From Chlorobiota bacterium (GTDB taxonomy: Bacteria > Bacteroidota > Ignavibacteria > Tepidaquicellales > OLB5): a stretch of 64,000 nt of DNA. The position numbers were made by a program, and so were the translations under genes. The DNA is taken from assembly GCA_022616535.1 (NCBI GenBank), contig JAKEEM010000009.1, positions 11,353 to 75,352 of the forward strand, written 5' to 3'. This document shows, one piece after another, positions 1-64,000 of the stretch; position 1 is the stretch's first letter; each line of letters opens with the position of its first letter. Under the pieces are notes generated by a model. The model saw nothing but the letters and a program-made list of their open reading frames with translations, searched no databases and had not been told where the DNA came from.

Positions 1-49
1 TTTGCGAGTCCTCTTTCTTCAGACATTTTATAATCCTCCTACTGTTGTC

Positions 50-69
50 ATTCCCGCGAAGGCGGGAAT
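50..69. repeat. REP-like GC-rich hairpin, family A (ATTCCCGC-GAAG-GCGGGAAT)
   Basis: Perfect 8-bp stem with a GAAG loop in AT-rich intergenic DNA. A degenerate inverted copy (CCCGCCTTCGCGAGGG) lies at 4224-4240. Confidence 0.7.
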
Positions 70-112
70 CCAGTTTTTTACTTTCCCCCGCTGTTGGTCT
101 TAATCTTTTTAA

Positions 113-131
113 GGGCGAGGCAACCTCGCCC
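113..131. repeat. REP-like GC-rich hairpin, family B (GGGCGAGG-CAA-CCTCGCCC)
   Basis: Perfect 8-bp stem. A near-identical copy (GGGCGAGG-AAA-CCTCGCCC) lies at 3584-3602. Confidence 0.7.
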
Positions 132-267
132 TGCGATTGCTGTTATTACGGTTCGTCTTCGCTCGCCGCAAGCACCAACAATTGGGGTTTTAATTTATTG
201 AACAAGTTAAAAATAGCAAAAGTTCGGGCTAAATTCAATGAAAATAAGGGGGAAAATCGGGTAGACT

Positions 268-316
268 TAGGTATATTGACTAGGTATATTGACTAGGTAT
301 ATTGACTAGGTATATT
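268..316. repeat. 13-bp tandem direct repeat (TAGGTATATTGAC) x ~3.8
   Basis: Read directly: taggtatattgac repeated head-to-tail three times plus a partial fourth unit, between the REP hairpins and the 3' end of the GDCCVxC gene. Confidence 0.9.
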
Positions 317-334
317 ATAGAAAGAAGATAAAAA

Positions 335-523
335 TTATTTTTTTTGTTTTGAGGGACATTTTACCGTGCCATAGCTGCAAAATACACAACAATCCCCTTG
401 TTTTGGCTTCAGAACCTTTTGGCAGCTTTCACACATATAAAAGAACTGACAGGCATTTTCCGGCATTGTCTCTTCCTTTTTATGCCCGCAGTGCGGGCAG
501 GTAATTATAGATTGTAACTCCAT
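335..523 (-). CDS. GDCCVxC domain-containing small Cys-rich protein
   Basis: 62-aa ORF with CPHCG...C...CESC...GDCCVFC...C, matching the named GDCCVxC (seleno)protein family motif. All positions are Cys here, with no in-frame TGA. Confidence 0.7.
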   Translation of the reverse strand: MELQSIITCPHCGHKKEETMPENACQFFYMCESCQKVLKPKQGDCCVFCSYGTVKCPSKQKK

Positions 524-547
524 AATCTATATTTTAATTCAAACTGA

Positions 548-2755
548 TTAACATTTCTTCTCTCTCAAAAGCTTAAGCATGCGTTTTAAATCTGTTGTTG
601 GGGCATCGCATGAGTAATTTTTGCAAATATATGCGGTTGATTTACCTCCAATGCTCGTCTGGTTTTCAGTAAATTCAGCAATTTTTACTATCTCCGGAGA
701 TTCTGTTTCTGTGGGTCTTAATATTAAAACCATGTTCGGAATAAATACATTATTAACTGCCATTAACATCGACTTAGTATCTTCTGCCTTTGAGTTCCCT
801 GAAATAACTACTTCATATGATGGTCCGGCTGCAAAGTCTAACGCGCACAAAAGCATCGTGAATCCCTGCGGAGAGGATTCGATTGCTTTAGAATACCATT
901 TAGCCGTGAGGTCTGCTTTAGTTTCAAAGTCTGAGTTTGCTGTAATTCTGCCCAGGCGCATTAAGTTCAGCATCGCTACTGAATTTCCGGAGGGGACTGC
1001 ACCATCGTAATATTCTTTTTGCCGGATAAGCAGTTTTTCGCCGTCACTGGCTGTGAAATAAAAGCCCCCATTGCTGTCCCAAAAATTCTTTAGCTGGATA
1101 TCGTTAAGTTCAATTGCTGTTTTCAGATAATCAACATCAAAGGTCGTTTCGTATAATTCAATTAATCCCCATATTAGAAATGAATAATCATCAACATGTG
1201 CGTTTATTGCGGCTTCGTTTTCGCGGTACCGGTGAAGCAGGGTCCCGTCATTTTTTCTTAGGGTCTTCATTATAAAATCTGCGGAGCGCTTGGCAGCGGC
1301 TTCATATTTTTCTTCGTTGAAAACACGGGCGGCTTTTGAAAGAGCAGCAATCATTAATCCGTTCCAGTCAGTCAATATCTTATCATCCTTATGCGGGCGG
1401 ATTCTTTTTTCGCGGTGATTGAATAATTTTACTTTTGAAGCTTCTATAATCTGCCTGAGCTCGTTTTCAGAAATACTTGTCTTGCCGGCAATCTCTTTAA
1501 ACGGTTTTTTGATATGCAGTATATTGGGATTTTGAGAACCGCCCTCTGCATTAAAGTTGCCGGCCTTTACAATATTAAAGACCTTTATAAATAAGTTTGC
1601 TTCATTTTCATCAAGTATGCTGCGAATTTCCTCTTCTGTCCAAAGATAAAATTTCCCCTCCTCGCCTTCGCTGTCTGCATCTTCAGCTGAATAAAATCCG
1701 CCTTCAGGCGAAGTCATGTCTCTTAATACATATTCAAGTATTTCCTCTGCTGTTTGTTTGTAGAATTTATTCCCTGTTGCCTGGTATGCTTCTGTGTAGG
1801 CGATTGTTAAAAGCGCCTGGTCATACAGCATTTTTTCGAAATGCGGCGCAAACCACTTTGAGTCGGTCGAATACCTGTGGAAACCGAATCCGATATGGTC
1901 ATACATTCCGCCGTTTCGCATTTTTTGCAGAGTTATTTCCGCCATTTCAAGCGCCTTAGGTTCGCCGGTTCTGTTCCAGTATCTCAGTAAAAATAAAATG
2001 TTATGCGGCGTGGGAAATTTGGGCTGGCTGCCGAACCCTCCGTTTACTTCATCGTATCTTTCTCTAAGCTGATTATATGCATTATGAAGTGTGATTTCCG
2101 ATAAGCTTCCGCCGGAGTAGATATCAGTTTGGTTTTTTAAGTAATTTGTAATTTCATTTGCGCTTCCCTCTATTTCGCCTCTTTGCTTTAGCCATGCATC
2201 TTTCAATCTCGGAACGAGCTCAGTCATTCCAAGTATTCCAAACCGGCTGTTTTTGGGAATATATGTTGCGGCAAAAAACGGCTTTTTATCCGGCGTCATA
2301 ACAATAGTCAGGGGCCAGCCACCGCTGCCCGTAATCGCCTGGCAAACTGCCATATAAATATTATCAATGTCCGGACGCTCTTCCCTGTCAACTTTAATAG
2401 ACACAAAGGCGTCGTTCATTAGTCTTGCTACGAGGGTGTCTTCAAATGATTCTTCTTCCATAACATGGCACCAGTGGCAGGTTGAATATCCGATTGAAAG
2501 GAAAACCGGTTTGTTTTCTTTCTTTGCAGTTTCAAACGCTTCCTCTCCCCAGGGATACCAGTTCACAGGGTTATTTGCGTGCTGTAGTAAATAGGGGCTC
2601 TTTTCTCCAATTAACCTGTTATAATTTGAATCGTTCATACTGCTGGTTTTGCAAAATGTTTTATGATTCCCCGGAAAACTTACAAACATAACTATTGCCG
2701 TAACAAATAAAAGCAGTGCAATTAAGTAAAACCTTTTGCCTTTGAAGATTTTCAT
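548..2755 (-). CDS. thioredoxin-domain protein (DUF255/YyaL-like) with a C-terminal alpha/alpha-toroid-like region
   Basis: 735-aa ORF with an N-terminal TM/signal segment. [13 protein letters not shown]...[22 protein letters not shown] is the typical DUF255 thioredoxin-like N-terminus. Confidence 0.85.
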
Positions 2756-2879
2756 TATAATTGAAGCTGATTTTTAGCTCTCGCGAGAAGCCCTTAAATA
2801 ATAGAAACTTTTATAATATATTTATAGTTTCTCATTTCACGGAAATATTAATCATAAATTTAACTCAAGGGGAGGTAAA

Positions 2880-3215
2880 ATGAAATCCAAGTTTTGGTTT
2901 TTAGCACTCTTTTTTCTGGCTGCAAGCGTAGTTTTTGCCCAAAAAACGCAGACTTACCTGATTATCTCATCCCACACTGTTGAGCAGTGTATGGCATCGA
3001 TGGACGACCTTAAGGCAAAGGGAAACGATTTTCTTTCTAAGACTTACTGGGGATGCCACAGCGGAGACCATACGGCGTATGTTATAGTTGATGCCGAATC
3101 AGAAGCAGCGGCAAGAAATACGCTGCCCGCCTCGGCAAAAGATAACGCTAAGGTAATTGCGGTCGAAAAGTTTACTGTCGAGCAAATCGAATCCATGCAT
3201 AAGCACGATAAGTAG
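2880..3215 (+). CDS. hypothetical small secreted protein
   Basis: 111-aa ORF with a GGAGG RBS 7 nt upstream and a signal peptide (MKSKFWFLALFFLAASVVFAQ). No family recognised. Confidence 0.5.
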   Translation: MKSKFWFLALFFLAASVVFAQKTQTYLIISSHTVEQCMASMDDLKAKGNDFLSKTYWGCHSGDHTAYVIVDAESEAAARNTLPASAKDNAKVIAVEKFTVEQIESMHKHDK

Positions 3216-3583
3216 GTGAGTAAATTCTGAGCCCCGCTTTAGCGGGTGAAGTAGAGTCTGCTCTCCGAGCGGACAGTCTTCTTGATTAACCAAGTGTCCG
3301 TTCCGGCGAACGGACGCTACGGGTAAACCTTTATATCCAGCTCTATCTGGCAGTGGTCGCTGCCCATTACTTTCATGTGGATTTTTGCATCCGTAACTAT
3401 AGCACGCATTTCTTTTTAAGGTTGTGTCAGGGTGTTCTTCACGGGCGCGTCAGGTCAAAAAGATCTGACACATACCCACCAACTGCTTTTCTCCTAATTT
3501 TTACATTATTCCTCAAAACGGCGGTTCATAAAGTTCATAAGGTTTGTAAAGTTATAAAGTCTAAAAAGTTTTAGGCGACTTTT

Positions 3584-3602
3584 GGGCGAGGAAACCTCGC
3601 CC
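3584..3602. repeat. REP-like hairpin, family B, copy 2
   Basis: GGGCGAGGAAACCTCGCCC differs from 113-131 only in the loop. Confidence 0.7.
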
Positions 3603-3678
3603 CCTACTCAAAACTGTTAACTGTAATTCTCATTCTACTCCATATGTGCCTAATGGAGTAAAATATCATAAAGTGAGC

Positions 3679-3707
3679 TTGACAAAGAAATTCAATGGTA
3701 TTATATT
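3679..3707 (+). promoter_or_regulatory. consensus-like promoter TTGACA-N17-TATATT (overlaps TATATTTA, near TAnnTTTG) inside non-coding DNA
   Basis: ttgaca (3679-3684), a 17-nt spacer, then tatatt (3702-3707). The stem-loop GTGAGATAGG...CCTTTATCTCAC (3714-3771) follows immediately. Confidence 0.35.
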
Positions 3708-4009
3708 TACCACGTGAGATAGGAAGCTATACTCTATAATTGTTTATTTTAACACCACCTTTATCTCACAGGGTTTTACCACCGTGTGCTTGTCCCCCTT
3801 ATAAAGGGGGATAAAGGGGGATCGGAAACCCCGCAAAACCAAAAATCATAAAATATGTTGAATATTTAATCAGTTAATTTGTTATATGCAGCCCGTAACT
3901 CAACATAAATATCACCCGTCAACATTTCTCCAAGTAAGAAAAATTGCCAATACAAAAGAATTTAAACATATTTCTCACCCAACTTTACATAATATCGGAT
4001 TTGGAACAC

Positions 4010-4030
4010 GCCTGCCTGCAGCAGGCAGGC
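4010..4030. repeat. REP-like hairpin, family C (GCCTGCCTGC-A-GCAGGCAGGC)
   Basis: Perfect 10-bp stem. Related CCTGCC-type hairpins lie at 22336-22354, 33045-33065, 33719-33741 and 57712-57734. Confidence 0.7.
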
Positions 4031-4246
4031 AAAATTTTTTTACGTGAGAAATTTGATGAAAACGGGATGTTTTTAACCCTCCGTCACTCCATGACACGTT
4101 ACGCTTCGCAGCCCTGCGGGTCCTTTCTAAAAGGGAGGACAGACTATCTCCCCTTAGCTAAAGGGAGTACCCGCCAGCTGGCGGGTGAGGGGTTCGAAAT
4201 ATGACAAACTCAATGAACTTGACCCCCGCCTTCGCGAGGGCAAGCT

Positions 4247-4282
4247 TAATTAACTCAATGAACTTAATTAACTCAATGAACT
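4247..4282. repeat. 18-bp tandem repeat (TAATTAACTCAATGAACT x2), with a third AACTCAATGAACTT copy at 4207-4220
   Basis: Read directly. Lies immediately 3' of the prs stop codon on the minus strand. Confidence 0.85.
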
Positions 4283-4286
4283 CGCT

Positions 4287-5225
4287 TTACTCGACTTTAA
4301 ACAGCGCGCTAATGGACTGGTTCTCGTTGGTGCGTATTATAGTGTTAGAAAGGAGCTTCGATACGTCAAGCACCTCAATTTTGGGAGATTTAACATGAAT
4401 TGGAATGGTATTGGAAACAACAAGCTTTGTAATGCAGGAGTTGTTAATCTTCTCAACTGCCTGCCCGGAAAGAATCGGGTGAGTCGCCGCCCCGTAAATA
4501 TCCCCGGCTCCTGCCTTCTTAAGCGCATCGACTGCGGCAACAAATGTGTTGGCGGTATCAATCAAATCATCAATTATCAAAACGTTCTTACCTTCAACTT
4601 CACCGATTATGTTCATCACTTCGGCAACGTTGGGTCTGGGTCTTCGCTTATCGATGAGAATCAAATCAGCGCCAAGCTCTTTGGCGTACACCCGCGCCCG
4701 CTTGGAGCCGCCTACATCCGGCGCAGCTACGGCAAGATTCTTAAGCTTCTTGTGCTTGAAGTATTTGATGAACAAAACAGAGCAGTAAAGGTGGTCAACC
4801 GGTATATCGAAGAAACCCTGCAATTGAGGAGCATGCAAATCCATAGTTATGATACGGTCGACACCTGCCTCCGTAAGCAGGTTGGCAACAAGCTTGGCGG
4901 TGATGGAAACCCTCGGCATATCCTTCCTGTCCTGCCTCGCGTATCCGAAATAGGGGATAACCGCTGTAACCCTGTTGGCGGAAGCGCGGACTGCCGCATC
5001 AATCATTATCAAAAGCTCCATAATGTTATCGGCTGGAGGATTTGTTGTCTGCACAATGTATACGTCTTTTCCGCGGATGTTATCGTTATACTTTACCCAA
5101 ATCTCGCCGTCATTGAAGTTAACTATCCGGCATTTACCTACAGGCAGGTGAAGGTTATTACAGATTTCCTTAACCAGGTAGCTGGAGTTTCTGCCCGAAA
5201 AGATTTGTATCTCCGCTTTAGACAT
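4287..5225 (-). CDS. prs: ribose-phosphate pyrophosphokinase
   Basis: 312 aa. Has VTAVIPYFGYARQDRK and the PRPP-binding loop NVLIIDDLIDTANT characteristic of Prs. Confidence 0.92.
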   Translation of the reverse strand: MSKAEIQIFSGRNSSYLVKEICNNLHLPVGKCRIVNFNDGEIWVKYNDNIRGKDVYIVQTTNPPADNIMELLIMIDAAVRASANRVTAVIPYFGYARQDRKDMPRVSITAKLVANLLTEAGVDRIITMDLHAPQLQGFFDIPVDHLYCSVLFIKYFKHKKLKNLAVAAPDVGGSKRARVYAKELGADLILIDKRRPRPNVAEVMNIIGEVEGKNVLIIDDLIDTANTFVAAVDALKKAGAGDIYGAATHPILSGQAVEKINNSCITKLVVSNTIPIHVKSPKIEVLDVSKLLSNTIIRTNENQSISALFKVE

Positions 5226-5253
5226 TTAGCTGATAAATTTACAGGTGAATACA

Positions 5254-5261
5254 CAAAGTTA
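5254..5261 (-). promoter_or_regulatory. TAnnTTTG -7 motif (TAACTTTG) upstream of prs
   Basis: The minus strand reads TAACTTTG, about 29 nt upstream of the prs ATG (5225). Confidence 0.4.
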
Positions 5262-5363
5262 TCAATTAATATCCGTATAATCAATAAAATAAGCGTGGAT
5301 GAAGCGGAAACAGAATTGGCAAAAACAATTTGTGCGGTTTTTAATCCGGTTGAATCATCAAAC

Positions 5364-5387
5364 GAAAAAGGGGCTTTGTAAGCCCCC
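5364..5387 (-). terminator. intrinsic terminator after ORF 5431-5868
   Basis: The minus strand reads GGGGCTTACAAAGCCCC followed by TTTTT. Confidence 0.7.
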
Positions 5388-5430
5388 GAAAGTGTTCATG
5401 TGTTCTTTAAACAGATGTCTATTTATCCTT

Positions 5431-5868
5431 TTATTTCTCTTCGCTCTGGCTGCAAATGTAATCCTTAACCGTCCACCATGGGTCTATGTAATCGCTCGAG
5501 GCTTCGGAAATGCCTTTTGGAATAACTCTGTATGCTCCCCACTCTTCGGTAAATTTAAAGACGAGCAAATGCGCCCACGACGAGCCGCCGATTACAGCAA
5601 GGCAAACGTCGCAGCCGGTATAGATGATGTTATAATACTCTGGACTATAATTATTGATTTTGAACTTTTTTACATTGATGTTTTTCTTATCAAGCCACTG
5701 TTCCGATATGTGTTTCCGTAAGAGGTTGGATTTTTCCCCGGCATCTTTTATAAACAGGTCGAGTATTTCCTTAGCCACCTGTTCCATTTTTCTTGTGTTT
5801 AGCTCATCGGCTTTTAAGTTTACGGTAAGAATGAGTATTAATGCTAAAAACAGTTTCAAATGTTTCAT
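5431..5868 (-). CDS. hypothetical secreted protein
   Basis: 145 aa with a signal peptide (MKHLKLFLALILILTVNLKA). No family recognised. Confidence 0.5.
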   Translation of the reverse strand: MKHLKLFLALILILTVNLKADELNTRKMEQVAKEILDLFIKDAGEKSNLLRKHISEQWLDKKNINVKKFKINNYSPEYYNIIYTGCDVCLAVIGGSSWAHLLVFKFTEEWGAYRVIPKGISEASSDYIDPWWTVKDYICSQSEEK

Positions 5869-5940
5869 TAGTTTTCTCCGTTTTATTTAGAATTATGCGA
5901 TATTTATTCAACTTCTTTGTTTTTGATTTGTTCCGGAACT

Positions 5941-8079
5941 TTACTTACCTGCACTAAATGACACGCTTTCTATTTTATCGCCGATTTGGATTTTATCGAC
6001 AACATCGAATCCGTCGATCACTTTCCCGAACAGGGTGTAACGTCCTTCCAAATGGGGCTGGGGGGAGTGAGTGATGAAAAACTGGCTTCCTTCGGTATCG
6101 GTGCCGCTTGATGCCATGCCGACGGTGTAGGAATCGTATTTCAGGGGTGAAAACTCACTTCTTATTGAATAACCGGGTCCGCCGTAGCCTGTGCCTGTCG
6201 GGTCACCCCCCTGAATGACAAAATTAGGCACCACCCTGTGGAATAAAGTGTTATCATAATACCCTTTTTCACCGAGCTTAACGAAGTTCTGCACAGTGAA
6301 AGTGGCGATATCGGGAAAGAGCTCAATTTTGACGGTTCCTTTATTGGTGCTTATTGATGCAAACTTCTTTTCATTTAGCTTTTCGATGAATTCCCAGTCA
6401 AAATCCGTTCTGTATCTGGGGGGGGTGATTTGAGATTCATAGTCTGTACCTGTGATTTTCTTCAATGCATCGGCAGACAGCTTTGCAATATCATAGTCGC
6501 TGTTGCTAAGGTTTTCGATAAACAGTTGTTTTGCGCCTTCATATTTCATATCACCCCAGGCTTGTATATACATTAAGATCACGTCTTTATCTTGGGGAAA
6601 GGCGAATCCTTCATAATCGAACATCATTACCCGGCAGGTTTCGCTCCTGTAATTTGTGTAAAGCGAATCCTGAAGATTTGAAAGGCATTCATCTGTTATA
6701 GCGGGATTTCTTGAGTTTGCAAACTCCGAAAAAATGAGTCTTACAATGTTTCTATTTTCCTCATCCATCCTGTCGTCCAAGGCAGAAAGTGATTGGACAA
6801 ATGCGAGGTATATTTTTGCAAGCTCTGGTGAGCCAATCATTGAGCCGTCTTTGTTAGGATTTTTAGTGTTATATCTCTGCACGTCGGCACTTATGAAATC
6901 ACGGAGCTCTTTGTAAACTGCTCCATTGTTCATAAATGAAAACGAGTAGACAATTGCAGCTTTCAGGTCATAGTTTTCCGTTTGTGAAAAGAGCGTAAGC
7001 AGCTCATCTTTTATTTCATCTTTAAAAACCCTTGCGTAAGTCTTTACCGCCTCTGTTTTTATTTGTGTCTCTAAGGGGTTATCTTCAGCTAAAAGATAGC
7101 GTGCATCACTCCGAATATTTTCAGCAATCCCGCTTTGCGGATTTACCCCTGCAAAAAGGTTTCCTATCGTCTGCCAGGCGGTGATTGATACATGGGCGCT
7201 TGGGTCTTCTTTGGCGTGTTTAAGAAGTGAAGCCGAAATTTTATCCGCTAAGTCGGAATTTAAATCAATTTGCTGGCTGACTATTGCATTGCAGATATTT
7301 ACTCTCACTCTCCAGTCTTTTTCCTTTTCTAAAGCGGTAAGCATGCTTTCAATTACAGAGATGTCCTGAAGTTTACCGAGTGCTGAAAATGCCCACATTC
7401 GTGCAAAAGGGCTGCCGGAACTTGTCAGAAAGACGATATCATTTTTGTATAAAGCCAGGCTTTCCTTATTTCCGGTTCTGTAAAATATGTATGATATTTC
7501 ATAATCAATTTCCGCTCTTAGAGAGTACAGGTTGATTTTTTTAATGTAATCATAGACCTTGTCGCTTGTTATTTTCCTTGATGCAAAGTGAAAAAGTGAG
7601 ATTATTTTCTCAACAAAGTAGGCATCGGAGCTTAAAACGTTTTTCAGGTTGTCGCTTGTCCCGATTTTACCGAGTGATATCAATAAAAGGGGAACAAGCT
7701 TCTTTTCTTTCTCTTTTTTTAATTGTGAAACTAAAAATACCCTGCTTTTATTGCAGTTTAAATACCCGAGAAGCTGAATTATTGATGCCTTGTTATCAAT
7801 TCTGCTTTTTTTGTAATGCTTAATCAGCTCCTCAGCCAGGGATGTGTCATTCAGGTTTATTGCAGACAAAAAATAATTTGAAAATGACTTTCTGCTGCTT
7901 GTTTGGTTTATGTTTAAAAAATCAAAATCGAACCCTGAATTTCTCGTATCGGTATATTCAAGCACCTCTCTATCGAACTTGCTGAGCGGCTGCGTGAAAA
8001 CGCCAAATGAATGAAGCAGAAAAAATAATAAGAGGAAGCCTGGCTTTAAAATATGTGAAAATTTACTTTTTTCTGTCAT
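5941..8079 (-). CDS. HEAT-like repeat protein fused to a C-terminal cyclophilin-type peptidyl-prolyl isomerase
   Basis: 712 aa. The C-terminus has FHRVVPNFVIQGGDPTGTGYGGPGY...SQFFIT...LEGRYTLFGKV (cyclophilin signature). The N-terminal ~540 aa are helical-repeat-like and start with a signal/TM segment. Confidence 0.8.
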   Translation of the reverse strand: MTEKSKFSHILKPGFLLLFFLLHSFGVFTQPLSKFDREVLEYTDTRNSGFDFDFLNINQTSSRKSFSNYFLSAINLNDTSLAEELIKHYKKSRIDNKASIIQLLGYLNCNKSRVFLVSQLKKEKEKKLVPLLLISLGKIGTSDNLKNVLSSDAYFVEKIISLFHFASRKITSDKVYDYIKKINLYSLRAEIDYEISYIFYRTGNKESLALYKNDIVFLTSSGSPFARMWAFSALGKLQDISVIESMLTALEKEKDWRVRVNICNAIVSQQIDLNSDLADKISASLLKHAKEDPSAHVSITAWQTIGNLFAGVNPQSGIAENIRSDARYLLAEDNPLETQIKTEAVKTYARVFKDEIKDELLTLFSQTENYDLKAAIVYSFSFMNNGAVYKELRDFISADVQRYNTKNPNKDGSMIGSPELAKIYLAFVQSLSALDDRMDEENRNIVRLIFSEFANSRNPAITDECLSNLQDSLYTNYRSETCRVMMFDYEGFAFPQDKDVILMYIQAWGDMKYEGAKQLFIENLSNSDYDIAKLSADALKKITGTDYESQITPPRYRTDFDWEFIEKLNEKKFASISTNKGTVKIELFPDIATFTVQNFVKLGEKGYYDNTLFHRVVPNFVIQGGDPTGTGYGGPGYSIRSEFSPLKYDSYTVGMASSGTDTEGSQFFITHSPQPHLEGRYTLFGKVIDGFDVVDKIQIGDKIESVSFSAGK

Positions 8080-8081
8080 AA

Positions 8082-9359
8082 TTATTTTTTCGTTTGCTTA
8101 ATTTTTTTCTTTTGGTTTTGCTTTATCTCGGATTTCTTTAGCTGTTTCTTTTTTTCTTCAAGCTCTTGCTTTACTTTTTCCTCTTTAATCTTTTCAAGCG
8201 TTTGTCTTTTTTCTTGCTCTGATAAAAATTCGCTTATGCTGTAAAATTTGTGTCCGAGTTTTTTTAAAATCAGGATTTCGTTGTAAAATTTTTCGAATTC
8301 ATCGGGTTCAATGTCAAGCACCGTAATTGCAGTTTTGCTGAGTTTAGCCTTTGATTTTAAGGAATTAACGATTTTGTTAATCTTGTCTTTCGATTCTACC
8401 TCTGCTTCTGTCAAAAGCTTTAATAAAGCCGAATCATTAATTACTCTGATATTAAAATTATTTAATTCTTCCGAAATCAAATCCATTTTCCCGTTTGTAA
8501 CTTCGGCATCCGGTTTTGTCAATATTACAGTCGAAATAGAAGGATAATCCGACGAGAAACTTTTTACTTTTTCTTTTACCGTTTTTTCATCGTAAGACAT
8601 ATTAAAATCAGAATCGTAATTATCTTTTGCGCCGACGGTCAAATTTATAAGGACTTCTTTTTTATTTTGGAGAAGCTTTGTCTGCAGGTTTACCTTGTCA
8701 AGGCTTCTTGGAAATACAAAGCTGAATTCATTTTTGTTTAATAAATATTTTTCAATCTCTTCATCATTATAGCTTGAGATGTTGTCAAGGATTATTGCGA
8801 AAACTCCCGCGTCACGGGATATTTTACCCGAATGTTTTACTGAGACTTTTACAAGCAGGGGATTTGAAGAAGCCGAATCCGGATTGTAAATATTTATGAG
8901 TATGGCTTTACTTAAAATGTCCTCATTAACTGTGGATGATAATCCTGCAGTTTTAATATAGTTTGTTATATCCAGATTTATCTCAATTGTGGAAATCTCC
9001 TTGGGGATTAAGAGTTCTTTTGCAAACCATTTCGGACTTTTTAAGGGACTGTTGGAAGCGGTTTTTCCTCCGGTTGACTCATATAACGTTTTTATCCATT
9101 CTTTTTTAATACCAAAGTTAAAAAGAACACTATCGATTCCCTTATCCAGTGTTTTTTCAAAAGTTTCAGGGTCGGATTTTTTAACTTCGGGGTTTTCGGG
9201 CTGAGTTACCGAAGAATCACCAGAATTTAGGTTATCTGCTTCATTTTTCAGGAAAAACTTTGTTATAAGGAGAGCAGCAGCCGTGATTGCAATGGCAGAA
9301 AGGATAAGAACTTTATTTCGGAACGAATTAAAAAACTTTTTTATTTTAAATTTTGGCAA
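8082..9359 (-). CDS. hypothetical membrane-anchored protein with a Lys/Glu-rich C-terminal tail
   Basis: 425 aa with an N-terminal TM segment (VLILSAIAITAAALLI) and a charged tail (EKIKEEKVKQELEEKKKQLKK...). Function not recognised. Confidence 0.5.
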   Translation of the reverse strand: MPKFKIKKFFNSFRNKVLILSAIAITAAALLITKFFLKNEADNLNSGDSSVTQPENPEVKKSDPETFEKTLDKGIDSVLFNFGIKKEWIKTLYESTGGKTASNSPLKSPKWFAKELLIPKEISTIEINLDITNYIKTAGLSSTVNEDILSKAILINIYNPDSASSNPLLVKVSVKHSGKISRDAGVFAIILDNISSYNDEEIEKYLLNKNEFSFVFPRSLDKVNLQTKLLQNKKEVLINLTVGAKDNYDSDFNMSYDEKTVKEKVKSFSSDYPSISTVILTKPDAEVTNGKMDLISEELNNFNIRVINDSALLKLLTEAEVESKDKINKIVNSLKSKAKLSKTAITVLDIEPDEFEKFYNEILILKKLGHKFYSISEFLSEQEKRQTLEKIKEEKVKQELEEKKKQLKKSEIKQNQKKKIKQTKK

Positions 9360-9473
9360 TAAGTAACTAAAATCACTATTATTTTATTCAAAAATAGGAA
9401 TTTTTTATGACTAAAAATATTTATATTTTAAGTCTGGTTGGGATATAAATCATAAATCTTAGGAGGAAAAATT

Positions 9474-10187
9474 ATGGAGCCAATTCCTGTTGCGCAGGAT
9501 TCCTATACAGGCGCGGTAGAATCTGCAAGAGGTTTTATAGCTAAAGTTTATTTGTGGATGTCACTGGGTTTGTTTGTAACCGCTTCCGTTTCAGTTGCAC
9601 CCATACTAATACTCGGCGAAGTTGCTTATTATAACTTAATTGCTGAAAACATTATGATAATCTTTGGTTTGATGATTGTTGAGCTTGCAATTGTATTTGG
9701 CCTGACTTTTCTGATTAATAAGATTCCGGCCGTGCTGGGATTTCTGGCATTCTTGGTTTATTCATTCCTGAACGGTATTACTCTGTCTCCAATATTTTTA
9801 GTATATACCGGAGCCTCAATTTTTTCAACGTTTCTCGTATGCGCCATTATGTTCGGCGGAACCAGCATTCTGGGATATATAACTAAAATTGATTTAACAC
9901 GCTTCGGCGGTTTTTTAATGATGGCATTATTCGGCTTATTGGGAGTAATGGTGGTTAATTTGTTTTTACAGAGCAATATGATGAGCTGGCTCATTTCATT
10001 TATCGGTGTTATTTTATTTGTAGGTTTAACCGCCTATGATACACAGAAGATAAAAAATATGGCGGGAAGCATTGATGCTTCATCTGAGGAAGGGAAAAAA
10101 GCTTCTATTATGGGTGCGCTGGCTCTGTACCTTGACTTTATAAACCTGTTCCTGTTCCTGCTCAGACTTCTTGGAAGGAGAAATTAA
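9474..10187 (+). CDS. Bax inhibitor-1/YccA family membrane protein
   Basis: 237 aa, 7-TM-like. Has the FIAKVYLWMSLGL start, the TAYDTQKIK motif and a basic C-terminus typical of BI-1/YccA. An AGGAGG RBS lies upstream. Confidence 0.85.
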   Translation: MEPIPVAQDSYTGAVESARGFIAKVYLWMSLGLFVTASVSVAPILILGEVAYYNLIAENIMIIFGLMIVELAIVFGLTFLINKIPAVLGFLAFLVYSFLNGITLSPIFLVYTGASIFSTFLVCAIMFGGTSILGYITKIDLTRFGGFLMMALFGLLGVMVVNLFLQSNMMSWLISFIGVILFVGLTAYDTQKIKNMAGSIDASSEEGKKASIMGALALYLDFINLFLFLLRLLGRRN

Positions 10188-10206
10188 TTTTTAATTTAAT
10201 AAATAT

Positions 10207-11634
10207 ATGAATAAAATATTAGCATTTGTTTTATCATTTCTTTTAAGCGGGTCGGCATTTTCGCAGGTTAATTTCGTAAATGCATTCCAAAATCTCTCGT
10301 TCAGCGCCCCGGTTTTTTTAACCCATGCTTATGACGGGACAAACCGGATTTTTGTCGTTCAGCAGGGGGGAACAATCAGAGTTTTTCCTAACGATTCAAT
10401 GACTGCTTCTTCGCAGATATTTTTGAATTTAACAAACAAAGTTTTATCGGGCGGTGAAAGGGGACTTCTCGGTCTTGCATTCCATCCCAATTATGAAAAC
10501 AACAGGTATTTTTATGTTAATTATACACGCCAGCCCGATGGCGCAACAATTGTATCGCGTTTCCAGACAATGCTCGGCAATCCTAACAAGGCAGATTCGC
10601 TAAGCGAATTGATTTTGCTTACCATTGCCCAGCCGTTTGCAAACCATAACGGCGGAATGGTAATGTTTGGGCTTGACAATTATTTATATATTGGAATGGG
10701 GGACGGCGGGAGCGGCGGTGACCCCGGAAACCGTGCACAAAATCCAAATGAGCTTCTTGGTAAGATTTTGAGAATTAATGTGGATACAGCTTATGGTGGA
10801 AACAATTACGGCATTCCGCCGACAAACCCGTTTTTCAACGGAGGGGGCAGAGGCGAAATCTTTGCGCTTGGCATGCGTAACCCGTGGCGCTTTTCTCAGG
10901 ACCCCGTAACAGGAACTATTTATTGCGGCGATGTAGGACAAAATGACTGGGAGGAGATTGATACATTGGCAGTAGGAAAAAATTACGGATGGAGGTGTTA
11001 TGAAGGCTTTGCTCCCTTCAATACCGGCGGCTGCGGACCCATTACAAATTATACGTTCCCTGTTACTGCATACCCGAATAATGAGCAGGGCTGTTCTGTA
11101 ACAGGAGGATATCTCTACAGGGGATCGCGTGTACCATGGCTTGTTGGCAGGTATGTGTATGGTGATTACTGCACAAGAAAAGTTTGGAAGTTTCTCTTAA
11201 GCGGCGGCGTGATGAGCGACTCAAGCCAGATTGGAACTGCTCCGTCAGGCATACTTTCATTCGGCGTTGACCAGAATAATGAGCTTTATACCTGCTGTTC
11301 GAACGGAATTATTTATAAATTTCTCAACACAGTAATTGGTATAAACGGAAATTCAAATGAAGTTCCCGAGGGTTTTGCACTTGAACAAAACTACCCCAAT
11401 CCGTTTAATCCGGCAACATCGATTAAGTTCACAGTTCCGCAGACAGGATTTATCGCTTTAAATATATTTGATGTTACGGGCAAAGAGATTACCGTACTGG
11501 TTAACGAAAACAAAACTGCGGGTAACTACTCCATTGGCTGGAATGCATCGGACTTCCCCAGCGGTGTGTATTTCTACAGATTGACACTGAATAATGAATA
11601 TTCACTTGAAAAGAAAATGGTTTTAGTAAAATAG
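10207..11634 (+). CDS. PQQ-dependent sugar (glucose/sorbosone) dehydrogenase-like beta-propeller with a T9SS C-terminal sorting domain, paralog 1
   Basis: 475 aa with a signal peptide. Has GERGLLGLAFHPNY, NHNGG, GDGG and GMRNPWRF motifs of the GSDH family. The C-terminus has NYPNPFNP...GVYFYRL...KKMVLVK. Confidence 0.8.
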   Translation: MNKILAFVLSFLLSGSAFSQVNFVNAFQNLSFSAPVFLTHAYDGTNRIFVVQQGGTIRVFPNDSMTASSQIFLNLTNKVLSGGERGLLGLAFHPNYENNRYFYVNYTRQPDGATIVSRFQTMLGNPNKADSLSELILLTIAQPFANHNGGMVMFGLDNYLYIGMGDGGSGGDPGNRAQNPNELLGKILRINVDTAYGGNNYGIPPTNPFFNGGGRGEIFALGMRNPWRFSQDPVTGTIYCGDVGQNDWEEIDTLAVGKNYGWRCYEGFAPFNTGGCGPITNYTFPVTAYPNNEQGCSVTGGYLYRGSRVPWLVGRYVYGDYCTRKVWKFLLSGGVMSDSSQIGTAPSGILSFGVDQNNELYTCCSNGIIYKFLNTVIGINGNSNEVPEGFALEQNYPNPFNPATSIKFTVPQTGFIALNIFDVTGKEITVLVNENKTAGNYSIGWNASDFPSGVYFYRLTLNNEYSLEKKMVLVK

Positions 11635-11673
11635 TATATTGGCAAAGTAGTATATTACGGCTACTAAACAAAA

Positions 11674-11702
11674 AGCGTCCAAAACCCAGGGACGCTTTTT
11701 TT
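11674..11702 (+). terminator. intrinsic terminator after paralog 1
   Basis: GCGTCC-loop-GGACGC followed by TTTTTTTT. Confidence 0.7.
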
Positions 11703-11746
11703 ATTGAAGATTGTTGGTTATTTTATAGTAATTATAAGAAATTATT

Positions 11747-13141
11747 ATGAAAAAGTTAATAATAATTTATTCTGTCCTTTCTGCATTGCCAGTTTTTTCA
11801 CAGCAGTACCTTTTTGATGTGCTTGTAAGCGGCATAAGGGAACCTACTGCATTCGCGATTCTTCCAAACGGCAATTTTATTGTAAACCAAAAACACGATT
11901 CAACAAAAATATATAATGCAGTAAACGGGCAGCTAATTTCATGCTTCTGGAACTTTCGGGATTCTTTATACGATAATCCCGAAACCGGAGTTATCGGAAT
12001 TTGCATAGACCCTAATTTTAACAGTAACCATTGCGTTTATATATTGTACACTGATAGATTTGATTCAACCGCAAGAGTTATAAGACTTACAGAAAATAGC
12101 AATGTTGGGACTAATCCCTTTATAGTTACAAAGTTTAGGCGAAATGGACCGAACTACGGCGGTCCGCACCTTGCGGGCAACTTAAGATTTGGACCATTAA
12201 ATAAACTCTATGTTAGCATCGGTGAAGCAGGCCAAAGCTCAAACGCACAATTATTAACCAATCCACTAGGAAAAATACTGAGAATTAACTCTGACGGCAC
12301 TATACCAACCGATAATCCTTTTTATGATGACGGTAATCCTTTAACCGGTAACGATGACAGGATATGGGCTTACGGGTTAAGGAACAGCTATGATTTTTGT
12401 TTTAGCCCGATTAATGACTCTATATATGCACCGGAAAATAATAATAATTTACGTGACGAATTTAATTATATTAGAAAGGGCAAAAATTACGGATGGCCCA
12501 TTTGCCAGACTTTTTGCAATCCATATAACCCGCTCTATAAAGACCCGATGGATACATTACCCAATACCTCGGGCAACCTGCACTATATTCCAACAGGAGT
12601 TATTGTATACAATGGTTCTCAAATGCCCGAACTTTATGGCAAACTTTTAATAGGAGGGGCAAGAGGGTCTTTAATCAAATATAATTTGGGCAATGCGCCT
12701 GCATACGATACAATAATCCCCCCTTATACGTTTGTAATACCGTTTGGTGGTACCGGACTTACTACTGTATTACAAGGCACAGATGGTTTTATTTACTATG
12801 CAGCATTCCATTCAAGCAATGGCTCGATTGTCAGAATAAAACCAAATCCAAATGCAGTTAATAACAATGGCATTCCTGTAGATTTTTCTTTATCCCAAAA
12901 CTATCCCAATCCCTTTAACCCTGTTACAAAAATTAAATATGAAATACCAAAATCTGAATTTGTTACTTTGAAAATTTATAACGTTTTGGGAATTGAAATC
13001 GCAGCACTGGTTGATGAGCAAAAACAAACAGGGAGCTATGAAATTGATTGGGACGCATCTAATTATCCGAGCGGTGTGTATTTTTATGAGCTTCATGCGG
13101 GAGAATTTATAGATAGAAAGAAAATGATATTAGTAAAGTAA
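11747..13141 (+). CDS. PQQ-dependent sugar dehydrogenase-like protein with T9SS CTD, paralog 2
   Basis: 464 aa. Divergent GSDH-like core (GKILRINSDGTIPTDNPF, GLRNSYDF, GKNYGWP). Its CTD is almost identical to that of paralog 3. Confidence 0.75.
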   Translation: MKKLIIIYSVLSALPVFSQQYLFDVLVSGIREPTAFAILPNGNFIVNQKHDSTKIYNAVNGQLISCFWNFRDSLYDNPETGVIGICIDPNFNSNHCVYILYTDRFDSTARVIRLTENSNVGTNPFIVTKFRRNGPNYGGPHLAGNLRFGPLNKLYVSIGEAGQSSNAQLLTNPLGKILRINSDGTIPTDNPFYDDGNPLTGNDDRIWAYGLRNSYDFCFSPINDSIYAPENNNNLRDEFNYIRKGKNYGWPICQTFCNPYNPLYKDPMDTLPNTSGNLHYIPTGVIVYNGSQMPELYGKLLIGGARGSLIKYNLGNAPAYDTIIPPYTFVIPFGGTGLTTVLQGTDGFIYYAAFHSSNGSIVRIKPNPNAVNNNGIPVDFSLSQNYPNPFNPVTKIKYEIPKSEFVTLKIYNVLGIEIAALVDEQKQTGSYEIDWDASNYPSGVYFYELHAGEFIDRKKMILVK

Positions 13142-13152
13142 ATTTATCTAAA

Positions 13153-14529
13153 ATGATAAAATACCTATTAACATTATTTATTTTTTTACACAATTTAACG
13201 ATTTATTCTCAAAGCTACCAATTTGAAACCAAAATAACAGGACTGAGCGCAGTGACTTGCTTTGAATTTTTATCAGCAGACAATGTAATTATTAACCAAA
13301 AGACGGGATTATCTAAAATTTATACACTTAATAATGTATTTATCTCCAATTTCTGGAATTTTACAGATTCTACTAACAGTGGAGGAGAATGCGGACTAAT
13401 AGGGGTGTGTCTTGACCCCGCTTATTCTTCGAATCATTATATTTATTTTTATTATATCCATAATAATGGGAATTACCGGGTTGTTAGATTAACTAATAAT
13501 AATAATATAGGGTCTTCTCCTTTCATTGTTTTTAACGCACCTGCAATTGTTTCTACAATTCATGTAGGAGGCAATATCCATTTTGGAAGAGATGGTAAAC
13601 TGTATATTTCAATAGGGGAAAACGGAACAGGTTCTAATTCGCAGTCATTGACAACATTTAAAGGGAAGATTTTAAGGATAAATTCCAACGGAACAATACC
13701 GACGAATAACCCTTTTTATGACGACGGTAATCCGCTAACGGGAAATGATGACAGGATTTGGGCTCTTGGATTAAGGAATAGTTATGATTTTACATTCAGC
13801 CCCATAAATGATTCATTATACGCGACTGAAAACAGTGCTGGCTCGCCTGACGAGGTTAACTATATTATTAAAGGAAAAAACTACGGCTGGCCGATATGCC
13901 AGGGGTATTGTAATCCCTATAACCCGCTTTACAAGCAGCCCCTTGATACAATAACAGGGAGCGGGGTTGTGAATTATGCACCTACAGGAATAATTGTTTA
14001 TACAGGCTCTGTTATGCCTGAGCTTTACGGACGTTTAATTTACGGCGGATACGGTTTAGGTCCTATAAAGGGAATAATGAAAGCTACACTTGGAAATCCA
14101 CCATTTTATGATACCGTTCTTACGCATGTAATTATCAATCCTCTGACCTCAATAACTTGTATTAAACAGGGAGCGGACGGTTATATTTATTTATCGATTT
14201 ATGCCCCCGGTGCAATTTATAAAATGGTTTACAATACAAGCGGCATAAATAATAATAATGCCCCTGTTAATTTTTCTTTATCACAAAACTATCCCAATCC
14301 CTTTAACCCTGTTACAAAAATTAAATATGAAATACCAAAATCTGAATTTGTTACATTAAAAATATATAACGTTTTGGGAATTGAAATCGTAGCACTGGTT
14401 GATGAGCAAAAACAAACAGGGAGCTATGAAACTGAGTGGAACGCATCGAGCTTCCCAAGCGGGGTGTTTTTTTATGAGCTTCAGGCCGGAGACTTTATAG
14501 ATAGAAAGAAAATGGTTTTGCTAAAGTAA
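13153..14529 (+). CDS. PQQ-dependent sugar dehydrogenase-like protein with T9SS CTD, paralog 3
   Basis: 458 aa. Collinear with, and highly similar to, paralog 4 over its full length. Confidence 0.75.
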   Translation: MIKYLLTLFIFLHNLTIYSQSYQFETKITGLSAVTCFEFLSADNVIINQKTGLSKIYTLNNVFISNFWNFTDSTNSGGECGLIGVCLDPAYSSNHYIYFYYIHNNGNYRVVRLTNNNNIGSSPFIVFNAPAIVSTIHVGGNIHFGRDGKLYISIGENGTGSNSQSLTTFKGKILRINSNGTIPTNNPFYDDGNPLTGNDDRIWALGLRNSYDFTFSPINDSLYATENSAGSPDEVNYIIKGKNYGWPICQGYCNPYNPLYKQPLDTITGSGVVNYAPTGIIVYTGSVMPELYGRLIYGGYGLGPIKGIMKATLGNPPFYDTVLTHVIINPLTSITCIKQGADGYIYLSIYAPGAIYKMVYNTSGINNNNAPVNFSLSQNYPNPFNPVTKIKYEIPKSEFVTLKIYNVLGIEIVALVDEQKQTGSYETEWNASSFPSGVFFYELQAGDFIDRKKMVLLK

Positions 14530-14540
14530 ATTTTACTGAA

Positions 14541-15914
14541 ATGAGAAAATACATAGTTACTTTATTTATTCTTTTTTTGTATGTAACGATTTATTCTCAA
14601 AGCTATCAGTTTGAAACTAAAATAACAGGTTTAGGCGGGGTGACTTGCTTTGAATTTTTATCGCCTGACAACGTAATTATTAACCAAAAAGTAGGACTTT
14701 GCAGAATATTTTCGCTTAATAATACATTAATTTCCAACTTCTGGTATTTTGGCGACTCTGTGAATACCGGTGGTGAGTGCGGACTGATAGGGGTATGTCT
14801 CGACCCCTCTTATTCATCGAACCATTACATCTATTTTTATTATATCCACAATAACGGGAATTATCGTGTAGTTAGATTAACTAATAACAATAATTTAGGA
14901 ACTTCCCCTTTTATTGTTTTTAATGAACCGGCAATTACATCAACAATTCATGTTGGAGGGAATTTGCACTTCGGACGAGACGGTAAGTTGTATGTTTCTA
15001 TCGGTGAAAATGGAATTGGTTCCAATTCTCAATCGCTTACTACGTTTAAAGGAAAGATTTTAAGAATAAATTCAAATGGTACGATACCAACAGATAACCC
15101 TTATTATGATGACGGTAATCCGTATACAGGAAATGATGACAGGATTTGGGCGCTTGGATTGAGGAATAGTTACGATTTCACTTTCAGCCCTATAAATGAT
15201 TCATTATACGCAACCGAAAACAGTGCCGGCTCTCCTGATGAGGTTAATTATATAATGAAAGGCAAAAACTACGGCTGGCCTATATGCCAGGGATATTGTA
15301 ATCCATATAACCCGCTTTACCGCCAGCCGCTTGATACAATTACAGGGAGTGGAGTTACTAACTATGCGCCCACTGGAATTATCATTTATACCGGGTCTGT
15401 TATGCCTGAGCTTTACGGTCGGATGATTTACGGCGGTTACGGAATTGGTCCAATACAAGGAATAATGAAAGCTACTCTTGGTAACCCGCCGTATTATGAT
15501 ACTGTACTTTCGCATACAATTATTAACGCGCTTCGGCCTGTTATTACTATTAAACAAGGTCCTGATGGCTATATTTATTTATCGGTTTACTCCGGCACAA
15601 TTTATAAAATGGTATATAATACAAGCGGCATAAATAATAATAATGCCCCCGTTAATTTTTCTTTATCCCAAAACTATCCAAATCCCTTCAATCCAACCAC
15701 AAAAATTAAATATGAAATACCAAAATCGGAGTTTGTTACGTTGAAAATTTATAACGTTTTGGGAAGCGAGATTGCAGAACTTGTTAACGAGTACAAGCAA
15801 ACCGGCAGTTATGAGGTTGAGTGGGATGCTTCGAACTTCCCAAGCGGCGTGTTTTTTTATGAACTTTTAGCAGGTCCCTTTAAAGTTAGAAAGAAAATGG
15901 TTTTGGTGAAGTAG
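14541..15914 (+). CDS. PQQ-dependent sugar dehydrogenase-like protein with T9SS CTD, paralog 4
   Basis: 457 aa. Same architecture as paralog 3. Confidence 0.75.
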   Translation: MRKYIVTLFILFLYVTIYSQSYQFETKITGLGGVTCFEFLSPDNVIINQKVGLCRIFSLNNTLISNFWYFGDSVNTGGECGLIGVCLDPSYSSNHYIYFYYIHNNGNYRVVRLTNNNNLGTSPFIVFNEPAITSTIHVGGNLHFGRDGKLYVSIGENGIGSNSQSLTTFKGKILRINSNGTIPTDNPYYDDGNPYTGNDDRIWALGLRNSYDFTFSPINDSLYATENSAGSPDEVNYIMKGKNYGWPICQGYCNPYNPLYRQPLDTITGSGVTNYAPTGIIIYTGSVMPELYGRMIYGGYGIGPIQGIMKATLGNPPYYDTVLSHTIINALRPVITIKQGPDGYIYLSVYSGTIYKMVYNTSGINNNNAPVNFSLSQNYPNPFNPTTKIKYEIPKSEFVTLKIYNVLGSEIAELVNEYKQTGSYEVEWDASNFPSGVFFYELLAGPFKVRKKMVLVK

Positions 15915-15955
15915 TAGATTGCTTCGCCCGGAATTTTTCGGGACTCGCAATTATT

Positions 15956-15990
15956 GCCTGTCAGAATTTCTGGCGGGCTTTTTGTTTTTC
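15956..15990 (+). terminator. intrinsic terminator after the dehydrogenase array
   Basis: GCCTGTCAG-AATTT-CTGGCGGGC (two G-U pairs) followed by TTTTTGTTTTT. Confidence 0.6.
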
Positions 15991-15997
15991 AGATGGG

Positions 15998-16005
15998 TAT
16001 ATTTG
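15998..16005 (+). promoter_or_regulatory. TAnnTTTG -7 motif (TATATTTG) for metG
   Basis: Lies 11 nt upstream of the metG ATG (16017), which implies a very short or absent leader. Confidence 0.45.
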
Positions 16006-16016
16006 CCCGTTAATCG

Positions 16017-17678
16017 ATGAAAAAACCAGGCAATTATAGCAGAATTTTGGTGACTTCCGCCCTTACATACGCTAACGGAGATACGCATTTGGGACATATT
16101 GCAGGCTCGATTCTGCCTGGCGATATGTTTGCAAGATACTGCCGTCTTGCGGGATATGATATTATTTACGTCTGCGGCTCCGATGAATTCGGCACAGCTA
16201 TCGAAATGTCAGCTATAAAAGAAGGCATATCACCCAAAGAGATAATTGATAAATATCATTTTGCGAATAAAAAGGCCTACGAAGATTTAGGAATGTCCTT
16301 TGATATTTATTCCAGAACATCCTCGGATATCCACAGTAAAACTTCTCAGGATTTTTTCTTAAACTTATATGACAAGGGTTTGCTATATCAAAAGACCGAG
16401 AAACAGCTTTACTCTGAAAAAGAAAGTCGCTTTCTTGCCGATAGGTATGTTAAGGGAACCTGTCCTGTCTGCGGTTTTGAGGAAGCAAAAGGCGACGAAT
16501 GCGAAAACTGCGGAAGTGCACTCTCACCCCTTGAGCTGATTAACCCAAAATCGACAATTACAGGCGATACACCTGTTGTTAAAGAATCAACTCACTTCTA
16601 TTTTCCGCTCAGTAAATACCAGGAAAAGCTTGAAAAATGGATTGATTCAAAAGCAGACTGGAAGCCCAATGTAATTAATTACTGCAAAGGGTGGTTTAAA
16701 ACCGGCTTAAAAGACAGGGCAATAACAAGGGATTTGGACTGGGGTGTGCCTGTTCCCCTTGAAGGATACGGCGGGAAAGTTATATACGTTTGGTTTGAAG
16801 CTCCTATAGGCTATATATCTAATACTTTAGAGCTTTTTGATCAAAAAGGGGAGCCTGAAAAATGGAAAGATTATTGGTTCAGGGAGGATACAAAATTAGT
16901 CCACTTTCTGGGGAAGGATAATATAATTTTTCACGCAATATTTTTCCCTGCAATGTTAATGGCTCGGGAGGGTTTTGTACTTGCCGATAATGTCCCCGCT
17001 AATGAATTTATGAACCTCGAAGGAAGCAAGCAGTCAAAAAGCAAGGGGCATGCAATACTCGTAAAAGATGTTGTTAAAAAATTTAATCCCGACAGTATTC
17101 GCTACGCGATTGCAAGCAATATGCCTGAAAATAAAGACACGGACTTTTACTGGGAAGACCTTCAGGCAAAAAATAACAATGAGCTCGGAGCAATCCTTGG
17201 AAACTTTGTAAACAGAACTTTTGTATTTGCTGAAAAATACTTTGATTTAAAGGTGCCTGAAAGAGGCAGTTTGGAGCAGATTGACAATGTCTTGATTGAA
17301 AGCTTAAAATCCTATTCTAAGAGGATTGCAAATTATTACGAAAGCTATAAATTTAAGGACGCAGTGGGTGAGACTATGAATCTTGTAAGAGATGCCAATA
17401 AGTATTTTAACGATACACAGCCGTGGAAGGCAGTTAAAGATAATAAAGAAAGATGCTCAACAATTATTAATATTTGCCTTCAGCTGTGCCATACATTTGC
17501 TGTATTGTTTAATCCTGTTTTGCCGCTTACTTCGGAAAAGCTGCTTGAAATGCTGAATGAGGATAAAGCAAATTTCTCGTGGGATAAATCATACGAAATG
17601 TGTCTTCCCGATGGTCAAGTTTTAAATAAACCCGAAATATTATTTGTTAAAATAGAGGATTCACAAATAGAGAACTAA
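16017..17678 (+). CDS. metG: methionine--tRNA ligase (short form)
   Basis: 553 aa. Has the class I HIGH motif (GDTHLGH), a Zn knuckle (CPVCG...CENCG) and a KMSKS-like motif (KQSKSKG). Confidence 0.92.
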   Translation: MKKPGNYSRILVTSALTYANGDTHLGHIAGSILPGDMFARYCRLAGYDIIYVCGSDEFGTAIEMSAIKEGISPKEIIDKYHFANKKAYEDLGMSFDIYSRTSSDIHSKTSQDFFLNLYDKGLLYQKTEKQLYSEKESRFLADRYVKGTCPVCGFEEAKGDECENCGSALSPLELINPKSTITGDTPVVKESTHFYFPLSKYQEKLEKWIDSKADWKPNVINYCKGWFKTGLKDRAITRDLDWGVPVPLEGYGGKVIYVWFEAPIGYISNTLELFDQKGEPEKWKDYWFREDTKLVHFLGKDNIIFHAIFFPAMLMAREGFVLADNVPANEFMNLEGSKQSKSKGHAILVKDVVKKFNPDSIRYAIASNMPENKDTDFYWEDLQAKNNNELGAILGNFVNRTFVFAEKYFDLKVPERGSLEQIDNVLIESLKSYSKRIANYYESYKFKDAVGETMNLVRDANKYFNDTQPWKAVKDNKERCSTIINICLQLCHTFAVLFNPVLPLTSEKLLEMLNEDKANFSWDKSYEMCLPDGQVLNKPEILFVKIEDSQIEN

Positions 17679-17697
17679 AAAACTAACGGAAATTTTA

Positions 17698-18543
17698 ATG
17701 AACGATAATTTTTCGTACCAGTTTGGAAAAAAGGTTTACGACCTCAGCTCAAGAACATTTGTAATGGGTGTCCTTAATGTTACACCCGATTCATTCTCCG
17801 ACGGAGGGAAGTATTTTAAGCCGGAAGATGCAATTGCACACGCAAAGCAGATGGAATCCGAAGGGGCTGATTTTATTGATGTCGGGGGACAATCAACCCG
17901 CCCGGGGGCTGAGGAAGTTTCACAAGAAGAGGAGTTTAACAGAGTTATCCCAGTAATTAAATCGCTCGTTAACGAAGTAAAAATACCGATTTCAATTGAT
18001 ACGTACCGCTCGGAAGTTGCTGAGGAAGCTTTAAAAAACGGGGCTTTGATTGTCAATGACATAAGCGGATTTAATTTCGACAAGAACATGGCTCCTACTG
18101 TTGCAAAGCATAAAGCCTCGGCAATTATAATGCATATTAAGGGTACCCCAAAAGACATGCAGCTGGATCCCCAATACAATGACCTTATTGGTGAGATTAT
18201 CCAGTATTTTGAAAATGCTGCCTGGAAAGCAAATGTTGAGGGTATAAAGCAGATTATTATTGACCCTGGTATCGGGTTTGGCAAAACTGTTGAGCATAAC
18301 CTGAAAATACTTAAACATCTCGGCGAACTGAAAAGGCTGGATTCTCCAATAATGGTCGGCATTTCGAGGAAAAGCTTGATTGGAAAACTTACAAATACCA
18401 ATGATGTTAACGACAGGCTTGAAGGAACCGTTGCTTTGAATTCTGTTGCATTGCTTAACGGGGCCCACATTATCAGAGTTCATGACGTTAAAGCCGGAGT
18501 AAGAACCGCAAGGGTCCTTGATGCATACAGAAATGTAAATTAA
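17698..18543 (+). CDS. folP: dihydropteroate synthase
   Basis: 281 aa. Has GVLNVTPDSFSDGG, DVGGQSTRPG and DPGIGFGK motifs. Confidence 0.92.
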   Translation: MNDNFSYQFGKKVYDLSSRTFVMGVLNVTPDSFSDGGKYFKPEDAIAHAKQMESEGADFIDVGGQSTRPGAEEVSQEEEFNRVIPVIKSLVNEVKIPISIDTYRSEVAEEALKNGALIVNDISGFNFDKNMAPTVAKHKASAIIMHIKGTPKDMQLDPQYNDLIGEIIQYFENAAWKANVEGIKQIIIDPGIGFGKTVEHNLKILKHLGELKRLDSPIMVGISRKSLIGKLTNTNDVNDRLEGTVALNSVALLNGAHIIRVHDVKAGVRTARVLDAYRNVN

Positions 18544-18768
18544 CAGTTTCTAAACAGTAACCTTACAATTTTTTTCAAAAAAATCATTTCTCACCTATAA
18601 AAGGCATTTTCTAATTTAACCAAAGAAGTTAGAAATTCTTCTTGCATTCCCAACGAATAAATATTATGTTAGGCAGGTTTAGTTAATTAAATTAGTTATA
18701 AATAATTTTTAATCTAACGTTTTTAGTTAACTACACAGTATTCTTTTTAAAAAAGGGGAGAAATTAGT

Positions 18769-20592
18769 ATGAAAAGAAAGTTTTACTGGATTTTAACATT
18801 TTTCATCCTAGTTGTAATAAAAACCTATTCGCAGCCTTACGGTTGGTTTGCTCAAACCAGCAATACGGTTAATAATTTAAACAGCGTTTATTTTGCTAAT
18901 GTTAATACAGGAATAGCAGTTGGCCAGCTTGGTACAGTTTTAAGAACTACAAACGGGGGAGCTAACTGGACCAGCCAGTCCAGCGGAGTTAATAATCATT
19001 TATTCGGAGTTTGTTTCATTAACTCTTCAACGGGCTGGGTTGTTGGGGATGTCGGCATAATATTGAAATCTTCAAACGGCGGAGTTACCTGGGCGGCTCA
19101 AAGCAGCACTACTAATGTGCAGCTTACTTCTGTAAGCTTTAGGGATGCCAATACAGGGTATGTTGTTGGATGGTACGGTAATTTTCTAAGGACTACAAAC
19201 GGTGGTTCAACGTGGACCAAATACCTTACTGCTATAAGTACAAATCTCAGCAGCGTCTCATTTGCCGATGCAAACACTGGATATGCAGTTGGACAGTACG
19301 GAAAAATGGTCCGAACGTCAAACGGCGGTATTAACTGGACCCAGATTCAAACGGGTACAACTGTTTTGCTTGAATATGTGGTTTTTCTTAATCCTTCAAC
19401 CGGCACAATTATTGGTGAAAGCGGTGTTATAAGAAAAACCTCAAACGGCGGATTAAACTGGTCAAGCCAGTCAAGCGGAACTGGAAGCTGGCTTAACGGA
19501 ATGTCGATTCAGAATGCAAATTTCTGCCATGTAGTCGGAGAGGACGGTCTGGTAAGAAAGTCATCCAATGCCGGCGTAAACTGGTATTCGCAAGTGAGCG
19601 GGACAAGCAACTGGCTCAGAAAGACAAGCTTTATCGATACAAATACGGGCTGGGCTGTGGGAGATAATGGAACAATTATTAAAACAACTACGGGCGGGTG
19701 GAGACTGCCGGGTACGGCAAATCTTATATCACCCAATGATAATCAAACTTGTTTTTCACCGACAGGTACCCTTGACTGGAGCGATGTTTTTCCTCCGATT
19801 TCAAATTACAGGGTGCAGATTTCCGAAAACCAGAGTTTTAGCAATATCATCCACAACGTTGCTGGAATTAATGTGTCTCAGTATACAATACCTGCAAATG
19901 TCTTAAGTTACGAAACAAGATATTACTGGCGCGTTAGAGCAACAAATCAGGTTGGCGAGAGCCCAAATTGGTCGGCAGTGCGGAATTTTCAGACTGCCTC
20001 TGAATTACCTCAGGTTCCGGGCTTAATAATTCCGCCTAATAATTCATCGACCAATTTAACTCCTCTTTTGTGCTGGGATACAATTCCGGTCGCAACTTCA
20101 TACAGGTGCATAGTTGCAACAGATTCCGGCTTTACCAACATAGTGCTGGATTCAAGCAATATTATAAACAGGGCAATTTATGTCCCCGAGGGCGTACTGC
20201 AGCCGTATACAACATACTATTGGAAGGCTAATGCGTCGAATTCCTGTAATATAAGCCCCTTTTCTGAAACTTGGAGCTTTATTACAAATGACGTTATCGG
20301 AATTTCCCAGTTGGGGAGTGAGGTTCCAAAAGTTTTCGCTTTATATAATAATTATCCAAATCCGTTCAATCCTGTTACTTATATAGAGTTCGATATGCCG
20401 AGAAGTTCGTTTGTAAATTTAACGATTTATAATGCTATAGGACAGGCGGTTGCAGAGCTTGTTAACTTGGATTTAAGCCCCGGTAAATATAAAGTCGATT
20501 GGAATGCATCAGCTTATCCGAGCGGAGTGTATTTCTACAGAATAACTGCGTCAGGATTTTCATTTACGAAGAAAATGGTATTAATTAAATAA
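18769..20592 (+). CDS. BNR/Ycf48-like beta-propeller + Fn3-like domains + T9SS CTD protein
   Basis: 607 aa with a signal peptide. About 7 Asp-box-like repeats (T(T/S)NGGxxW(T/S)), then two Ig/Fn3-like segments, then a CTD with NYPNPFNP...GVYFYRI...KKMVLIK. Confidence 0.7.
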   Translation: MKRKFYWILTFFILVVIKTYSQPYGWFAQTSNTVNNLNSVYFANVNTGIAVGQLGTVLRTTNGGANWTSQSSGVNNHLFGVCFINSSTGWVVGDVGIILKSSNGGVTWAAQSSTTNVQLTSVSFRDANTGYVVGWYGNFLRTTNGGSTWTKYLTAISTNLSSVSFADANTGYAVGQYGKMVRTSNGGINWTQIQTGTTVLLEYVVFLNPSTGTIIGESGVIRKTSNGGLNWSSQSSGTGSWLNGMSIQNANFCHVVGEDGLVRKSSNAGVNWYSQVSGTSNWLRKTSFIDTNTGWAVGDNGTIIKTTTGGWRLPGTANLISPNDNQTCFSPTGTLDWSDVFPPISNYRVQISENQSFSNIIHNVAGINVSQYTIPANVLSYETRYYWRVRATNQVGESPNWSAVRNFQTASELPQVPGLIIPPNNSSTNLTPLLCWDTIPVATSYRCIVATDSGFTNIVLDSSNIINRAIYVPEGVLQPYTTYYWKANASNSCNISPFSETWSFITNDVIGISQLGSEVPKVFALYNNYPNPFNPVTYIEFDMPRSSFVNLTIYNAIGQAVAELVNLDLSPGKYKVDWNASAYPSGVYFYRITASGFSFTKKMVLIK

Positions 20593-20645
20593 TATTTATT
20601 TTAAAAAATATTTTTGTGAAAAATTTTAAAGAGGGGAGAAAAAAA

Positions 20646-22304
20646 ATGAAAAAAATAATATTAAGCGTTTCATTGGTATTATTTTGTTCATCTGTTTCTT
20701 TTGGGGAGATTGTGTCAAGGGTAATGTCATACAACGGTCCGGGTAATCAGCTTGACCAGTGCAACGCTATAACGCAGGACCAGTTAGGCAGAGTTTATGC
20801 TACGGGAGTCAGCTGGGGGGGAAGCGGCACAAAAGAAGACTATGCCACTATTAAATTTGGAGAAGACGGCGATTTTTTATGGGTTGCAAGGTATGACGGC
20901 CCCGGGCACAATCTTGATTATGCTTCAGCTATAGCTGTTGATAATAGCGGAAATGTATACGTAACAGGGTGGAGCAGAGTTGGCTCAAGCTTTGGAAGCG
21001 AGGACTATGCAACGATAAAATATAATTCCAACGGGCAGCAGCTCTGGGTTGCAAGATACAACGGAACAGGTGACTGCTATGACTTTGCCAAAGCAATTTG
21101 GGTGGATGCTGCCGGAAATATTTACATAACCGGAATAAGCTTTGGAAACAATAATGCAAAAGATGACTATACTACGATAAAATACAATTCCAACGGTGTT
21201 CAGCAGTGGGTTGCAAGATATAATGGTCCTTCTAACAAAGAGGATATGGCATATTCGCTTTATTTAGACGGTTCCGGTAATGTTTATGTAACCGGTGCCA
21301 GCTTTCAGACAAATAAGGGTTATGATATGCTGACAATTAAATATAACAATAACGGGCAGCAGCAATGGAATGCAAGATACAACGGCTCATCAAATTCAAA
21401 CGATATTGCAGGCGAGGTAGTTGCAGATAAGTTAGGAAATGTTTTTATAACCGGCTCAAGCTATGTCGGAACGGCAAAACTTGATTATGTTACAATAAAA
21501 TACAGCTCAGCTGGGCAGCAGCAATGGCTGAAAAGCTATAACGGAACTGCGAATGATACTGATGCCGCAACCGGACTGGACATTGACATATATGGCAATA
21601 TTTATGTAACAGGATACAGCAAAAGCTCCGGGGGGGCAGGTTATGATTATACAACTATTAAATACAAAGGCGCGGACGGTTCGCAGGAATGGTTAAATAA
21701 ATATAACGGCGGGTCGCTCGATAAGGCGTGGGACATTAAGGTGTTTGCAAAATCTTGCGGACTTGATATTTATGAAGAAGGTGATATACCATGCTGGGAA
21801 ATTTATATTTATGTAACAGGTCAAAGTACCGGAGTCGGAACTTCCAATGACTTTTTAACTGTAAGATACAGTGAATTTGGTAATCAGCTTTGGGCTAACA
21901 GATTTAACGGTCCGGCAAACGGAAACGACGCAGCTTACAGCATTTCCGTAAGGGAAAATTACCCAATTATTTATGCCGCCGGTTCATTTGCAAATGATTA
22001 TGGTATTGTAGGGATAACCGAAGAAAGGCCGGGTGACGTTATCACCAGCGGAATTTCAAAAAGCTATCCGAATCCCTTTAACCCGGAAACACGAATCTCA
22101 TTTAACGTGGAAAGGGAATCTAACGTTAAGATTGAAGTATTCGATATTCTGGGCAGAACGGTTGCTACACTGGTAGATAAAAAGCTGAATTCGGGTTATC
22201 ACTCTGTCAGCTGGAATGCTTCAGGCTTAAACAGCGGGGTTTACTTCTACCGCATCGTAACAGATTATGCCTCTGAAACTAAGAAGCTTGTTCTTGTGAA
22301 ATAG
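20646..22304 (+). CDS. SBBP-repeat beta-propeller protein with T9SS CTD
   Basis: About 8 repeats of DYxTIKY...G...W..RYNG...D.A..I..D..GN(V/I)Y(V/I)TG. The CTD has SYPNPFNP...GVYFYRI. I start it at ATG 20646 (GAGGGGAG RBS upstream) rather than the GTG at 20616 used by the track. Confidence 0.75.
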   Translation: MKKIILSVSLVLFCSSVSFGEIVSRVMSYNGPGNQLDQCNAITQDQLGRVYATGVSWGGSGTKEDYATIKFGEDGDFLWVARYDGPGHNLDYASAIAVDNSGNVYVTGWSRVGSSFGSEDYATIKYNSNGQQLWVARYNGTGDCYDFAKAIWVDAAGNIYITGISFGNNNAKDDYTTIKYNSNGVQQWVARYNGPSNKEDMAYSLYLDGSGNVYVTGASFQTNKGYDMLTIKYNNNGQQQWNARYNGSSNSNDIAGEVVADKLGNVFITGSSYVGTAKLDYVTIKYSSAGQQQWLKSYNGTANDTDAATGLDIDIYGNIYVTGYSKSSGGAGYDYTTIKYKGADGSQEWLNKYNGGSLDKAWDIKVFAKSCGLDIYEEGDIPCWEIYIYVTGQSTGVGTSNDFLTVRYSEFGNQLWANRFNGPANGNDAAYSISVRENYPIIYAAGSFANDYGIVGITEERPGDVITSGISKSYPNPFNPETRISFNVERESNVKIEVFDILGRTVATLVDKKLNSGYHSVSWNASGLNSGVYFYRIVTDYASETKKLVLVK

Positions 22305-22332
22305 AATAAAAATATACCTCCGTAAGACCTGT

Positions 22333-22364
22333 CTACCTGCCTGCTGAAGGCAGGAGCCAGGTAG
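22333..22364. repeat. REP-like hairpin, family C
   Basis: CTACCTGCCTGC-TGAA-GGCAGG...CAGGTAG, lying between convergent genes. Confidence 0.6.
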
Positions 22365-22378
22365 ATGTTATTACTTTA

Positions 22379-22410
22379 AAGGCGTTTCTAATTAGTTAGA
22401 AGCGCCTTTT
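22379..22410. terminator. bidirectional intrinsic terminator between convergent genes
   Basis: AAGGCGTTTCTA-loop-TAGAAGCGCCTT is flanked by an A-run and a T-run. Confidence 0.7.
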
Positions 22411-22433
22411 CAATTTTCAAAAAACTATTGATT

Positions 22434-24806
22434 TTAGTCTTGTTCCTGAAGATGAGATTTTTTCTTTCTACTGCCGTTTTTACTGTGTCCTGAAGAGCTG
22501 TCAGTGTTTCTTTCGGCTTTCCGGTGGCCGGACTTTATCAGCCGGTATCTTCTTAGCAGCGACGCAAAAAATCCAAGAACCATAATTATAGTTCCGCCCC
22601 AAACCAGATTAATAAACGGTTTTATGCTTGCTGTTAGCACCAGGGTTTCAGGAGCATCGCTCTTTGGAATTGAATCATTCACAACTGCAATTTCGACCGC
22701 CGATTCACCTGAAACTGACATATTTAAAAGGTAGAAAGTATGTTTATCATTATCACTAATTTTTGAGGGGATATTCTCAGCTCCCGCCGATGTAATTTTC
22801 TGCTCTATAATTACTTTTTGTGTTTTTCCATCCATTGTTACCTCAATCTCCGCGCCCATTATATTATCTTTATTATCTTTGCCCTCCTGCATTGCCTCGC
22901 GGTCGAATTTTGACATGTCAAAATTAACAAACTTAACTTTCATCCCGTGGATTTCCTTTTCCTCGCCTTTTTTCAGGCTTAACATATCGCTTGAAGAGAA
23001 ATCCTGCGGCGTTTCCAGTGCCATAGGGGAAAGATATAAATCTTTAACTACTAAGTTTGCAATATCGGGATTTTTCATTACCCCCTCTGAATACTCGCTG
23101 TAATACATTACAGGCTGAAGCAGAAAACCTCTGCCTTCTTTTTCAACTATCACATTAAAATGGAATTTTTCTTCATCACCTTTTATCGGTGTCGCGCCTT
23201 TGTAAGTCATATTATAGCCCAGTGCATGCTTAGTTTCGTTCAGCGGCAGTGAAACGTTTACCTCTTCAGAGTATCTTGCAGAGCCGATTATTCCCAGAAA
23301 CAGAATCATAAGTCCCATATGAGCGATATAAGGACCTGCTTTAACTTTATCTTTGGTGAAGATTCTATATGCAATTTCAAGATTGATGAATAAAGCGAAA
23401 AAGGCAGCTGCAGCCAAAAGTGCAATGATAAAATCTCTTACTCCGATTATTACAAGCACTATGGTTATAAGAGCAGTGAATCCAAGCGGTATGTAGAGGC
23501 TTTTCAGAAACTGTTTTTCTTCTGAATAGCGCCATTTTAAAAGCATGCTGAACCCGTTTATTGATGCAATGAGTATCGCAAGCGGGAGATTCATTCTGTT
23601 GTAAAACTCCGGTTCAACAGTCCCTTTGGCAATTATTGGCCAGCTTGTCCCGACTGCAATCACTAAGGCTGCTGCACACAATGTTATGGCTCCGACAAAT
23701 AAAGCGGACTCTCTTGAAAGAAGCTGTGACTGCTGCTCTGATGGAGCTGTTCTAAGTGACTTTAATCTGAAAAGGACTAACCCGATTCCCCCTCCGCCAA
23801 AAAGCGATAGGAACACGATTAAAAACAGGTAAACTTCCTGCCCGGGGTCAACAAATGAATGCACCGATGCATCGCCAAGGACCCCGCTTCGTGTCAAAAA
23901 TGTTGAGTATAAAACCAATAAATATGCAGTGATACAGAGAATCAGACTGGTCTTCTTGAATTTACCGGTTCGCTCTTCGCTTACCATTGTGTGAATGGCT
24001 GCAACAACGACTATCCACGGAACGAACGATGAATTTTCAACAGGGTCCCATCCCCAGTATCCGCCCCATCCCAGGACTCCGTATGCCCAGTAGCCGCCGA
24101 GCATTATGCCAAGTCCAAGAATCATTCCGCCGAATAGAGTCCATGGCAGGCCAAGCTTCATCCAACGGCTGTATTCATTTTTAATCAGCGCCGTAATTGC
24201 AAAACAAAACGGAACAGCAAGTGCTGTAAAACCTGAAAAAAGAACCGGAGGATGAATCGTCATCCAGAAGTTCTGCAGCAGGGGATTTAACCCTCTCCCG
24301 TCTTCAGGAACAAAGCCAACGGCAACATCATTTGGAAATGATTCCCATACCATTAAGTACGGCGATTTAATTACAAGTATAAATGCAAGAAACGAAAGTA
24401 TTAATGAATACAATCCCATTACAAGAGGCTCGTATTTTTCCTTATAATTAGAAGATTTAATTTCAATATCCCTGTTAGCAAGATATGAAAGCAAAAATAC
24501 TCCCAAAACTGCGGTCAAAAATGCCCATAAGTGAAAGCTGCCTTCCTGACCCGCATAGAAAGTCGATATTAGCAGGTTCCACGGCAGGTCGCGCGAGCTG
24601 TAATTCCATACATAAGTAAGCTGAAACTGATGAGTTATTATAAGGTAAAGCAGGTAAGCCGCAGACGATATTACAAGAACTGCAGCAATGTGATAAAACA
24701 TTCTCCCGTAGCGGATAAATTTTTCCTTCCCGCCGTTAGAGATAAAGTAACAGATTGAAGCTAACAGTGCTGAGGCAAAGGCGATATTTAATAATAAATT
24801 ACCCAT
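22434..24806 (-). CDS. ccmF: cytochrome c maturation heme lyase CcmF (long form)
   Basis: 790 aa polytopic membrane protein with a Trp-rich WWD motif (WGGYWGWDPVENSSFVPW). Sits directly downstream of ccmE. About 140 aa longer than the 647-aa E. coli CcmF. Confidence 0.8.
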   Translation of the reverse strand: MGNLLLNIAFASALLASICYFISNGGKEKFIRYGRMFYHIAAVLVISSAAYLLYLIITHQFQLTYVWNYSSRDLPWNLLISTFYAGQEGSFHLWAFLTAVLGVFLLSYLANRDIEIKSSNYKEKYEPLVMGLYSLILSFLAFILVIKSPYLMVWESFPNDVAVGFVPEDGRGLNPLLQNFWMTIHPPVLFSGFTALAVPFCFAITALIKNEYSRWMKLGLPWTLFGGMILGLGIMLGGYWAYGVLGWGGYWGWDPVENSSFVPWIVVVAAIHTMVSEERTGKFKKTSLILCITAYLLVLYSTFLTRSGVLGDASVHSFVDPGQEVYLFLIVFLSLFGGGGIGLVLFRLKSLRTAPSEQQSQLLSRESALFVGAITLCAAALVIAVGTSWPIIAKGTVEPEFYNRMNLPLAILIASINGFSMLLKWRYSEEKQFLKSLYIPLGFTALITIVLVIIGVRDFIIALLAAAAFFALFINLEIAYRIFTKDKVKAGPYIAHMGLMILFLGIIGSARYSEEVNVSLPLNETKHALGYNMTYKGATPIKGDEEKFHFNVIVEKEGRGFLLQPVMYYSEYSEGVMKNPDIANLVVKDLYLSPMALETPQDFSSSDMLSLKKGEEKEIHGMKVKFVNFDMSKFDREAMQEGKDNKDNIMGAEIEVTMDGKTQKVIIEQKITSAGAENIPSKISDNDKHTFYLLNMSVSGESAVEIAVVNDSIPKSDAPETLVLTASIKPFINLVWGGTIIMVLGFFASLLRRYRLIKSGHRKAERNTDSSSGHSKNGSRKKKSHLQEQD

Positions 24807-24825
24807 TTTTTCTAATTTCTAAATT

Positions 24826-25212
24826 TTAATTTCTTTTAATATCCTCGCCTGTGCCTTCGTATTTTGAGGGGCACTTTGTGAGAACTTCTTTTGCGTGGAA
24901 ATGACCGTCTTTAATCTTTCCCTTTGCGACTACATTTTCAGCCATTTCAAAGTTATTCGGCTTTGCACCGTCTAAAATGACTTTCATTTCCACACCGTTT
25001 TCGTCTTTCATATAAAATGTGAATTGGTTAGTCTGCGCGTCAAATTTCGATTCCTTCTCTCTCACCCAGCTTCCCTTCACCTGGCAGGTTTTATGGGTTT
25101 CCGTTGCTTTTTTAAAATTTGCATACTCAACTTTATTATCCATAAAAGCGAAAAATCCAACTGCGAGAAATATGGCTATTATTACGATTCCAATTAATGT
25201 TTTTTTATTCAT
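24826..25212 (-). CDS. ccmE: cytochrome c maturation heme chaperone CcmE, CxxxY variant
   Basis: 128 aa with an N-terminal TM anchor and an OB-fold-like body. The C-terminal VLTKCPSKYE corresponds to the canonical LAKHDENY, so the heme-binding His is replaced by Cys. Confidence 0.8.
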   Translation of the reverse strand: MNKKTLIGIVIIAIFLAVGFFAFMDNKVEYANFKKATETHKTCQVKGSWVREKESKFDAQTNQFTFYMKDENGVEMKVILDGAKPNNFEMAENVVAKGKIKDGHFHAKEVLTKCPSKYEGTGEDIKRN

Positions 25213-25223
25213 TTGTGAGGATT

Positions 25224-25370
25224 TTAATTATTGCTTTTTTCTTTAATCATTTTTGAAACTTTTTTATTGACGCTTCTCACATAAGAAAAGATTCCGAGCC
25301 AAATAATCAGCGATATTACTAACAGAATATAATAAGAATGAGTTGCTAAGTAATTATAAAAATTTTCCAT
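25224..25370 (-). CDS. CcmD-like small single-TM protein (48 aa, below the ORF-track cutoff)
   Basis: My own translation: MENFYNYLATHSYYILLVISLIIWLGIFSYVRSVNKKVSKMIKEKSNN. It lies directly between the TPR lipoprotein and ccmE. Position, size and single TM match CcmD. Confidence 0.4.
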   Translation of the reverse strand: MENFYNYLATHSYYILLVISLIIWLGIFSYVRSVNKKVSKMIKEKSNN

Positions 25371-25372
25371 TA

Positions 25373-25849
25373 TCAGTCAGGTATCGGCATTCCCATTTGC
25401 TCGTAAATCTCCTCAATCTGCCGTTTGTTTTCCATCGCTTCCTTATTGCCCGGGTCAAGCTCCAGCACCCGTCGGTATCTCTTTAAAGCCGGTCTGTATT
25501 TTTTCTTGGGCGAAAGATTTGCCTCAAACATCAGGTAATTAGCTGCAGTAAGCTGTTTCTGAATGCATGTTTTCTTGTCACCTTCGGACTTAGTCTTCTC
25601 ATACTTTGCATCTGCTTCATCCGCCTCTTTTGTTAGCTCCTCCGCCTTGGAGTCACCTTTTACATCAGAATCGGTTGTACTTTGTCTAAGGTTCCTGTGG
25701 ATTGAGTCATCGGGCATCTCCTGCTGCTGAACGTTTTGCTTAGGCTTGGTCTGGTTTTCCAGCAGCTCTTTGGGAACTTCCTTTGTGCAGGAAGATATGA
25801 AAAAGGAGATTATTATTAGAATTAAAGCGGATTTTAATTTGTGAGCCAT
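25373..25849 (-). CDS. TPR-like lipoprotein, first gene of the ccm operon
   Basis: 158 aa. Lipobox FFISSC. The C-terminus has a TPR-like segment (AANYLMFEANLSPKKKYRPALKRYRRVLELDPGNKEA). Confidence 0.55.
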   Translation of the reverse strand: MAHKLKSALILIIISFFISSCTKEVPKELLENQTKPKQNVQQQEMPDDSIHRNLRQSTTDSDVKGDSKAEELTKEADEADAKYEKTKSEGDKKTCIQKQLTAANYLMFEANLSPKKKYRPALKRYRRVLELDPGNKEAMENKRQIEEIYEQMGMPIPD

Positions 25850-25894
25850 AACTTATGAATGAAAGTGTACATTGTAAAAATTCTTACTTCTATA

Positions 25895-25938
25895 CAAACA
25901 TAACATATTATATCATATAGATAAATGATATATGTCAT
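25895..25938 (-). promoter_or_regulatory. FNR/CRP-type box (ATGATATATGTCAT) plus TAnnTTTG -7 motif (TATGTTTG) for the ccm operon
   Basis: Box at 25925-25938, then a 22-nt gap, then the minus-strand -7 motif at 25902-25895. The ATG is at 25849. Confidence 0.5.
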
Positions 25939-26022
25939 AAAAGTAATTAGTTTGATAGAAAATCAATCAAAAACTACGAAAAAGAAACAAATAAATATTG
26001 AAATTTTATATATTTAACAATA

Positions 26023-27099
26023 TCAATCCTGCTTTACCAGCTCAAGCATTTTAGTGAAATGAAAGAAAACCTCCTCGGGGCGTATTGATTTCATACATCC
26101 ATGTGTTCCTGTGTGGCAAATAAACTTTCCATCCTGCCAGTATTTCTTATTCGATTTATTAATTGCTGTATCGGGTGTATAGCATGGGCTGCAAGGGGGC
26201 TTTTTCCAAATTACTTTATGCTTTCCCGGTATTTCCGCATTTACTGGTGCCAAAACCCTTGGGTCTGACGGTCCGAATATTGAAAGCGTTGAGACACCCA
26301 TAGCGGCAGCCATATGCAGTGAGCCCGTATCACCGGAAATAAAATAATCACAGCAGGAAATCAGTTCATTGCTAATTGTCTTCTTATATGCCCGTATTTC
26401 ATTGGGAAGAGTTATTTTTTCATCTTCATAAGTGCCTTCAAAAAAAATAATTTTTATCTCGGGAAATTCGCAATTTATCATTTCGGCAAGCTTCAGGTAA
26501 TTACCGAATCCCCATTTTTTAATGGACATTTCTGTCCCCGGGTTGTGCCCGCCTTCGGAATAAATTCCGAGCAGTCTCTCATCAGTTCTTAAGCCGAGTA
26601 TTTCACGTGCTTTTTCGGAATATAAAGGCACTAACTCCGGTTTTGAATTTACTGCTGTTAGGTTATTTTCAGTTAAAATGCTAAGATATCTTTGGTATTC
26701 CGGAAGTGTTTTTAAAAATTTGCCTCTGTGGGTAAGAAATTTTGTTCCCTGAAAACCCAGTCTGGAAGGAATACCGCAAAGCCTGATAATAAATGCAAGC
26801 AGATTTGACCTGTGACCGAATAAAACAAGGTCAAATTTTTCTTTTCTGACATTTACAATAAATTTTACAGCGCCCGCTATTTTTTTGAGCACACTTTTGC
26901 TGTAAACATTTTCAAACAGTATATGCCCGTCAATAAAAGGAATGTATTCCATCATTGATTCAATCCATTTTGCATGTGCGTAGATTATTTTCGCGTTGGG
27001 AAAATTTATTTTCAATGATTTTATCGAAGGGGTAATAAATACAGCATCCCCGTAACAACAAAGCTTAAAAATTAATATTTTTTTAACGTCTTTAAACAT
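26023..27099 (-). CDS. glycosyltransferase family 9 (heptosyltransferase-like)
   Basis: 358 aa. Has the KILIFKLCCYGDAVFITP N-terminus and GDTGSLHMAAAMG, both typical of GT9/RfaF-like enzymes. Confidence 0.75.
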   Translation of the reverse strand: MFKDVKKILIFKLCCYGDAVFITPSIKSLKINFPNAKIIYAHAKWIESMMEYIPFIDGHILFENVYSKSVLKKIAGAVKFIVNVRKEKFDLVLFGHRSNLLAFIIRLCGIPSRLGFQGTKFLTHRGKFLKTLPEYQRYLSILTENNLTAVNSKPELVPLYSEKAREILGLRTDERLLGIYSEGGHNPGTEMSIKKWGFGNYLKLAEMINCEFPEIKIIFFEGTYEDEKITLPNEIRAYKKTISNELISCCDYFISGDTGSLHMAAAMGVSTLSIFGPSDPRVLAPVNAEIPGKHKVIWKKPPCSPCYTPDTAINKSNKKYWQDGKFICHTGTHGCMKSIRPEEVFFHFTKMLELVKQD

Positions 27100-27174
27100 T
27101 GCAAATCCACAATTAGTTAAACTCTCAATAAAATATTTAGCAAAATAATATGAATCCCTATGCTGCCATTGACA

Positions 27175-28515
27175 TCAGTCATTCGTTTTCAATTTAACTG
27201 GTTCCGTTGAACTCAACTTCATATTATTATTAGAAACTATGTAAAATACAATGCATATAACTAGATAAAATTTATAATACGGCGCAAAATTTGAAAACGA
27301 CGAAACTATCAGAATATTAAACAAAAAAAGAAAGGAAATGTATTTTTTTTCATTTATTAAAATTTTATTTAATAAGATTAGTAAAATCAGGAACATAATT
27401 AATCCAACCATTCCTATTTCAGAAAGCATTACAAGGAAAATATTATGTGGGTTAAGCCTATCGATTTGGTGATATTTAGCTTTAGCAGGGTCACCGATAT
27501 TAATTTCAGGCATTTTTTTGAGTATATCTCTAATATAATTCCGGCTTAATTCAAAAAAGTTTCCGGGGCCGGCTCCGATTACAGGGCTTTCCAAAAATAC
27601 GGTAAAAGCCGCTTCCCAAATTACAAGCCTGCCCGATGATAACTCTGTTTCTGTCTGCTTTTTTGTGAATAAGGAGTAAAGCTTACCGTAAGTCTGCGGT
27701 GTAATTAGCTGGAATATAACAAACATCGCGATAAACAAATAAAGTTCTTTTCTTTCAACAACTTTGAAAATGAAAAAAATTATTATTGTCAAAACACAAA
27801 TAAGCAGGCTTGACCTTGAGACCAGCATTCCAAAAATGTAGGTGCCCAGAATATAAAACCCATATCTGAAAATTTTGTTAAAATGTTTATAGTTAAACAG
27901 CAGCAAAAGCAGAGCCATTGCAATTGAAAATGCTGTCAGGTTGGAATCGGTTAAAAATCCCATGGGTCTCATTATTTTTACGTCGCCAATCCGCACAAGG
28001 GAGTGGTAGGTTTCCTGTCTGCCGAAATGCTTTACAAGAAACTCGTGGAACTCAGGAACATAAAAATCAAGCAGCGACCCCGTTATAACGAGAACATTTG
28101 AATAGATGAAAGACTTAAGCATAAAATTCGAAGCACCCGGAAAATATCTTGCAGCAGCAATGCACATTAAAAGAATTGCGAAATAATAAGTAATCCTGTT
28201 GCATACACCAAGAGCCGTCTGCCGATGGCTTGCAAATAATGATGAAATATACCCTGTAATAATAAGCAAAAAGACTGGAATTATTATTAATAAAATCTTT
28301 TTATCTTTAAACGGGTTTAAAAACTCTTTCGGCGGGATTAGAAACAGTGCGGCCAGTATAATAGGCAGATATTTTATCAGCGGAATTTCCGAGACATGTA
28401 TAAAGGGAATTAAATCCAGCTCCGAAGGAATCTTCAGCTCGGCAATGTTTACAATTAGAAAGTAAATCCACGCTGCCTTAAATATTTTATTTGCTGTGTT
28501 TTTTTTAATCAGCAT
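27175..28515 (-). CDS. O-antigen ligase family (Wzy_C) membrane protein
   Basis: 446 aa polytopic protein with a central SRSSLL...periplasmic loop...GAGPGNF and HNIFL motif, typical of O-antigen ligase-like proteins. Confidence 0.7.
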   Translation of the reverse strand: MLIKKNTANKIFKAAWIYFLIVNIAELKIPSELDLIPFIHVSEIPLIKYLPIILAALFLIPPKEFLNPFKDKKILLIIIPVFLLIITGYISSLFASHRQTALGVCNRITYYFAILLMCIAAARYFPGASNFMLKSFIYSNVLVITGSLLDFYVPEFHEFLVKHFGRQETYHSLVRIGDVKIMRPMGFLTDSNLTAFSIAMALLLLLFNYKHFNKIFRYGFYILGTYIFGMLVSRSSLLICVLTIIIFFIFKVVERKELYLFIAMFVIFQLITPQTYGKLYSLFTKKQTETELSSGRLVIWEAAFTVFLESPVIGAGPGNFFELSRNYIRDILKKMPEINIGDPAKAKYHQIDRLNPHNIFLVMLSEIGMVGLIMFLILLILLNKILINEKKYISFLFLFNILIVSSFSNFAPYYKFYLVICIVFYIVSNNNMKLSSTEPVKLKTND

Positions 28516-29752
28516 TTGAACAGTATTTTTTTATTATGTGCAATATGAATTCCGCCCGAATTGCCCCGAGACATGGTTTTTCACCGCATCCAATATCAAA
28601 ACAGGGACTGCACCAGATTGGATGATAAATTGCAATGTGCTTAAAAGCTCCACTGGAAATTACAGCCTCAGTTCCGTTAATATCTTTTTCAAGCAGTGAA
28701 TAACGGGCAAACTCATAGGGTCTCCATAAAGCAACCGAACCAGGCCCGAATATAGTAATTGTTCTTGAAAACTGTGAGAGGTAATGCGCCTGTCCTCCGT
28801 CATAGCATGCAAGCAATCTTGATTTTATGCAGTCCACTGTCGCCTGCTCAAGCGAGCTGAAAATTTTGAATTTAATTTTACCTGCCTTTGCAAATTTTTT
28901 TTTAAGCCGGATAAAATTTTCTGTTTCCTCCTTATCTGTAACAAGAACATTAAATTCCGATAAATGTTCGACAAGCGATTCCTCTTTTTCATCATCGAGC
29001 TTTCTGAGTTGGGTTGAGCCAAGATGAAAAAACACGTCATAAATAAAATCTCCGGTTCTGCTTAAATAATTGCTTGTTAAGGGGAGTGATGTATCTCTTT
29101 TTTCAAGGTTCAGACTTAAACCGCTTGCGAGTGCATTTTCTATTTTCCCTGCCATAAAATCATTATCATTCAACGCCACCCAGTTTGAATCTATATAGAA
29201 GTCATAAAGAACATATGTCAGAAGCTTTTTCGGTCCAATGCTGAAGTTGGCAACCAATTTGCACAGAATGGCATTTCGCTTCAATCCGACAAGGTCTGCC
29301 GCCCCATCATATTTTTTTTCTTTTAACTGCTTTATTTTCTTTCTGTAATCGGTCGAAAACATATAAGGCAAAAGTGCATAACGAAGGAACTGAAAAATTC
29401 CTCCAAGCAAGGGAAGCTTATAAAGACCTCTTAAATTATCTGGAGTCCAGTTGAATTCAATTACTTCATTTATGTAATCAAGATTTTTGAAAACAAATTT
29501 ATTTCTTTGGGAAACAAGCACGTCGATCTTCATATATGGATAATTAAGCTTTATATCCCTGATAACGGGAAGGGTTACAACGGCGTCTCCGATTCTGTCG
29601 TTTCTGATAAGAAGAATTCTTTTGGGAACTCCTTTAAACGAGCGGGAGGGCTTAATGTAAGAAAAAAATGTGTTCAGCCGTTCAACCGGCTTTGAATTTT
29701 TGATTCTTTTCAACTTGAGCAGAAGCGGTATTTTGTGTCTTTTCTCAGCCAA
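28505..29752 (-). CDS. glycosyltransferase family 9-like protein
   Basis: 415 aa. RILLIRNDRIGDAVVTLPVI is a GT9 N-terminal signature. Apparent TTG start overlapping the upstream gene. Confidence 0.6.
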   Translation of the reverse strand: MAEKRHKIPLLLKLKRIKNSKPVERLNTFFSYIKPSRSFKGVPKRILLIRNDRIGDAVVTLPVIRDIKLNYPYMKIDVLVSQRNKFVFKNLDYINEVIEFNWTPDNLRGLYKLPLLGGIFQFLRYALLPYMFSTDYRKKIKQLKEKKYDGAADLVGLKRNAILCKLVANFSIGPKKLLTYVLYDFYIDSNWVALNDNDFMAGKIENALASGLSLNLEKRDTSLPLTSNYLSRTGDFIYDVFFHLGSTQLRKLDDEKEESLVEHLSEFNVLVTDKEETENFIRLKKKFAKAGKIKFKIFSSLEQATVDCIKSRLLACYDGGQAHYLSQFSRTITIFGPGSVALWRPYEFARYSLLEKDINGTEAVISSGAFKHIAIYHPIWCSPCFDIGCGEKPCLGAIRAEFILHIIKKYCSNAD

Positions 29753-30968
29753 CGGATGTGAACTTTCGTATATAGTAAAAACCTGTTATAAATATGAAAA
29801 ACTCACATATCCCGATGGATAAAGCTGAGCCCTGTGCACCCATTGATGGAACAAGGAGAAGAGAAATTATAATGTTTAAGATAAGAGCAATGAGCAGTAT
29901 CCATACAAAGACAGCATTTTTATTTAAAGCAATCAGTCCCTGAGTAACAAGAAAATTGGGAAATAAAAACAAAAGCGGAATCGTAAGATACTGAAGAATG
30001 CTGTATGATTTTGCGTAAGAGGAACCAATCAGCATAAAGATATTCTCACCGAAGAACCAGCATAATAAACCGGAAAGAAAACCAAAGAAAAGAAGCAAAC
30101 CCAGTATTATATTAAACTGCATTCTGAATTCCTTTACGTTTTCGACTGCGAGTTTTGCAAATGCCGGGAAAATGGCTAAAAGCAATATGGATGGAAAATT
30201 TATAAATACTTCAACTATTCTGTAGGCGGCACCGTAAATGCCGACCTCTTCGAATCCTTTAAAATGTTCAATGAAAACCTGGTTTAACCTGTAGTATAAG
30301 TTGCTGAACACTTCAACAAGCGCAAGAGAGAAAACGTCATAAAAATATTCTTTAAATTTTATTTCTTTTTTATCATCGCTTTTAAGATACTCTTGCTCTT
30401 TTCGTTTGAAGATTAAGAAGATTAACAAAAACCCTGCAATCATGCTCATCATAAATGCTAGAAGAACCCGAGCACCTGATTTATCGCTGTAAATTAATAC
30501 TAGCGCTATGATGATAAACAAGGCTTTTTGGGTAAGTAGTACAGCGGCTTCATATTTCATTTTCCGAGCACCGCGGAAAAAAGCAAAGTAAAGGTTCATC
30601 ATTGAGCTGAATGCAAGTCCGATGCTTGCATAAATAATATATGTCCTGCTTTCTTCATAAATTCCAAATGAAAACAGAACAGTAAAGAACAATGCAATCG
30701 TAATCAGAATGCAAACCAGGCGGATTTTTACAGCGTAGTAGATGCTTGAATAAAAGCTTCTTGCAACATGCTTTGTGAGGATTATATTTCCTCCAAGCTC
30801 AAAGAACATTCCGACAAGGTAGCCAAGTGATAAGGCGAATTCGAACTTCCCGAACTCAGTATTGCCCAGCGCCCCGGCAAGATAGAACAGGAAAATAAAC
30901 ATCATTGCTCTTGGTATTATCTGAGCAATAGACTGGTATGAGATATTCTTAAGGTTTTGCTTCAGCAA
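29745..30968 (-). CDS. oligosaccharide/polysaccharide flippase (Wzx/MOP-like)
   Basis: 407 aa with ~12 TM segments. Sits in an operon with GT9 and O-antigen-ligase genes. The start codon is uncertain (TTG in the track). Confidence 0.65.
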   Translation of the reverse strand: MLKQNLKNISYQSIAQIIPRAMMFIFLFYLAGALGNTEFGKFEFALSLGYLVGMFFELGGNIILTKHVARSFYSSIYYAVKIRLVCILITIALFFTVLFSFGIYEESRTYIIYASIGLAFSSMMNLYFAFFRGARKMKYEAAVLLTQKALFIIIALVLIYSDKSGARVLLAFMMSMIAGFLLIFLIFKRKEQEYLKSDDKKEIKFKEYFYDVFSLALVEVFSNLYYRLNQVFIEHFKGFEEVGIYGAAYRIVEVFINFPSILLLAIFPAFAKLAVENVKEFRMQFNIILGLLLFFGFLSGLLCWFFGENIFMLIGSSYAKSYSILQYLTIPLLFLFPNFLVTQGLIALNKNAVFVWILLIALILNIIISLLLVPSMGAQGSALSIGICEFFIFITGFYYIRKFTSVG

Positions 30969-31116
30969 GTAATTTAATTATAAGCATAAAGTTATATATT
31001 AATCTGCTATATAAATATGCAGAAAAATTAACAAAAAATAAATATTGCCGCCAAAAAACGAATCTTGAATATGTTATGATTATCTGCTATGTTGATTTAA
31101 CAAATCCTTAGAATTT

Positions 31117-31764
31117 ATGGAAAATTCAATATCAAAGCGGTTTTTTTTAGTGTTTATATTTTCTTTGGTTACGTTTTTTTATTTTAACTGCGATGATTCA
31201 GGCATCGTTGAGCCGGAAAATCAGCAGCTTTGCATAACGGGACAAATCGTAAATTGGACACAAGGCACAAAAACTCTTCATGCATATGTCCGCAGCTCAT
31301 CGGGTCCTTCATTTTCAGTTGCAAATTGTCCGATTGACGCTGCGGGAAATTTCAACATCTGTCTTCCTGCTACGCTTTCGGATACTACTTTATTTTCATC
31401 CGATTCGATATTTTATATTGGCTGCACGGGCGGGGGAACGGTAACTTTTAATCCCCCTGACGGCAGAGGAACTGAGATAACCAGCTTCAGGGTAAAAAGC
31501 GGTGATACATTAATCGGTTATGTACGCAGAAATAACTACGATACTCTTTACCCGGGTGCTTTCAGTATAATGTATGTTTATGCAAATAAGGATGTTACTG
31601 TAAGCGGCTATAAAATTTGCACTAACGATACATTGCACTTTGACGGAACCGCAGCAAAAGGGTGGACAAAAGTCGTAAAGCACTGCTTAAGGGTTGCGGG
31701 ACCCGGAACGACTTATTTATATAACACTACAGAGCCTTCCGGAGCAGTCTGGGAATTTTATTAG
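31117..31764 (+). CDS. hypothetical lipoprotein
   Basis: 215 aa. The signal peptide ends in the lipobox-like FYFNC. No family recognised. Confidence 0.5.
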   Translation: MENSISKRFFLVFIFSLVTFFYFNCDDSGIVEPENQQLCITGQIVNWTQGTKTLHAYVRSSSGPSFSVANCPIDAAGNFNICLPATLSDTTLFSSDSIFYIGCTGGGTVTFNPPDGRGTEITSFRVKSGDTLIGYVRRNNYDTLYPGAFSIMYVYANKDVTVSGYKICTNDTLHFDGTAAKGWTKVVKHCLRVAGPGTTYLYNTTEPSGAVWEFY

Positions 31765-31827
31765 TAATCAATATCATTAAATGAATTGCAAGATTTTTCG
31801 ATTTTTAGTAAATTCGTAATTCGTTAC

Positions 31828-31902
31828 GGAGCCGTAGTTCAGTTTGGTTAGAACGCCTGACTGTCACTCAGGAGGTCGCGAGTTCGAGTCTCGTCGGTTC
31901 CG
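31828..31902 (+). tRNA. tRNA-Asp (GTC)
   Basis: Folded by hand. Acceptor GGAGCCG/CGGTTCC; D arm GTTC...GAAC; anticodon stem CCTGA/TCAGG with loop CTGTCAC; T arm GCGAG-TTCGAGT-CTCGT; discriminator G. CCA is not encoded. Confidence 0.9.
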
Positions 31903-31904
31903 CA

Positions 31905-31928
31905 AAAATGCCCATATTGGGCATTTTC
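31905..31928 (+). terminator. hairpin terminator after tRNA-Asp
   Basis: ATGCCCA-TAT-TGGGCAT followed by TTTC. Confidence 0.6.
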
Positions 31929-31932
31929 TGTT

Positions 31933-32196
31933 ATGCATTACACATACATTTTAAAAAGCAAGATAACTGATAAATATTATATAGGTTCTACAGATAACCC
32001 TGAACGAAGGTTAATCTTGCATAATGAAGGGTATTCTATATCAACAAAAGCATATATTCCATGGAAACTGGTGTATTTTGAAACATTTGATACAAAAACC
32101 GAAGCATTGAGAAGAGAAAAACAACTTAAGAAAATGAAAAGTAAAAAGTATATTGAGTGGTTGATTAAGAATCATTCAGGAGGTCGTCCCGATTAA
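31933..32196 (+). CDS. stand-alone GIY-YIG nuclease family protein (URI domain)
   Basis: 87 aa. Has YTYIL...YYIGST...ERRLILHN...REKQLK, i.e. the GIY, YIG, Arg and Glu motifs. Its last 7 codons read through the partial tRNA repeat. Confidence 0.85.
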   Translation: MHYTYILKSKITDKYYIGSTDNPERRLILHNEGYSISTKAYIPWKLVYFETFDTKTEALRREKQLKKMKSKKYIEWLIKNHSGGRPD

Positions 32197-32221
32197 ATCG
32201 GGAAGTCTCGTCGGTTCCGCA
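32176..32221 (+). repeat. partial duplicate of the tRNA-Asp 3' half, with the T arm replaced
   Basis: TCAGGAGGTCG (= 31868-31878) plus a new hairpin TCCCGATTAAATCGGGAAG plus TCTCGTCGGTTCCGCA (= 31889-31904). Confidence 0.85.
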
Positions 32222-32228
32222 AAAAAAT

Positions 32229-32262
32229 AAGGCACTTAGGATAAACCCTAAGTGCCTTTAGT
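32229..32262 (+). terminator. intrinsic terminator after the GIY-YIG/tRNA fragment
   Basis: AAGGCACTTAGG-loop-CCTAAGTGCCTT followed by TAGTTTTT. Confidence 0.7.
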
Positions 32263-32384
32263 TTTTACTCGTTTCCTCTTGGGTCCTTTTTTTAGTTTTT
32301 ATGGATAAACTCTTGCTATACTTTTATTTATATTAGAAGACAAATGAAATCATTAAATTAATAACTTAAAATAAACTTATTATT

Positions 32385-33029
32385 ATGTACGATCTCCCGT
32401 ATCACAAAGAACAAAATGCAAAGGTAATTAAGGAATTTGTTGACCAGCATCCATTTGCTTTTTTAGCCGGATGCGATTCACAAAACAAACCTGTTGCTAC
32501 ACAGGTGCCGATTTTTATTGAAGAAACCGACGGCAGGAAAATACTGAGGGGACATATCATGAAAAATACAGATCATCATAAAGCCTTTTTGCATAATAAA
32601 AACGTTCTTGTAGTTTTCACCGGTCATCACACCTATGTAAGCGCTACATGGTATTGTAATCCGCATCAGGCTTCTACATGGAACTATATGAGCGTACATG
32701 TTAAGGGCATTATCAGGTTTCTGGATGACGCTGCGTTAGAAGAAGTACTCCGGAAGACAACTCTTCATTTTGAAAACTATAATCAGCAATCCACAACGAT
32801 TTTTGATAACCTACCTTTAGAATATAAACAAAAATTAATGAAGGCAATTGTAGCTTTTGAAATTGAAGTAAAAGAAATGGACAATGTTTTCAAATTAAGT
32901 CAGGACAGAGATTCTAAAAGCTATGACAATATTAGAGAGAAGCTCAAAGAACAGGGTGAAGCGGGACAGGTGATTGCTTCTGAGATGGAAAAAAGAACTA
33001 AGGAACTATTTCCTGATGATAAACAATAG
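32385..33029 (+). CDS. FMN-binding negative transcriptional regulator, PaiB family
   Basis: 214 aa. The N-terminus (KEFVDQHPFAFL...ATQVPIF...LRGHIMKNTDH) resembles the PaiB/FMN_bind_2 family. Confidence 0.7.
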   Translation: MYDLPYHKEQNAKVIKEFVDQHPFAFLAGCDSQNKPVATQVPIFIEETDGRKILRGHIMKNTDHHKAFLHNKNVLVVFTGHHTYVSATWYCNPHQASTWNYMSVHVKGIIRFLDDAALEEVLRKTTLHFENYNQQSTTIFDNLPLEYKQKLMKAIVAFEIEVKEMDNVFKLSQDRDSKSYDNIREKLKEQGEAGQVIASEMEKRTKELFPDDKQ

Positions 33030-33113
33030 GATAGTGAGTCTCAGCCTGCCCCGATTGTTCGGGGTCGGTTCCAATTGTGACAAGAATAACGCACTTAGCA
33101 GTTTGTGTAAAAT

Positions 33114-33689
33114 TCATACCCTAAGCAAGCCGCGGAAACCCCTTGAGGCATAGTAAGATTCCGCACCGTTGTGACCCACGAATACACGGCCGAATCGAAA
33201 GTCAGCACTGATTGCTCCGCCGAGTTTTCTGATATCAGAAGGTGTTTTCAGCCAGCTCGATGTTTTTGAATCGAACTCTCCAAGTTTTTGCAATTCCAGG
33301 TACTTGTCTTCTGTTAAAAGCTCAATGCCCATGGCAGCTGCCATTTCAACAGCGCTGTTTTTCGGTTTATGTTCTTTCCTTGATTCCAAAGCTTGGCGGT
33401 CGTAACAAAGACTTCTGCGGCCGTTGGGACTTTCCGCCGAACAATCATAAAAAATATATTCTCCTGTCTTTTTGTCGCAGCCAACAACATCCGGTTCACC
33501 GCCGGTTCTTTCCATTTCACTCAGCGCCCACAGCTTTTCGGTATTGGCTTCAAGCTTTGCCTGCACTTTAGCCCAATTAAGACCCTTATGTCTCTTCATG
33601 TTTTTCTCAAAACGGGCTTTCAATGCTTTGAGCAGGTCCGCACATTGTTTCGGTGAAAACTTCTTTTTATTGCTGTTAATTTTGTTCAT
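33114..33689 (-). CDS. DUF4256 domain-containing protein
   Basis: 191 aa. LKARFEKNMKRHKGLNWAKVQAKLEAN...MERTGGEPDVVG...YDCSAESPNGRRSLCYD...HNGAESYYASRGFRGLLRV matches my recollection of DUF4256. Confidence 0.7.
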   Translation of the reverse strand: MNKINSNKKKFSPKQCADLLKALKARFEKNMKRHKGLNWAKVQAKLEANTEKLWALSEMERTGGEPDVVGCDKKTGEYIFYDCSAESPNGRRSLCYDRQALESRKEHKPKNSAVEMAAAMGIELLTEDKYLELQKLGEFDSKTSSWLKTPSDIRKLGGAISADFRFGRVFVGHNGAESYYASRGFRGLLRV

Positions 33690-33732
33690 ACTTTTATATT
33701 ATCTATGTTTGATTAACTGACCTGCCTGCCCC

Positions 33733-34131
33733 CTAGGCAGGAACGATTTTTCTATCCGCAGGCACTGTCCAAAGGACTCCTTTGGAGAAATACCTCGATA
33801 CCAGAGTCAGGATTAGAAGCAGCGACGGGCCAAACATTTCACTCACAGGACTGCCTGATGCAATATGTGAAATTATTGCTCCCGACATGGCGAAGAAAAA
33901 ACCTGCATAAGCCCATTCTTTCAATAAAGGAAATTTAGGAATAAGCACTGCCGCAACCCCCAAAATTTTCCAGACACCAAGAATTGTCAGAAGATAGAGA
34001 GGATAACCCAACCGTGTCATTAAATCTACATCTGTCTGCAATCTGAATAACTGTACTCCTCCGGTTGACACCATTCCTAATGCAAGCCAAATGGTAGCAA
34101 TCCAATAGACAATTTTTTTACTTTTTGACAT
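33733..34131 (-). CDS. DoxX family membrane protein
   Basis: 132 aa, 4 TM segments, with LGVAAVLIPKFPLLKEWAYAGFFF typical of DoxX. Confidence 0.7.
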   Translation of the reverse strand: MSKSKKIVYWIATIWLALGMVSTGGVQLFRLQTDVDLMTRLGYPLYLLTILGVWKILGVAAVLIPKFPLLKEWAYAGFFFAMSGAIISHIASGSPVSEMFGPSLLLILTLVSRYFSKGVLWTVPADRKIVPA

Positions 34132-34149
34132 ATGTTTTTTTATGGTGTG

Positions 34150-34617
34150 TTATTTTAATTTGCTTACGATTTCTTGTAATTTGTTATGTGCCATGTTTAT
34201 GCCGTATGCAAAGGGGAGCTTCAGCAGCTGATCTCTCAGTTCGGCTGTTCTGAATATTGTATGTATACTGAGTTTACTGGTGTCATCCGTGAGTTTTTCA
34301 AATTCAAGGAACTCAAGCTGGACTTCAAAAGGCGCATTCTCCATTTCAAATGTACGGGTGATTTTCCGGTTGGGGATGAACTCATGAATTACACCGTTTG
34401 CGCGGAATACAACGTTTCCTTCGGCGTCGGTTTTTTCAAATTGATAGCTCCCATGCTTTTTATTTTCAAGTTTCAGCACTTTGGATTCCATCCACTGTTC
34501 AACAATTTCGGGCTCTGCATACGCTCTGAAAAGCAATTCCAGAGGCAAATCAAATTCCCTTGTTATCATTAATTCCTGTTTGCCTTCTTCGGCATGGATT
34601 TTTGTTTTTCGTTCCAT
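34150..34617 (-). CDS. SRPBCC (Aha1/START-like) domain protein
   Basis: 155 aa. ITREFDLPLELLFRAYAEPEIVEQW is typical of AHSA1/SRPBCC proteins, which are commonly paired with ArsR. Confidence 0.7.
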   Translation of the reverse strand: MERKTKIHAEEGKQELMITREFDLPLELLFRAYAEPEIVEQWMESKVLKLENKKHGSYQFEKTDAEGNVVFRANGVIHEFIPNRKITRTFEMENAPFEVQLEFLEFEKLTDDTSKLSIHTIFRTAELRDQLLKLPFAYGINMAHNKLQEIVSKLK

Positions 34618-34637
34618 ATTATTCTATTTTTTTTATT

Positions 34638-34958
34638 CTATTTCTTTTTGTATTTTTTCATAATGGCTTCCAATTTATTAAATCTTTCATCCCACATTTT
34701 GCGAAAGGGTTCTATAAAGTCCGCTATTTCTTTCATCTTTTTTGGATTTAAGTGATAGTAAATTTCTCTGCCGTTTTTTTTTTGTTCAAGCAGTTCACAC
34801 TCTGTAAGTATACGTAAATGTTTTGAAACTGTCGGCCTTGCAGTGTCAAAGTTTGCAGCTATACCTCCTGCAGTCATAGATTGCGAAGCAACCAGCAGAA
34901 GTATAGCCCTTCTTGTCGGGTCAGCTATAGCTTGAAATATGTCTCTTCTTAAATTCAT
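34638..34958 (-). CDS. ArsR/SmtB family transcriptional regulator
   Basis: 106 aa. [17 protein letters not shown]...[24 protein letters not shown] is a winged HTH of the ArsR family. Confidence 0.85.
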
Positions 34959-34997
34959 TGCTTAAGACTCATTTACTTAGTTACTTTAAATTCATTA

Positions 34998-35070
34998 TGT
35001 AGCTATATGGCTACAAATATAAATGAGGCATTTAACCTTGTCAAGTCATTTATGTAGCCATTTGCCTACG
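34998..35070. promoter_or_regulatory. two tandem TGTAGC-type sites upstream of arsR (candidate operators)
   Basis: TGTAGCTATATGGCTACA (34998-35015, 6-bp perfect arms) and TGTAGCCATTTGCCTACG (35053-35070), lying 40-110 nt upstream of the arsR start (34958, minus strand). Confidence 0.45.
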
Positions 35071-35269
35071 AATACTGAATTTATTTAAATACGCTGGCTT
35101 TTCGGAAAATTTTTTGGTCCGGAAGGTTTTATGTGTAGTTGGCTGTAAGTCTGAATGATTTTCGATCGTAATTTTTCTAAAGTCAGCGAAGAACTGTCCC
35201 GCTAAACCCGGATTTACAGGGTTTTTTATTTTTGCTAATATTTGCTGTTTAAGGGCGTATTACAAAAAC

Positions 35270-35290
35270 TTGTAGTTATTTTAACTACAA
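35270..35290. promoter_or_regulatory. perfect palindrome TTGTAGTTA-TTT-TAACTACAA
   Basis: 9-bp perfect arms sharing the TGTAG/CTACA core with the arsR-proximal sites. Lies about 45 nt upstream of the -7 motif of the first crp/fnr gene. Confidence 0.4.
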
Positions 35291-35333
35291 AATTAATATA
35301 AAATTTGGCACTATTTTTCCTGACTTTTGTCGT

Positions 35334-35341
35334 TATATTTG
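35334..35341 (+). promoter_or_regulatory. TAnnTTTG -7 motif (TATATTTG) for the first crp/fnr gene
   Basis: Lies 25 nt upstream of ATG 35367. TGACTTTTGTCG (35321-35332) abuts it. Confidence 0.45.
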
Positions 35342-35366
35342 AATTGTAAATAATTCATCCATCAGC

Positions 35367-36077
35367 ATGAAAACATACTTTGAGACTCCAACCTGCGACG
35401 AGTGCAAATCAAGGTTCAACAATGTGTTTTGTTCACTGACCGGCGAGCAGGTAACGGAAATGTCGCTGGATAAAAACTGCAGCATGTATAAAAAAGGGCA
35501 GTTAATATTCTACGAGGGGAACAGACCATCCGGTGTTTATTGCATAAACAAAGGAAAAATTAAAATATTCCAAACAGGCGAAGAAGGCAAAGAGCAGATT
35601 CTCCGCCTTGCAAAAGAAGGCGATGTGCTGGGCTACAGAGCTATGATAAGCGGTGACCCGTATTCAGCTTCTGCTGCCGTTATGGAAGATGCGGTTGTGT
35701 GCTTTATTCCCAAAAAGACCTTTTTTGGCTTTTTGCAGGGTAATTCCGAGCTTTCATCAAATATGATGATGCTACTTTCCCATGATTTAAAGGAAGCCGA
35801 AAGCAGAATAACGGGACTCGCCCAAAAGCCCGTCCGCGAAAGGATGGCGGAAACCATCCTAATGCTGCAGGAATTTTACGGATTAAACGGCAATGATGAT
35901 ACTATAAATGCGTCATTATCGCGTGAGGATATTGCTAATATCGTTGGCACAGCCACAGAAACGGCAATCAGGATTTTGTCCGATTTTAAAAACGAAAAGC
36001 TAATTGAACTTCAGGGCAAAAGGATTAAAATCCTGAACCATTCGGGTCTTGTAAAAGCGGCGCATATATTCGAATAA
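35367..36077 (+). CDS. Crp/Fnr family transcriptional regulator with an N-terminal Cys cluster (FNR-like)
   Basis: 236 aa. N-terminal C10-x2-C13-x8-C22, then a cNMP-binding-like beta-roll, then the C-terminal HTH REDIANIVGTATETAIRILSDF (E-x3-R, as in the FNR recognition helix). Confidence 0.8.
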   Translation: MKTYFETPTCDECKSRFNNVFCSLTGEQVTEMSLDKNCSMYKKGQLIFYEGNRPSGVYCINKGKIKIFQTGEEGKEQILRLAKEGDVLGYRAMISGDPYSASAAVMEDAVVCFIPKKTFFGFLQGNSELSSNMMMLLSHDLKEAESRITGLAQKPVRERMAETILMLQEFYGLNGNDDTINASLSREDIANIVGTATETAIRILSDFKNEKLIELQGKRIKILNHSGLVKAAHIFE

Positions 36078-36146
36078 TCCGTGCAGTAATTTCCCTTAGC
36101 ACGTCTATACAAGTCAGTTTTTCCTCGGCTTTTATCATAATTTTAA

Positions 36147-36191
36147 ATGACAAAAATCATTGTTTTAGCCTCTGTTAAAGGGTTAGTTTTG
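36147..36191 (+). promoter_or_regulatory. FNR/CRP-type box (ATGACAAAAATCAT) plus -7 motif (TAGTTTTG) for the second crp/fnr gene
   Basis: Box at 36147-36160, a 23-nt gap, the -7 motif at 36184-36191, and the ATG at 36217. Confidence 0.5.
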
Positions 36192-36216
36192 TATTGAAAT
36201 TTACAAAGCTAACTAT

Positions 36217-36885
36217 ATGGCAAAATACACTGGTTTAGAAGAAATAATCAAAAATTATAAAGATTTAATCCCCTTAGTCTTTCACAAAAACGAGCTATTG
36301 TTTCAGGAGGGCGAGTCTGCAAAAGGTATTTACTGCATAGAATCCGGAAACGTTAAGCTCAGCAAAAAAGAAGCAAATGACGGCGATAGAATCGTTCACC
36401 TTGCGGCAAAAGGAGAAATTCTTGGGCTGCACGCCGTTGTTAACAGGCACAATTACACAAATTCAGCAGTTGCCTTAACAAAAACTCATAGCTGTTTTAT
36501 TACCGCTGATGATTTCCTGAAGCTGATTGAAGATAACAACACTTACAAGCTGCTTGTGATGAAAAGCCTATGCTCGAGAATCGACACTATGGAAAATCAC
36601 ATAAACAGAATAAGCGATAAGCCGAGCGATGAAAGATTCGCCGATACCTTGCTTATGCTTGTTAACAAATACGGGCTGAACAGGTCAAGGGAACTGAATA
36701 TTCACCTTAGCCTTGACGAGATTGCAAGCTTTACCTGCACTTCCAAGAGCTATATGAAAAAAATAATCTCAGATTTTTCTCAAAGGGGATTAATCTCGTT
36801 CTCAGGGGGAATTATAAATATTCGCAATCTTCCTCAGCTTGAAAATATTGTTAATTTAAGCTCAAAAGCCGCCTTACCAAGTTAA
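36217..36885 (+). CDS. Crp/Fnr family transcriptional regulator (no N-terminal Cys cluster)
   Basis: 222 aa with a cNMP-binding-like domain (GESAKGIYCIESGNVKL) and a C-terminal HTH. Confidence 0.75.
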   Translation: MAKYTGLEEIIKNYKDLIPLVFHKNELLFQEGESAKGIYCIESGNVKLSKKEANDGDRIVHLAAKGEILGLHAVVNRHNYTNSAVALTKTHSCFITADDFLKLIEDNNTYKLLVMKSLCSRIDTMENHINRISDKPSDERFADTLLMLVNKYGLNRSRELNIHLSLDEIASFTCTSKSYMKKIISDFSQRGLISFSGGIINIRNLPQLENIVNLSSKAALPS

Positions 36886-36921
36886 AAGTCTTAAACCGAA
36901 AACTTTGCGTCATAATTGCGC

Positions 36922-36966
36922 GTGATTCTTGTCATGTGAAATTAATATCTGGTATTGTTATTTTTG
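36922..36966 (+). promoter_or_regulatory. FNR/CRP-type box (GTGATTCTTGTCAT) plus -7 motif (TATTTTTG) for the membrane protein-usp pair
   Basis: Box at 36922-36935, a 23-nt gap, the -7 motif at 36959-36966, and the ATG at 37007. Confidence 0.5.
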
Positions 36967-37006
36967 TCTAAGCAGATAATCCGCAAATAATTTAAACTGA
37001 ATCATT

Positions 37007-37384
37007 ATGAGCTCATTAAAAAGAATTTTAGGCTATGGGTTTTTAATATTGGCAATTCCATTTATCGTTGCAATTTTTATATTTCCTTTGAGGGAAAATG
37101 AAAGGCCGCTGTTTGAGTCAATTATGCCTGTTGCAGTAGCTTTAGCGGTTGTTATCTGCACGTTGCCTTACAATAAAAAAATTGAATCGAATTTTTTAAA
37201 GGAAGACATTTATTTCGGCTTGTGGAGCCTTTTAATCTGTATTGTGATAGATTTGTTGATGTTTATGTGGGGTCCTATGAAAATGGCGTTCATTGATTAT
37301 ATGAAGGATATTGGCGTTACTTATCTAATGATACCTGTAATTACTTATGGCATTGGAAAAGCGATAGAGGAAAAGAAAAAGTAA
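37007..37384 (+). CDS. hypothetical small membrane protein
   Basis: 125 aa with 4 predicted TM helices. No family recognised. Confidence 0.5.
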   Translation: MSSLKRILGYGFLILAIPFIVAIFIFPLRENERPLFESIMPVAVALAVVICTLPYNKKIESNFLKEDIYFGLWSLLICIVIDLLMFMWGPMKMAFIDYMKDIGVTYLMIPVITYGIGKAIEEKKK

Positions 37385-37411
37385 AATTGTTTATAAACCG
37401 GAGTTTAAAAT

Positions 37412-38293
37412 ATGAAAAATATATTAGTGCCAACCGATTTTTCGAAGAATTCATTTTACGGGCTGGAATTTTCCGCTAATTTAGCCCGAAGAAGCGGGGC
37501 AAAAATTCATCTTTTCAATGCTGCTCTCACCAGTACTTATTATTACACGAGTGACCCGCTTGTTATTTCCCCGCCCGCTGCCGTTATGGTTGAAAGCATT
37601 AATGAAAACCTGAAAAGAGCCTCAATGAAAAAGCTTGAGAAAATCCAAAAAAGCAGGCTTTTGAAAGGACTAAAAGTAAATTTAAACTGCGAGACTGCAT
37701 TTTCAGTTTACCGCGAAATTATTGAATACTCGAAGAGAATCAGATCGGATTTGATTGTAATGGGCACTAAGGGTGAAAGCAACCTTAAGGATATATTCTT
37801 AGGCAGCACGGCGGAAAGAGTAGTAAGATTTTCTGAAAAGCCGGTGCTTGTCATTCCGAACAAAATTAAAAACTTGAATCCCAAGCTGGTTGTATTTGCC
37901 TCCGATTTTACGGCTGAGGCTTTCGGAATATTTCCTTTTGTATGGGAATTTGCTAAAATATTCGGTTCAAAAGTTGACCTCCTTAAAATTAACACAACCG
38001 ACCAGTTCCGCAGAACAAGAGATGATTCAAAGAGAATGTCAAAGTTTAACAAAAAATTCGGTTCAAAATTCCGTGCGGTTATATATAACGATTATATGAA
38101 AGAGGAAGGTATATTGAATTATTCAGACCAGATTGAGGCGGATTTAATTGCAATCGGAACTCACGGCAAAAAAGGGCTTGCGAGATTTTTTTCCTCCGAT
38201 GTTTCCGAAGGTGTGGTCAGACTGTCACATAAGCCCATTTTGGTTGTAAATTTAAAAAAATTCAAGCGGAAAAGGGATATTTTAAAGGTCTAA
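37412..38293 (+). CDS. universal stress protein, tandem UspA domains
   Basis: 293 aa. Two Usp-like halves (MKNILVPTDFS...LIVMGTKG...GSTAERVV and VVFASDFT...LIAIGTHGKKG...VSEGVVR). Confidence 0.8.
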   Translation: MKNILVPTDFSKNSFYGLEFSANLARRSGAKIHLFNAALTSTYYYTSDPLVISPPAAVMVESINENLKRASMKKLEKIQKSRLLKGLKVNLNCETAFSVYREIIEYSKRIRSDLIVMGTKGESNLKDIFLGSTAERVVRFSEKPVLVIPNKIKNLNPKLVVFASDFTAEAFGIFPFVWEFAKIFGSKVDLLKINTTDQFRRTRDDSKRMSKFNKKFGSKFRAVIYNDYMKEEGILNYSDQIEADLIAIGTHGKKGLARFFSSDVSEGVVRLSHKPILVVNLKKFKRKRDILKV

Positions 38294-38317
38294 CCCGTTT
38301 AGTTTTCTTTAATTTAA

Positions 38318-38350
38318 AACCCTGGGAAAGTAATTTTTTCCGGGTTTTTT
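38318..38350 (+). terminator. intrinsic terminator after usp
   Basis: AACCC(T)GG-loop-CCGGGTT followed by TTTT. Confidence 0.6.
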
Positions 38351-38364
38351 ATGATATTAATCAT
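38351..38364. promoter_or_regulatory. FNR/CRP-type box ATGATATTAATCAT
   Basis: TGAT-N4-ATCA palindrome lying 45 nt upstream of a TATTTTTG motif (38410-38417) that precedes the hemerythrin-like gene. Confidence 0.35.
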
Positions 38365-38578
38365 AATTCCCGCTGAGGCATATCATAGGAAAGCCCTGCA
38401 TTTCAATGGTATTTTTGAGTAAATCAACGCACCTGAAATTTCCGATTTCAATCCGGTGGCAGGCGTCAAAATGCGGAAATGAAGATTTTATGAACACTCC
38501 TGAAAACATAAGACTAAATCCCGTATCAACTCTGAAAATAAGCTTGAATCCGCTTTTTAAATTTTAAAGACTGTGAAA

Positions 38579-39112
38579 ATGGTACTGATAAAAACAAATA
38601 CTAACCAAATTGAAGATCCTATACTTTTTTTAAATGAAGAATATGATAAAATTAACGAAAGAGTAAACCTTATCGATGCTATATACTGGGAAATTGAAAA
38701 AGAAGGAATAAGCGAAACTGTAAACGCAAGAGTTTCGGAACTGATTGTTAATATATTTGTATTTTTAAAAAAGCTGTACCGGATTGAGGAAGAAATTCTT
38801 TACCCTGAGCTTGAGGCGGTCTTGCCCGCACAATCATCTGCAACTGCAATGAAAAGTGAACACAGGCATATCATTTCGATATTAAGAACCATAATAAAAA
38901 CCCTTGAAAACAAGGAAGAACTCAAAGACAACAAAGATATTCTGCAGGCTGAGCTGATTACCATTGCTGATTTGATACGAAGAAACATACATAAAAAGGA
39001 AAAAATCATTTTTCATGAAGCAAGGACTCTGCTGCCCGAAAAAGCACTGGACGAATTACATGAAAAAATGAAAAAAGAATTATCATTCTATTTAAAAAGA
39101 GGGGAAACATAA
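38579..39112 (+). CDS. hemerythrin-like (HHE cation-binding) domain protein
   Basis: About 177 aa of helical protein with H/E motifs (IEEEILYPEL, SEHRHI, IHKKEKIIFHE). The track starts at GTG 38573; ATG 38579 is equally possible. Confidence 0.55.
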   Translation: MVLIKTNTNQIEDPILFLNEEYDKINERVNLIDAIYWEIEKEGISETVNARVSELIVNIFVFLKKLYRIEEEILYPELEAVLPAQSSATAMKSEHRHIISILRTIIKTLENKEELKDNKDILQAELITIADLIRRNIHKKEKIIFHEARTLLPEKALDELHEKMKKELSFYLKRGET

Positions 39113-39114
39113 CT

Positions 39115-39933
39115 ATGAAAGCCCCGATTATTGTAGATACAGTGCCTTCAAGCTTTACCGATGAACTGAAGAAGCCGTACCGTAAGTTCTTAAGCAAAGG
39201 CTTGGTCTACGCAATACTGCTTCATATTTTTGTAATTGCTGCTTACGGCGGAGCTAATTATTACAGCAATTACCTGAAAGAGCAGGAATCTAAAAATATG
39301 CAGCAAAGGATAATTAATGTAACCCTGACCGATTTGGAACCGCCGCCCTCGATGACTGAAGAAGAAGAACCCCCTGTAAAAGTGGAGGAGCTTACTACTC
39401 CTACAAAGGACCTCGAGGCAATGACCCCGGAACCGGTTGCAAGAGAAAAGGCGGACGTTCAAACAATAAAAACACAGCATGAGCTTGAGGAAATTAAGAC
39501 TCCTGTTTCAACGATCGGTGATACAGGTAAATTCACATTTTCCGGCCCGATTAAGATTGAAGAAAAAAAGATTGAGGAAAAAGTGACCAAGCATGAGAAT
39601 ATAGAGCAGGAAAAAACTGTTTACCAGCAGTTTGAAGTTGAAAAACCGCCGGAGGCGGTAAATTTAGAGCAGATTAAGGCTTCGATTGTTTACCCATCGC
39701 TTGCACAGGAAACCGGAATCGAAGGCAGGGTAACTGTAAAGGTTCTCGTCGGTCCGGATGGAGAAGTGATAAAGGTCGGCCCTATTACAGGACCCGAGGT
39801 TTTTTATGACGAAGTTCGAAGCAAGGTAACTATGCTTCAGTTCACGCCGGGACTGCAAAACGGCAAGCCGGTCAAAGTTTGGGTTTCAGTGCCCTTTAAT
39901 TCCGGCTTAAGAATTAGCCAAAAGCTCTTATAA
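39115..39933 (+). CDS. energy transducer TonB-like protein
   Basis: 272 aa with an N-terminal TM segment, a Pro/Glu-rich linker (EPPPSMTEEEEPPVKVEE) and a TonB C-terminal domain (YPSLAQETGIEGRVTVKVLVGPDGEV...GKPVKVWVSVPF). Confidence 0.8.
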   Translation: MKAPIIVDTVPSSFTDELKKPYRKFLSKGLVYAILLHIFVIAAYGGANYYSNYLKEQESKNMQQRIINVTLTDLEPPPSMTEEEEPPVKVEELTTPTKDLEAMTPEPVAREKADVQTIKTQHELEEIKTPVSTIGDTGKFTFSGPIKIEEKKIEEKVTKHENIEQEKTVYQQFEVEKPPEAVNLEQIKASIVYPSLAQETGIEGRVTVKVLVGPDGEVIKVGPITGPEVFYDEVRSKVTMLQFTPGLQNGKPVKVWVSVPFNSGLRISQKLL

Positions 39934-39939
39934 ATTAAA

Positions 39940-39971
39940 GCCGGACTTTTCAATAAAGTTCGGCTTTTTTA
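39940..39971 (+). terminator. intrinsic terminator after tonB
   Basis: GCCGGACTT-loop-AAGTTCGGC followed by TTTTTT. Confidence 0.7.
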
Positions 39972-40038
39972 ATAACGCCTGCATATAAAAACTTGTCGGG
40001 GCGAGTCGCCGACTCGTACCGACAATGGTGTTGGAAAT

Positions 40039-40126
40039 AAAAAAAGGCGGGTTTTTACCCGCCTGTGCTTGAATGGCTCAATGCCACCTTCATCCATCCT
40101 TACCGAGGAGCTGGCCTCAATAAGTA
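40039..40126 (-). ncRNA. candidate ~90-nt small RNA (orphan promoter-to-terminator unit)
   Basis: The minus-strand hairpin GGCGGGTAAAAACCCGCC plus U7 (40063-40039) has no upstream minus-strand CDS. A minus-strand TATCTTTG -7 motif (40139-40132) and an FNR-type box lie just upstream. No convincing ORF. Confidence 0.3.
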
Positions 40127-40131
40127 TGCTA

Positions 40132-40175
40132 CAAAGATACTACAGCAATTAGCTCCCTGAAATGATTTTTATCAA
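40132..40175 (-). promoter_or_regulatory. FNR/CRP-type box (TTGATAAAAATCAT on the minus strand) plus -7 motif (TATCTTTG)
   Basis: Box at 40162-40175, a 22-nt gap, and the -7 motif at 40139-40132. A second, weaker box ATGATTTTTATCC lies at 40184-40196. Confidence 0.45.
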
Positions 40176-40240
40176 AATAAAATATGATTTTTATCCAGAT
40201 ACGTTATTAATTTTTAGAAAGATTAAAATCAGCCGGTGAA

Positions 40241-40283
40241 TTGACAATTGTCATTGCCAGGCTCGAATTATAAGCTATTTTTG
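40241..40283 (+). promoter_or_regulatory. FNR/CRP-type box (TTGACAATTGTCAT) plus -7 motif (TATTTTTG) for the ferredoxin gene
   Basis: Box at 40241-40254, a 21-nt gap, the -7 motif at 40276-40283, and the ATG at 40378 (about 90-nt leader with an 8-bp hairpin next to the SD). Confidence 0.5.
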
Positions 40284-40377
40284 TATTGGATAATTCCACA
40301 TAGTTCCGATTTTAGCTTAGGACCTAGACTGATTCTATTAGAAGTTATTCTAAAGTAATAGAACAGGAGGTTAAATA

Positions 40378-40725
40378 ATGGCACTTAAAATTTCGAATGA
40401 TTGCATGAATTGCGGCGTCTGCGAAATCGAGTGCCCTTACAACGCAATCTATCCCGCAGGGTTGAACTGGAGAAAAATTAAGCGTAAATACCTCAGCGTG
40501 TGCGAAGACAGGTCTGTTACCGATGATTTTTATTCAGGCGTTCACTATTATATAGTTCCCGATATGTGCACTGAGTGCAAAGGTATTTCTGAAACGCCAA
40601 AATGTGTTATGGTTTGCCCGCTTTCCGGAATTGAGAAGGATACAAAGCTTTGGGAAAGCGAAGAACACCTTTATTCTAAGAAGCAGTATCTCGATACACT
40701 TCATCCGTGGAGATATTGGAGCTGA
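40378..40725 (+). CDS. 4Fe-4S dicluster ferredoxin-like protein
   Basis: 115 aa. Has CMNCGVCEIECP and CTECKG...CVMVCP cluster motifs, with a GGAGG RBS upstream. Confidence 0.8.
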   Translation: MALKISNDCMNCGVCEIECPYNAIYPAGLNWRKIKRKYLSVCEDRSVTDDFYSGVHYYIVPDMCTECKGISETPKCVMVCPLSGIEKDTKLWESEEHLYSKKQYLDTLHPWRYWS

Positions 40726-40749
40726 TTTTTTACTTGGTTAAAATATCAA

Positions 40750-40956
40750 ATGAAAACCAGGGTGAGAAAAATAAGTCCTGTAAAAGCTAACCTTAATAAA
40801 GTCCATAGAGCCAGAGTTCCTGAAGAGCTGTTTGATGAGTATGAGCTTGATATAAAAATTAAGCAGGCAAAATCAACTAGAAGAGATGAAAGAACCGATA
40901 TTATTTTTTCCAGTATACCGGCTCAGGCACACGAGGTTTTTGAGCGAATGGTCTGA
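40750..40956 (+). CDS. hypothetical small basic protein
   Basis: 68-aa ORF directly after the ferredoxin gene. No family recognised. Confidence 0.35.
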   Translation: MKTRVRKISPVKANLNKVHRARVPEELFDEYELDIKIKQAKSTRRDERTDIIFSSIPAQAHEVFERMV

Positions 40957-40968
40957 ATTAGGAGCTGC

Positions 40969-41667
40969 CTAATGGCACTGGATATTTTCCTGTTTTATGG
41001 TGCCCGATTCGAGTTTTGGGCTGAGGTATGGGATTCCGAGATTCAAGCCCCTTAAGATAAATATAAGTGCAAGCAAAATCGAAAATGAAGGGATAAGCTT
41101 TGAAAGCCTGCGCCTTATATTCAGATTTACCAAATTTGCCGCAATTGATGTCCCAAGCATTATAGGCATTGTTCCAAGTCCAAATGCTGCCATAAACAGC
41201 ATGCTGTTGAGGGCATCTCCTATTGCTATTGCGCCAGTGATTCCAATATAAACAAGTCCGCATGGAAGCAGACCGTTTAAAATGCCTATTGCAAGCATGG
41301 AAAAGTTAGAGTGATTATTAAACATCCTGCCCAAGTATGATTTTAATATTCCAATCAATCTGTATGCGCCAAGCTTATTAATAAGCTTTATACGGTATAT
41401 TGGCGGGGTGATCACGGCTAAAATTATTAATATTCCAAGCGAAATTGAAATAAGCTGCTGCAATCCGAACATTTGAAGCCGAGAGCCGAGCAGTCCAAAA
41501 AACAATCCCAGCATTGAGTATGTTATAACTCTGCCTGTATTGTATAATGACCTGGAGATAATGACCGGTTTATTTGTTTTGGGCAGAGCAATTGCAATCG
41601 GGCCGCACATTGCAATGCAGTGAAAACTTCCTAAAAATCCGATTAAAAAACCCGTGAGTAATTCCAT
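40969..41667 (-). CDS. TauE/SafE-like membrane protein (HCxxMCGP type) of the cco accessory cluster
   Basis: 232 aa polytopic protein with an N-terminal GSFHCIAMCGP motif. Its start overlaps the fixH stop. Confidence 0.65.
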   Translation of the reverse strand: MELLTGFLIGFLGSFHCIAMCGPIAIALPKTNKPVIISRSLYNTGRVITYSMLGLFFGLLGSRLQMFGLQQLISISLGILIILAVITPPIYRIKLINKLGAYRLIGILKSYLGRMFNNHSNFSMLAIGILNGLLPCGLVYIGITGAIAIGDALNSMLFMAAFGLGTMPIMLGTSIAANLVNLNIRRRLSKLIPSFSILLALIFILRGLNLGIPYLSPKLESGTIKQENIQCH

Positions 41668-42104
41668 CAGTTAACTATAATTCTTTCCTCGTTATAATAG
41701 TCAATTCCGTTTGCATTCCAGCTTATTTGAATTTTCCACAAACCTTTTTGCATGCTTTCGGTTGTTAATGACTGAGTTAAATTACTGGTTAATTCAACTG
41801 GCACAGAAAAATCTTTCTTTGAATCCGAAGGCCTGTAAAAGGAAATCTCACCTTTTATTTGACCTTTGACTTTCGGAAATGAAATCAAAATCCCGGCTTC
41901 ACCTGCATCTATTTTGACCTGTTCCTTAAGGCGGTTTGTGTTATTAATTTTATCAATCTGTTTTTGGTATTTTATTTCCTTATCATAATAATTTTGCGTA
42001 ACAAGCTCAATGTCTTTTGTCATTGAAATCGATACCATAATAAACACTCCCGACATAAAAAGAAGGTATGCAAGTATTATTCCTTTGCCCCACGAAAATT
42101 TCAT
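41667..42104 (-). CDS. FixH family protein
   Basis: 145 aa with a single N-terminal TM segment and a beta-rich domain. Sits immediately downstream of ccoG, as in fixGH. Confidence 0.65.
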   Translation of the reverse strand: MKFSWGKGIILAYLLFMSGVFIMVSISMTKDIELVTQNYYDKEIKYQKQIDKINNTNRLKEQVKIDAGEAGILISFPKVKGQIKGEISFYRPSDSKKDFSVPVELTSNLTQSLTTESMQKGLWKIQISWNANGIDYYNEERIIVN

Positions 42105-42122
42105 AATTTTATTCTCACAATC

Positions 42123-43538
42123 TTAATTTTGATTAGCCGGCCCTAAAAAATTTGATTTAAATGTTTGAAACTTCTCGCCGTTTGTGTAAATCCCAATTTC
42201 AATCGGTGTATTAACATTATTTACTTTCTGTTTTGGCAGCATCACAAGAAATTTCGTTTCCGAAACAGCATTTGGCTCAAGATTTATATCGCTTCCTATG
42301 ATTTTAATCTCCCCCTGGAGGTTTTCAAGCCTAAGCTGTAAAGGGACTTCATCGAATGTTTTATTTGTAAGCTTAAGCGAGTACAAATTGCTCAAAATTC
42401 CGCCCGGCTGCTCCTGGTAAAGCATACCGGGAGTTCTTAATATCATAAAGTCTATTGGATTTCTGTTGTAAAGAAGTATGCCAAGAACAGCAATTAAAAC
42501 TGTTAATATTACTAAGTATCCGGTAATTCTCGGCGTAAGCTTAAATTTCGTTTTATCCTTAACGTTGTTAAATGATGCATATTTAATCAGTCCACTTGGC
42601 TTGTTAATTTTATCCATTATATTGTCGCATGCATCTATGCAGGCGGTGCAGTTAACGCACTCAAGCTGCGTGCCGTTTCTTATATCAATGCCTGTTGGAC
42701 ATACTGCAATGCACTCCTTGCAATCGATGCAATCGCCCAGTGTTCTTACTTCAGCTTTTTTAATCTTTCCCCGCGGCTCGCCTCTTATGTTATCGTAAGC
42801 AATTACAATTGAGTTTTGGTCAAGCAGAACGCTTTGCAGCCTCCCGTAGGGACAGACGTAAACGCAGGCATACTCCCTGAACCATGCAAAGATGAAGTAA
42901 AAACCGGCTGAAAACAAAAGCATTGCGATAAATCCGCCCGGGTGCATTGAAACAGGTTCAGAAATTATTTTATACAGCTCATCGGTTCCGATTATCCATG
43001 CAAGAAGTGTGTTTGCAATAAATACTGATAAAGCAAAGAAAACAGACCATTTAACCAGTTTTTTAGAGATTTTCTTCGCCGTCCATTTGGAGTCGTTAAG
43101 CAGTTTTTGCCTTAAGTAATCGCCTTCAATCCAGAATTCAATTTTCCTGAATACCATTTCAAGGAATACCGTCTGCGGACATACCCAGCCGCAAAATACC
43201 CGTCCGAATACTACTGTGAATAATATTATAAACACTACAAAGCTTATTGTTGCAAGGACAAATAAATAAAAATCATGCGGCCCGAAAGCCAGTCCGAAGA
43301 GTATGAATTTCCTTTCAACAATGTTAAACATCATAAAGGGATGACCGCTTAATTTTATAAACGGGGTGATAAATAATATTGCCAAGAGAAAAACACTGAA
43401 GACGACCCTTGCCTTATGGAGTCTTCCTTTCGGCTTCTTAGGGTATACGAATTTTCGCTTCCCCTCGTCGGTTACTATTCCAAGCGTATCCCTGAAGGTG
43501 TCCTGCGTATTTTCGATTATATCCCTTGTGAGATGCAT
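42123..43538 (-). CDS. ccoG: cytochrome c oxidase accessory protein CcoG/FixG
   Basis: 471 aa. Has RVFCGWVCPQT, two ferredoxin-type motifs (CIDCKECIAVCP, CVNCTACIDACD), TM helices and a C-terminal Ig-like domain. Confidence 0.88.
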   Translation of the reverse strand: MHLTRDIIENTQDTFRDTLGIVTDEGKRKFVYPKKPKGRLHKARVVFSVFLLAILFITPFIKLSGHPFMMFNIVERKFILFGLAFGPHDFYLFVLATISFVVFIILFTVVFGRVFCGWVCPQTVFLEMVFRKIEFWIEGDYLRQKLLNDSKWTAKKISKKLVKWSVFFALSVFIANTLLAWIIGTDELYKIISEPVSMHPGGFIAMLLFSAGFYFIFAWFREYACVYVCPYGRLQSVLLDQNSIVIAYDNIRGEPRGKIKKAEVRTLGDCIDCKECIAVCPTGIDIRNGTQLECVNCTACIDACDNIMDKINKPSGLIKYASFNNVKDKTKFKLTPRITGYLVILTVLIAVLGILLYNRNPIDFMILRTPGMLYQEQPGGILSNLYSLKLTNKTFDEVPLQLRLENLQGEIKIIGSDINLEPNAVSETKFLVMLPKQKVNNVNTPIEIGIYTNGEKFQTFKSNFLGPANQN

Positions 43539-43539
43539 T

Positions 43540-45266
43540 TTATTCAGCTTTCTTTCTTCTGTTATATACTGTTACTACAAGCTGGAATGTTACTAAAAAC
43601 AGCAGAGTTATCAAAAATCCTAGACCGATTTTTGAAGGTCCTGCAGTCGAACGCCCGCCCATATCCTTAACGCTTACGGTGCCCTTCATATAAGGATGCG
43701 GTGTGCACATATACTTGTAATCGCCTTCCTTGTTGAATGTGAACGTAAAGCTTTCAGTATGCGCAAGCAGCGGTGAAGAAAACGGCTCTGCAATGCCTTC
43801 ATACGAAGTTACGTTATGGATTCCTGCAAACTCTCCCTCCATATATGAGAATACATCTTCATTAACCCATTTGACTTTGGTTCCCTCGGCAATAACGATT
43901 GATTTCGGGTAAAAAGAATTACCAATAATTTTTACAGTTACCTCTCCTGTTTCAGGACCATAATAGGCAACGGGGTCTACATCTGGACTCCCCGGTTCGA
44001 AAGGTGAAATTACTCTTGTAACTTTGGATTTAAGGGTGTTCAATTCTTCCTGCGAGTATTTTGGCCCGTCTCCGATTACCGTTACCGGCGTCTGTGCGCT
44101 GTCGTCGCAGACAAGAAGCCCGATAGCGCCTCTGTCGGTGGGTCCTACAGCGTGATTAAGCATTAGATAAGCGCCTTCATCGGGCGGAACTCTGAATTCA
44201 ACGACCCATGAGTCCGTAGGACCCGCAAGAACACTCTGCCCGCCCGGGTAAACCATATCGGGATTACCCTGCCAGTATGCAAAATCCCAGATTATTCCCA
44301 CAATGTGAAAGGTTGCGGTTTGATTTGGACCTACGTTAAGATAATAAATCCTTACATAATCGCCGGGTTTTGCTTTAATGGGGTTTTCCACGTATCTGAA
44401 CAGCTTGCCGTTGAAAGCCGTATAGAGCGGCTTGCTTTCTATTGCATCTTTTCCGTTTGAGTAAAACTCATGCTGGTTTAAAAATATTTCAACATCCGGA
44501 GGCTTGTTTAATATGGTTTCAAGCTTATACTTCTTCTTTGGTTTTACCACAATCATTCCGTACTGACCGTAAATAACATGCATCGGTATTGCGTGTCCGC
44601 CCGGTGCGCAATGATACATATAAACTCCGGGGTAGGAGACTTTAAACAGCAAGGATTTTGATTTACCCGCTTCGATTTTTCCGAGATACTTTGACGTTTG
44701 GGTATAAGCGGCGTGAATCGACGCACCGTGCGTAACAGTTCCTTTGTTTACAATGGTAAATTCGACTATATCTCCTTCATCAAGCACAATTGTTGGTCCG
44801 GGTATTGTGCCGTTCATTACAAAACCCTTATACAATACTCCGTTGCCAATGTATACTTCGCCCTCGGAAAGCTCAACAGATACTTTTTTATCAGGCGTAA
44901 CATTTTGGGGGACGTAGCTTGTCGGCGGTATTGATAAGCTGTTATCACGGCTGATTATCTGGATAAAATCATTAGGACCTTCCTGCTGCGGAAAACCAGC
45001 TGCTTCGTTTTTAATGCCTGATGTATAGGCCGTTATCGGTAATTGCGATGGATAGCTAATACCGCTTTTGTTGTTTGTAAGGTTTGCAATCGATTTCAGC
45101 AGTTCTTCGCTTACAAGTGAATTACTTCTAGTTGTGAAAAGTTCTTCATAGAATTTAGCATTACAGTAAGGGCATGATAATAGCTCCCCTAACTAAGGAA
45201 GAAAATTAATAAGCCGGTCACAAATAGTGACGGCTTTTTGCAAAAAAGGTTTTTTAATGTTTTCAT
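43540..45266 (-). pseudogene. NirK-like copper protein fused to an amicyanin-like cupredoxin and a C-terminal TM anchor; the N-terminal signal segment is out of frame
   Basis: NirK-like T1/T2 Cu motifs (THGASIH; YMYHCAPGGHAIPMH). C-terminal YMCTPHPYMKG cupredoxin, then a hydrophobic tail. The frame is open from 45192 with no ATG/GTG before TTG 44835. MKTLKNLFCKKPSLFVTGLLIFFLS (45266-45192) lies in the adjacent frame and ends at TAG 45191-45189. Confidence 0.6.
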
Positions 45267-45313
45267 GGCTTTGAGCTTTAAAAGTTAAATGAATGAATGT
45301 TTGAAATTATTTT

Positions 45314-45327
45314 TTGATTGTAATCAA
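45314..45327 (-). promoter_or_regulatory. consensus FNR box TTGATTGTAATCAA
   Basis: Perfect TTGAT-N4-ATCAA, centred about 54 nt upstream of the ATG at 45266. Confidence 0.55.
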
Positions 45328-45362
45328 ATTAACTTATTTAATTGGTTTTAGCGGAATCTGTT

Positions 45363-46283
45363 TTAATTTATATTTGAATCTGTTTTAGTTTTTATTGAAT
45401 CTGTTTTGGATTTAACCGAATCTATTTTTACTTTGATTGTATCGATTTTCGCTGTTGTTGTATCGACCCACACGTTTCCTTCGGGCTGTTTTCCGGCAGG
45501 AGGCTTTGTTCCCTGCAGGCTCAAAACATAGCTCCCTACCTGCTGCATTTGCTTCGGATTCAGCATAGTTTTCCAGCTTATCATGCCTTTTACTGGAACA
45601 CCTTCCTTAATTGTCTTAAAAACGTTCTTAATCCCTCCTCCGTGTATCCAGTACTGGTCGGTTAAGTTGGGTCCAACCGTTCCTCCGGCATCGGGTCCGT
45701 GGCAGGGAACACAGTTAATTGTGAAAATCTGCTTCCCAGCATCAAGCGAGGGTACATCTGTTAATAAAATTACGTTTTCTTCATTTATGAAAGCTCCTGT
45801 TTTAATCAGCTCCTGTTTCTTTTCTTCGGCTATTCTTATTTCCTCAACAAACTCGTCAACCATAATATTTCCCGAGCCAAACACGTGGTAGTCCAGTAAA
45901 TAAATAGCCGCAAAAAGTACAGTTCCGTAAAACAATACATTAAACCACGGAGGGATTGTATTATTCAGCTCGCGTATACCGTCATACTCGTGGTCCATCA
46001 TTATGTCTTTTTCCTTCTCAACGGGAACAGCCCTGTTTAACACCCTTGAAAGCTTTGTCAGAAATGAGAATCTTTCCCTTCTTCTCTCGTATGAGTATTT
46101 ATATTTAGGTGTCGAAAGTATAAAGAACAAAATAAAAAGGAAAGCAACGAGCAGAAATACGGCGGCACCTGCAAGCTGTGAATATTCATTCATGCTTGAA
46201 TCATCTGCAGCCGTTTGTGCAAACTGCATATCATTTATTATAATCAGTGAAAATAAGGTAAATATTTTTTTTATAGTTTTCAT
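45363..46283 (-). CDS. ccoP: cbb3-type cytochrome c oxidase subunit CcoP-like (single heme c motif)
   Basis: 306 aa. Has the FixP N-terminal motif (HEYDGIRELNNTIPPWF), one CVPCHG heme site, and a heptad-repeat tail (DTIKVKIDSVKSKTDSIKTKTDS). Confidence 0.8.
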   Translation of the reverse strand: MKTIKKIFTLFSLIIINDMQFAQTAADDSSMNEYSQLAGAAVFLLVAFLFILFFILSTPKYKYSYERRRERFSFLTKLSRVLNRAVPVEKEKDIMMDHEYDGIRELNNTIPPWFNVLFYGTVLFAAIYLLDYHVFGSGNIMVDEFVEEIRIAEEKKQELIKTGAFINEENVILLTDVPSLDAGKQIFTINCVPCHGPDAGGTVGPNLTDQYWIHGGGIKNVFKTIKEGVPVKGMISWKTMLNPKQMQQVGSYVLSLQGTKPPAGKQPEGNVWVDTTTAKIDTIKVKIDSVKSKTDSIKTKTDSNIN

Positions 46284-46468
46284 TTTAAATCTCCCGCCGA
46301 ATCATTATTGGAATTTTCCAAAGGGAGAGATGCCATTTTATTTAAGTATTTTTTATCTGCTTTAAACATCCATATTATTATCGCAATGAAAAACAGTACG
46401 AATATCACCAGCGATATTATCGGGTAAATTTCAATTCCTTCTATGCTTTGAAGAACATGTTTATACAA
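46280..46468 (-). CDS. ccoQ: CcoQ/FixQ-like small membrane subunit
   Basis: 62 aa with a single TM segment, located between ccoNO and ccoP. Its stop overlaps the ccoP start (ATGA). Confidence 0.65.
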   Translation of the reverse strand: MYKHVLQSIEGIEIYPIISLVIFVLFFIAIIIWMFKADKKYLNKMASLPLENSNNDSAGDLK

Positions 46469-46469
46469 T

Positions 46470-48666
46470 CTATTTAACCTCCTTTGGTTCTATTGTTTTT
46501 ATATCGGCAGTTATTTCGCCTTTAATGTCAGTTCCGAGTCTTTGCAGATAAGCTATTAGGGCTATTATTTCCTTATCGCTCGTAACGGGCGCTCCGTTTT
46601 TCTGCAAATCTTTGGTGATTTCATCGGCTTGTTTTGTTAAGTCGTTTAATGCCTGTGTTTCGTATCCTTCGGGATAAGGAACGCCGATTTTCCTCATTGC
46701 ATTAATCTTTGCTTCAGTGGTCGAGATGTCAAGTGACTGCTCAAACAGCCAGGTATACCTGGGCATAATTGAGCCCGGCGAAATTGATGCGGGGTCATCC
46801 ATATGCAGGTAGTGCCATACATTCGGATACTTTTTGCCTTCCCTGTGCAGGTCAGGCCCCGTTCGCTTTGAGCCCCATAAAAACGGGTGGTCGTAAACAA
46901 ACTCGCCCGCTTTGGAATATTCCCCGTACCTTTCGGTCTCGGAGCGGAACGGTCTTATCATTTGCGAATGGCAGTTATTGCATCCTTCCCTAATATAAAT
47001 ATCCCTGCCCTGCAGCTCTAAAGGCGTGTACGGCTTAACGCTCGAAATTGTCGGCACATTTGATTTCACTAAAAACGTAGGGATTAACTCTACCAGTCCC
47101 CCGATTAAAACTACAACCAATGAAACAAGCGCAAACTTAACGGGTCTTTTTTCAAGCCATCGGTGCCTTGCGCCTGCAGCTGAGCCCGGTTCAATCAATT
47201 CCCTTGCCGGTGCTTCTGCCGGCTCTTCTGCAATCAGCCTGCCCTGCGTGGAGGTTTTGTATAAGTTGTAAACACCAACAATTACCCCCGTTAAGTAGAA
47301 TGTTCCGCCGATTGAGCGGATTGCATACATCGGGATAATCTGTGTAACCGTTTCTAAAAAGTTTGGGTACTGTAATATCCCCTCGGCGGTAAACTCTTTC
47401 CACATCAATGACTGCGTTATTCCCGCCCAGTACATTGCCGAAGCATAAAATACTATGCCAAGAGTTCCTATCCAGAAATGGAAGTTAGCCAGCTTCTTTG
47501 AATAAAGGTTTGTTCCATAAATCTTAGGTACGAGCCAGTAAAGAACGCCGAATGTCAGAAAGCCATTCCACCCAAGCGCACCTACGTGAACGTGGGATAC
47601 AATCCAGTCAGTAAAATGCGCAATTGCATTAACGTTCTTAAGCGAAAGCATCGGTCCCTCAAACGTTGCCATACCGTAAGCGGTGACTGCAACAACCATA
47701 AATTTAAGTATGGGGTCTTCGCGGACTTTATCCCATGCGCCGCGGAGTGTTAAGAGCCCGTTAATCATTCCTCCCCACGAGGGAGCAATAAGCATTATAG
47801 AAAACACTGTGCCTAGCGACTGTGCCCAGTCAGGAAGCGCGGTATTATAATAAATGATGAGGACCTGCCCAGATGTAAATAAATATCAGCACCCAGAAAT
47901 GAACAATCGAAAGCTTGTATGAGTAAACGGGTCTGTTTGCCGCTTTGGGCAGATAATAATACATCAGCCCTAAAAAGGGAGTTGTTAGGAAAAACGCCAC
48001 AGCATTATGTCCATACCACCATTGAACCAGTGCGTCCTGAACTCCTGCATAAACAGAGTAGCTTTTCAAGAACGTAACGGGCATTTCAATAGAATTAACT
48101 ATGTGCAGCACGGCGACCGTTACAACGGTCGCTATGTAAAACCAGATAGCAACGTACATATGCTTTTCTCTGCGCCTAATGATAGTCCCGAACATGTTGA
48201 TAGCAAATACTACCCACACAAGGGTTATTAGAATATCAATAGGCCATTCGAGCTCAGCATACTCCTTGCTAGTGGTGATACCTAAAGGAAGTGTTAGTGC
48301 CGCACATAGAATTATAAGCTGCCATCCCCAAAAATTAATTTTGCTTAAAAGGTCGCTGAACATCCTTGCTTTACAAAGCCGTTGCAGCGAATAATAAACA
48401 CCCATAAAAATAGCATTGCCCACAAAGGCAAAAATGACGGCGTTTGTGTGAAGCGGTCTGATACGGCTGAATGTTGTGTATTGAAGATTGAAGTTCAAAG
48501 CAGGAATGTAAATCTGAAACGCAATCAATAATCCGACAAGCATTCCCACAATCCCCCAAACCATCGTTGCGATTGCAAAATCACGAACTATTTTGTTATC
48601 GTAACTAAACTTTTCCAATCCAATCGCACCGTGAACACCGGTATCCAAAGATTCCTCTTTATGCAT
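46470..48666 (-). pseudogene. ccoN: cbb3-type cytochrome c oxidase CcoN-CcoO fusion, interrupted by a frame break at ~47845-47853
   Basis: ORF 47845-48666 holds the CcoN N-terminal part and ends ...WAGPHHLL*. The +1 frame continues [28 protein letters not shown] into ORF 46470-47807 (rest of CcoN plus CcoO with CNNCHS). Both frames are open across 47848-47885. Confidence 0.8.
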
Positions 48667-49903
48667 TTTGATAGCTCCTCAGTTTCGTTTTATATTCGTT
48701 ATTTATAATGTTAAGCTCTCTCAAACACTTTTTTATTCTCTCAAGTGCAATTGAGATGTCATTGTCCAAACCGACCGAGAATCTTATTAGCCCGTCGCTT
48801 AAACCCATCGATTTCTGGTCTTCACCCGGAATTTCTGATGAAGTGCTGTGTCCCGGCGCGCTGAAAAGCGTTTTAAAATAACCAAGACTTACCGCAAGGT
48901 AACCCACGCGTTCTTCCTGCATTCTTACCATAAGCTTTGCAGCATTTTCATACGTGCCCACATCAAGAGCCAGCATTCCCCCGTAGCCGAAGCCTTCATT
49001 CATTAACTCATTGATTAAATTGTAATGCTTGTTTGATTTTAGTCCCGGGTAATAGACTTTTAATCCAAGCATTTCAAATTCCTGCGCAAGATATAACGCA
49101 TTTGCGCCGTGCTTTTCCATTCTGATATGAAGTGTATGCAGGTTTTTTAAAATACTTGCAGCTCGCAGACTGTCAAGCACGGGACCTAAAAGCATTGTTG
49201 CGCCTGAGTTTACATCAGTTAAGCTGTTTATAAATTCTTCGGTTGAGCAAATACACCCTGCAACGCAATCGCTTGTGCCGTTGATAAATTTTGTCATGCT
49301 GTGAATAACTATATCTGCTCCGAGCCGCTTGGGTGATATAATCATAGGGCTGAAGGTGTTATCCACAACCAGCTTTACGTTGTGCTTTTTTGTAATTTCG
49401 CTTAAGGCGGGGATATCGGTTATTTCAAGCAGGGGATTACTGATTGATTCAGCGTAAATTACTTTTGTTTTGCCTGTAATTGCTTCTTCCACCTGCTTAA
49501 GGTTCTGCATATCCACAAAATTTACCTTGATTCCAAGTTTTGGAAGAAAGTTTTTGAAAAGCGCGTAAGTTCCCCCGTAAATGGTTCTTTCTGATACAAT
49601 TTCATCTCCCGCGCCGCACAATTGCAGTATTACTGTGCTTATCGCACCCATTCCCGATGCAGTTACCTGCGCCGATTCGGTATCCTCAAGTCTCGCAAGC
49701 GCGTTTGAAAGAAACTTGTTAATCGGGTTCCAGTGCCTTGAGTAAAGGAAACACCCTTCGATATCGTGCTGGAAGGATTCCTCCATTGTTTTGGGATTTA
49801 AAAATGTAAATGTGGATGAATCCGTAATGGACGGGTTGACATCGCCGAACTCGCCGAATACTAAGTAATCGTGTATTTGTGTGCTTGGGTCAAACTTTTT
49901 CAT
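48659..49903 (-). CDS. Cys/Met-metabolism PLP-dependent enzyme (methionine gamma-lyase / cystathionine gamma-synthase family)
   Basis: 414 aa. Has YSRHWNP, ASGMGAI and the PLP-Lys motif [12 protein letters not shown]. Overlaps ccoS (14 nt) and the ccoN start (8 nt). Confidence 0.8.
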
Positions 49904-50114
49904 TTTCGTTTATGTTTTTGCTGTTTATAGTTTTGTTGTTTATAGTTTTGTTGTTTATAGTTTTGTTGTTTATAGTTTTGTTATCAAATAAAATTCTTAC
50001 GCTTGGAGTGTAAGAGTCGTCATACTGCCCGGTTTTAACCGCCCAGATGAATGCAAATAAAAAACTCGCTGCAATCAGCAGACTGAATCCGATTAAAACA
50101 AGAATTACACTCAT
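49890..50114 (-). CDS. ccoS: cbb3 oxidase maturation protein CcoS with a repetitive C-terminal tail
   Basis: 74 aa. FLFAFIWAVKTGQYDD is typical of CcoS/FixS. The tail is (NKTIN)x4. Confidence 0.8.
   Translation of the reverse strand: MSVILVLIGFSLLIAASFLFAFIWAVKTGQYDDSYTPSVRILFDNKTINNKTINNKTINNKTINSKNINENEKV
49908..49982. repeat. 15-bp in-frame tandem repeat (GTTTATAGTTTTGTT x4 perfect plus 1 degenerate)
   Basis: Read directly. Encodes the NKTIN repeats of the CcoS tail. Confidence 0.9.
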
Positions 50115-52576
50115 ACCAGACCCCTTTTCTTTGCCATTAAGTTCGTAGAGGAAACGGTGAAGAGCACAACCGTTACCGAGCTCAAAGGCATCAAAATTGC
50201 TGCAAGCAGGGGAGAAATTTCGGATTGAAATGCAAGAGTAACTCCGATTACGTTGTAAATAATCGAAATCACAAAGCTCGATATAATTATTTTCTTAGTT
50301 GTCTTTGAAAACCTCATAAAGCGGGCGAGCTTGCCAAATGATGATGCCTCAAGTATCCCGTCGCATGCTGGAGAGAAGCTTGCAGCGTCTTCCGAGATTG
50401 CTATACCAACATCGCTTTGCTTCAGCGCACCCGCGTCATTAAGTCCGTCGCCGACCATTAAAACCTTTCTGCCGTTTAGCTGCGATGATTCAATGAATTT
50501 GAGCTTATCCAGTGGTGACTGGTTAAACTTAAATTTTGTATTCTCATTAAAATACTTTGTCAGGTTTTCCTTTTCGCCGCTGCTATCGCCCGATAAAACG
50601 GCTAAGCTGTAATTTTCGTTTAATGCTGAAGTTATTTCCTCAAGCCCTGAGCGGTAAATGTTGTTTATGCTGAAATATCCTTTTATTGAACCCGCTATTG
50701 TTAAAAATATTCTTGTATCCGGCTTTTCACCTGCCTTATCGGGATAGTTCAATATTTTGTTGTTATCTGCGCAGAATAAAGCCGAGCCGAGACGGATTTT
50801 AACCTTATCAGCCGAGCCTTCGATTCCCCTGCCTGCGTGCTCAGTAAAGTCTTTTATTTCAAGTATTTCATTTGATTCAAGCGCGTCGTAAATCCTTCCG
50901 CTCAGGGGGTGGGTTGAGTTTCTCACAAGGGACTTTACGAGCTTTTGCTCGTATGAATTTAGTACCGAGCCGTTAAACGTTATGTTTGCATCACCTGTTT
51001 GGGTAATAGTACCCGTTTTATCGAACACAATTGTATCGATTTTTGACATCCGCTCAACAACCGAAGCGTTTTTAAGGTATAATTTGTTTTTGCCAAGTAT
51101 TCTTATGGCATTTCCCAGCGCAAAAGGATTTGTTAAAGCAATTCCGCAGGGACAGGCAATAATCAGTACCGCTGTAAACGCGTTAATTGCAGTTCTTAGA
51201 CTTACGGGGTACCAGTAAACAAACGCAGATGCGGCAATTAAAAGAATTATAACGGTAAAATATTTCCCAACAACGTTAACAAGCGAGTTAAAGCGGTTTT
51301 CATCTTTTTTTATAAATGTATCTTTATTCCAAAGCTGAGTCAGGTAGCTTTGCGAAACGGTTCTTATAACTTCCATTTCAACCGCTCCGCCGATTTGTTT
51401 TCCTCCGGCGTAAATTATTTCGCCTGCCACCTTCTGCACGGGGATTGATTCACCCGTTACGAAGCTGTAATCAATATTTGCGCTCGATGAAAATAGAATC
51501 GCATCTGCAGGCACAAGCTCGTTATTTCTGATGATGACTCTGTCTCCCTGCTTTAATTTTGAAACAGGTATGCTTGACTCAATTCCTTTGTTTACAATTG
51601 TTACCGAAATCGGGAAATATGATTTGTAATTTCTTTCGAAATTCAGCGCGTCATAAGTTTTGCTTTGAAACAGCTTGCCCAAAAGCAGGAAAAATATTAA
51701 CCCCGTCATTGAGTCGATAAATCCCGCCCCCGTACCGGTAAGGATTTCAAATACGCTTCTTACAAAAAGCACGGCAAGACCAAGTGAAATGGGAAAATCA
51801 ATATTAATTGTCTTTTGCTTTACTCCGTTATAAGCCGATTTAAAGTAATCCGATGCTGAATAAAATAAAACCGGAATGCCCAAAACTATATTCAGCAAGC
51901 CAAAAAATTGTTTATAAAGGGATTCCAGATGCGTTTCAAGCGAAAGGTATTCAGGGAAGCTGAGCAGCATAACGTTGCCGAAGCAGAATCCCGCTATGCC
52001 TATTTTGTAGTAAAGGTTTCTGTTTGAGCGGTATTTGATTTTATTTTCAATATCGCTTAAGCTAATCTGCGGCTCATAGCCAACTGATACAAGAAGCTCA
52101 ACTAGCCTGCGAAGCGAAATTTCATTATGATTAAACTTTACTGTAAGCGATTTCTGCAAGAAATTTACTTCGGAGTGGATTATGCCACAATTCAGCTTGT
52201 GAAGGTTTTCCAGAAGCCAGATGCATGAAGAGCAGTGAATCTGCGGAATGTTGAAGTTAACAACGGAAATGTTTCCGTCTGAAAAGCTGACAAGGCTGTT
52301 TATTATTTGATTATCATCGAGGTAGCTGCAGCGTGATTTAACTGCACTTTCAAGTTTTTCACTATCAAGCTTCTTTTGCGAAATACCGGGCGATTTGTCG
52401 ATTTCATAATAGGCGCAAAGGTTGTTTTCGTTTAGAATCTCAAAAACGGTTTTACAGCCAAGACAGCAAAAATGCCTGCCTTCTGCAGTAATATCAACTC
52501 TATCACATGCTTCGCCGCAGTGATAGCAGTTTGCCACTTCCTTTAGGTAAACTTCCGAAAACTGCATAATTTTCAA
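50111..52576 (-). CDS. ccoI: copper-translocating P1B-type ATPase CcoI/FixI
   Basis: 821 aa. N-terminal CYHCGEAC...FCCLGC, the CPC motif (ACPCGIAL), the phosphorylation site DKTGTIT and GDGLNDAGAL. Confidence 0.88.
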   Translation of the reverse strand: MKIMQFSEVYLKEVANCYHCGEACDRVDITAEGRHFCCLGCKTVFEILNENNLCAYYEIDKSPGISQKKLDSEKLESAVKSRCSYLDDNQIINSLVSFSDGNISVVNFNIPQIHCSSCIWLLENLHKLNCGIIHSEVNFLQKSLTVKFNHNEISLRRLVELLVSVGYEPQISLSDIENKIKYRSNRNLYYKIGIAGFCFGNVMLLSFPEYLSLETHLESLYKQFFGLLNIVLGIPVLFYSASDYFKSAYNGVKQKTINIDFPISLGLAVLFVRSVFEILTGTGAGFIDSMTGLIFFLLLGKLFQSKTYDALNFERNYKSYFPISVTIVNKGIESSIPVSKLKQGDRVIIRNNELVPADAILFSSSANIDYSFVTGESIPVQKVAGEIIYAGGKQIGGAVEMEVIRTVSQSYLTQLWNKDTFIKKDENRFNSLVNVVGKYFTVIILLIAASAFVYWYPVSLRTAINAFTAVLIIACPCGIALTNPFALGNAIRILGKNKLYLKNASVVERMSKIDTIVFDKTGTITQTGDANITFNGSVLNSYEQKLVKSLVRNSTHPLSGRIYDALESNEILEIKDFTEHAGRGIEGSADKVKIRLGSALFCADNNKILNYPDKAGEKPDTRIFLTIAGSIKGYFSINNIYRSGLEEITSALNENYSLAVLSGDSSGEKENLTKYFNENTKFKFNQSPLDKLKFIESSQLNGRKVLMVGDGLNDAGALKQSDVGIAISEDAASFSPACDGILEASSFGKLARFMRFSKTTKKIIISSFVISIIYNVIGVTLAFQSEISPLLAAILMPLSSVTVVLFTVSSTNLMAKKRGLV

Positions 52577-52630
52577 AACAAAATTACCTTTTTGCAGGGA
52601 AACGGGGTATGACTTTAGTCAATTGGGAAT

Positions 52631-52644
52631 ATGATTTTTATCAT
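52631..52644. promoter_or_regulatory. FNR/CRP-type box ATGATTTTTATCAT in the divergent ccoI / T9SS-cargo intergenic region
   Basis: TGAT-N4-ATCA centred about 61 nt upstream of the ccoI ATG (52576). Identical in sequence to the box at 40162-40175. Confidence 0.4.
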
Positions 52645-52714
52645 AGATTAAAATCGCAAAAAACACATAATTTTTAGGCATATTTGGCACTTGATTAACC
52701 TTTAAAGTTTTGCT

Positions 52715-54136
52715 ATGTTTTACAAAAAACAACGCGCTCCATTGAAAAAACTGATATACATATTATTATTTATCAATCTTCAATTTGCAATTGGCAATTT
52801 GCAAACGCAAGGCATTACTTGGCAGAAATTTTATGGTTCCGGCAGTGTAGATATAGCTTACTCAATACTGCAAACCCCTGACGGCGGATATATAACTACA
52901 GGCAGATACACAACCTCAAATGGCAATTTATTTATAATGAAACTCAACCAGTATGGGGACAGTGTTTGGATGAGGTCATTTCCCCACGGGTGGGCTTCGG
53001 ATATTGAAAAAACTAATGACGGTAACTATATAATTGCCGGCAATTTTGGCAGCTTAATTAAAATTAATAATAATAGTGATACGCTATGGGTAAAGCAGCC
53101 AAATTGGGTGGACAGATTTAGCTCAATCAAACAGACAAGCGATAACGGCTTTATTATTTGCGGTGCTAAAGATGAAATAAACACATACAAACCCCTACTT
53201 CAAAAATATGATTCTTTTGGCAATTTACAGTGGAGTAAGGTTTTTACAAACGGATTTTACGATGGGGGATTTACAGATGTTTTAATTGGGCCAAGCGAAT
53301 TTGTGTTAATTGGTATTTTTGCCGACACCATTCCCATTTATAACAGAATGTTTCTAATGAAAACAGATTTTTCGGGCAATCAGACTTTTTTTATGCCTTA
53401 TGATAGTATTGGAACCCCCATGACTATTCTAAGTTCAAACGATAATGGTTATATTATTGGCGGTTCTGGGCCGCCTGGAATAAGCGCGTTCCTTTCAAAG
53501 TTTAGTGTGAGTGGCAATTTATTGTGGCGAAGGGTTTATGATCCCGGCAACAGACTTGGTAAATGTAATTATGTTGCAAAAACCTTCGACGGTGGTTATG
53601 CATTAACTGGAGAATGGGATACAGCCGGAACATTTGATGCTTATATAAGACTTATAAAAACAGATTCACTGGGTAATGAGCAATGGAGAAAAGCATATGG
53701 TTATATAGATGACCATGCTTCTTTTTGCGTTCAGCAAACCGCCGATACAGGTTATATAATAAGCGGTTATATTGGTGTTTCATTTGATGATTTGTATTTT
53801 ATAAAAACAGATAAAAACGGATATGCCAATCCGCCTATAGGTATACACGAAATCTCAAATGAAACCCCTCTCGAATTTAAGCTTTTTCAAAATTTTCCAA
53901 ATCCTTTTAACTCCACAACAAAAATTAGGTATCAAGTAAATAGACAAGCAAAGATTTCAATTAAAGTTTATAATGTTTTGGGGCAGGAAATAAAAACATT
54001 AATGAACCGAGAGCAAAAAGTGGGTATTTATGAAATAACTTTTACTGGAAATAATTTATCCACGGGTTTATATCTTTATCGTTTGATAGTTGAAGGCATA
54101 ATTATTGACACAAAAAAAATGATTATAATCAAATGA
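52715..54136 (+). CDS. repeat-rich (beta-propeller-like) secreted protein with T9SS CTD
   Basis: 473 aa. Repeated DGGYIITG/DNGFIICG/DGGYALTG units. The CTD has NFPNPFNS...GLYLYRL...KKMIIIK. Confidence 0.65.
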   Translation: MFYKKQRAPLKKLIYILLFINLQFAIGNLQTQGITWQKFYGSGSVDIAYSILQTPDGGYITTGRYTTSNGNLFIMKLNQYGDSVWMRSFPHGWASDIEKTNDGNYIIAGNFGSLIKINNNSDTLWVKQPNWVDRFSSIKQTSDNGFIICGAKDEINTYKPLLQKYDSFGNLQWSKVFTNGFYDGGFTDVLIGPSEFVLIGIFADTIPIYNRMFLMKTDFSGNQTFFMPYDSIGTPMTILSSNDNGYIIGGSGPPGISAFLSKFSVSGNLLWRRVYDPGNRLGKCNYVAKTFDGGYALTGEWDTAGTFDAYIRLIKTDSLGNEQWRKAYGYIDDHASFCVQQTADTGYIISGYIGVSFDDLYFIKTDKNGYANPPIGIHEISNETPLEFKLFQNFPNPFNSTTKIRYQVNRQAKISIKVYNVLGQEIKTLMNREQKVGIYEITFTGNNLSTGLYLYRLIVEGIIIDTKKMIIIK

Positions 54137-54165
54137 GTTAAAAAAATAATCAGGAGGAAGTTAAA

Positions 54166-57100
54166 ATGAAGAATCTATCGGTTCGTAAAATTATTTACGT
54201 AATCCTAATTAAGTTTACAGTTTTCGCACAGGTTTTATTTTCTCACAATGCAGAGATATTCATAGGAAATTTAGCAGGACCTGGCAACGATATTTGGGTA
54301 AAATTTTATCCTGTGCGTTCGCTTTTAAAGGGCCCTATAGATGTATATTCACCTGTGTATTACAGTATGAGTACAATATTATGGCCTTCAGGATGGGATA
54401 GACGGAATCCGCCAATACAAAATGACCTAAAATATATTATGGGCCTTGACGGCGTTGCATTACTTCATAGTGAAACGTATGGTTTTTGGCGACTGCCTTA
54501 TACTCCGACTTATGGCGAATATCTTTTCATTGGTTCCGATGCAGTACCTAATAATTACGCTGACGGAATTTTTGGACTTGGACATTATGTTTTAGAGTTA
54601 TATAACAACCCATTAAATGAGCCATTTGCAGTAATTCCTATTGATTGGCTCGACGAGCATTATATAAGAGCTCATCTTTATATAAGAAATGCAGATTTAA
54701 ATATCAAAGTTTATTCCTGGGACCCAGTTAATATTACATTTCAGTGGCTAGCAGGAGAAGGCGGGCAAGGAGATGAAATCTCCTTATGGCATCCGCTTCT
54801 GGATCCTAACGATATGGGTAAGATTAAAGTATACAGACAATATCATAGGTATAACGTTGCTTTAGAAAATTGGGAGGGAAATTTTTTTACACCCATAATA
54901 CCCGTCGCCCTTTCGGATAACGACCCCCTCTACAGAAAATATCCTCTAGATGCAACAGACCCCTATTTCGTACCTTCACCTTATACTGTGCCTAAACATG
55001 TTAATCCAGAACTGCTAAATGTAAACCTAGATATTCAGGCAGGTCATTGGTCTTATGTTAGATGCAGCAAGTCGTTCACTGTGACTGATGGTATAACTCT
55101 TAAACTTAAAAGTAATCCTAATACAAAATTCATAGTTGGTGACGTTCCAAATTATCCCGCTTGTGGTGCTGTATTTAACACCAGTGCTGGCAGCACCCTT
55201 CATCTTGAAGCAAATACAGAGCTTATTGTAGAGCAGGGTTGCACGTGGAATGACCTTTGCGGAGAAATCATCTTAGAACCCGGTTCTTGTATATTAATTC
55301 GTGGTACTTATAATCCTTGTAACACTATTGACCGTGTTATTTCAAACAGTTCGTTTCTTGTAATGGAGTCAGGTGGAGTATTAAATATACCTTCAAACAG
55401 AAAATTAATATTCGATGGTGCAGGCTCTTTTTTAAAAGTCCTCCCAGGCAACTGTCAGATAAAACTTGGTCAAGGAGCTTCTATCGAATTCAAAAATGGT
55501 GCATACATTGACACAAATGGCTGTACTTTTACTTCTCTCAACAGCGGTGATAAATGGAATGGCATTTTACTGGAAAATGCAGGAACACAATCAATAATAC
55601 AAAACTGCACTTTTAATGATTTTACAAATGGTGTTACTATTTCAAATTCCCAGGGCTATGAATCATGGCTAAAGGTTTTAAATTATAATACCTTTAATAT
55701 GCAGAACGGTCCCCCCATGGGCTGCACGGGTGTATCAGCTTTAAATGTATTCAATTTTACCGTTAGCGGGAATACATTTAACCTTGGCACAAATGAATAT
55801 AACTTGGGTTTATACATACAAAACAACACCGGACAAAGCGGAGGAGGAGCAGGACCGGGCTCATCTTACAGTCTTAACATTCTTAGTAACACTTTTAACG
55901 GCAGTGCAAACCCCTTAATGATAAACTGCCTTGCTTCAAGTCTTACACCATTTTTAATTAAAAGGAATATTTTTAATACAACTTACGGATATCCTTCCTA
56001 TGGTATTTTTGCTAATAAAATAACTGGAAATATCAAAAATAATTTCTTTAATGATTTAAACAGTAATCAGGCATTAACACTTCAGCAGTCTTCAGTAAAT
56101 TTATTTGATAATGTCTTTAAATCCACGTATAAAACAATTATACTACAATCTTCGTCTTATGGCCTAATGGTGCCCATTCAAAACCCGCAAGGACAGTGGG
56201 TATGGTACGGTGGCTATAATAAGCTTACAACTGACGTCTCAAACAATATCGATTTTACAAACGGTGTGGCTGTAATAAGCCCCAAAGGTTATAACTGTTT
56301 CAATGTCATTGCTCAGCCCAATTATCACTTAGTCGGTCAATCCTGTCAACCTTTTGCATATAATGCAGTTGAAAACTACTGGAGCCCTAACCCTCCATCA
56401 TTTGATATTGAGTGCAGTGGTTTCCCCTGGCCAGTTGTTTATGAGCCATACCTTTCTAATTGCCCATATTTTGTTAATCCTGCAGAGGACGGCATAATCG
56501 AAGACTTGGGCAATGGTATCTATGATACAATTTTTGTTACTTCAGGTGGTGAAGGCGGTTCCCACCCAAATACTATGCAAAAAACTACTTCAACAGACAG
56601 AATTTTATATTATGAAGCAATTACCAAGCGAAAACAAGGTGATTTCGCCGGTGCAATCTTAAAATGCAAAGAGCTGATTAACAGCCACGATACGAGTAAG
56701 TACTTCATGTCAGCAGTTGATGAGATTTATCTCAACTACCTTGAATCAGATACAACAAGTAACCAGAACATTACAAATGTTTTGTTTAATGCTTTGAAAA
56801 CGTACCTTGGGCAGAAAGTACAGCAGTACTCAGGCAACAATAGATTTATTGAAAAAGCTTACAAATATATTTTAATGTGTCTAGTTAAAACGGAAACTTA
56901 CAGTGAAGCAATTGCAGGATATGAAAACATTATGAACAATCATACTGACCCTGTAGTAAGGCTGAACGCAAATTGGGATAGAGGTGCCGTTGTATTCTTA
57001 ATGGGACAGGGTGGCGGTATAAGTGTTTTATCTGAAAAAAACTATGCAAAAAAAATGAAAAGACTTCTAGATAAGAATCCTGTACATAAAAAAGCTGAAG

Positions 57101-57564
57101 AAACATTTAAAGAAAGCAGGAATAACTACGAATCAGATAGGTCAAAATACACAAAAGAAGAAAAAGCAGAGCTAAACCGCAGAATCGAAAGATTTAACCC
57201 TGTAAGTAATGTTGAGCTTCAAAGCAAAATAATATCTGATATTAAATTATTAAATTTTTTAAATAACAAGCAATTAGAAAATGATGCTAGTGCTTTTGTT
57301 CCAAAACGCTTCAAGCTTCATCAGAATTATCCAAATCCTTTTAATCCTGTAACAACTATAAAATATGATATTCCTAAAGACAACTTTGTATTAATCAAAA
57401 TTTACGATTTACTTGGCAGGGAAATCTTTACGGAAAGTGAGTTCAAGAAAGCGGGTAGGTATGAAGTCAAATTCGATGGTTCTAATTTTGCATCGGGATT
57501 GTATTTCTATAAGTTTGAAGCGGGTAACTTTGTTGAAACCAAGAAAATGGTGCTAATAAAGTAG
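54166..57564 (+). CDS. large secreted protein: beta-helix-like repeats, an alpha-helical/TPR-like region and a T9SS CTD
   Basis: 1132 aa. Repeated N-x-F-N / NTFN segments suggest a parallel beta-helix. There is a helical region (YYEAITKRKQGDFAGAILKCKELI...). The CTD has NYPNPFNP...GLYFYKF...KKMVLIK. Confidence 0.6.
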   Translation: MKNLSVRKIIYVILIKFTVFAQVLFSHNAEIFIGNLAGPGNDIWVKFYPVRSLLKGPIDVYSPVYYSMSTILWPSGWDRRNPPIQNDLKYIMGLDGVALLHSETYGFWRLPYTPTYGEYLFIGSDAVPNNYADGIFGLGHYVLELYNNPLNEPFAVIPIDWLDEHYIRAHLYIRNADLNIKVYSWDPVNITFQWLAGEGGQGDEISLWHPLLDPNDMGKIKVYRQYHRYNVALENWEGNFFTPIIPVALSDNDPLYRKYPLDATDPYFVPSPYTVPKHVNPELLNVNLDIQAGHWSYVRCSKSFTVTDGITLKLKSNPNTKFIVGDVPNYPACGAVFNTSAGSTLHLEANTELIVEQGCTWNDLCGEIILEPGSCILIRGTYNPCNTIDRVISNSSFLVMESGGVLNIPSNRKLIFDGAGSFLKVLPGNCQIKLGQGASIEFKNGAYIDTNGCTFTSLNSGDKWNGILLENAGTQSIIQNCTFNDFTNGVTISNSQGYESWLKVLNYNTFNMQNGPPMGCTGVSALNVFNFTVSGNTFNLGTNEYNLGLYIQNNTGQSGGGAGPGSSYSLNILSNTFNGSANPLMINCLASSLTPFLIKRNIFNTTYGYPSYGIFANKITGNIKNNFFNDLNSNQALTLQQSSVNLFDNVFKSTYKTIILQSSSYGLMVPIQNPQGQWVWYGGYNKLTTDVSNNIDFTNGVAVISPKGYNCFNVIAQPNYHLVGQSCQPFAYNAVENYWSPNPPSFDIECSGFPWPVVYEPYLSNCPYFVNPAEDGIIEDLGNGIYDTIFVTSGGEGGSHPNTMQKTTSTDRILYYEAITKRKQGDFAGAILKCKELINSHDTSKYFMSAVDEIYLNYLESDTTSNQNITNVLFNALKTYLGQKVQQYSGNNRFIEKAYKYILMCLVKTETYSEAIAGYENIMNNHTDPVVRLNANWDRGAVVFLMGQGGGISVLSEKNYAKKMKRLLDKNPVHKKAEETFKESRNNYESDRSKYTKEEKAELNRRIERFNPVSNVELQSKIISDIKLLNFLNNKQLENDASAFVPKRFKLHQNYPNPFNPVTTIKYDIPKDNFVLIKIYDLLGREIFTESEFKKAGRYEVKFDGSNFASGLYFYKFEAGNFVETKKMVLIK

Positions 57565-57584
57565 AAACCATATTAAAGACAATC

Positions 57585-57610
57585 AAAAGGGGCTAACGCC
57601 CCTTTTCTTT
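57585..57610 (+). terminator. intrinsic terminator after the 1132-aa gene
   Basis: AAAAGGGGC-TAAC-GCCCCTTTT followed by CTTTT. Confidence 0.75.
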
Positions 57611-57803
57611 TGTCTAAATCTGCTATTTAGGTTAAATTCTCTTTTTCTTACATATCATAAAATTTAACTTTATATTGCTTTTTAAAACGGTGTAAGCTCC
57701 GCTCACCCCAAAAGCCTGCCCGTCCTCTGGCGGGTAAATCTGCTATTTAGAAAAATTGTCTCATATATGGGTTATTTCCTTTGTAACTGCCTTGAATTTT
57801 GGG

Positions 57804-57912
57804 TATATTTGTCTATCCCGTGAGATATTTTTGAAGAAATTCGTTTAATTTTTATATTTCTCACGGGTTTAAACTTGCATTGTAAAATAACAGGTAAATT
57901 ATCTCACGGGAT
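57804..57912 (+). promoter_or_regulatory. TATATTTG -7 motif followed by a leader carrying a 13-bp perfect inverted repeat plus a third motif copy
   Basis: -7 motif at 57804-57811. ATCCCGTGAGATA (57815-57827) and TATCTCACGGGAT (57900-57912) are inverted copies, with TCTCACGGG also at 57859-57867. The ATG is at 57930. Confidence 0.5.
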
Positions 57913-57929
57913 AAAAAGAAAGGTTTCTA

Positions 57930-58955
57930 ATGCTTAAATCTTTGGCTCTAAAACTAATAACTTCGGGTATGCTCATTTATATGGTTGGAATCAGCTGCGG
58001 CGATAAAAAAGACGGCACAAACGGAAAAGATGATAAAACTTCCGATTTGATTAAAAAAGACAGCATTAGCGGGAAGGATATGGTTCAGCTTAAATATGTG
58101 GTTAAAAAAGGCGATAAGTTTGCCTACAGGATGTTGGCCAAAACATCGAATATGGAAAAATCACCCGCAACCGAGGATAAGGAAATTAAACAGGATAACG
58201 AAATCAACTATTATTACACAAAAGAGGTAACCGATGTCGACGGCTCAGGTATAATCAGCTGCAAGGTTAATTTTGATTCTATAACCATAAGCTCACAAAT
58301 GGTGGAGCAGAGCATTAAGTACAACTCAAACGTTAATGACAGCATAAAACAGAATCCCGCGTTTATGCAGTATAATGCAGTGATTAATAATCCGTTTTTC
58401 ATCAGGGTTAAGTCAAACGGGGAAATTTCCGAAGTATACGGGCTTGAGAAGATTTATGAACATCTTTTTAAATCACTTGGCGATACTTTGAAGGAAGAAG
58501 ACAAGCAGACAATTAAAGAGTCATTTGGCGAGGAATCGATTAAGGAAATACTCCAGCAGGAGTATCAGACCTGTCCCGCAGAGCCGGTTGTTGTAGATTC
58601 AAGCTGGATTAAATCTTACACAACGGCGGTTTTATTTTTTGAAGTCCTTAACAATGCCAAATATACTTTAAAAAGTATTGAGGATAAAGACGGGCAGAAG
58701 ATTGCAAATATCGAGGCTGTTCTGAATGTGGAGTTTAAAAACAAGGAAGCCAAAGAACGCGGTATGAAAGTATCTATACAGGATTCGGAGACTTCGGGGA
58801 GCGGAAAAATTTCCGTGAACCTCTCACGCGGCTGCGTTTCAAGTAAGGAAACTACAACCACGTTAAGGCTCGATTTAAAGCTCTCGGCCGGGGGCCAGTC
58901 AGCTAATTCAGTTCAGGGTGTGACAACTAACCTGACAGTAACACTGTTGAATTGA
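57930..58955 (+). CDS. hypothetical lipoprotein
   Basis: 341 aa. Lipobox MVGISC. No family recognised. Confidence 0.5.
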   Translation: MLKSLALKLITSGMLIYMVGISCGDKKDGTNGKDDKTSDLIKKDSISGKDMVQLKYVVKKGDKFAYRMLAKTSNMEKSPATEDKEIKQDNEINYYYTKEVTDVDGSGIISCKVNFDSITISSQMVEQSIKYNSNVNDSIKQNPAFMQYNAVINNPFFIRVKSNGEISEVYGLEKIYEHLFKSLGDTLKEEDKQTIKESFGEESIKEILQQEYQTCPAEPVVVDSSWIKSYTTAVLFFEVLNNAKYTLKSIEDKDGQKIANIEAVLNVEFKNKEAKERGMKVSIQDSETSGSGKISVNLSRGCVSSKETTTTLRLDLKLSAGGQSANSVQGVTTNLTVTLLN

Positions 58956-59018
58956 TTTGTTCAACCCTGAGCGGAATGGTGAAGGAATTATGAATTAATT
59001 TTGCTCGTTACATCTGTT

Positions 59019-59058
59019 GAAAACCCATGATGTTAAGTGAAAACCCATGATGTTAAGC
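59019..59058 (+). repeat. 20-bp tandem duplication spanning the relA/spoT start codon
   Basis: GAAAACCCATGATGTTAAG(T/C) occurs twice head-to-tail. The first copy creates the mini-ORF ATG ATG TTA AGT GAA AAC CCA TGA, whose stop overlaps the relA ATG (ATGA). Confidence 0.85.
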
Positions 59059-61275
59059 AGCTTATATAAAAGGAAATTAGAGGAGCTTCTTGCAGTTTGC
59101 AGGAAAAACCTGCCCGAATGCAACGAAAAGCTTATCTCCGATGCGTTTAAGTTCAGTCTAAACGCACACCGTATGGATAAACGCGCATCTGGAGAGCCGT
59201 TTATTGTCCACCCCTTTGAGGTTGCTGCAATCATTGCCCGCGAAATGCCTTTGGACGACGTTACCGTTGCAAGCGGTCTGCTGCACGATGTAATCGAAGA
59301 CACGAAGTTCACTTATGAAGATGTTAAAGCTGAGTTCGGCGAAACTATTGCAGAGATTGTCGACGGCGCAACAAAAATAGAGGGGATGTTTGAAAACTAC
59401 GAAACCAAGCAGGTTGAAAACTACCGCAAAATGCTCCTTTCGATGTCAAACGATATCCGTGTTATTCTGGTTAAATTTGCCGACAGACTTCACAATATGC
59501 GGACGCTTGAATACCTCAATCCCGAGCGGCAGGTGAGAATGGCGCGCGAAACTATGGAAATATATGCGCCGCTTGCGCACAGGCTCGGATTATCGAGAGT
59601 GAAAATCGAATATGAAGACCTTGCATTCAAATATCTCGACAGACAATTCTATAAGGAAATTTCCAAAAAAGTTATTGCAAAGAAGAAGGAAAGGGAGTCA
59701 TACGTCAATAAATTCATCCAGCCCGTTGAGGAAGCGATGGATAATGAGGGGCTTAAGTATGAAATTTCCGGCAGAGCAAAGCACCTTTACAGCATAGCAA
59801 AGAAAATGATTTCGCGCGGCAAATCATTTGAGGAAATTTACGATTTGTTTGCGGTCAGAATAATTCTTGATACTGACGACAGAAACGACTGCTTTACGGT
59901 TTACGGGCTTGCTTCGGAAATTTATATTCCGGTACCGGAGAGATTTAAGGATTACATTTCGCTTCCCAAGCAAAACGGCTACCAGTCAATTCACACTACC
60001 TTAATTGGACCAGAAGGAAAAATGGTGGAGGTGCAGATTAGAACAAGGGATATGCATGAAGTCGCCGAAAAAGGCGTTGCCGCCCACTGGAAATATAAGG
60101 AAAACATACACACCAACGATAAGCAGATGGAGGATTGGATTAGCTGGATAAGGGAATTATTCGACAGCACAACGAAGGAATCCACCCCGGGGCAGATTAT
60201 CGAAGGGCTTAAGCTTAATCTTTACCAGGACGAGATTTATTTATTCACACCTAAAGGCGATTTAAAAATCCTGCCGGTTAATTCAACCCCGGTGGATTTC
60301 GCATTTGATATTCACACCGAAGTTGGTTACAGGTGCATAGGTGCAAAGGTAAACGGAAAAATCGTTCCGCTTGATTCAAAGCTTAAAAGCGGCGACCAGG
60401 TTGAAATCATCACGTCCAAAATTAAAAAACCGCACCAGGACTGGGAAAATTTTGTTGTCACCCATAAAGCAAAATCGGATATTCACAAGTTCTTTAACCT
60501 TGAACGAAGGAAATTGATTGAAGCAGGCAAGGAAATGTGGGAAAAGAAAATTAAAAAGAACAAATTCTCTCTTTCAGAGGACGAGCTGATTAAGCTTGTG
60601 CCGAGGCTTAAATTTGAAAGCGTTCAGCATATTTACACAGCAATTTCGGAAGAAAAAATTACAACCGATGAGCTTTATGAAATTGTTAAGGATAGAAATA
60701 AGCTTTTAAACGGTGAGCTGGAATCACCCTGGGTAAAACCCGTGGAAAGAAATATTTATGCTAAAATCAAGGAGGCTGAGCCGAGTCTTTTTGAAACATA
60801 TATTAAAAGCGCCCGTTCTACCAAAAATAAAATTATAGCTGAAGGCGATGTTAAGGATTTGATGTTTTCTTACGCAAACTGCTGTAATCCAATTCCGGGT
60901 GAGGATATTATCGGCTATATTTCCAAAACCGAAGGGATAAAAATTCATAAAAAATCATGTAAAAATCTTTCTAATTTGTTTCTATCCGACCCGCAGAGAC
61001 TTATCGACGTTCAATGGCCTGAGCAGGTGGAGGACGAGTTCTTCGTCGGCATAAAAATTAACGGTGAAGACCGCCCCGGTATGCTGAACGAAATAACAAA
61101 TGTTATATCAACTTATAATAATACAAATATTAAAAGTGTTAACATTTCATCCAAAGGCACGCTGTTTGACGGCACTGTTATATTAATGGTAAAAAACATT
61201 ACACACTTAAACGAATTAATAGAAAAAATAAAAACCATTCACGGCGTGTTTGACGTAAAACGGTTTGAAGAATAA
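59047..61275 (+). CDS. relA: bifunctional (p)ppGpp synthetase/hydrolase RelA/SpoT family
   Basis: 742 aa. HD hydrolase domain (HPFEVAAI...LLHDVIEDT), synthetase domain (RAKHLYSIAKKM...GYQSIHT), then TGS and ACT domains. Confidence 0.9.
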   Translation: MMLSSLYKRKLEELLAVCRKNLPECNEKLISDAFKFSLNAHRMDKRASGEPFIVHPFEVAAIIAREMPLDDVTVASGLLHDVIEDTKFTYEDVKAEFGETIAEIVDGATKIEGMFENYETKQVENYRKMLLSMSNDIRVILVKFADRLHNMRTLEYLNPERQVRMARETMEIYAPLAHRLGLSRVKIEYEDLAFKYLDRQFYKEISKKVIAKKKERESYVNKFIQPVEEAMDNEGLKYEISGRAKHLYSIAKKMISRGKSFEEIYDLFAVRIILDTDDRNDCFTVYGLASEIYIPVPERFKDYISLPKQNGYQSIHTTLIGPEGKMVEVQIRTRDMHEVAEKGVAAHWKYKENIHTNDKQMEDWISWIRELFDSTTKESTPGQIIEGLKLNLYQDEIYLFTPKGDLKILPVNSTPVDFAFDIHTEVGYRCIGAKVNGKIVPLDSKLKSGDQVEIITSKIKKPHQDWENFVVTHKAKSDIHKFFNLERRKLIEAGKEMWEKKIKKNKFSLSEDELIKLVPRLKFESVQHIYTAISEEKITTDELYEIVKDRNKLLNGELESPWVKPVERNIYAKIKEAEPSLFETYIKSARSTKNKIIAEGDVKDLMFSYANCCNPIPGEDIIGYISKTEGIKIHKKSCKNLSNLFLSDPQRLIDVQWPEQVEDEFFVGIKINGEDRPGMLNEITNVISTYNNTNIKSVNISSKGTLFDGTVILMVKNITHLNELIEKIKTIHGVFDVKRFEE

Positions 61276-61294
61276 TCCATATAAAAAGCAAAAA

Positions 61295-62392
61295 ATGAAA
61301 AGTAAAACGGAGTTATTCCTTATTATAATATTTGTATTTTTTTTATCACTAACTTTAAATAACTCAATAATTGTAGAAAAAAAAGCTGGTGATGATGTTA
61401 CATCACCGGCTGATACACTGGTTTATCCGGGTGAAAAGCATTTTAAAAACCTGAAAATGCTGACTAACGGCGGCGAAAACGCCGAGGCGTATTTCTCATT
61501 CGATGGCTCGAAGATTATATTCCAGTCAACACGCCCGCCTTATGAGTGTGACCAGATTTTTACGATGAATCTTGAAGGTTCGGATGTAACTTTAATCAGC
61601 ACAGGCAAGGGCAGAACTACGTGCTCTTATTTCTATCCGGGCGGAAAAAAGGTTTTATACGCTTCAACGCATCCCGGCGGAGATAACTGTCCTACCAAAC
61701 CTGACTTTTCCAAAGGTTACGTATGGGCTTTGTATGACACTTACGATATTTTTACCGCCAATGCTGACGGCTCGAATCTGACTCAGCTTACAAACATAAA
61801 AGGTTACGACGCAGAGGCGACAATTTCACCAAAAGGCGATAGAATCGTCTTTACATCAACCCGTGACAGAGATATTGAGCTTTACTCAATGAATCTCGAC
61901 GGAACCGACGTAAATCGCCTTACTAATATCCCCGGTTATGACGGGGGAGCGTATTATTCATATGACGGCAGTATGATTGTATTCCGCGCATCGAGATTTG
62001 ATAATGAAAAGGACTTGAAGGATTACCAGGATTTGCTTGCCGAGGGATTAATCCGCCCATCGAAGCTTGAGATTTATGTTATGAGCTCTGACGGCTCTGA
62101 TATAAGACGGGTGACAAATAACGGAAAAGCCAATTTTGGTCCTTACTTCTTTCCGGACGGCAAAAGAATTATTTTTGCCTCCAATATGGATGACCCAAAG
62201 GGAAGGAATTTTGATTTATATATGATTAACGTCGAGGGCACCGGACTCGAAAGAATCACCTATAACGAGACATTCGACGGCTTCCCGATGTTTTCGCTTC
62301 ACGACGGGGGCAAGAAGTTCGTATTCTGCTCTAACCGTTTCAATGCAAAGCAAGGCGAAACAAACGTTTTCATCTGCGATTGGGCGGAATAG
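61295..62392 (+). CDS. PD40/TolB-like beta-propeller repeat protein
   Basis: Signal/TM N-terminus and repeated PD40 units (SFDGSKIIFQS, SPKGDRIVFTS, SYDGSMIVFRA, FPDGKRIIFAS). I prefer ATG 61295 to the TTG at 61265 in the track, which overlaps the relA stop. Confidence 0.75.
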   Translation: MKSKTELFLIIIFVFFLSLTLNNSIIVEKKAGDDVTSPADTLVYPGEKHFKNLKMLTNGGENAEAYFSFDGSKIIFQSTRPPYECDQIFTMNLEGSDVTLISTGKGRTTCSYFYPGGKKVLYASTHPGGDNCPTKPDFSKGYVWALYDTYDIFTANADGSNLTQLTNIKGYDAEATISPKGDRIVFTSTRDRDIELYSMNLDGTDVNRLTNIPGYDGGAYYSYDGSMIVFRASRFDNEKDLKDYQDLLAEGLIRPSKLEIYVMSSDGSDIRRVTNNGKANFGPYFFPDGKRIIFASNMDDPKGRNFDLYMINVEGTGLERITYNETFDGFPMFSLHDGGKKFVFCSNRFNAKQGETNVFICDWAE

Positions 62393-62432
62393 TTAATTTA
62401 CAATTGTCAATTTACAATTATCAATAAAACCA

Positions 62433-64000
62433 ATGAGTAATTTTAAAAATTATATAATATTAGTTTTAACGCCGCTGTTTTTGTATTTCACTATCTCGCC
62501 GTCTGAAAAGAATCCCAAGATTACAGCAGGTGAAATAATCGAGCATATAAAGTACCTCTCAAGCGATGAGCTTGCCGGCAGATTTCCAGGAACTTTAGGT
62601 GATTCTCTGACAGAAACATATATAATAAAAGAGCTCAAATCATACAAAGTAAAACCTGCAGGAGAAGATGGATACAAGCAGCCGTTTTCCTTTACAAGCG
62701 AAATAAAGCTCGGTGAAAATAATAGGCTCGTTCTCGGCGGCTCAACAGCAAAAGCGGGTGAGGATTTTACTCCCGTTTACCTTTCATCCAACGGTTCAGC
62801 AGGCGGAAGCATTGTTTTTGTGGGCTACGGCATTAACGCATCCGAGCTTAATTATAACGACTATTCCGGCATTGACCTTAAAGGCAAAATTGCTTTGATG
62901 TTACTGCATTCGCCCGGGTATAATAATCCCCATGACAATCCCTTCGGCAAGTATGAAATTCTGCGGACAAAATGCAGTGTAGCAAAAGAGCAGGGCGCAG
63001 TTGGCATAATCGTAGTTAAAGGACCCGAAAGCGGCGAAGATGAATTAATGAAGCTTAGGGTGCTCGGACAGGGTGAAAATATCGGTATTCCCGTTATTAA
63101 CGTTAAAAGAACATTCGTCGAAAATTTGTTCAATGCTTCAGGAAAGGATATTCAAGCCGTGCAGAAAGAAATCGACAGCTTAAGGACTACGAAATCGTTT
63201 GAATTTAACGCCTCTTGCGACTTTACCGCCGACCTTATATATGTTAAGTCGAACACTGCTAACATAATCGGTTTTCTCGAAGGCAATGACCCAAAACTTA
63301 AAAATGAAGTTGTCATTTTAGGCGCTCATATGGACCACCTTGGCGACGGGATGAAATACGGCTCGCTTTATGAAAAGCATACACCCGAAATACATAACGG
63401 GGCTGATGATAATGCCTCCGGCACTGCGGGTGTGCTTGAGCTAGCAGAGTATTTTGCTTCAAAGAAGAAAGATTTAAAAAGAAGCATTTTATTTATGTGG
63501 TTCAGCGGGGAGGAAGCCGGAACAATCGGCTCGCTTTACTTTACAAAAAGCGATATGTTTAAAAGATATAATTTCACATCAATGATAAATCTGGATATGA
63601 TTGGACGGCTGAACGAAAATAAGCTGACAATCGGCGGTACAGGGACATCATCGATTTGGGTTCCGCTTTTAGATTCGCTTAATAAGTCATACGGCTTTAC
63701 CTCCGTTTACAATAAGGACGGCTATGGCCCGAGCGACCATGCCAGCTTCTACGCAAAAGATATGCCTGTTTTGTTTTTCTTTACTGGACTGCATAAGCAA
63801 TACCACAGGCCGGATGATGACTGGGAGCTTATTAATTCCGAAGGAACCGCTAAGGTTGTCAATATGGTAGCGGATATTGTAAGCTATGTTGATAAGATGC
63901 CTTCAAAGATGGATTTTGTAAAAGTGCAGACGGAAAAGAAGGAAACCAACATGGGTTTCCGTGTTACACTGGGTATTATTCCTGATTATTCATCGACAAA
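62433..64000 (+). CDS. M28 family metallopeptidase with PA domain (3' end lies outside the window)
   Basis: Missing from the ORF track because there is no stop in the window. My translation from ATG 62433 stays open to 64000 and contains GAHMDHLG, GADDNASG, FSGEEAG, LDMIG and PSDH, the M28 zinc-ligand motifs. Confidence 0.8.
   Translation, partial: MSNFKNYIILVLTPLFLYFTISPSEKNPKITAGEIIEHIKYLSSDELAGRFPGTLGDSLTETYIIKELKSYKVKPAGEDGYKQPFSFTSEIKLGENNRLVLGGSTAKAGEDFTPVYLSSNGSAGGSIVFVGYGINASELNYNDYSGIDLKGKIALMLLHSPGYNNPHDNPFGKYEILRTKCSVAKEQGAVGIIVVKGPESGEDELMKLRVLGQGENIGIPVINVKRTFVENLFNASGKDIQAVQKEIDSLRTTKSFEFNASCDFTADLIYVKSNTANIIGFLEGNDPKLKNEVVILGAHMDHLGDGMKYGSLYEKHTPEIHNGADDNASGTAGVLELAEYFASKKKDLKRSILFMWFSGEEAGTIGSLYFTKSDMFKRYNFTSMINLDMIGRLNENKLTIGGTGTSSIWVPLLDSLNKSYGFTSVYNKDGYGPSDHASFYAKDMPVLFFFTGLHKQYHRPDDDWELINSEGTAKVVNMVADIVSYVDKMPSKMDFVKVQTEKKETNMGFRVTLGIIPDYSST

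Follow-up and report, generated by a model that had tools for sequence, protein, structure and literature searches.

A palindrome at one fixed promoter distance marks a probable FNR-type oxygen-sensing regulon of about 22 operons in an Ignavibacteria genome

Several genes in the window (the whole 64,000-nt stretch analysed here, from an uncultured member of the Ignavibacteria) are preceded by the same palindrome, TGAY-N4-RTCA, with the -7 promoter motif TAnnTTTG a short distance downstream. This raises the question of whether these boxes are the target sites of one regulator and, if so, which protein reads them and what signal it conveys. We found no description of such a regulon in the literature on Ignavibacteria.

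Boxes and promoters in the window

All eight boxes listed in a preliminary description of this DNA are present, and the gaps of its five promoters (22, 23, 23, 22 and 21 nt), counted from the end of the 14-mer to the T of TAnnTTTG, were the same when re-measured. A further box at 52609-52622, directly 5' of ccoI/fixI, had been overlooked. The promoters are arranged as follows.

25925-25938, minus strand: proximal box ATGACATATATCAT of the lipoprotein-gene promoter, 22 nt from TATGTTTG (25902-25895)
36125-36191, plus strand: crp2 promoter; distal half-site tcggcttttATCAT (36125-36138), proximal box ATGACAAAAATCAT (36147-36160), 23-nt gap, TAGTTTTG (36184-36191)
36900-36966, plus strand: membrane-protein/Usp promoter; distal half-site 36900-36913 (...GCGTCAT), proximal box GTGATTCTTGTCAT (36922-36935), 23-nt gap, TATTTTTG (36959-36966)
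38351-38417, plus strand: hemerythrin-side promoter; full distal box ATGATATTAATCAT (38351-38364), degenerate proximal box CTGAGGCATATCAT (38373-38386), 23-nt gap, TATTTTTG (38410-38417)
40132-40197, minus strand: small-RNA promoter; distal site TGGATAAAAATCAT (40197-40184), proximal box TTGATAAAAATCAT (40175-40162), 22-nt gap, TATCTTTG (40139-40132)
40219-40283, plus strand: ferredoxin promoter; distal half-site 40219-40232 (...AAAATCAG), proximal box TTGACAATTGTCAT (40241-40254), 21-nt gap, TATTTTTG (40276-40283)
52579-52644, minus strand: ccoI/fixI promoter; full distal box ATGATAAAAATCAT (52644-52631), proximal box TTGACTAAAGTCAT (52622-52609), 22-nt gap, TAATTTTG (52586-52579)

In the window, 12 TGAY-N4-RTCA boxes occur where shuffles give 3.4 +/- 1.9. 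Composites, in which TAnnTTTG follows the box after 21-23 nt, number 6, compared with an expectation of 0.017. Two boxes previously placed '45 nt out' (38351-38364, gap 45; 52631-52644, gap 44) are indeed sites, but they do not stand alone: a second site 22 bp upstream of the first explains both, each being the distal member of a tandem pair whose proximal partner lies at 38373-38386 (degenerate) or 52609-52622. At the hemerythrin-side promoter, the one-mismatch box at C18:49726 is accompanied by distal ATGATATTAATCAT.

Genome-wide occurrence and conservation

The genome-wide scan, which the preliminary description had named as its refutation test, was strongly positive, with 22 composites against 0.6 expected from dinucleotide-preserving shuffles; the pattern is genuine and greatly exceeds chance. 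Seven other spacer ranges gave 0-1 matches each in the real genome, and in the gap histogram 2, 13 and 7 matches fall at 21, 22 and 23 nt, with a background of about 0.3 at each gap length. Each of the 22 composites lies in intergenic DNA, and box density is 3.7 times higher in intergenic than in coding DNA, a bias that control palindromes do not have. Because only 6 of these 22 strict promoters lie in the window, the 'local regulon' first described is locally enriched, but not confined to this locus. A G+C content of 38.7% would favour an origin by chance, from a repeated element or as a side effect of AT-rich sequence between genes, and a secondary gap peak at 19 nt did prove to be an artefact of opposite-strand coding sequence for T9SS C-terminal domains (QNYPNPFNP). 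However, the sequences separating box and -7 motif show no relation to each other and orthologous genes across genera keep the sites, and together with the gap histogram, the spacer controls and conservation in the family this refutes such an origin, to which we assign practically no probability.

The promoter architecture is present in 24/24 family genomes sampled, with 6-39 composite sites per genome (control, 0-2). At least six targets of the present genome (G000) have it at their orthologues in G002 or G006, namely the lipoprotein gene upstream of ccmEF, crp2, ferredoxin, ccoI/fixI, RIC and a radical-SAM gene. In the sister family, seven genomes that lack an orthologue of the candidate regulator described below have 1-3 sites and those that encode one have 0-15; two of its genomes have the orthologue yet only 0-2 composite sites.

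Promoter geometry

The box consensus is ATGAY-N4-RTCAT rather than TTGAT-N4-ATCAA. TAnnTTTG is concentrated 10-50 nt before start codons, and in box-less promoters (n = 341) TTG precedes TA by exactly 20 nt; the box and the -33 TTG thus share one base, the last T of the former being the first of the latter. Mapped transcription starts in Flavobacterium psychrophilum place TAnnTTTG at -12 to -5 (PMC9723704). With this position, which was measured in another class (Flavobacteriia), the box would span about -48 to -35 and be centred at -41.5 +/- 1, the class II FNR geometry. The class II position given in the preliminary description thus stands, but its centres of -42 to -44 become -40.5 to -42.5 with TA at -12. 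FNR and CRP centred at -41.5 activate transcription through class II contact with RNA polymerase.

A distal site, or its promoter-proximal half-site, occurs exactly 22 bp upstream of the box in about half of the promoters of this genome. Distal TCAT is found in a third to half of composite promoters across 24/24 family genomes and in none of the controls, and the distal sites of G002 are mostly full palindromes. We also observed that a single box copy can serve divergent promoters (C71:35903).

These features bear on whether TGAY...RTCA might itself be a promoter element, read by an alternative sigma factor or as an extended upstream element of sigma-A. A sigma-recognized element would be expected to adjoin the -33 element with constant spacing, as the box does, but the box is a two-fold symmetric palindrome with a second copy 22 bp upstream, one copy can face two promoters, the downstream element is an ordinary sigma-A TAnnTTTG, and a cognate dimeric helix-turn-helix family is encoded beside the targets; we therefore hold this reading to be very improbable. 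Most probably, the boxes are class II sites of a dimeric CRP/FNR-family activator that governs a low-oxygen regulon, the regulator probably being the protein encoded at 35367-36077. Such an activator would bind the 14-bp palindrome ending exactly where the -33 TTG starts, and at about half of the promoters a second dimer would bind at about -63.5; the 22-bp offset makes it likely that both dimers lie on the same helix face. This tandem is not a standard FNR arrangement, and any mechanism for it is a guess. The core of the preliminary description, CRP/FNR-type sites at class II distance from Bacteroidota-type sigma-A promoters in a low-oxygen regulon, withstood every available computational test, and the approximately 22 operons with the palindrome at one fixed promoter distance probably mark an FNR-type oxygen-sensing regulon.

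Predicted targets

Predicted targets in the window include ccoI/fixI at the head of a cbb3 run, the lipoprotein gene upstream of ccmEF, ferredoxin, the Usp operon, a hemerythrin-domain gene, a second CRP-family regulator and a conserved small RNA. Box 25925-25938 forms the promoter of a 158-aa lipoprotein gene (25373-25849) upstream of ccmE (24826-25212) and ccmF (22434-24806), the products of which were identified as CcmE and CcmF/NrfE by NCBIfam; the lipoprotein-gene orthologue in G002 (67% identity) has a composite promoter plus a full distal box (L101). The crp2 promoter precedes the second CRP-family gene (36217-36885), and its arrangement is kept 3' of the fnr gene in L001, L002, L003 and G002; fnr and crp2 are adjacent in 22/22 family genomes with both genes listed. 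The membrane-protein/Usp operon comprises 37007-37384 and a tandem-Usp gene (37412-38293; Usp by Pfam), and the hemerythrin-domain gene (Pfam) lies at 38573-39112. The ferredoxin promoter drives a 2x[4Fe-4S] ferredoxin gene (40378-40725), the orthologues of which in G002 and G006 also have composite promoters (L107, L134). The overlooked box at 52609 provides the proposed link to the cbb3 genes: it heads a tightly packed minus-strand run of ccoI (50111-52576), ccoS, a Met-gamma-lyase-like gene, ccoNO, ccoQ and ccoP that reaches 45363, with matches to a P-type ATPase and methionine gamma-lyase-like protein (NCBIfam) and FixP (Pfam). Judged by gene spacing, ccoI to ccoP would form one transcript, and the ccoI/fixI orthologue in G002 (71% identity) has the same tandem promoter (L108). 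Elsewhere in the genome, about 16 operons may belong to the regulon, including those for radical SAM proteins, a tryptophanase-like lyase, an Hdr-like cluster, an SQR-like oxidoreductase, GdhA and PntA.

The small-RNA promoter precedes one further feature.

40036-40126, minus strand: candidate small RNA of about 90 nt

Its features are two hairpins, a single-stranded stretch that is invariant (GGAUGGAUGAA) and a terminator of the intrinsic type (40064-40045, then a U run); the fold energy is -35.5 kcal/mol (z = -4.0). It is conserved at 83-97% in 17/24 family genomes, which represent 4 genera, whereas the promoter spacer and the terminator stem diverge. Hairpin 1 and the terminator both contain compensatory pairs. 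The tandem promoter layout precedes all 17 orthologous copies read with upstream sequence. Rfam gave no family match, and a simple duplex scan for targets gave nothing above shuffled controls.

Candidate regulator and its paralogues

35367-36077, plus strand: candidate regulator, a 236-aa CRP/FNR-family protein (Pfam cNMP_binding, HTH_Crp_2 and Crp)

This protein has N-terminal cysteines C10, C13, C22 and C38 plus C112, and a recognition helix TATETAIR (E--IR). Its best NCBIfam match is Fnr at 99.6 bits, far under the 228-bit cut-off. Alignment to Aliivibrio fischeri FNR (5e44, its solved structure, and related entries) places C112 under the cysteine of MVCEIP, aligned with FNR Cys122. Across 11 homologues C10, C13 and C112 do not vary, unlike the third N-terminal cysteine; in the AlphaFold model, residues 1-16 are unreliable. 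The retained N-terminal cysteines and Cys122 homologue make O2 sensing through an Fe-S cluster probable.

The genome encodes three CRP/FNR paralogues, and a box before the nirK-like gene bears on how sites might be shared among them.

45314-45327, minus strand: TTGATTGTAATCAA, a perfect palindrome without a canonical -7 partner, between the nirK-like gene and ccoP

The preliminary description had tied the nirK-like gene to the regulon, a link that we do not retain: no TAnnTTTG lies 21-23 nt from this box (the nearest approximation, TAACTTTT, is at 26 nt), and the nirK-like orthologues in G004 and G031 have no preceding box above 8 bits. T...A flanks on both sides occur, besides here, only at the RIC promoter, which adjoins a CRP/FNR gene on contig C71 whose product has an E--SR helix and lacks N-terminal cysteines; this regulator-box-RIC arrangement is kept in G002 and G009. 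The flanks of the nirK-like box fit an E--SR-type regulator better, and the C71 protein probably owns the TTGAC-N4-GTCAA box at RIC and perhaps the nirK-like box too.

Could one of the other paralogues, Crp2 (36217-36885) or the C71 protein, bind most of these real CRP/FNR-type sites and convey a signal such as NO, redox state or a metabolite instead of O2? The canonical E--SR helix of the C71 protein reads TTGAT-type half-sites, 7/22 boxes have a 5' T flank, RIC and the nirK-like gene are N-oxide genes, and Ignavibacteria CRP/FNR homologues have been termed MalR-like carbon sensors (PMC8510549), which also counts in this direction. However, in the helix of Crp2 (TSKSYMKK) the Glu/Arg pair for reading TGA is missing, and crp2 is among the targets itself; the C71 regulator adjoins the sole promoter with T...A flanks on both sides, in a conserved trio; the FNR cysteines are found in the 35367-36077 protein alone; and the targets (ccoI/fixI and cbb3, radical SAM, ferredoxin, fermentation enzymes) are typical of O2 control. 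Binding by another paralogue is thus unlikely, if less so than the other alternatives, and recognition helices and gene adjacency point to the 35367-36077 protein as the most likely regulator.

Comparison with known systems

The best PDB sequence match of the 35367-36077 protein is 2GAU (E = 2.8e-33, residues 23-232), a Crp/Fnr-family regulator whose entry title gives no function and which, unlike it, has no N-terminal cysteine segment in the aligned region. In the uncharacterized REC-CRP/FNR hybrids of Chitinophagales, Saprospirales and Cytophagales, the DNA-binding domain is homologous, the TATE(S/T)xIR helix is the same and the gap-22 and gap-44 box geometry recurs beside their genes, but they sense via an N-terminal phospho-receiver domain instead of a cysteine motif and lack C112. 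The candidate small RNA resembles enterobacterial FnrS in being a short transcript with a class II FNR-type box, an intrinsic terminator and conservation among relatives, but has no sequence or Rfam relationship to it; in its host phylum, Shine-Dalgarno-based initiation is largely absent.

As in ANR-DNR of Pseudomonas and FnrP-NNR of Paracoccus, an Fe-S-type FNR homologue stands alongside paralogues without N-terminal cysteines. One of these, crp2, has an FNR-type box at its promoter, suggesting a cascade, and another adjoins the N-oxide stress gene RIC with its own FNR-like box. In contrast to those systems, the Crp2 recognition helix differs from that of DNR or NNR, and this genome has no denitrification reductase cluster under these boxes.

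The E. coli FNR class II site is TTGAT-N4-ATCAA centred at -41.5. The present system differs from FNR in its outer half-site base (A, as in ATGAY, not T), in its helix (E--IR, not E--SR), in its promoter partner (TTG-N20-TAnnTTTG of the Bacteroidota sigma-A, not -35/-10) and in the frequent second site 22 bp upstream; its predicted regulator scores 99.6 against the 228 bits of the curated Fnr cut-off. It shares with FNR a predicted dimeric regulator of the CRP/FNR fold with N-terminal cysteines and a cysteine aligned with C122, 14-bp palindromes with a TGA-N6-TCA core and a one-base overlap with the upstream promoter element, and predicted targets that comprise a high-affinity oxidase, ferredoxin, radical-SAM and fermentation genes and, as with FnrS, one small RNA.

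A fixed-distance box marks a predicted FNR-type regulon

Across the 2.89-Mb genome that contains the window (38.7% G+C, 77 contigs; window at 11353–75352 of contig C18; gene set from greedy ORF calls), the 14-mer box TGAY-N4-RTCA lies 21–23 nt from a TAnnTTTG (−7) motif at 22 composite sites against 0.6 expected. These sites define a predicted FNR-type regulon that is genuine, conserved and genome-wide. The preliminary description had staked its regulon on such an excess, which the scan bears out, and its box coordinates and gaps of 21–23 nt were all reproduced on re-measurement. Gaps of 22 nt predominate (21 nt, n = 2; 22 nt, n = 13; 23 nt, n = 7; background about 0.3 per gap), and seven alternative spacer ranges give 0–1 composite matches each in the same genome. 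All 22 sites are intergenic, and box density is 3.7-fold higher in intergenic than in coding DNA, a bias absent from five control patterns. The window holds 12 boxes (3.4 ± 1.9 in shuffles) and 6 composite sites (0.017 expected), and includes a box that had been overlooked:

52609–52622, − strand: box 22 nt from TAATTTTG, immediately 5′ of ccoI/fixI

Boxes at 16247, 27170 and 54120 fall within coding regions or at their ends, have no −7 partner and were counted as chance background, of which about three are expected. A secondary peak at a gap of 19 nt (5 exact and 14 one-mismatch matches) was weighed as a second promoter class and rejected, being coding sequence of the T9SS C-terminal domain on the reverse strand. 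About ten copies of TTTGGnATTTGGAAT-TTGACATTTGTCAC-TGGATTGAACGGGTTGGGA-TAGTTTTG (QNYPNPFNP, T9SS C-terminal sorting domain) across the genome imitate box and −7 motif at this gap, a pitfall for motif scans in the phylum. Examples, each on the reverse strand of the sorting domain, are:

Contig C18 of this genome (G000), 77387: gap-19 mimic
Contig C44, 30952: gap-19 mimic
Contig C37, 4566: gap-19 mimic

Predicted targets

Targets in the window are as follows:

Lipoprotein gene 5′ of ccmEF
crp2, the second CRP/FNR-type gene (36217–36885)
Membrane protein gene with tandem Usp
Hemerythrin-domain gene
Small RNA (sRNA)
Ferredoxin gene
ccoI/fixI, − strand, heading a tight run of ccoS, a Met-gamma-lyase-like gene, ccoNO, ccoQ and ccoP

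Outside the window, Pfam matches identify a beta-eliminating lyase, an SQR-like flavoprotein, a radical-SAM enzyme, a methyltransferase, a cupin, a class-V aminotransferase, a cytidylate-kinase-like protein and a beta-propeller protein, the last with a CxxCH motif spotted by eye. PntA, GdhA, RIC and QueF, the last with an Hdr/Mvh-like cluster behind it, were identified by eye alone. ccoNO, normally one fused CcoN-CcoO gene, is here two ORFs (47845–48666 and 46470–47807) with a frame break at 47807–47850 (− strand).

The nirK-like gene, which had been placed in the regulon, is a doubtful member and was set aside: its box (45314–45327) has no −7 motif at the canonical spacing, and no box was found upstream of the nirK-like orthologues in the relatives G004 and G031. 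T...A flanks on both sides occur at this box and the RIC promoter box and at no others. The gene itself is split, with a signal-peptide ORF (ATG 45265, TAG 45189–45191) out of frame with the main ORF:

45189–45266, − strand: signal-peptide part of the nirK-like gene
43540–45192, − strand: main part of the nirK-like gene

The G004 orthologue is unbroken in a single frame (MILKIFF...CPKCTANY...); the split reflects an assembly error or else a pseudogene. Ser stands where the catalytic Asp is expected (THGASIH).

Conservation across genomes

Composite sites occur in all 24 other genomes of the family (6–39 each; 0–2 for a reversed-pattern control). In a 250-genome sample of the phylum, other Ignavibacteria families have 0–4, and the Bacteroidota families f22 (5–23), f28 (10 and 17) and f17 (up to 12) are rich in them. 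The genes downstream of 40 composite promoters from the relatives G002 and G006 were matched to this genome. The architecture recurs at orthologues of the lipoprotein gene 5′ of ccmEF, crp2, ferredoxin, ccoI/fixI, RIC and the radical-SAM gene; G002 and G006 also have it at genes that sequence inspection assigns to fermentation and hydrogenase maturation (CoA-transferase, methylmalonyl-CoA carboxyltransferase-like, HypA). A position weight matrix trained on these two relatives alone and applied here at a threshold of at least 11 bits gives 46 intergenic matches, about 33 of them in canonical proximal or distal geometry.

Promoter anatomy and paired sites

In this genome, TAnnTTTG is enriched 10–50 nt 5′ of start codons. 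Among 341 box-less TAnnTTTG promoters the sole other conserved element is (a)TTG, placed exactly 20 nt 5′ of the TA in 81. The 22 composite boxes share the consensus ATGAY-N4-RTCAT, with a 5′ flank of A (12), T (7) or G (3) and a 3′ flank of T in 20 of 22; at a gap of 22 nt this T coincides with the T that opens the −33 TTG. At class II activator-dependent promoters the activator binds around −41.5, at a site that overlaps the upstream promoter element. Relative to the promoter motifs, the geometry here fits class II: the box ends at the −33 TTG, 21–23 nt from the TA. In the transcription start site (TSS) mapping of Flavobacterium psychrophilum, TAnnTTTG lies at −12 to −5 (PMC9723704). If that position holds here, the box would span −48 to −35 and be centred at −41.5, and gaps of 21 or 23 nt would give centres of −40.5 or −42.5.

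In about half of the 22 aligned promoters, the first site is accompanied by another whose centre lies 22 bp further 5′, either in full or as its proximal half (..AAAATCAT). This second site explains two boxes reported earlier as lying 45 nt from a −7 motif: both exist, and are reinterpreted as distal members of tandem pairs:

38351–38364, + strand: distal box; partner, the degenerate proximal box 38373–38386 (CTGAGGCATATCAT, gap 23)
52631–52644, − strand: distal box; partner, the proximal box 52609–52622

Every one of the 24 family genomes shows a distal TCAT at a third to a half of its composite promoters (controls, zero hits), and the distal sites of G002, a member of another genus, are mostly complete palindromes.

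Three further arrangements were observed. At 25903–25924 (− strand), the spacer holds another ATGAY half-site 8 nt 3′ of the proximal box (for example, TCAT-ATTTAAAT-ATGACC), which also occurs in the orthologous promoters of G010, G013, G017, G019 and G024; this half-site continues the 22-bp period in the direction of the −7 motif and could serve for repression or as a third site. On contig C71, one box has a −7 motif at 22 nt on both strands:

C71, 35903–35916: single box ATGACGCAGGTCAT, with TAATTTTG on the + strand and TATTTTTA on the − strand

On one side of this box is the QueF gene with its Hdr/Mvh-like cluster, and on the other the gene of an M1 peptidase that has a T9SS tail. The box looks like a common site of divergent promoters; G002 orthologues of the peptidase likewise have boxes. 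At 52631–52714 (+ strand), a gap of 23 nt separates the distal ccoI box from TAATTTTT (5/6 matches to the −7 motif), downstream of which lies a T9SS-secreted beta-propeller-like gene (52715–54136, + strand), and a weak divergent promoter may be present.

An FNR-like candidate regulator

The genome encodes three CRP/FNR proteins. The product of the fnr-like gene (35367–36077) has Pfam matches to PF00027 (2.3e-22), PF13545 (1e-15) and PF00325 (1.3e-7), all over cut-off, and 71 relatives in the PDB, and its AF2 model (mean pLDDT 79.7) has the expected order of secondary structure. These features place it among the CRP/FNR superfamily transcription factors, with a cNMP-binding-type beta-roll at the N-terminus and a Crp-type helix-turn-helix at the C-terminus. 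Its closest named relatives are Ignavibacteria metagenome-assembled genomes such as 'Chlorobi bacterium OLB5' (75% identity).

FNR proper, the O2-sensing [4Fe-4S] branch, ligates its cluster through four cysteines, of which three are N-terminal and the fourth is central (C20, C23, C29 and C122 in Escherichia coli), and reads TTGAT-N4-ATCAA with the helix E--SR. The 35367–36077 protein has C10-x2-C13, C22, C38 and C112. Across 11 homologues C10, C13 and C112 never vary, C38 is nearly invariant and C22 is not, and the presumed third N-terminal Fe-S ligand is ambiguous between C22 and C38; the AlphaFold model is uninformative on cysteine clustering at the N-terminus, where residues 1–16 have pLDDT <50. 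In the alignment with Aliivibrio fischeri FNR, C112 falls on the MVCEIP cysteine, which is the C122 equivalent. The recognition helix reads E-T-A-I-R, which keeps the Glu/Arg pair that reads TGA and has Ile in place of Ser212; neither the E--SR helix nor the TTGAT-N4-ATCAA site of FNR proper was found, and the TGA-N6-TCA core is retained. The Ile is a plausible reason for the outer A rather than T. Since the protein scores far under the NCBIfam cut-off for Fnr (NF008365, 99.6 bits against 228), and has 68.5 against 300 for FnrL, we call it FNR-like and do not count it as a member of FNR proper.

An orthologue with at least 64% identity is encoded in all family genomes, and fnr-crp2 adjacency extends across the family. 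In the sister family, which has 0–15 composite sites per genome, seven genomes without the orthologue have 1–3 and nine with it have 0–15. This co-occurrence of regulator and motif is suggestive but not independent evidence. Crp2, whose own gene is a target, has an unrelated helix. The third protein (C71, 49680–50390) lacks N-terminal cysteines, has the helix E--SR and adjoins RIC, the promoter of which contains TTGACTTAAGTCAA; this regulator-box-RIC order is repeated in G002 and G009.

A candidate small RNA among the targets

One composite promoter precedes a short predicted transcript:

40132–40197, − strand: sRNA promoter
40126–40036, − strand: predicted sRNA of about 90 nt

The sRNA folds into two hairpins plus an intrinsic terminator (fold z = −4.0), and its core is conserved at 83–97% identity in 17 of the 24 family genomes, spread over four genera. 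All 17 copies with upstream sequence retain the tandem boxes and TATCTTTG; the promoter spacer, flanks and terminator stem diverge between genomes; hairpin 1 and the terminator show compensatory changes, and the sole ORF diverges after 10 codons. With its own promoter, an intrinsic terminator, no conserved ORF and conserved sequence and structure, 40036–40126 is a candidate trans-acting small RNA. It had no Rfam match, and a search for targets by duplex energy against positions −40 to +30 of all genes gave a best value of −30 kcal/mol, which does not improve on shuffled seeds (−27 to −37 kcal/mol), and no targets are proposed.

The sRNA lies about 5 kb 3′ of fnr on the same contig in three further genomes, as in the window (35367–40200):

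G010, contig C1, 1931381–1936856: fnr-sRNA locus
G012, contig C119, 20413–25880: fnr-sRNA locus
G013, contig C13, 434373–440045: fnr-sRNA locus

This synteny indicates that the predicted oxygen-response island is older than the genus.

Sensor exchange and comparison with known systems

Homologues of the regulator from Chitinophagales, Saprospirales and Cytophagales (fetched loci L013–L075) retain both its DNA-binding domain and a TATE(S/T)xIR helix; an N-terminal response-regulator receiver domain replaces the Cys segment, and C112 is absent. Near the genes for these receiver-type regulators, paired boxes give peaks at gaps of 22 nt (n = 15) and 44 nt (n = 12). In our judgement the balance is even on whether the paired −63.5/−41.5 ATGAY-N4-RTCAT layout is an undescribed low-oxygen promoter code widely shared in Bacteroidota, with one DNA-binding module under swappable sensors (an Fe-S Cys motif in the Ignavibacteria family, a phospho-receiver in Chitinophagales and Saprospirales) and an FnrS-like small RNA as a target in the Ignavibacteria family. 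If true, it would show how class II activation operates with a sigma-A that reads TTG/TAnnTTTG.

To our knowledge, the transcriptional sensing of oxygen by Bacteroidota, including Ignavibacteria, has hardly been explored, and our literature search turned up no FNR regulon or box described for either. The flavobacterial TSS study reports cbb3 induction under O2 limitation, with no mention of a Crp-type regulator in the passages searched (PMC9723704). In a metatranscriptome study of an anammox reactor, the CRP/FNR homologues of Ignavibacteria were ascribed to a MalR-like carbon response by means of a Bacteroides MalR matrix (PMC8510549). The present analysis offers a regulon that can be tested in a lineage abundant in wastewater and sediment, with a model of the site, the geometry of the promoter, a candidate sensor, some 22 target operons and an sRNA. 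The rule that the box ends at the first T of the −33 TTG would help to recognise activator-dependent promoters in the phylum and could serve the re-reading of metatranscriptomes from aerated/anoxic cycles.

The predicted regulon is distinguished by a probable class II geometry fitted to a Bacteroidota promoter, frequent paired sites and a candidate sRNA target. It is established that site and upstream promoter element share one base at the class II FNR promoters of E. coli, and the box here has the same one-base overlap. The predicted sRNA would functionally resemble FnrS.

Follow-up and report, generated by a model that had tools for sequence, protein, structure and literature searches.

Anatomy of the tRNA-Asp Locus

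The window, by which we mean the whole 64-kb stretch of DNA that was analyzed, contains according to ARAGORN a single tRNA gene, an intact, live copy of tRNA-Asp(GTC) on the plus strand at positions 31828-31903 (Rfam RF00005, 68.9 bits, E = 8.7e-15). It is preceded on the same strand by a leader with a promoter-like block (31800-31827), in which TAAATTCG at 31809-31816 resembles the Bacteroidota -7 element TAnnTTTG. A comparable block, GATTTTTAGT(A/T)AAATT(C/T)G, lies 5' of tRNA-Asp in two of the loci compared (L001 and L083), and we infer that the putative promoter at 31800-31827 would drive the whole unit. No promoter-like site was found in the 29 nt that separate the tRNA from the open reading frame (ORF) behind it. 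These 29 nt include terminator 1 (31905-31932, plus strand), an inverted repeat AAAATGCCCA-TAT-TGGGCATTTT followed by a T run, of which the hairpin proper (31905-31927) has a perfect, 100% complementary 10-bp stem (-13.9 kcal/mol, z = -4.1 in RNA folding). Terminator 1 is borne by the cassette: it is unlike the terminator of the empty site described below and varies with the lineage of the ORF.

The ORF (31933-32196, plus strand) encodes a GIY-YIG nuclease of 87 amino acids that is assigned to the UPF0213/Slx1-like type by Pfam, a profile search of the PDB, AF2 modeling, and Foldseek. A first-pass annotation had put this gene 4 nt behind the hairpin of terminator 1; the close adjacency holds, but the ATG begins 5 nt past the hairpin arm. 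At its 3' end the ORF reads into a partial second copy of the tRNA, which consists of two pieces on the plus strand. Piece 1 (32172-32186, 15 nt, 14/15 identical to 31864-31878) runs from the 3' side of the anticodon loop through the anticodon stem (3' strand) and the variable loop up to the first T-stem base, while piece 2 (32204-32225, 22/22 identical to 31887-31908) comprises the end of the T loop, the 3' strands of the T and acceptor stems, the discriminator base, and AAAAA. That parts of the tRNA 3' half had been kept unchanged was thus correctly recognized from the outset, although the extent of the 3' block had to be revised to the 22 nt AGTCTCGTCGGTTCCGCAAAAA. By an arithmetic estimate, an exact 22-mer repeat is expected by chance about 1e-8 times in a 700-nt region. 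Between the two pieces, where the core of the T arm should be, stands a different hairpin, TCCCGAT-TAA-ATCGGGA or TCCCGATTAAATCGGGA (32187-32203, plus strand, -9.3 kcal/mol), as the first-pass annotation had claimed; it is of the type that we call type I, and its loop holds the TAA stop codon of the ORF. Neither ARAGORN nor Rfam calls the partial copy a tRNA, and in a scan of positions 31600-32500 with Rfam 15 (E <= 1) only the intact tRNA passes, the rest lying below the gathering score.

The unit is closed by terminator 2 (32229-32267, plus strand), with a 12-13 bp stem and a T run, the hairpin of which (32229-32258) folds at -21.5 kcal/mol (z = -5.8). The same AATAAGGCACTTAG... terminator stands directly 3' of the uninterrupted tRNA-Asp in L083 and 3' of the partial copies in L001 and L003, which identifies it as the native terminator of tRNA-Asp. 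Relative to an uninterrupted tRNA-Asp locus, and judged by the spacing of the repeats and by analogy with the filled and empty sites described below, the insert is 317 bp long (31909-32225, plus strand) and takes in terminator 1 and the ORF together with the partial tRNA copy; where exactly its edges fall is ambiguous within the 22-nt direct repeat. The 87-aa ORF is its sole gene, in agreement with the earlier estimate of an element of about 320 bp with a nuclease as its only gene. No integrase, no transposase, and no terminal inverted repeats were found in the insert; the flanking repeat is the 15 + 22 nt of tRNA sequence. All elements of the first-pass description, from tRNA-Asp(GTC) and its terminator through the 87-aa GIY-YIG ORF to the copy of the tRNA 3' half and the second terminator, are therefore present where they had been placed.

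The Nuclease

The ORF matches the Pfam GIY-YIG family (PF01541) over profile positions 1-77 of 78 with E = 1.6e-17 and 64 bits, against a cut-off of 22.6. Across 41 homologues Y16, G18, R26, H30, E62, and K66 are invariant and Y5 nearly so, and by analogy with the superfamily the conserved Tyr, Arg, and metal-binding Glu would take the catalytic roles. In a profile search of the PDB (hmmsearch) the best matches were 1zg2 (E = 2.7e-9) and 1ywl (2.7e-8), followed by Slx1 (7e-4) and I-TevI (0.09). Foldseek ranked the AF2 model (pLDDT 81.5; order beta-beta-alpha-beta-alpha-alpha) in the same way, 1zg2 being followed by the Slx1 nuclease domain (TM 0.61, 33% identity), with I-TevI at E = 0.2. Both Pfam and the model depict a single domain of 87 aa, that is, a catalytic domain only, with no DNA-binding module. 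On these comparisons the protein is a predicted nuclease of the minimal UPF0213/Slx1-like type. It matched no NCBIfam entry or equivalog and no anti-phage defence family of PADLOC, and no relative was found on viral contigs.

The dN/dS ratios of 0.07-0.21 with retention of the catalytic residues indicate purifying selection, and synonymous sites are saturated among the ORFs of the clade found at tRNA-Asp, which points to long residence rather than recent spread in these lineages. The proposal that the C-terminus of the nuclease is partly encoded by tRNA sequence proved correct: its residues HSGGR derive from piece 1 (32172-32186). However, this tail is probably incidental, as it lies in a low-confidence region of the AF2 model, and in L005 the ORF ends before the hairpin module, which is conserved all the same.

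Recurrence Beside tRNA Genes

The arrangement is not confined to this locus. A tRNA gene lies on the same strand within 150 nt in 58 of 79 related loci and solely on the opposite strand in none, and most of the remaining loci are either the second unit of an array or situated at the edge of a contig, so that the GIY-YIG genes flanked by tRNA repeats that had been predicted for relatives of this DNA do exist. When the tRNA is upstream, the ORF is followed by a 3' partial copy of that very tRNA (32 of 37 loci, z > 6); when it is downstream, the ORF is preceded by a matching 5' partial copy (21 of 24). The host tRNAs comprise Asp, Leu, Lys, Arg, Pro, Ala, Asn, Ser, Met, and Glu, and whatever the isoacceptor, the partial copy always matches the neighboring tRNA. 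Carriers belong to the Ignavibacteriota, Bacteroidota, CPR/Patescibacteria, and other phyla, and a single metagenome-assembled genome may have copies at different tRNAs. Cultured carriers include Melioribacter roseus, Tenacibaculum sp. A30, Arenibacter troitsensis DSM 19835, Algoriphagus spp., Flagellimonas alvinocaridis, and Namhaeicola litoreus. The same architecture at many tRNA species in several phyla means that the locus in the window is no local accident. No integrase was found in the list of ORFs of the window or in the loci examined.

We give next to no credence to a reading in which the arrangement arose through local duplication by chance, or in which an ordinary island with an integrase has left a scar, namely a tRNA 3' half beside an unrelated small gene. 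It could draw on L081 and L082, exceptions in which a tRNA-Asp 3' half occurs without a nuclease; these fragments keep an intact T arm, and they indicate that other elements use tRNA-Asp as well. Fragments lacking an ORF were otherwise found within loci that carry the nuclease (L052, L009, and L002), and neither of the observations named beforehand as signs of a fortuitous duplication was made. The reading is contradicted by the recurrence, by the co-orientation with the tRNA, and by the matching partial copies in relatives, and a 317-bp insert without an integrase and a conserved hairpin motif (see below) speak against it as well.

Filled and empty sites can be compared directly in one pair. 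L083, in which tRNA-Asp is followed directly by the sequence of terminator 2, is the empty site that had been predicted to exist, and it is 98.8% identical to L001 over 3,961 bp upstream, to the end of the tRNA. Exactly after nucleotide 74 of the tRNA, L001 has an insert of 328 bp. Further downstream, within terminator 2, identity falls to about 80% over the short stretch available, the contig of L083 ending 92 nt past the tRNA; such a drop would be as expected for co-conversion from a diverged donor, but may also stem from a separate island. An empty site like that of L083 would arise just as well if the segment between the direct repeats had been deleted. The flanking genes of the window match none of the flanks of L001-L005 and L011, which makes these loci unusable as an orthologous filled or empty comparison for the window, and relatives of the downstream FMN-binding gene (88-89% amino acid identity; L084, L085) are uninformative because they have no tRNA-Asp near that gene.

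Tandem units occur in L002, L004, L009, and L011, with two ORFs in L002 that are identical over their overlapping translations and two in L004 that are about 91% identical. The ORF is a pseudogene in L005 and truncated at other loci, and in L052 and L009 the live tRNA and the ORF are preceded by ORF-less tandem arrays built of partial tRNA and hairpin. As is usual for repeats, no more than a few hundred nt separate several of the ORFs from a contig end. The cassette may be found on either side of the same tRNA (L005, L036/L043), and in L005 the partial copies carry the lineage-specific acceptor change of the live tRNA. The clades of the nuclease follow tRNA identity, and the switches seen are between the near-identical Arg-ACG and Arg-TCG and, within the Arg clade, to Ala-GGC; switches among similar tRNAs are consistent with a spread that depends on homology.

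These data also bear on the possibility, which we regard as decidedly unlikely, that the nuclease gene has been domesticated by the host: the enzyme would be ancient, inherited vertically, and structure-selective, and would be kept beside tRNA genes for a host function, such as handling stalled forks or R-loops at these highly transcribed genes or guarding tRNA attachment sites, with the partial copies as by-products of tandem duplication and the absences as losses. The strong purifying selection with saturated dS, the fidelity of each clade to its tRNA across wide phylogenetic distances, the Slx1-like fold, the absence of relatives on viral contigs, and the empty site, which deletion between the repeats explains equally, would all suit such a gene. 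It would hardly be expected, however, to occur as pseudogenes and truncated ORFs, in tandem and ORF-less arrays, near contig ends in the manner of a repeat, or on either side of the same tRNA (as at the loci named above). Nor does it have an NCBIfam equivalog, and in two otherwise 98.8% identical genomes identity drops sharply and precisely at the insert. The recurrent tRNA repeats and the empty site support the selfish cassette that had been suspected from the window.

The Replacement Hairpin

In the redundant tRNA copy, arms of the tRNA are replaced by GC-rich hairpins of 17-20 nt. In the Asp clade it is the T arm that is replaced, and the anticodon is absent from the copy, while in Lys, Leu, and Pro cassettes (L028, L030, L050) the anticodon arm is replaced and the T arm, the acceptor, and part of the trailer are the same as in the live tRNA. 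In relatives at Asp, Leu, Lys, Ala, Pro, and Asn tRNAs the type I motif lies between -28 and +27 nt relative to the stop codon of the ORF, and the hairpin keeps a roughly constant distance from the end of the ORF, whichever arm it replaces. Its type appears to differ between the clades of the nuclease, type I being TCCCGAT..ATCGGGA and type II, CCCGCCCG.., belonging mainly to a Flavobacteriia clade. Positions in the stem covary through four pair types. A 33-nt module around the hairpin of the window is identical to that of L003 (33/33), whereas third codon positions are only 57% identical, and the hairpin module is generally far better conserved than synonymous sites, also where it is non-coding. 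Taken from these alignments, the replacement hairpin is a conserved, covarying motif and not the outcome of random decay. The hairpins behave as discrete units of about 20 nt, one being nested in another in L001 and one extra being present in L003, and they were seen only in tRNA-derived sequence adjoining cassettes. In RNA folding there is wider pairing around the hairpin of the window, in a sequence that is set by the tRNA and the codons. As a dispersed repeat the hairpin was not recovered, the 64-kb window holding only three loose matches, one of them type I; the two extra matches have CCCGC cores, and one of these lies inside a 425-aa ORF. The hairpin arms do not act as terminal inverted repeats of the ORF either, no matching arm being present upstream of it.

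A motif of this kind raises the question whether the copy functions as RNA. The nuclease might act on RNA or in the manner of a toxin-antitoxin system, targeting its cognate tRNA or the precursor, with the co-transcribed, hairpin-bearing copy as decoy, antidote, or regulator; the ToxI repeat array upstream of toxN is the comparison that comes to mind. This would accommodate the strict co-orientation and presumed co-transcription with the tRNA, the tie of each nuclease clade to one tRNA species, the conservation of the hairpin or tRNA-like module well beyond synonymous sites even where non-coding, and the ORF-less arrays of partial tRNA and hairpin upstream of the live tRNA and ORF (L052, L009). 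Fusions of Slx1-like GIY-YIG domains with a tRNA methyltransferase of the TrmH type have been described, and a role in RNA metabolism has been suggested for them (Dunin-Horkawicz et al., 2006; PMC1564403). The cognate anticodon is found in 10 of 27 hairpin loops, compared to 5.8% for non-cognate anticodons, a weak lead that is weakened further because TAA in the loops doubles as the stop codon and the loops are AT-rich. Among the mismatches in the stems G-T is not in excess over A-C, and thus there is no RNA-specific signal. In the Asp clade the copy has no anticodon at all and the hairpin takes the place of the T arm, and neither an Rfam nor a PADLOC family was matched. To our knowledge no GIY-YIG RNase has been described, and on the whole we find an RNA-directed or toxin-antitoxin-like nuclease decidedly unlikely.

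Alternatively, the ORF and the hairpin might move together like an integron cassette or a REP/RAYT element, the GC hairpin folding in single-stranded DNA to become the site of recombination or cleavage and tRNA arms being preferred as targets because they form similar hairpins. The near-fixed distance of the hairpin from the ORF end at any tRNA arm, its apparently clade-dependent type (I or II), the covariation through four pair types, the discrete, nested, or extra units of L001 and L003, and the co-oriented arrays with their ORF-less units are what such a system might produce. It would lack a recombinase or HUH/Y1 transposase, however, and GIY-YIG enzymes are not known to rejoin DNA; the motif hairpin stands at one end of the ORF only and is not dispersed, with a single match of the right type in 64 kb. 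We therefore consider recombination at the hairpin itself very improbable.

A Proposed Selfish Cassette in tRNA Transcription Units

We hold, with somewhat more belief than doubt, that the locus belongs to a family of selfish cassettes of about 320 bp, which sit inside tRNA transcription units, each with a single gene for a minimal Slx1/UPF0213-type GIY-YIG nuclease on the strand of the tRNA, and which would spread through the repair of breaks by homologous recombination, in the manner of the phage enzyme SegB. Here live tRNA-Asp would be followed by a leaky terminator borne by the cassette and by the ORF, and after these would come the displaced 3' tRNA part with the native terminator. The ORF, with no promoter of its own, would be expressed at a low level through read-through from the tRNA promoter. 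Since a direct repeat of tRNA sequence brackets the cassette, one intact copy of the tRNA always survives. The nuclease would break DNA at or near tRNA genes, and repair by homologous recombination, in which the near-invariant sequence of the tRNA and the partial copy of it would act as homology arms, would copy the cassette into those alleles of that tRNA gene that lack it and cause local tandem amplification. Within the cassette, the hairpin standing in for an arm of the redundant copy would act as a cis element. Loss of the T arm in the Asp clade would keep the right-hand junction from restoring a site composed of T arm, acceptor, and native trailer, and so would confer immunity, an argument limited to this clade because the partial copies at Lys, Leu, and Pro tRNAs retain both T arm and acceptor. 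Against selfish spread of this kind stands that the closest structural relatives of the protein, by profile and model, are structure-selective nucleases (Slx1) and not homing enzymes, and the recognition of one specific tRNA gene is hard to explain for an 87-aa protein without a DNA-binding domain.

A bolder proposal, which is unlikely, has two versions. In the first, the nuclease and the GC hairpin that goes with it make up a novel pair of components that specifically remodels the DNA of tRNA genes: the enzyme would recognize hairpins or cruciforms formed by tRNA arms, set off a duplicative insertion, and turn arms in the redundant copy into hairpins of its own type. In the second, the remodeled copy would be a decoy, in the form of RNA, for a GIY-YIG nuclease directed against tRNA. 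The first version would make the cassette, at about 320 bp, the smallest autonomous bacterial mobile element known, with non-autonomous derivatives of 70-120 nt, while the decoy version would make the enzyme the first RNA-targeting member of the GIY-YIG superfamily.

Comparison with Known Systems

Of the known systems, the one closest to the proposed selfish cassette is SegB, a homing endonuclease of the GIY-YIG type that phages T4 and T6 encode as a free-standing gene: it, too, is embedded among tRNA genes and spreads with flanking tRNA sequence. SegB-type enzymes are larger and contain DNA-binding modules. The 27-bp recognition site of SegB contains the T-arm motif of a tRNA (PMC2330249), and the enzyme drives a recombination-dependent tandem amplification of the unit of tRNA plus segB, between the tRNA's 5' region and segB's 3' end, via microhomology (PMC13096335). 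This amplification matches the cassette arrays and the way in which the ORF ends read into tRNA sequence, and the presence/absence polymorphism by which SegB-type elements are recognized was seen in the single pair of filled L001 and empty L083. The cassette protein differs, however, in being an 87-aa bare catalytic domain from the Slx1/UPF0213 branch; for want of a DNA-binding module we do not class the cassette in the Seg/I-TevI family, although it would work like one of its members. SegB is moreover a phage gene, while the cassettes are chromosomal and no relatives were found on viral contigs, and the partial duplication of one tRNA gene and the conserved hairpin are features of the cassette that have not been described for SegB.

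The best matches of the protein itself, UPF0213/YhbQ/COG2827 and the Slx1 nuclease domain (PDB 1zg2, 1ywl, 6sei, 7cq2), share the same minimal GIY-YIG core, and stand-alone prokaryotic GIY-YIG proteins have been placed in the Slx1 cluster (Dunin-Horkawicz et al., 2006; PMC1564403). While these proteins are regarded as housekeeping or uncharacterized structure-selective nucleases, no report of UPF0213/Slx1-type genes nested in tRNA genes with tRNA duplications was found in the literature searched.

Integrase-borne islands and prophages at tRNA genes likewise leave a direct repeat of the tRNA 3' end and rebuild the live tRNA beside a displaced fragment, but they span kilobases and carry an integrase, in contrast to the 317 bp of the cassette. 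Unlike in these islands, the tRNA part repeated at the cassette may be the 5' one, in which case the ORF lies upstream of the live gene, and the displaced fragment is remodeled with hairpins. REP/RAYT elements resemble the cassettes in their short GC-rich palindromes, which appear to vary with the nuclease clade, and in their non-autonomous arrays. RAYTs, however, are HUH/Y1 enzymes and REPs are dispersed genome-wide, whereas the enzyme of the cassette is a GIY-YIG protein and its motif is not dispersed in the 64-kb window. Integron attC sites are considerably longer than the cassette hairpins of 17-20 nt, and no IntI integrase was seen among the listed ORFs or at the loci examined; insertion sequences and MITEs are distinguished by the transposase and the terminal inverted repeats that the cassette lacks. 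Fractured genes as described by Dassa et al. (2009; PMC2677866) have free-standing endonuclease genes between the halves of split inteins and in this respect also combine a small free-standing endonuclease gene with a host gene around it, but there the host gene is split and rejoined as protein, while the host of the cassette is an RNA gene that is kept whole by duplication.

In the full-text literature searched, no description of mini GIY-YIG genes bracketed by tRNA repeats was found, and the cassettes apparently are an undescribed family of very small selfish elements. If so, a widespread and apparently overlooked class of such elements exists in Ignavibacteriota, Bacteroidota, CPR/Patescibacteria, and other phyla, close to the lower size limit for a mobile element that encodes a nuclease. 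By duplicating a part of the essential gene that it enters, it would solve the problem that such an insertion poses; it would also borrow the tRNA promoter for expression and use the most conserved sequences of the genome as portable homology arms. The uncharacterized UPF0213/YhbQ-type bacterial homologues of Slx1 would thereby gain a first biological context, and the link between GIY-YIG nucleases and the amplification of tRNA loci recently made for phages would extend to bacterial chromosomes. Many annotations of a "partial tRNA" or of a "GIY-YIG nuclease family protein," as well as assembly breaks beside tRNA genes, would likewise be accounted for.

Structure of the tRNA-Asp Locus

The sole tRNA gene of the window, tRNA-Asp(GTC) on the forward strand (31828-31903), is directly followed by terminator 1, a hairpin of 10 perfect base pairs plus a T run (31905-31932), which occupies the 29-nt gap to the ATG of an 87-aa ORF (31933-32196) with a Pfam GIY-YIG domain (E = 1.6e-17). 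The 3' half of the tRNA then recurs in two pieces (32172-32186, 14/15 identical; 32204-32225, 22/22 identical), at a direct-repeat spacing of 317 bp. Between the pieces, in the position of the T-arm core, lies the hairpin TCCCGATTAAATCGGGA (32187-32203), and a strong terminator 2 follows (32229-32258). The C-terminus HSGGRPD and the stop codon are encoded by the tRNA-derived piece, with the stop codon inside the hairpin loop. The first-pass annotation had described a minimal GIY-YIG cassette between tRNA-Asp and a partial duplicate of the tRNA 3' half, and this description is accurate: tRNA-Asp, hairpin, ORF, both tRNA pieces, the replaced T-arm core and the terminator are all present. Further downstream, the 40 nt 5' of a gene for an FMN-binding regulator (window:32345-32384; aaatcattaaattaataactta.aataaacttattatt-ATG) are conserved in a related contig (L085:2960-3000), where the upstream neighbors of this gene differ, and the segment with tRNA-Asp and cassette thus lies in a variable inter-gene region.

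The Encoded Nuclease

The 87-aa protein is a bare catalytic domain. Among solved structures it comes closest to the UPF0213 proteins BH0048 and EF2693 and to the Slx1 nuclease domain, with I-TevI and UvrC much weaker, and the AF2 model is confident save for one loop and the tail encoded by tRNA sequence. The protein lacks the DNA-binding module by which the Seg/I-TevI enzymes are defined, which places it outside that family. Stand-alone prokaryotic GIY-YIG proteins of such kind belong to the Slx1 cluster, for which a fusion to a TrmH-type tRNA methyltransferase has also been recorded (Dunin-Horkawicz et al., 2006; PMC1564403). Searches gave only a weak match to a PHROG 'homing endonuclease' family and none to the PADLOC defence families. 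Residues Y16, G18, R26, H30, and E62 are invariant, and the ORFs of the Asp clade have dN/dS values of 0.07-0.21 with saturated dS. Judged by these substitution patterns, the protein is functional and the Asp-clade lineages are long separated.

Distribution and Association With tRNA Genes

Homologues of the window protein are found for the most part in Ignavibacteria and retain the tail SGGRPD down to 57% identity. The closest of them, database protein P0003 (85% identity), has a 30-residue N-terminal extension (MVRTPDCHSGGREFESRPFRKN...) that is a gene-calling artefact; it is translated tRNA-Asp plus terminator 1, which indicates the same architecture in a relative. With one genome scanned per species, 80 loci (79 evaluable) emerged; they are spread over Ignavibacteriota, Bacteroidota (Chitinophagaceae, Flavobacteriaceae, Bacteroidales, and others), CPR lineages including Saccharibacteria, and a small number of further groups. 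The proposal that the cassette targets tRNA genes implied tRNA-flanked relatives, and these exist: a same-strand tRNA lies at most 150 nt away in 58 of the 79 evaluable loci, and in none of the 79 is the sole nearby tRNA on the opposite strand. The remaining 21 are mostly second units of tandem arrays, contig-edge loci or loci with hairpin-bearing remnants only. Since a typical bacterial genome has about one tRNA per 80 kb by our own estimate, tRNA proximity is enriched roughly hundredfold. The arrangement is a family rather than an accident.

Clustering of the ORFs yields one tRNA species per clade (Asp, Leu-TAA, Lys-TTT, Ala-GGC, Arg-CCT, Pro-TGG, Ser, Met, and Arg-ACG/TCG); partners have been exchanged among near-identical tRNAs and, inside the Arg clade, for Ala-GGC. 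Such fidelity is as expected for movement dependent on homology to the tRNA, and would also fit a tRNA-specific nuclease.

Two Mirror-Image Architectures

In class A, to which the window belongs, the order is intact tRNA, short terminator, ORF and partial copy of that tRNA, the copy being significant in 32 of 37 loci (z > 6 against shuffles); the tRNAs involved are Asp, Leu, Lys, Arg, Asn, Glu, Pro, Met, Ser, and Ala. In class B, a partial copy of the tRNA 5' part (positions 1 to about 22-32; significant in 21/24 loci) precedes the ORF and the intact tRNA. Here the ORF often overlaps the live tRNA by 23-24 nt, with the D-arm TAG as its stop codon. In class B loci of Flavobacteriia with this overlap (L023, L024, L040, L053, L064, L068, L070, and others), the live tRNA is tRNA-Arg, tRNA-Pro or tRNA-Ala, and RNase P cleavage of the precursor would strip the stop codon from the mRNA, which may limit the amount of nuclease. 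The two classes occur together in a single protein clade for the same tRNA species (L043 and L036), and L005 has both at a single tRNA gene. In all cases, the ORF lies within the transcription unit of the tRNA, of which one copy is whole.

Hairpins Replacing tRNA Arms

The redundant tRNA copy is more than a decaying remnant: it has at least one arm swapped for a GC-rich hairpin, while the rest may match the live tRNA (L028, L030, L050). For the clades to which the window belongs, the hairpin motif reads (T/C)CCCGAT-loop-ATCGGG(A/G), located -28 to +27 nt from the ORF stop whichever arm is replaced; this type I hairpin takes the place of the T arm in Asp and of the anticodon arm in Lys, Pro, and Leu. 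The type II hairpin, CCCGCCCG(A)..loop..CGGGCGGG, breaks the D arm of the 5' partial copy in class B of Flavobacteriia, about 55-60 nt 5' of the ATG (L024, -58; L037 and L040, -55; L053 and L070, -60); in L057 and L067 it lies at -16 of the stop. A third type, CCTGCCTGCCGGCAGGCAGG, was seen in L054 and L055, and the hairpin type appears to vary between nuclease clades. Type I cassettes also occur on two contigs assigned to Proteobacteria (L033, a Gammaproteobacteria MAG; L052, binned as Bosea thiooxidans), which could reflect mis-binning or real spread beyond Bacteroidota and Ignavibacteriota.

Stem positions outside the fixed core are paired in 62/74, 58/74, and 51/70 distinct instances, with four pair types each. 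Between the window and the related locus L003, third codon positions are 57% identical and the 33-nt module CAGGAGGTCG-hairpin-AAGTCTC is identical at 33 of 33 positions, the non-coding arm included; L005 retains the module though its ORF stops before it. L001 has a type I hairpin within another (4253-4288, inserted after TCCCG), and the partial copy of L003 has an extra hairpin, TCCCGCCGAGGGCGGGA, in its acceptor-stem 3' strand (4281-4300); the hairpins thus act as discrete units of about 20 nt. We judge it very improbable that the unit is a hairpin-recombination cassette.

In two loci the live tRNA, which a GIY-YIG ORF follows, is preceded by a tandem array without ORFs, each unit being a partial tRNA with hairpin. 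The array of L052 (779-1152) has six units of about 72 nt, each a tRNA-Ala 5' half with the anticodon stem changed to TCCCG/CGGGA, and that of L009 (2830-3500) has five or six 120-nt units, each with two hairpins in a tRNA-Leu 5' part; the repeats of an array are nearly identical to one another. Around the cassette of the window (31600-32500), no Rfam family covers the hairpin or the partial tRNA copy. An RNA-level or toxin-antitoxin-like role, with the partial tRNA as decoy and arrays that resemble ToxI, is in our view unlikely. Two further loose TCCCG-N-CGGGA matches in the window, TCCCGCGAAGGCGGGA (52-67) and TCCCGCGTCACGGGA (8805-8819, inside a 425-aa ORF on the minus strand), share a CCCGC core and probably have no relation to the hairpin of the cassette.

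Empty Site and Turnover

A search of metagenome contigs for tRNA-Asp genes with the T arm intact and terminator-2 sequence directly joined to them yielded L083, an empty site such as insertion into a tRNA gene would predict, which is 98.8% identical to the cassette-bearing L001 over the 3,961 bp upstream to the tRNA end. L001 has a 328-bp insert that starts immediately after tRNA nt 74. This comparison identifies terminator 2 (in the window, L001, and L003) as the native tRNA-Asp terminator and terminator 1 as that of the cassette. Beyond the insert, identity falls to about 80% until the L083 contig ends 92 nt past the tRNA, which would fit co-conversion from a diverged donor, or a separate island. 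That the nuclease is instead a domesticated host gene, with absences as simple losses, we regard as unlikely.

Further signs of turnover include tandem units in L002, L004, L009, and L011; the ORFs of L002 have the same translation wherever they overlap, and those of L004 are about 91% identical. L005 has an ORF with an internal stop, other loci have truncated ORFs, several ORFs lie at most a few hundred nt from the end of their contig, and a single MAG can hold several copies at different tRNAs. In L005 (3562-4300), one tRNA-Asp gene is flanked by cassettes on both sides, in the order 5' partial copy with hairpin, internal-stop ORF, live tRNA, terminator, intact ORF, and 3' partial copy with hairpin. 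A lineage-specific acceptor-stem change (GGAGTCG / CGATTCC) is common to all three tRNA-derived pieces, which points to concerted evolution. In L002, two tandem GIY-YIG units lie 3' of the live tRNA, and immediately 5' of it, with no ORF between, is a tRNA-Asp pseudogene of full length that contains two type I hairpins (3780-3880).

Proposed Mode of Spread

Beside the established architecture, tRNA association, single presence/absence pair, and constraint on protein and hairpin, we propose the following mechanism. The ORF would be expressed by read-through from the tRNA promoter, with only 29 terminator-filled nt before the ATG, and the nuclease would break tRNA-gene DNA. Homologous recombination, for which the tRNA and the partial copy would supply the arms, would repair the breaks, copy the cassette into empty alleles and generate tandem arrays. 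[quoted passage not shown] Replacement of the T arm in the Asp clade would prevent the right-hand junction from re-forming 'T arm + acceptor + native trailer', and, together with the foreign trailer of the left-hand copy, could confer homing-element immunity; this account does not explain the clades in which the anticodon arm is replaced. By analogy, the cassette may be seen as a free-standing selfish nuclease gene that targets tRNA loci. Full-text searches of one literature collection found no description of this arrangement of mini GIY-YIG gene and tRNA duplication. Chance duplication or an integrase scar as its origin is effectively excluded.

Two further contigs have tRNA-Asp 3' halves from about position 28, with intact T arm and native terminator and no GIY-YIG gene (L081:647-746; L082:13237-13326). 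In L082, an ORF that by eye resembles an integrase N-terminus starts just 3' of the tRNA half, and tRNA-Asp is probably also an attachment site for larger elements.

Follow-up and report, generated by a model that had tools for sequence, protein, structure and literature searches.

The 444-bp gap (39934-40377) between a tonB-like gene and a ferredoxin gene, given as 440 bp in the original prediction, contains on its minus strand a promoter-like sequence followed by an intrinsic terminator, and the question that it raises is what is transcribed between the two. The original prediction read the pair as a candidate gene of an oxygen-responsive small RNA preceded by an FNR box. We examined this reading in the window, which here means the whole 64,000-nucleotide stretch of DNA (G+C content 39%), and in homologous loci from metagenomes, and weighed it against a leader of a neighbouring gene, a protein-binding RNA, a small-protein gene and a chance arrangement of signals.

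The element, its promoter and its presumed regulator

The element lies in a neighbourhood of low-oxygen genes. Besides the tonB-like and ferredoxin genes, the window holds two Crp/Fnr genes (35367-36077 and 36217-36885) and genes for Usp and hemerythrin, and its opposite strand encodes DsbD_2, FixH, FixG/CcoG, a copper protein, cbb3 oxidase subunits and a CcoI-like P-type ATPase. The best genome matches of the ferredoxin come from Ignavibacteria metagenome-assembled genomes and are at most 57% identical, so the source lineage is poorly sampled. The hairpin with its U7 tail stands on the minus strand at 40063-40039, exactly where it had been predicted, and a terminator scan gives it a stem of eight pairs, six of them G-C, and a loop of four. 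The claim that no minus-strand coding sequence lies upstream for it to terminate agrees with the ORF map. The features of the locus are as follows.

39115-39933, tonB-like gene (TonB_C), convergent to the element
40378-40725, ferredoxin gene, divergent from the element
40184..40197, minus strand, distal Crp/Fnr-type box TGGATAAAAATCAT, 22 bp upstream of the proximal box and near-identical to TTGATAAAAATCAT
40162..40175, minus strand, proximal FNR-type box TTGATAAAAATCAT, 9/10 to TTGAT-N4-ATCAA, 22 nt before TATCTTTG
40132..40139, minus strand, -7 promoter motif TATCTTTG (TAnnTTTG, the sigma-A type of Bacteroidota and relatives)
40039..40127, minus strand, predicted small RNA transcript of ~87-89 nt, with a putative start at 40127-40125 and a 3' end in the U-run
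40099..40124, minus strand, stem-loop 1, CUUAUUGAGG / CCUCGGUAAG, 10 bp, loop CCAGCU
40089..40098, minus strand, purine-rich linker GAUGGAUGAA, candidate seed
40071..40091, minus strand, stem-loop 2, GAA[GG]UGGC / GCCAUUC, loop AUUGA
40064..40070, minus strand, single-stranded tail AAGCACA just 5' of the terminator, conserved in hand alignment A10
40063..40046, minus strand, terminator hairpin GGCGGGTAAAAACCCGCC, with T7 at 40045..40039
40039..40063, minus strand, the whole intrinsic terminator, GGCGGGU-AAAA-ACCCGCC plus U7, its stem invariant in 8/8 sequences
35367..36077, plus strand, presumed cognate regulator, a Crp/Fnr-family protein with C10-x2-C13-x8-C22 and C112

The TAnnTTTG motif and the box exactly 22 nt further upstream, on which the prediction of a promoter had been built, are both present, at 40139..40132 and 40175..40162. 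In Flavobacterium the TAnnTTTG box sits at -12..-5 (PMC9723704), and taking the motif of the element at the same position places the start of transcription near 40127 and the centre of the proximal box at -41.5. With a start at 40127, the distal box would be centred near -63.5. A centre at -41.5 is the classical class II position of FNR. The arrangement recurs in the window: the composite nTGA-N6-TCAn, 21-23 nt, TAnnTTTG occurs seven times against 0.075 expected under a first-order Markov model, with a maximum of two in 200 simulations, while the FNR box alone, with one mismatch allowed, is not enriched in the window (nine observed versus 5.4 expected). The composite sites precede the second Crp/Fnr gene, the 37007 operon that includes usp, the hemerythrin gene, the ferredoxin gene, the CcoI-like ATPase gene, an unknown gene at 25373-25849 and the RNA element itself. 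The original prediction had stated that four other promoters share the 22-nt spacing; as many as six others do carry the box at 21-23 nt, but the distance is exactly 22 in only two of these six.

The presumed regulator is encoded by the first Crp/Fnr gene, about 4 kb from the element. In alignment its C112 falls opposite Cys122 of Aliivibrio FNR, and the recognition-helix ETAIR falls opposite ETISR (Ser to Ile). The four cysteines are candidate ligands of an [4Fe-4S] cluster. The N-terminal cysteines are spaced CxxC-x8-C, not CxxC-x5-C, and the NCBIfam Fnr score of 99.6 falls under the cut-off of 228. Support for reading the box as an FNR site comes from the class II geometry at -41.5, from the regulon of seven promoters and from this neighbouring cysteine-bearing Crp/Fnr protein, so that the label 'FNR-type' for box and regulator appears well founded as far as sequence can tell; the protein itself may sense oxygen.

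Conservation and structure of the predicted RNA

Ferredoxin homologues at least 62% identical to that of the window led to short metagenome contigs (the L-numbered loci), which were compared with it. The promoter-hairpin unit, which the original prediction had proposed to seek in related genomes, is conserved in five further lineages: L001-L004, L008, L092, L090/L091 and L006, the last with two copies. An nhmmer search, followed by covariance models R1 (from alignment A6) and R2 (from A9), gave further copies, and the covariance-model match of the window element spans 40125..40041 with 76.5 bits (E = 2e-14). The copies located outside the closest lineage are these.

L008, 3809..3720, element copy, covariance-model/nhmmer match
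L006, 2056..1967, element copy, covariance-model/nhmmer match
L006, 1297..1198, paralogous copy of the element
L092, 168..79, element copy divergent from a usp-ferredoxin operon
L090, 835..752, and L091, 884..801, element copies

The homologues in other lineages are all divergent from the ferredoxin gene or from a usp-ferredoxin operon. The promoter is kept with them: in each of the eight loci compared, 22-23 nt of differing spacer sequence separate the proximal box from TAnnTTTG, and the distal box is visible in the alignment at every lineage, 44-45 nt from the -7 motif. The distal box reaches at least 7/10 to the FNR consensus only in the window, L006, L092 and L090/L091, and its 5' half is degenerate in L002/L004 (GGGACAAAAATCAT) and L008 (GGTACAAAAATCAT). 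The paralog in L006 shows the 22-nt layout and a distal box, GGATAAAAATCAT, both read by eye.

Beyond these lineages the searches returned no family member. Eighty GTDB loci near ferredoxins at most 57% identical gave no homologue by nhmmer, nothing over 20.5 bits (E >= 0.1) by covariance model (L009-L088) and no analogous layout of box, promoter and terminator, and L007, with a ferredoxin of 71% identity, carries no copy of the element. Weak nhmmer and covariance-model hits in L093 and L094 fall in a repeat array, and others in L090, L091 and L092 are 3' ends of HSP20 genes with terminators; both groups were rejected. A metagenome-wide search with the DNA pattern CACAAGGCGGG-N4-8-CCCGCCTTT retrieved unrelated terminators, with no upstream box or -7 motif among the 126 matches listed, and the single hit on a viral contig was discarded as a chance match.

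The closest lineage, L001-L004, has a ferredoxin of 87% amino-acid identity and a gap that can be aligned over its entire length, so that the parts of the locus can be compared directly. Against L002, the RNA body (40064-40127) is identical at 63 of 64 positions and the box region (40162-40197) at 94%. Identity falls to 74% in the promoter spacer and -7 motif (40128-40161), to 67% between the distal box and the ferredoxin start (40198-40377) and to 42% between the tonB-like stop codon and the terminator (39934-40038); third codon positions of the ferredoxin gene are 58% identical. The RNA body is under purifying selection, being kept far better than the ferredoxin third positions, the spacer and the distal intergenic DNA. 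The body shows no synonymous changes while the ferredoxin third codon positions are 42% diverged, which points to selection on the RNA or the DNA itself. The original prediction saw no convincing ORF in the transcript, and six-frame translations of six homologues likewise contain none that is conserved on either strand.

The predicted RNA of the window folds into three hairpins with a free energy of -35.5 kcal/mol (z = -4.1; 0 of 200 shuffles as stable), and the two internal hairpins that had been proposed are both present in this minimum-free-energy fold. Folded singly, the homologues all form these hairpins (stem 1, stem 2 and terminator), and their z scores range from -2.7 to -5.0. MAFFT alone (A3 and A4) misplaced the terminator and the stems, and for this reason we used N-padded hand alignments (A6 and A10) and the model-derived A9. 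Alignment A10 holds eight sequences from six lineages, each row of which was verified as a true substring of its source. In A10, whose pair counts lean towards the proposed structure because it was hand-fitted to that structure and has only six lineages, 94.7% of cells are standard pairs versus 34-54% when partners are slid by one to three columns, and 13 of 25 pairs are changed on both sides versus 0-3 when slid. The observed covariation score was reached by none of 500 shuffles.

Covariation in the stems had been put forward as a check on the small RNA, and in this hand-fitted eight-sequence alignment stems 1 and 2 both covary. Changes on both sides are found across lineages in five of the ten pairs of stem 1 and in seven of the eight pairs of stem 2, including all six core pairs, whose variants are GAAUGG/CCAUUC, AAGCAG/CUGCUU and UUAAAC/GUUUAA. 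The terminator stem GGCGGG/CCCGCC and the CACA(A)GG before it are near-invariant; the stem never varies and is thus uninformative on structure. The tail reads CACA(A)GG in the orthologs and CCUAAGG in the L006 paralog, and the linker core is (U/A)GGA in seven of the eight aligned sequences and UGAC in L090. The sequences would allow an outer helix between UG(G) of the linker and the CACA tail; it is invariant and so unsupported, and was dropped. As a conserved sequence feature the element is real and well supported, and its function is a prediction: we infer its transcription, low-oxygen activation, action in trans and targets, and read its start, its 3' end and its oxygen response from motifs only.

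Alternative functions and candidate targets

We judge it fairly probable, from the sequence features above, that the element is an independently transcribed gene for a non-coding small RNA of ~87 nt, with a Crp/Fnr-dependent class II promoter and a function that is probably exerted in trans. It has the general marks of such a gene, namely a promoter and an intrinsic terminator of its own, no overlap with other genes, conservation above neutral and compensatory stem changes (in the hand-fitted alignment of six lineages). The small RNA reading of the original prediction gains support from the conserved unit, the two covarying stems, the lack of a conserved ORF and the lack of REP-like repetition; each computational check that had been listed as able to overturn it speaks for it. 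An FNR-type dimer would occupy the box at -41.5, probably with a second dimer at -63.5, and the bound protein would bring RNA polymerase to the -7 motif TAnnTTTG. The likely candidate for this regulator is the FNR-like protein with the cysteines, whose gene lies 4 kb from the element; it would be active at low oxygen. The transcript would start near 40127-40125, end at the GGCGGG/CCCGCC-U7 intrinsic terminator and fold into two covarying stem-loops, a purine-rich linker between them and the terminator hairpin last. Most likely it would base-pair in trans with mRNAs and supply a post-transcriptional, probably repressive arm of the low-oxygen regulon, comparable to FnrS of enterobacteria.

A different role is suggested by a conserved unknown membrane-protein gene, here called gene X, which in L006, L008 and L090/L091 lies 3' of the element and is read in the same direction; its product (158-193 aa, with a hydrophobic C-terminus and no Pfam match) is 55-66% identical between these loci. 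The element could be a cis-acting 5' leader or transcription attenuator of X, its hairpin and U-run serving as a conditional terminator and the window copy being an orphan of rearrangement, a possibility that we regard as unlikely. In L006 the start codon of X lies ~16 nt past a terminator weakened by an interrupted U-run (UUUAUUU), which leaves no room for a separate promoter, so that read-through must express X; in L090 the start codon lies ~28 nt past the terminator. In these two lineages the element may also, or instead, be a leader, and in some lineages it may do both jobs. A regulated gene directly downstream, as an attenuator would have, is present in L006 and L090 and partly in L008, but absent in the window, where the terminator is strong (8 bp, U7) and a tblastn search of the whole 64 kb detects no X. 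In L001-L004, as in the window, the place downstream is taken by the convergent tonB-like gene, and the RNA body is nevertheless 98-100% conserved between the two. In L008, X has a promoter of its own (box, 22 nt, TATCTTTG) ~100 nt past the terminator, and in L006 the paralog comes after X, with a convergent gene as its next neighbour. Because the window and L001-L004 keep the RNA without X, and the distant X homologues in L217 and L218 are without such an element, the element is not simply a leader of X.

The conserved body could also bind or sequester a protein, such as a CsrA/RsmA-type or other binder of purine-rich single-stranded RNA, through the A(A)GGA/UGGA motifs of the linker instead of by base-pairing. 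In each homologue one to three GGA motifs fall within loop 2 or the unpaired linker, as in AAGGAUGGAUG (window), AAGGAAAUGGAUGAAGGAU (L008) and GCGGAAU (L090, loop 2), and the invariant module CACAAGG-GGCGGG...CCCGCC suggests recognition of a specific sequence. The motifs are, however, only two or three and closely spaced, far fewer than in sponges of the CsrB/RsmZ type; the Rfam match to PrrB_RsmZ reaches 12 bits where the gathering score is 44 and is confined to the terminator, and no csrA was found among the proteins scanned in the window. We regard protein binding as improbable. A small-protein gene is a far more doubtful proposal still. The plus-strand frame of 31 codons (40065-40160) does keep its frame and stop position in L002, but it is broken by stops in L008, L092 and L090, and so is the minus-strand frame of 42 codons (40097-39969), which runs through the terminator; minus-strand frames differ in each lineage, and the body is without synonymous changes. 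We find it just as hard to credit that promoter and hairpin are juxtaposed by chance, or that the hairpin is a REP-like or bidirectional terminator of the tonB-like gene without a dedicated transcript. It does lie 106 nt 3' of that convergent gene, with an A run before it on the plus strand, but the tonB-like gene already has a hairpin and T-run of its own at 39939-39972, no part of the gap is better conserved than the span from promoter to hairpin, which also covaries, and the unit occurs without the tonB-like gene in L006, L008, L090 and L092. A REP-like hairpin had been named as an outcome that would speak against the small RNA; a repeat search of the 64 kb returned one covariance-model match and one GGCGGG-N6-CCCGCC, so the element is single-copy in the window, as is the adjacent palindrome.

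If the element is a trans-acting small RNA, the linker is its candidate seed, and an exploratory duplex scan set it against 49 start regions within the window. Its best partners are the box-driven unknown gene at 25373-25849, with 13 bp, including two G-U, at -18..-6, and the fnr-like gene itself, at the following site.

35354..35363, plus strand, candidate target site UUCAUCCAUC at -13..-4 of the fnr-like gene, with 10 contiguous Watson-Crick pairs to the linker

The fnr-like gene has a predicted leader of 21 nt without a Shine-Dalgarno sequence, and the only other occurrence of the 10-mer in the 64 kb is in the RNA gene. A match of equal length to a start region arises in 34 of 500 shuffles (global p ~0.07), and we therefore treat this pairing as a lead and not as evidence; none of the 49 start regions is a convincing target, the fnr leader being the best. 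The leaders of the divergent ferredoxin and usp genes show no excess complementarity to the RNA in five lineages, and the linker of each lineage gave nothing notable against the few genes on related contigs. Scanning the whole body with RNAduplex against start regions yielded long, meaningless duplexes, and CUCCUC, an anti-Shine-Dalgarno-like sequence in stem 1, was dropped as a seed because it is not conserved.

The two best matches allow a tentative extension of the small RNA reading, which we regard as possible though unlikely: negative feedback of the RNA on its own activator, in which the linker GAUGGAUGAA would pair with UUCAUCCAUC in the fnr-like mRNA and with a related site, UUUCAUUCAU, before 25373-25849, and the copies in some relatives would also be a read-through leader of X, leader and small RNA at once. 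By way of the RNA, FNR would then curb its own production and some of its regulon. If so, the fnr leaders of the L006-, L092- and L090-type genomes would be expected to be complementary to the linkers of those lineages, as CUUUUUCCAC is to GUGGAAAAAG.

Relation to known small RNAs and significance

FnrS (RF01796) is an FNR-activated, Hfq-dependent small RNA of Enterobacteriaceae, ~122 nt long, that represses mRNAs of aerobic functions by base-pairing. The element resembles it in being a stand-alone gene with an intrinsic terminator, no ORF and a place in a low-oxygen regulon, and in having an FNR site that, by sequence, is centred near -41.5 (class II) as in the FnrS promoter; the presumed logic, in which an RNA enables an activator also to repress, would be shared as well. 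It differs in length (~87 nt versus ~122 nt), has no sequence or structure homology to FnrS, uses a TAnnTTTG sigma-A promoter with two tandem boxes 22 bp apart, belongs to an uncultured Ignavibacteria-like host of the FCB group and has a purine-rich candidate seed in place of the typical C/U-rich anti-Shine-Dalgarno seed. It is not a homologue of FnrS and most likely a functional analogue. At the gathering threshold Rfam 15 finds only a tRNA in the whole window, and cmscan of 39850-40450 at E <= 10 gives seven weak, chance-level families, among which neither FnrS nor the Bacteroides families appear.

Two further RNAs offer a comparison, AniS of Neisseria, which is FNR-induced and Hfq-associated, and PaiI of Pseudomonas, which is anaerobically induced and NarXL-dependent (PMC5449619, PMC5703892). 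Like them, the element would yield a short, terminator-ended RNA under an anaerobic or low-oxygen regulator, with action in trans predicted here; unlike them, it belongs to another phylum and shares no sequence similarity, and the regulator of PaiI is a different one. Small RNAs of Bacteroidota are known from dRNA-seq as the BTnc families of Bacteroides and the small RNAs of Flavobacterium psychrophilum (PMC7366714, PMC9723704). These have the same TAnnTTTG promoter grammar at -12..-5 and short transcripts ended by terminators, but the element matches none of the Bacteroides families in Rfam and we found none of these RNAs reported with an FNR-type box. Full-text searches of the literature found no small RNA described for Ignavibacteria, nor any in Bacteroidota with a link to FNR, which, with the Rfam 15 result, fits the earlier remark that no such RNA has been described in the FCB group, as far as checked.

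FnrS and AniS explain how an activator also switches genes off as oxygen falls. To our knowledge, all characterised FNR-driven small RNAs come from Proteobacteria, almost nothing is known of the small-RNA biology of the Ignavibacteria/FCB lineage and no chaperone has been established for it. Translation signals and promoters in this lineage differ from the proteobacterial ones. The element, if our reading is true, would be the first candidate for an FNR-driven small RNA from the Ignavibacteria/FCB lineage, set in a compact predicted regulon of seven promoters around cbb3 oxidase accessory, ferredoxin, hemerythrin and Usp genes. Its covariance model can now be used for the annotation of metagenomes, and the pairing with the fnr leader, if real, would make a simple and directly testable autoregulatory circuit.

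Promoters and repeats around the ferredoxin gene

The 444-bp gap between the tonB-like and ferredoxin genes holds several elements besides the predicted small RNA, and a short open reading frame follows the ferredoxin gene:

39992-40027: nested G+C-rich palindrome TTGTCGG GGCGAGTCGCCGACTCG TACCGACAA, between the terminators of the tonB-like gene and the small RNA
40241-40283 (+): ferredoxin promoter, with its own box TTGACAATTGTCAT, then 21 nt, then TATTTTTG
40332-40364 (+): inverted repeat TTCTATTAGAA ... TAATAGAA in the ferredoxin 5' leader, just ahead of the AGGAGG ribosome-binding site
40750-40956 (+): 68-aa ORF, 3' of the ferredoxin gene

With the separate ferredoxin box included, the gap contains three Crp/Fnr-type boxes for two divergent promoters. 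The closest relatives (L002 type) lack the palindrome, of which the window has a single copy; it may therefore be a small insertion. The leader inverted repeat is kept in the L002-type relatives and may act as a translational or stability element. The 68-aa ORF has neither a Pfam nor an NCBIfam match, and a small ORF occupies the same post-ferredoxin position in L001, L005, L090 and L091 (68 aa), L006 (66 aa) and L092 (59 aa). Its position and length make it a candidate for a conserved small partner protein.

Linker complementarity to start regions

The purine-rich linker joining the stems of the small RNA is complementary to two sites in the window, each just 5' of a start codon:

35354-35363 (+): fnr-like gene (presumed regulator), 10 bp, perfect
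25855-25867 (-): box-driven unknown gene, 13 bp including 2 G-U pairs

Neither gene has a Shine-Dalgarno sequence, and the global p for linker complementarity to start regions is ~0.07.

The cbb3 oxidase and copper-protein regions

46470-48666 (-): CcoN, a cbb3 oxidase subunit, apparently in two ORFs with a split COX1 match
45314-45327: perfect TTGAT-N4-ATCAA, upstream of the copper-protein (nirK-like) region

CcoN appears split: the ORF at 47845-48666 spans COX1 positions 1-262, and in the ORF at 46470-47807 a segment matching COX1 positions 277-435 is fused to FixO/CcoO. Possible causes of this arrangement are a frameshift, an error in the assembly and a true split-and-fusion. The perfect box is the only one in the window, and no TAnnTTTG lies 21-23 nt after it; the nearby stretch 44836-45265 looks like a disrupted reading frame.

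Small RNA copies and gene X in relatives

At the ferredoxin-associated locus L007 (3800-3870), upstream of the gene for a 71%-identical ferredoxin, two boxes are retained 22 bp apart, followed by no recognisable -7 motif and no small RNA; the site may be a decayed copy. Separately, nhmmer matches in L093:450-1000 were rejected as spurious, since they arise from a repeat array whose units, of roughly 60-120 nt, have many C-runs and G-runs (CATCCCCCCTTTATTAAAGGGGGGATTAAGGGGGGTT).

L006 carries a diverged second copy of the small RNA, and a conserved unknown gene, gene X, lies directly 3' of the small RNA in several relatives:

L006:1198-1297 (-), promoter to about 1375: small RNA paralog, directly downstream of gene X
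L006:1374-1955 (-): gene X
L008:3027-3587 (-): gene X
L090:246-722 (-): gene X

The L006 paralog has its own promoter, in which tandem boxes are followed after 22 nt by TATATTTG, and compensatory changes separate its stems from those of the first L006 copy. The gene X protein family comprises at least 60 cluster representatives, has a hydrophobic C-terminal half and gave zero matches against Pfam. Gene X is absent from the window and adjoins the small RNA in three lineages (L006, L008 and L090).
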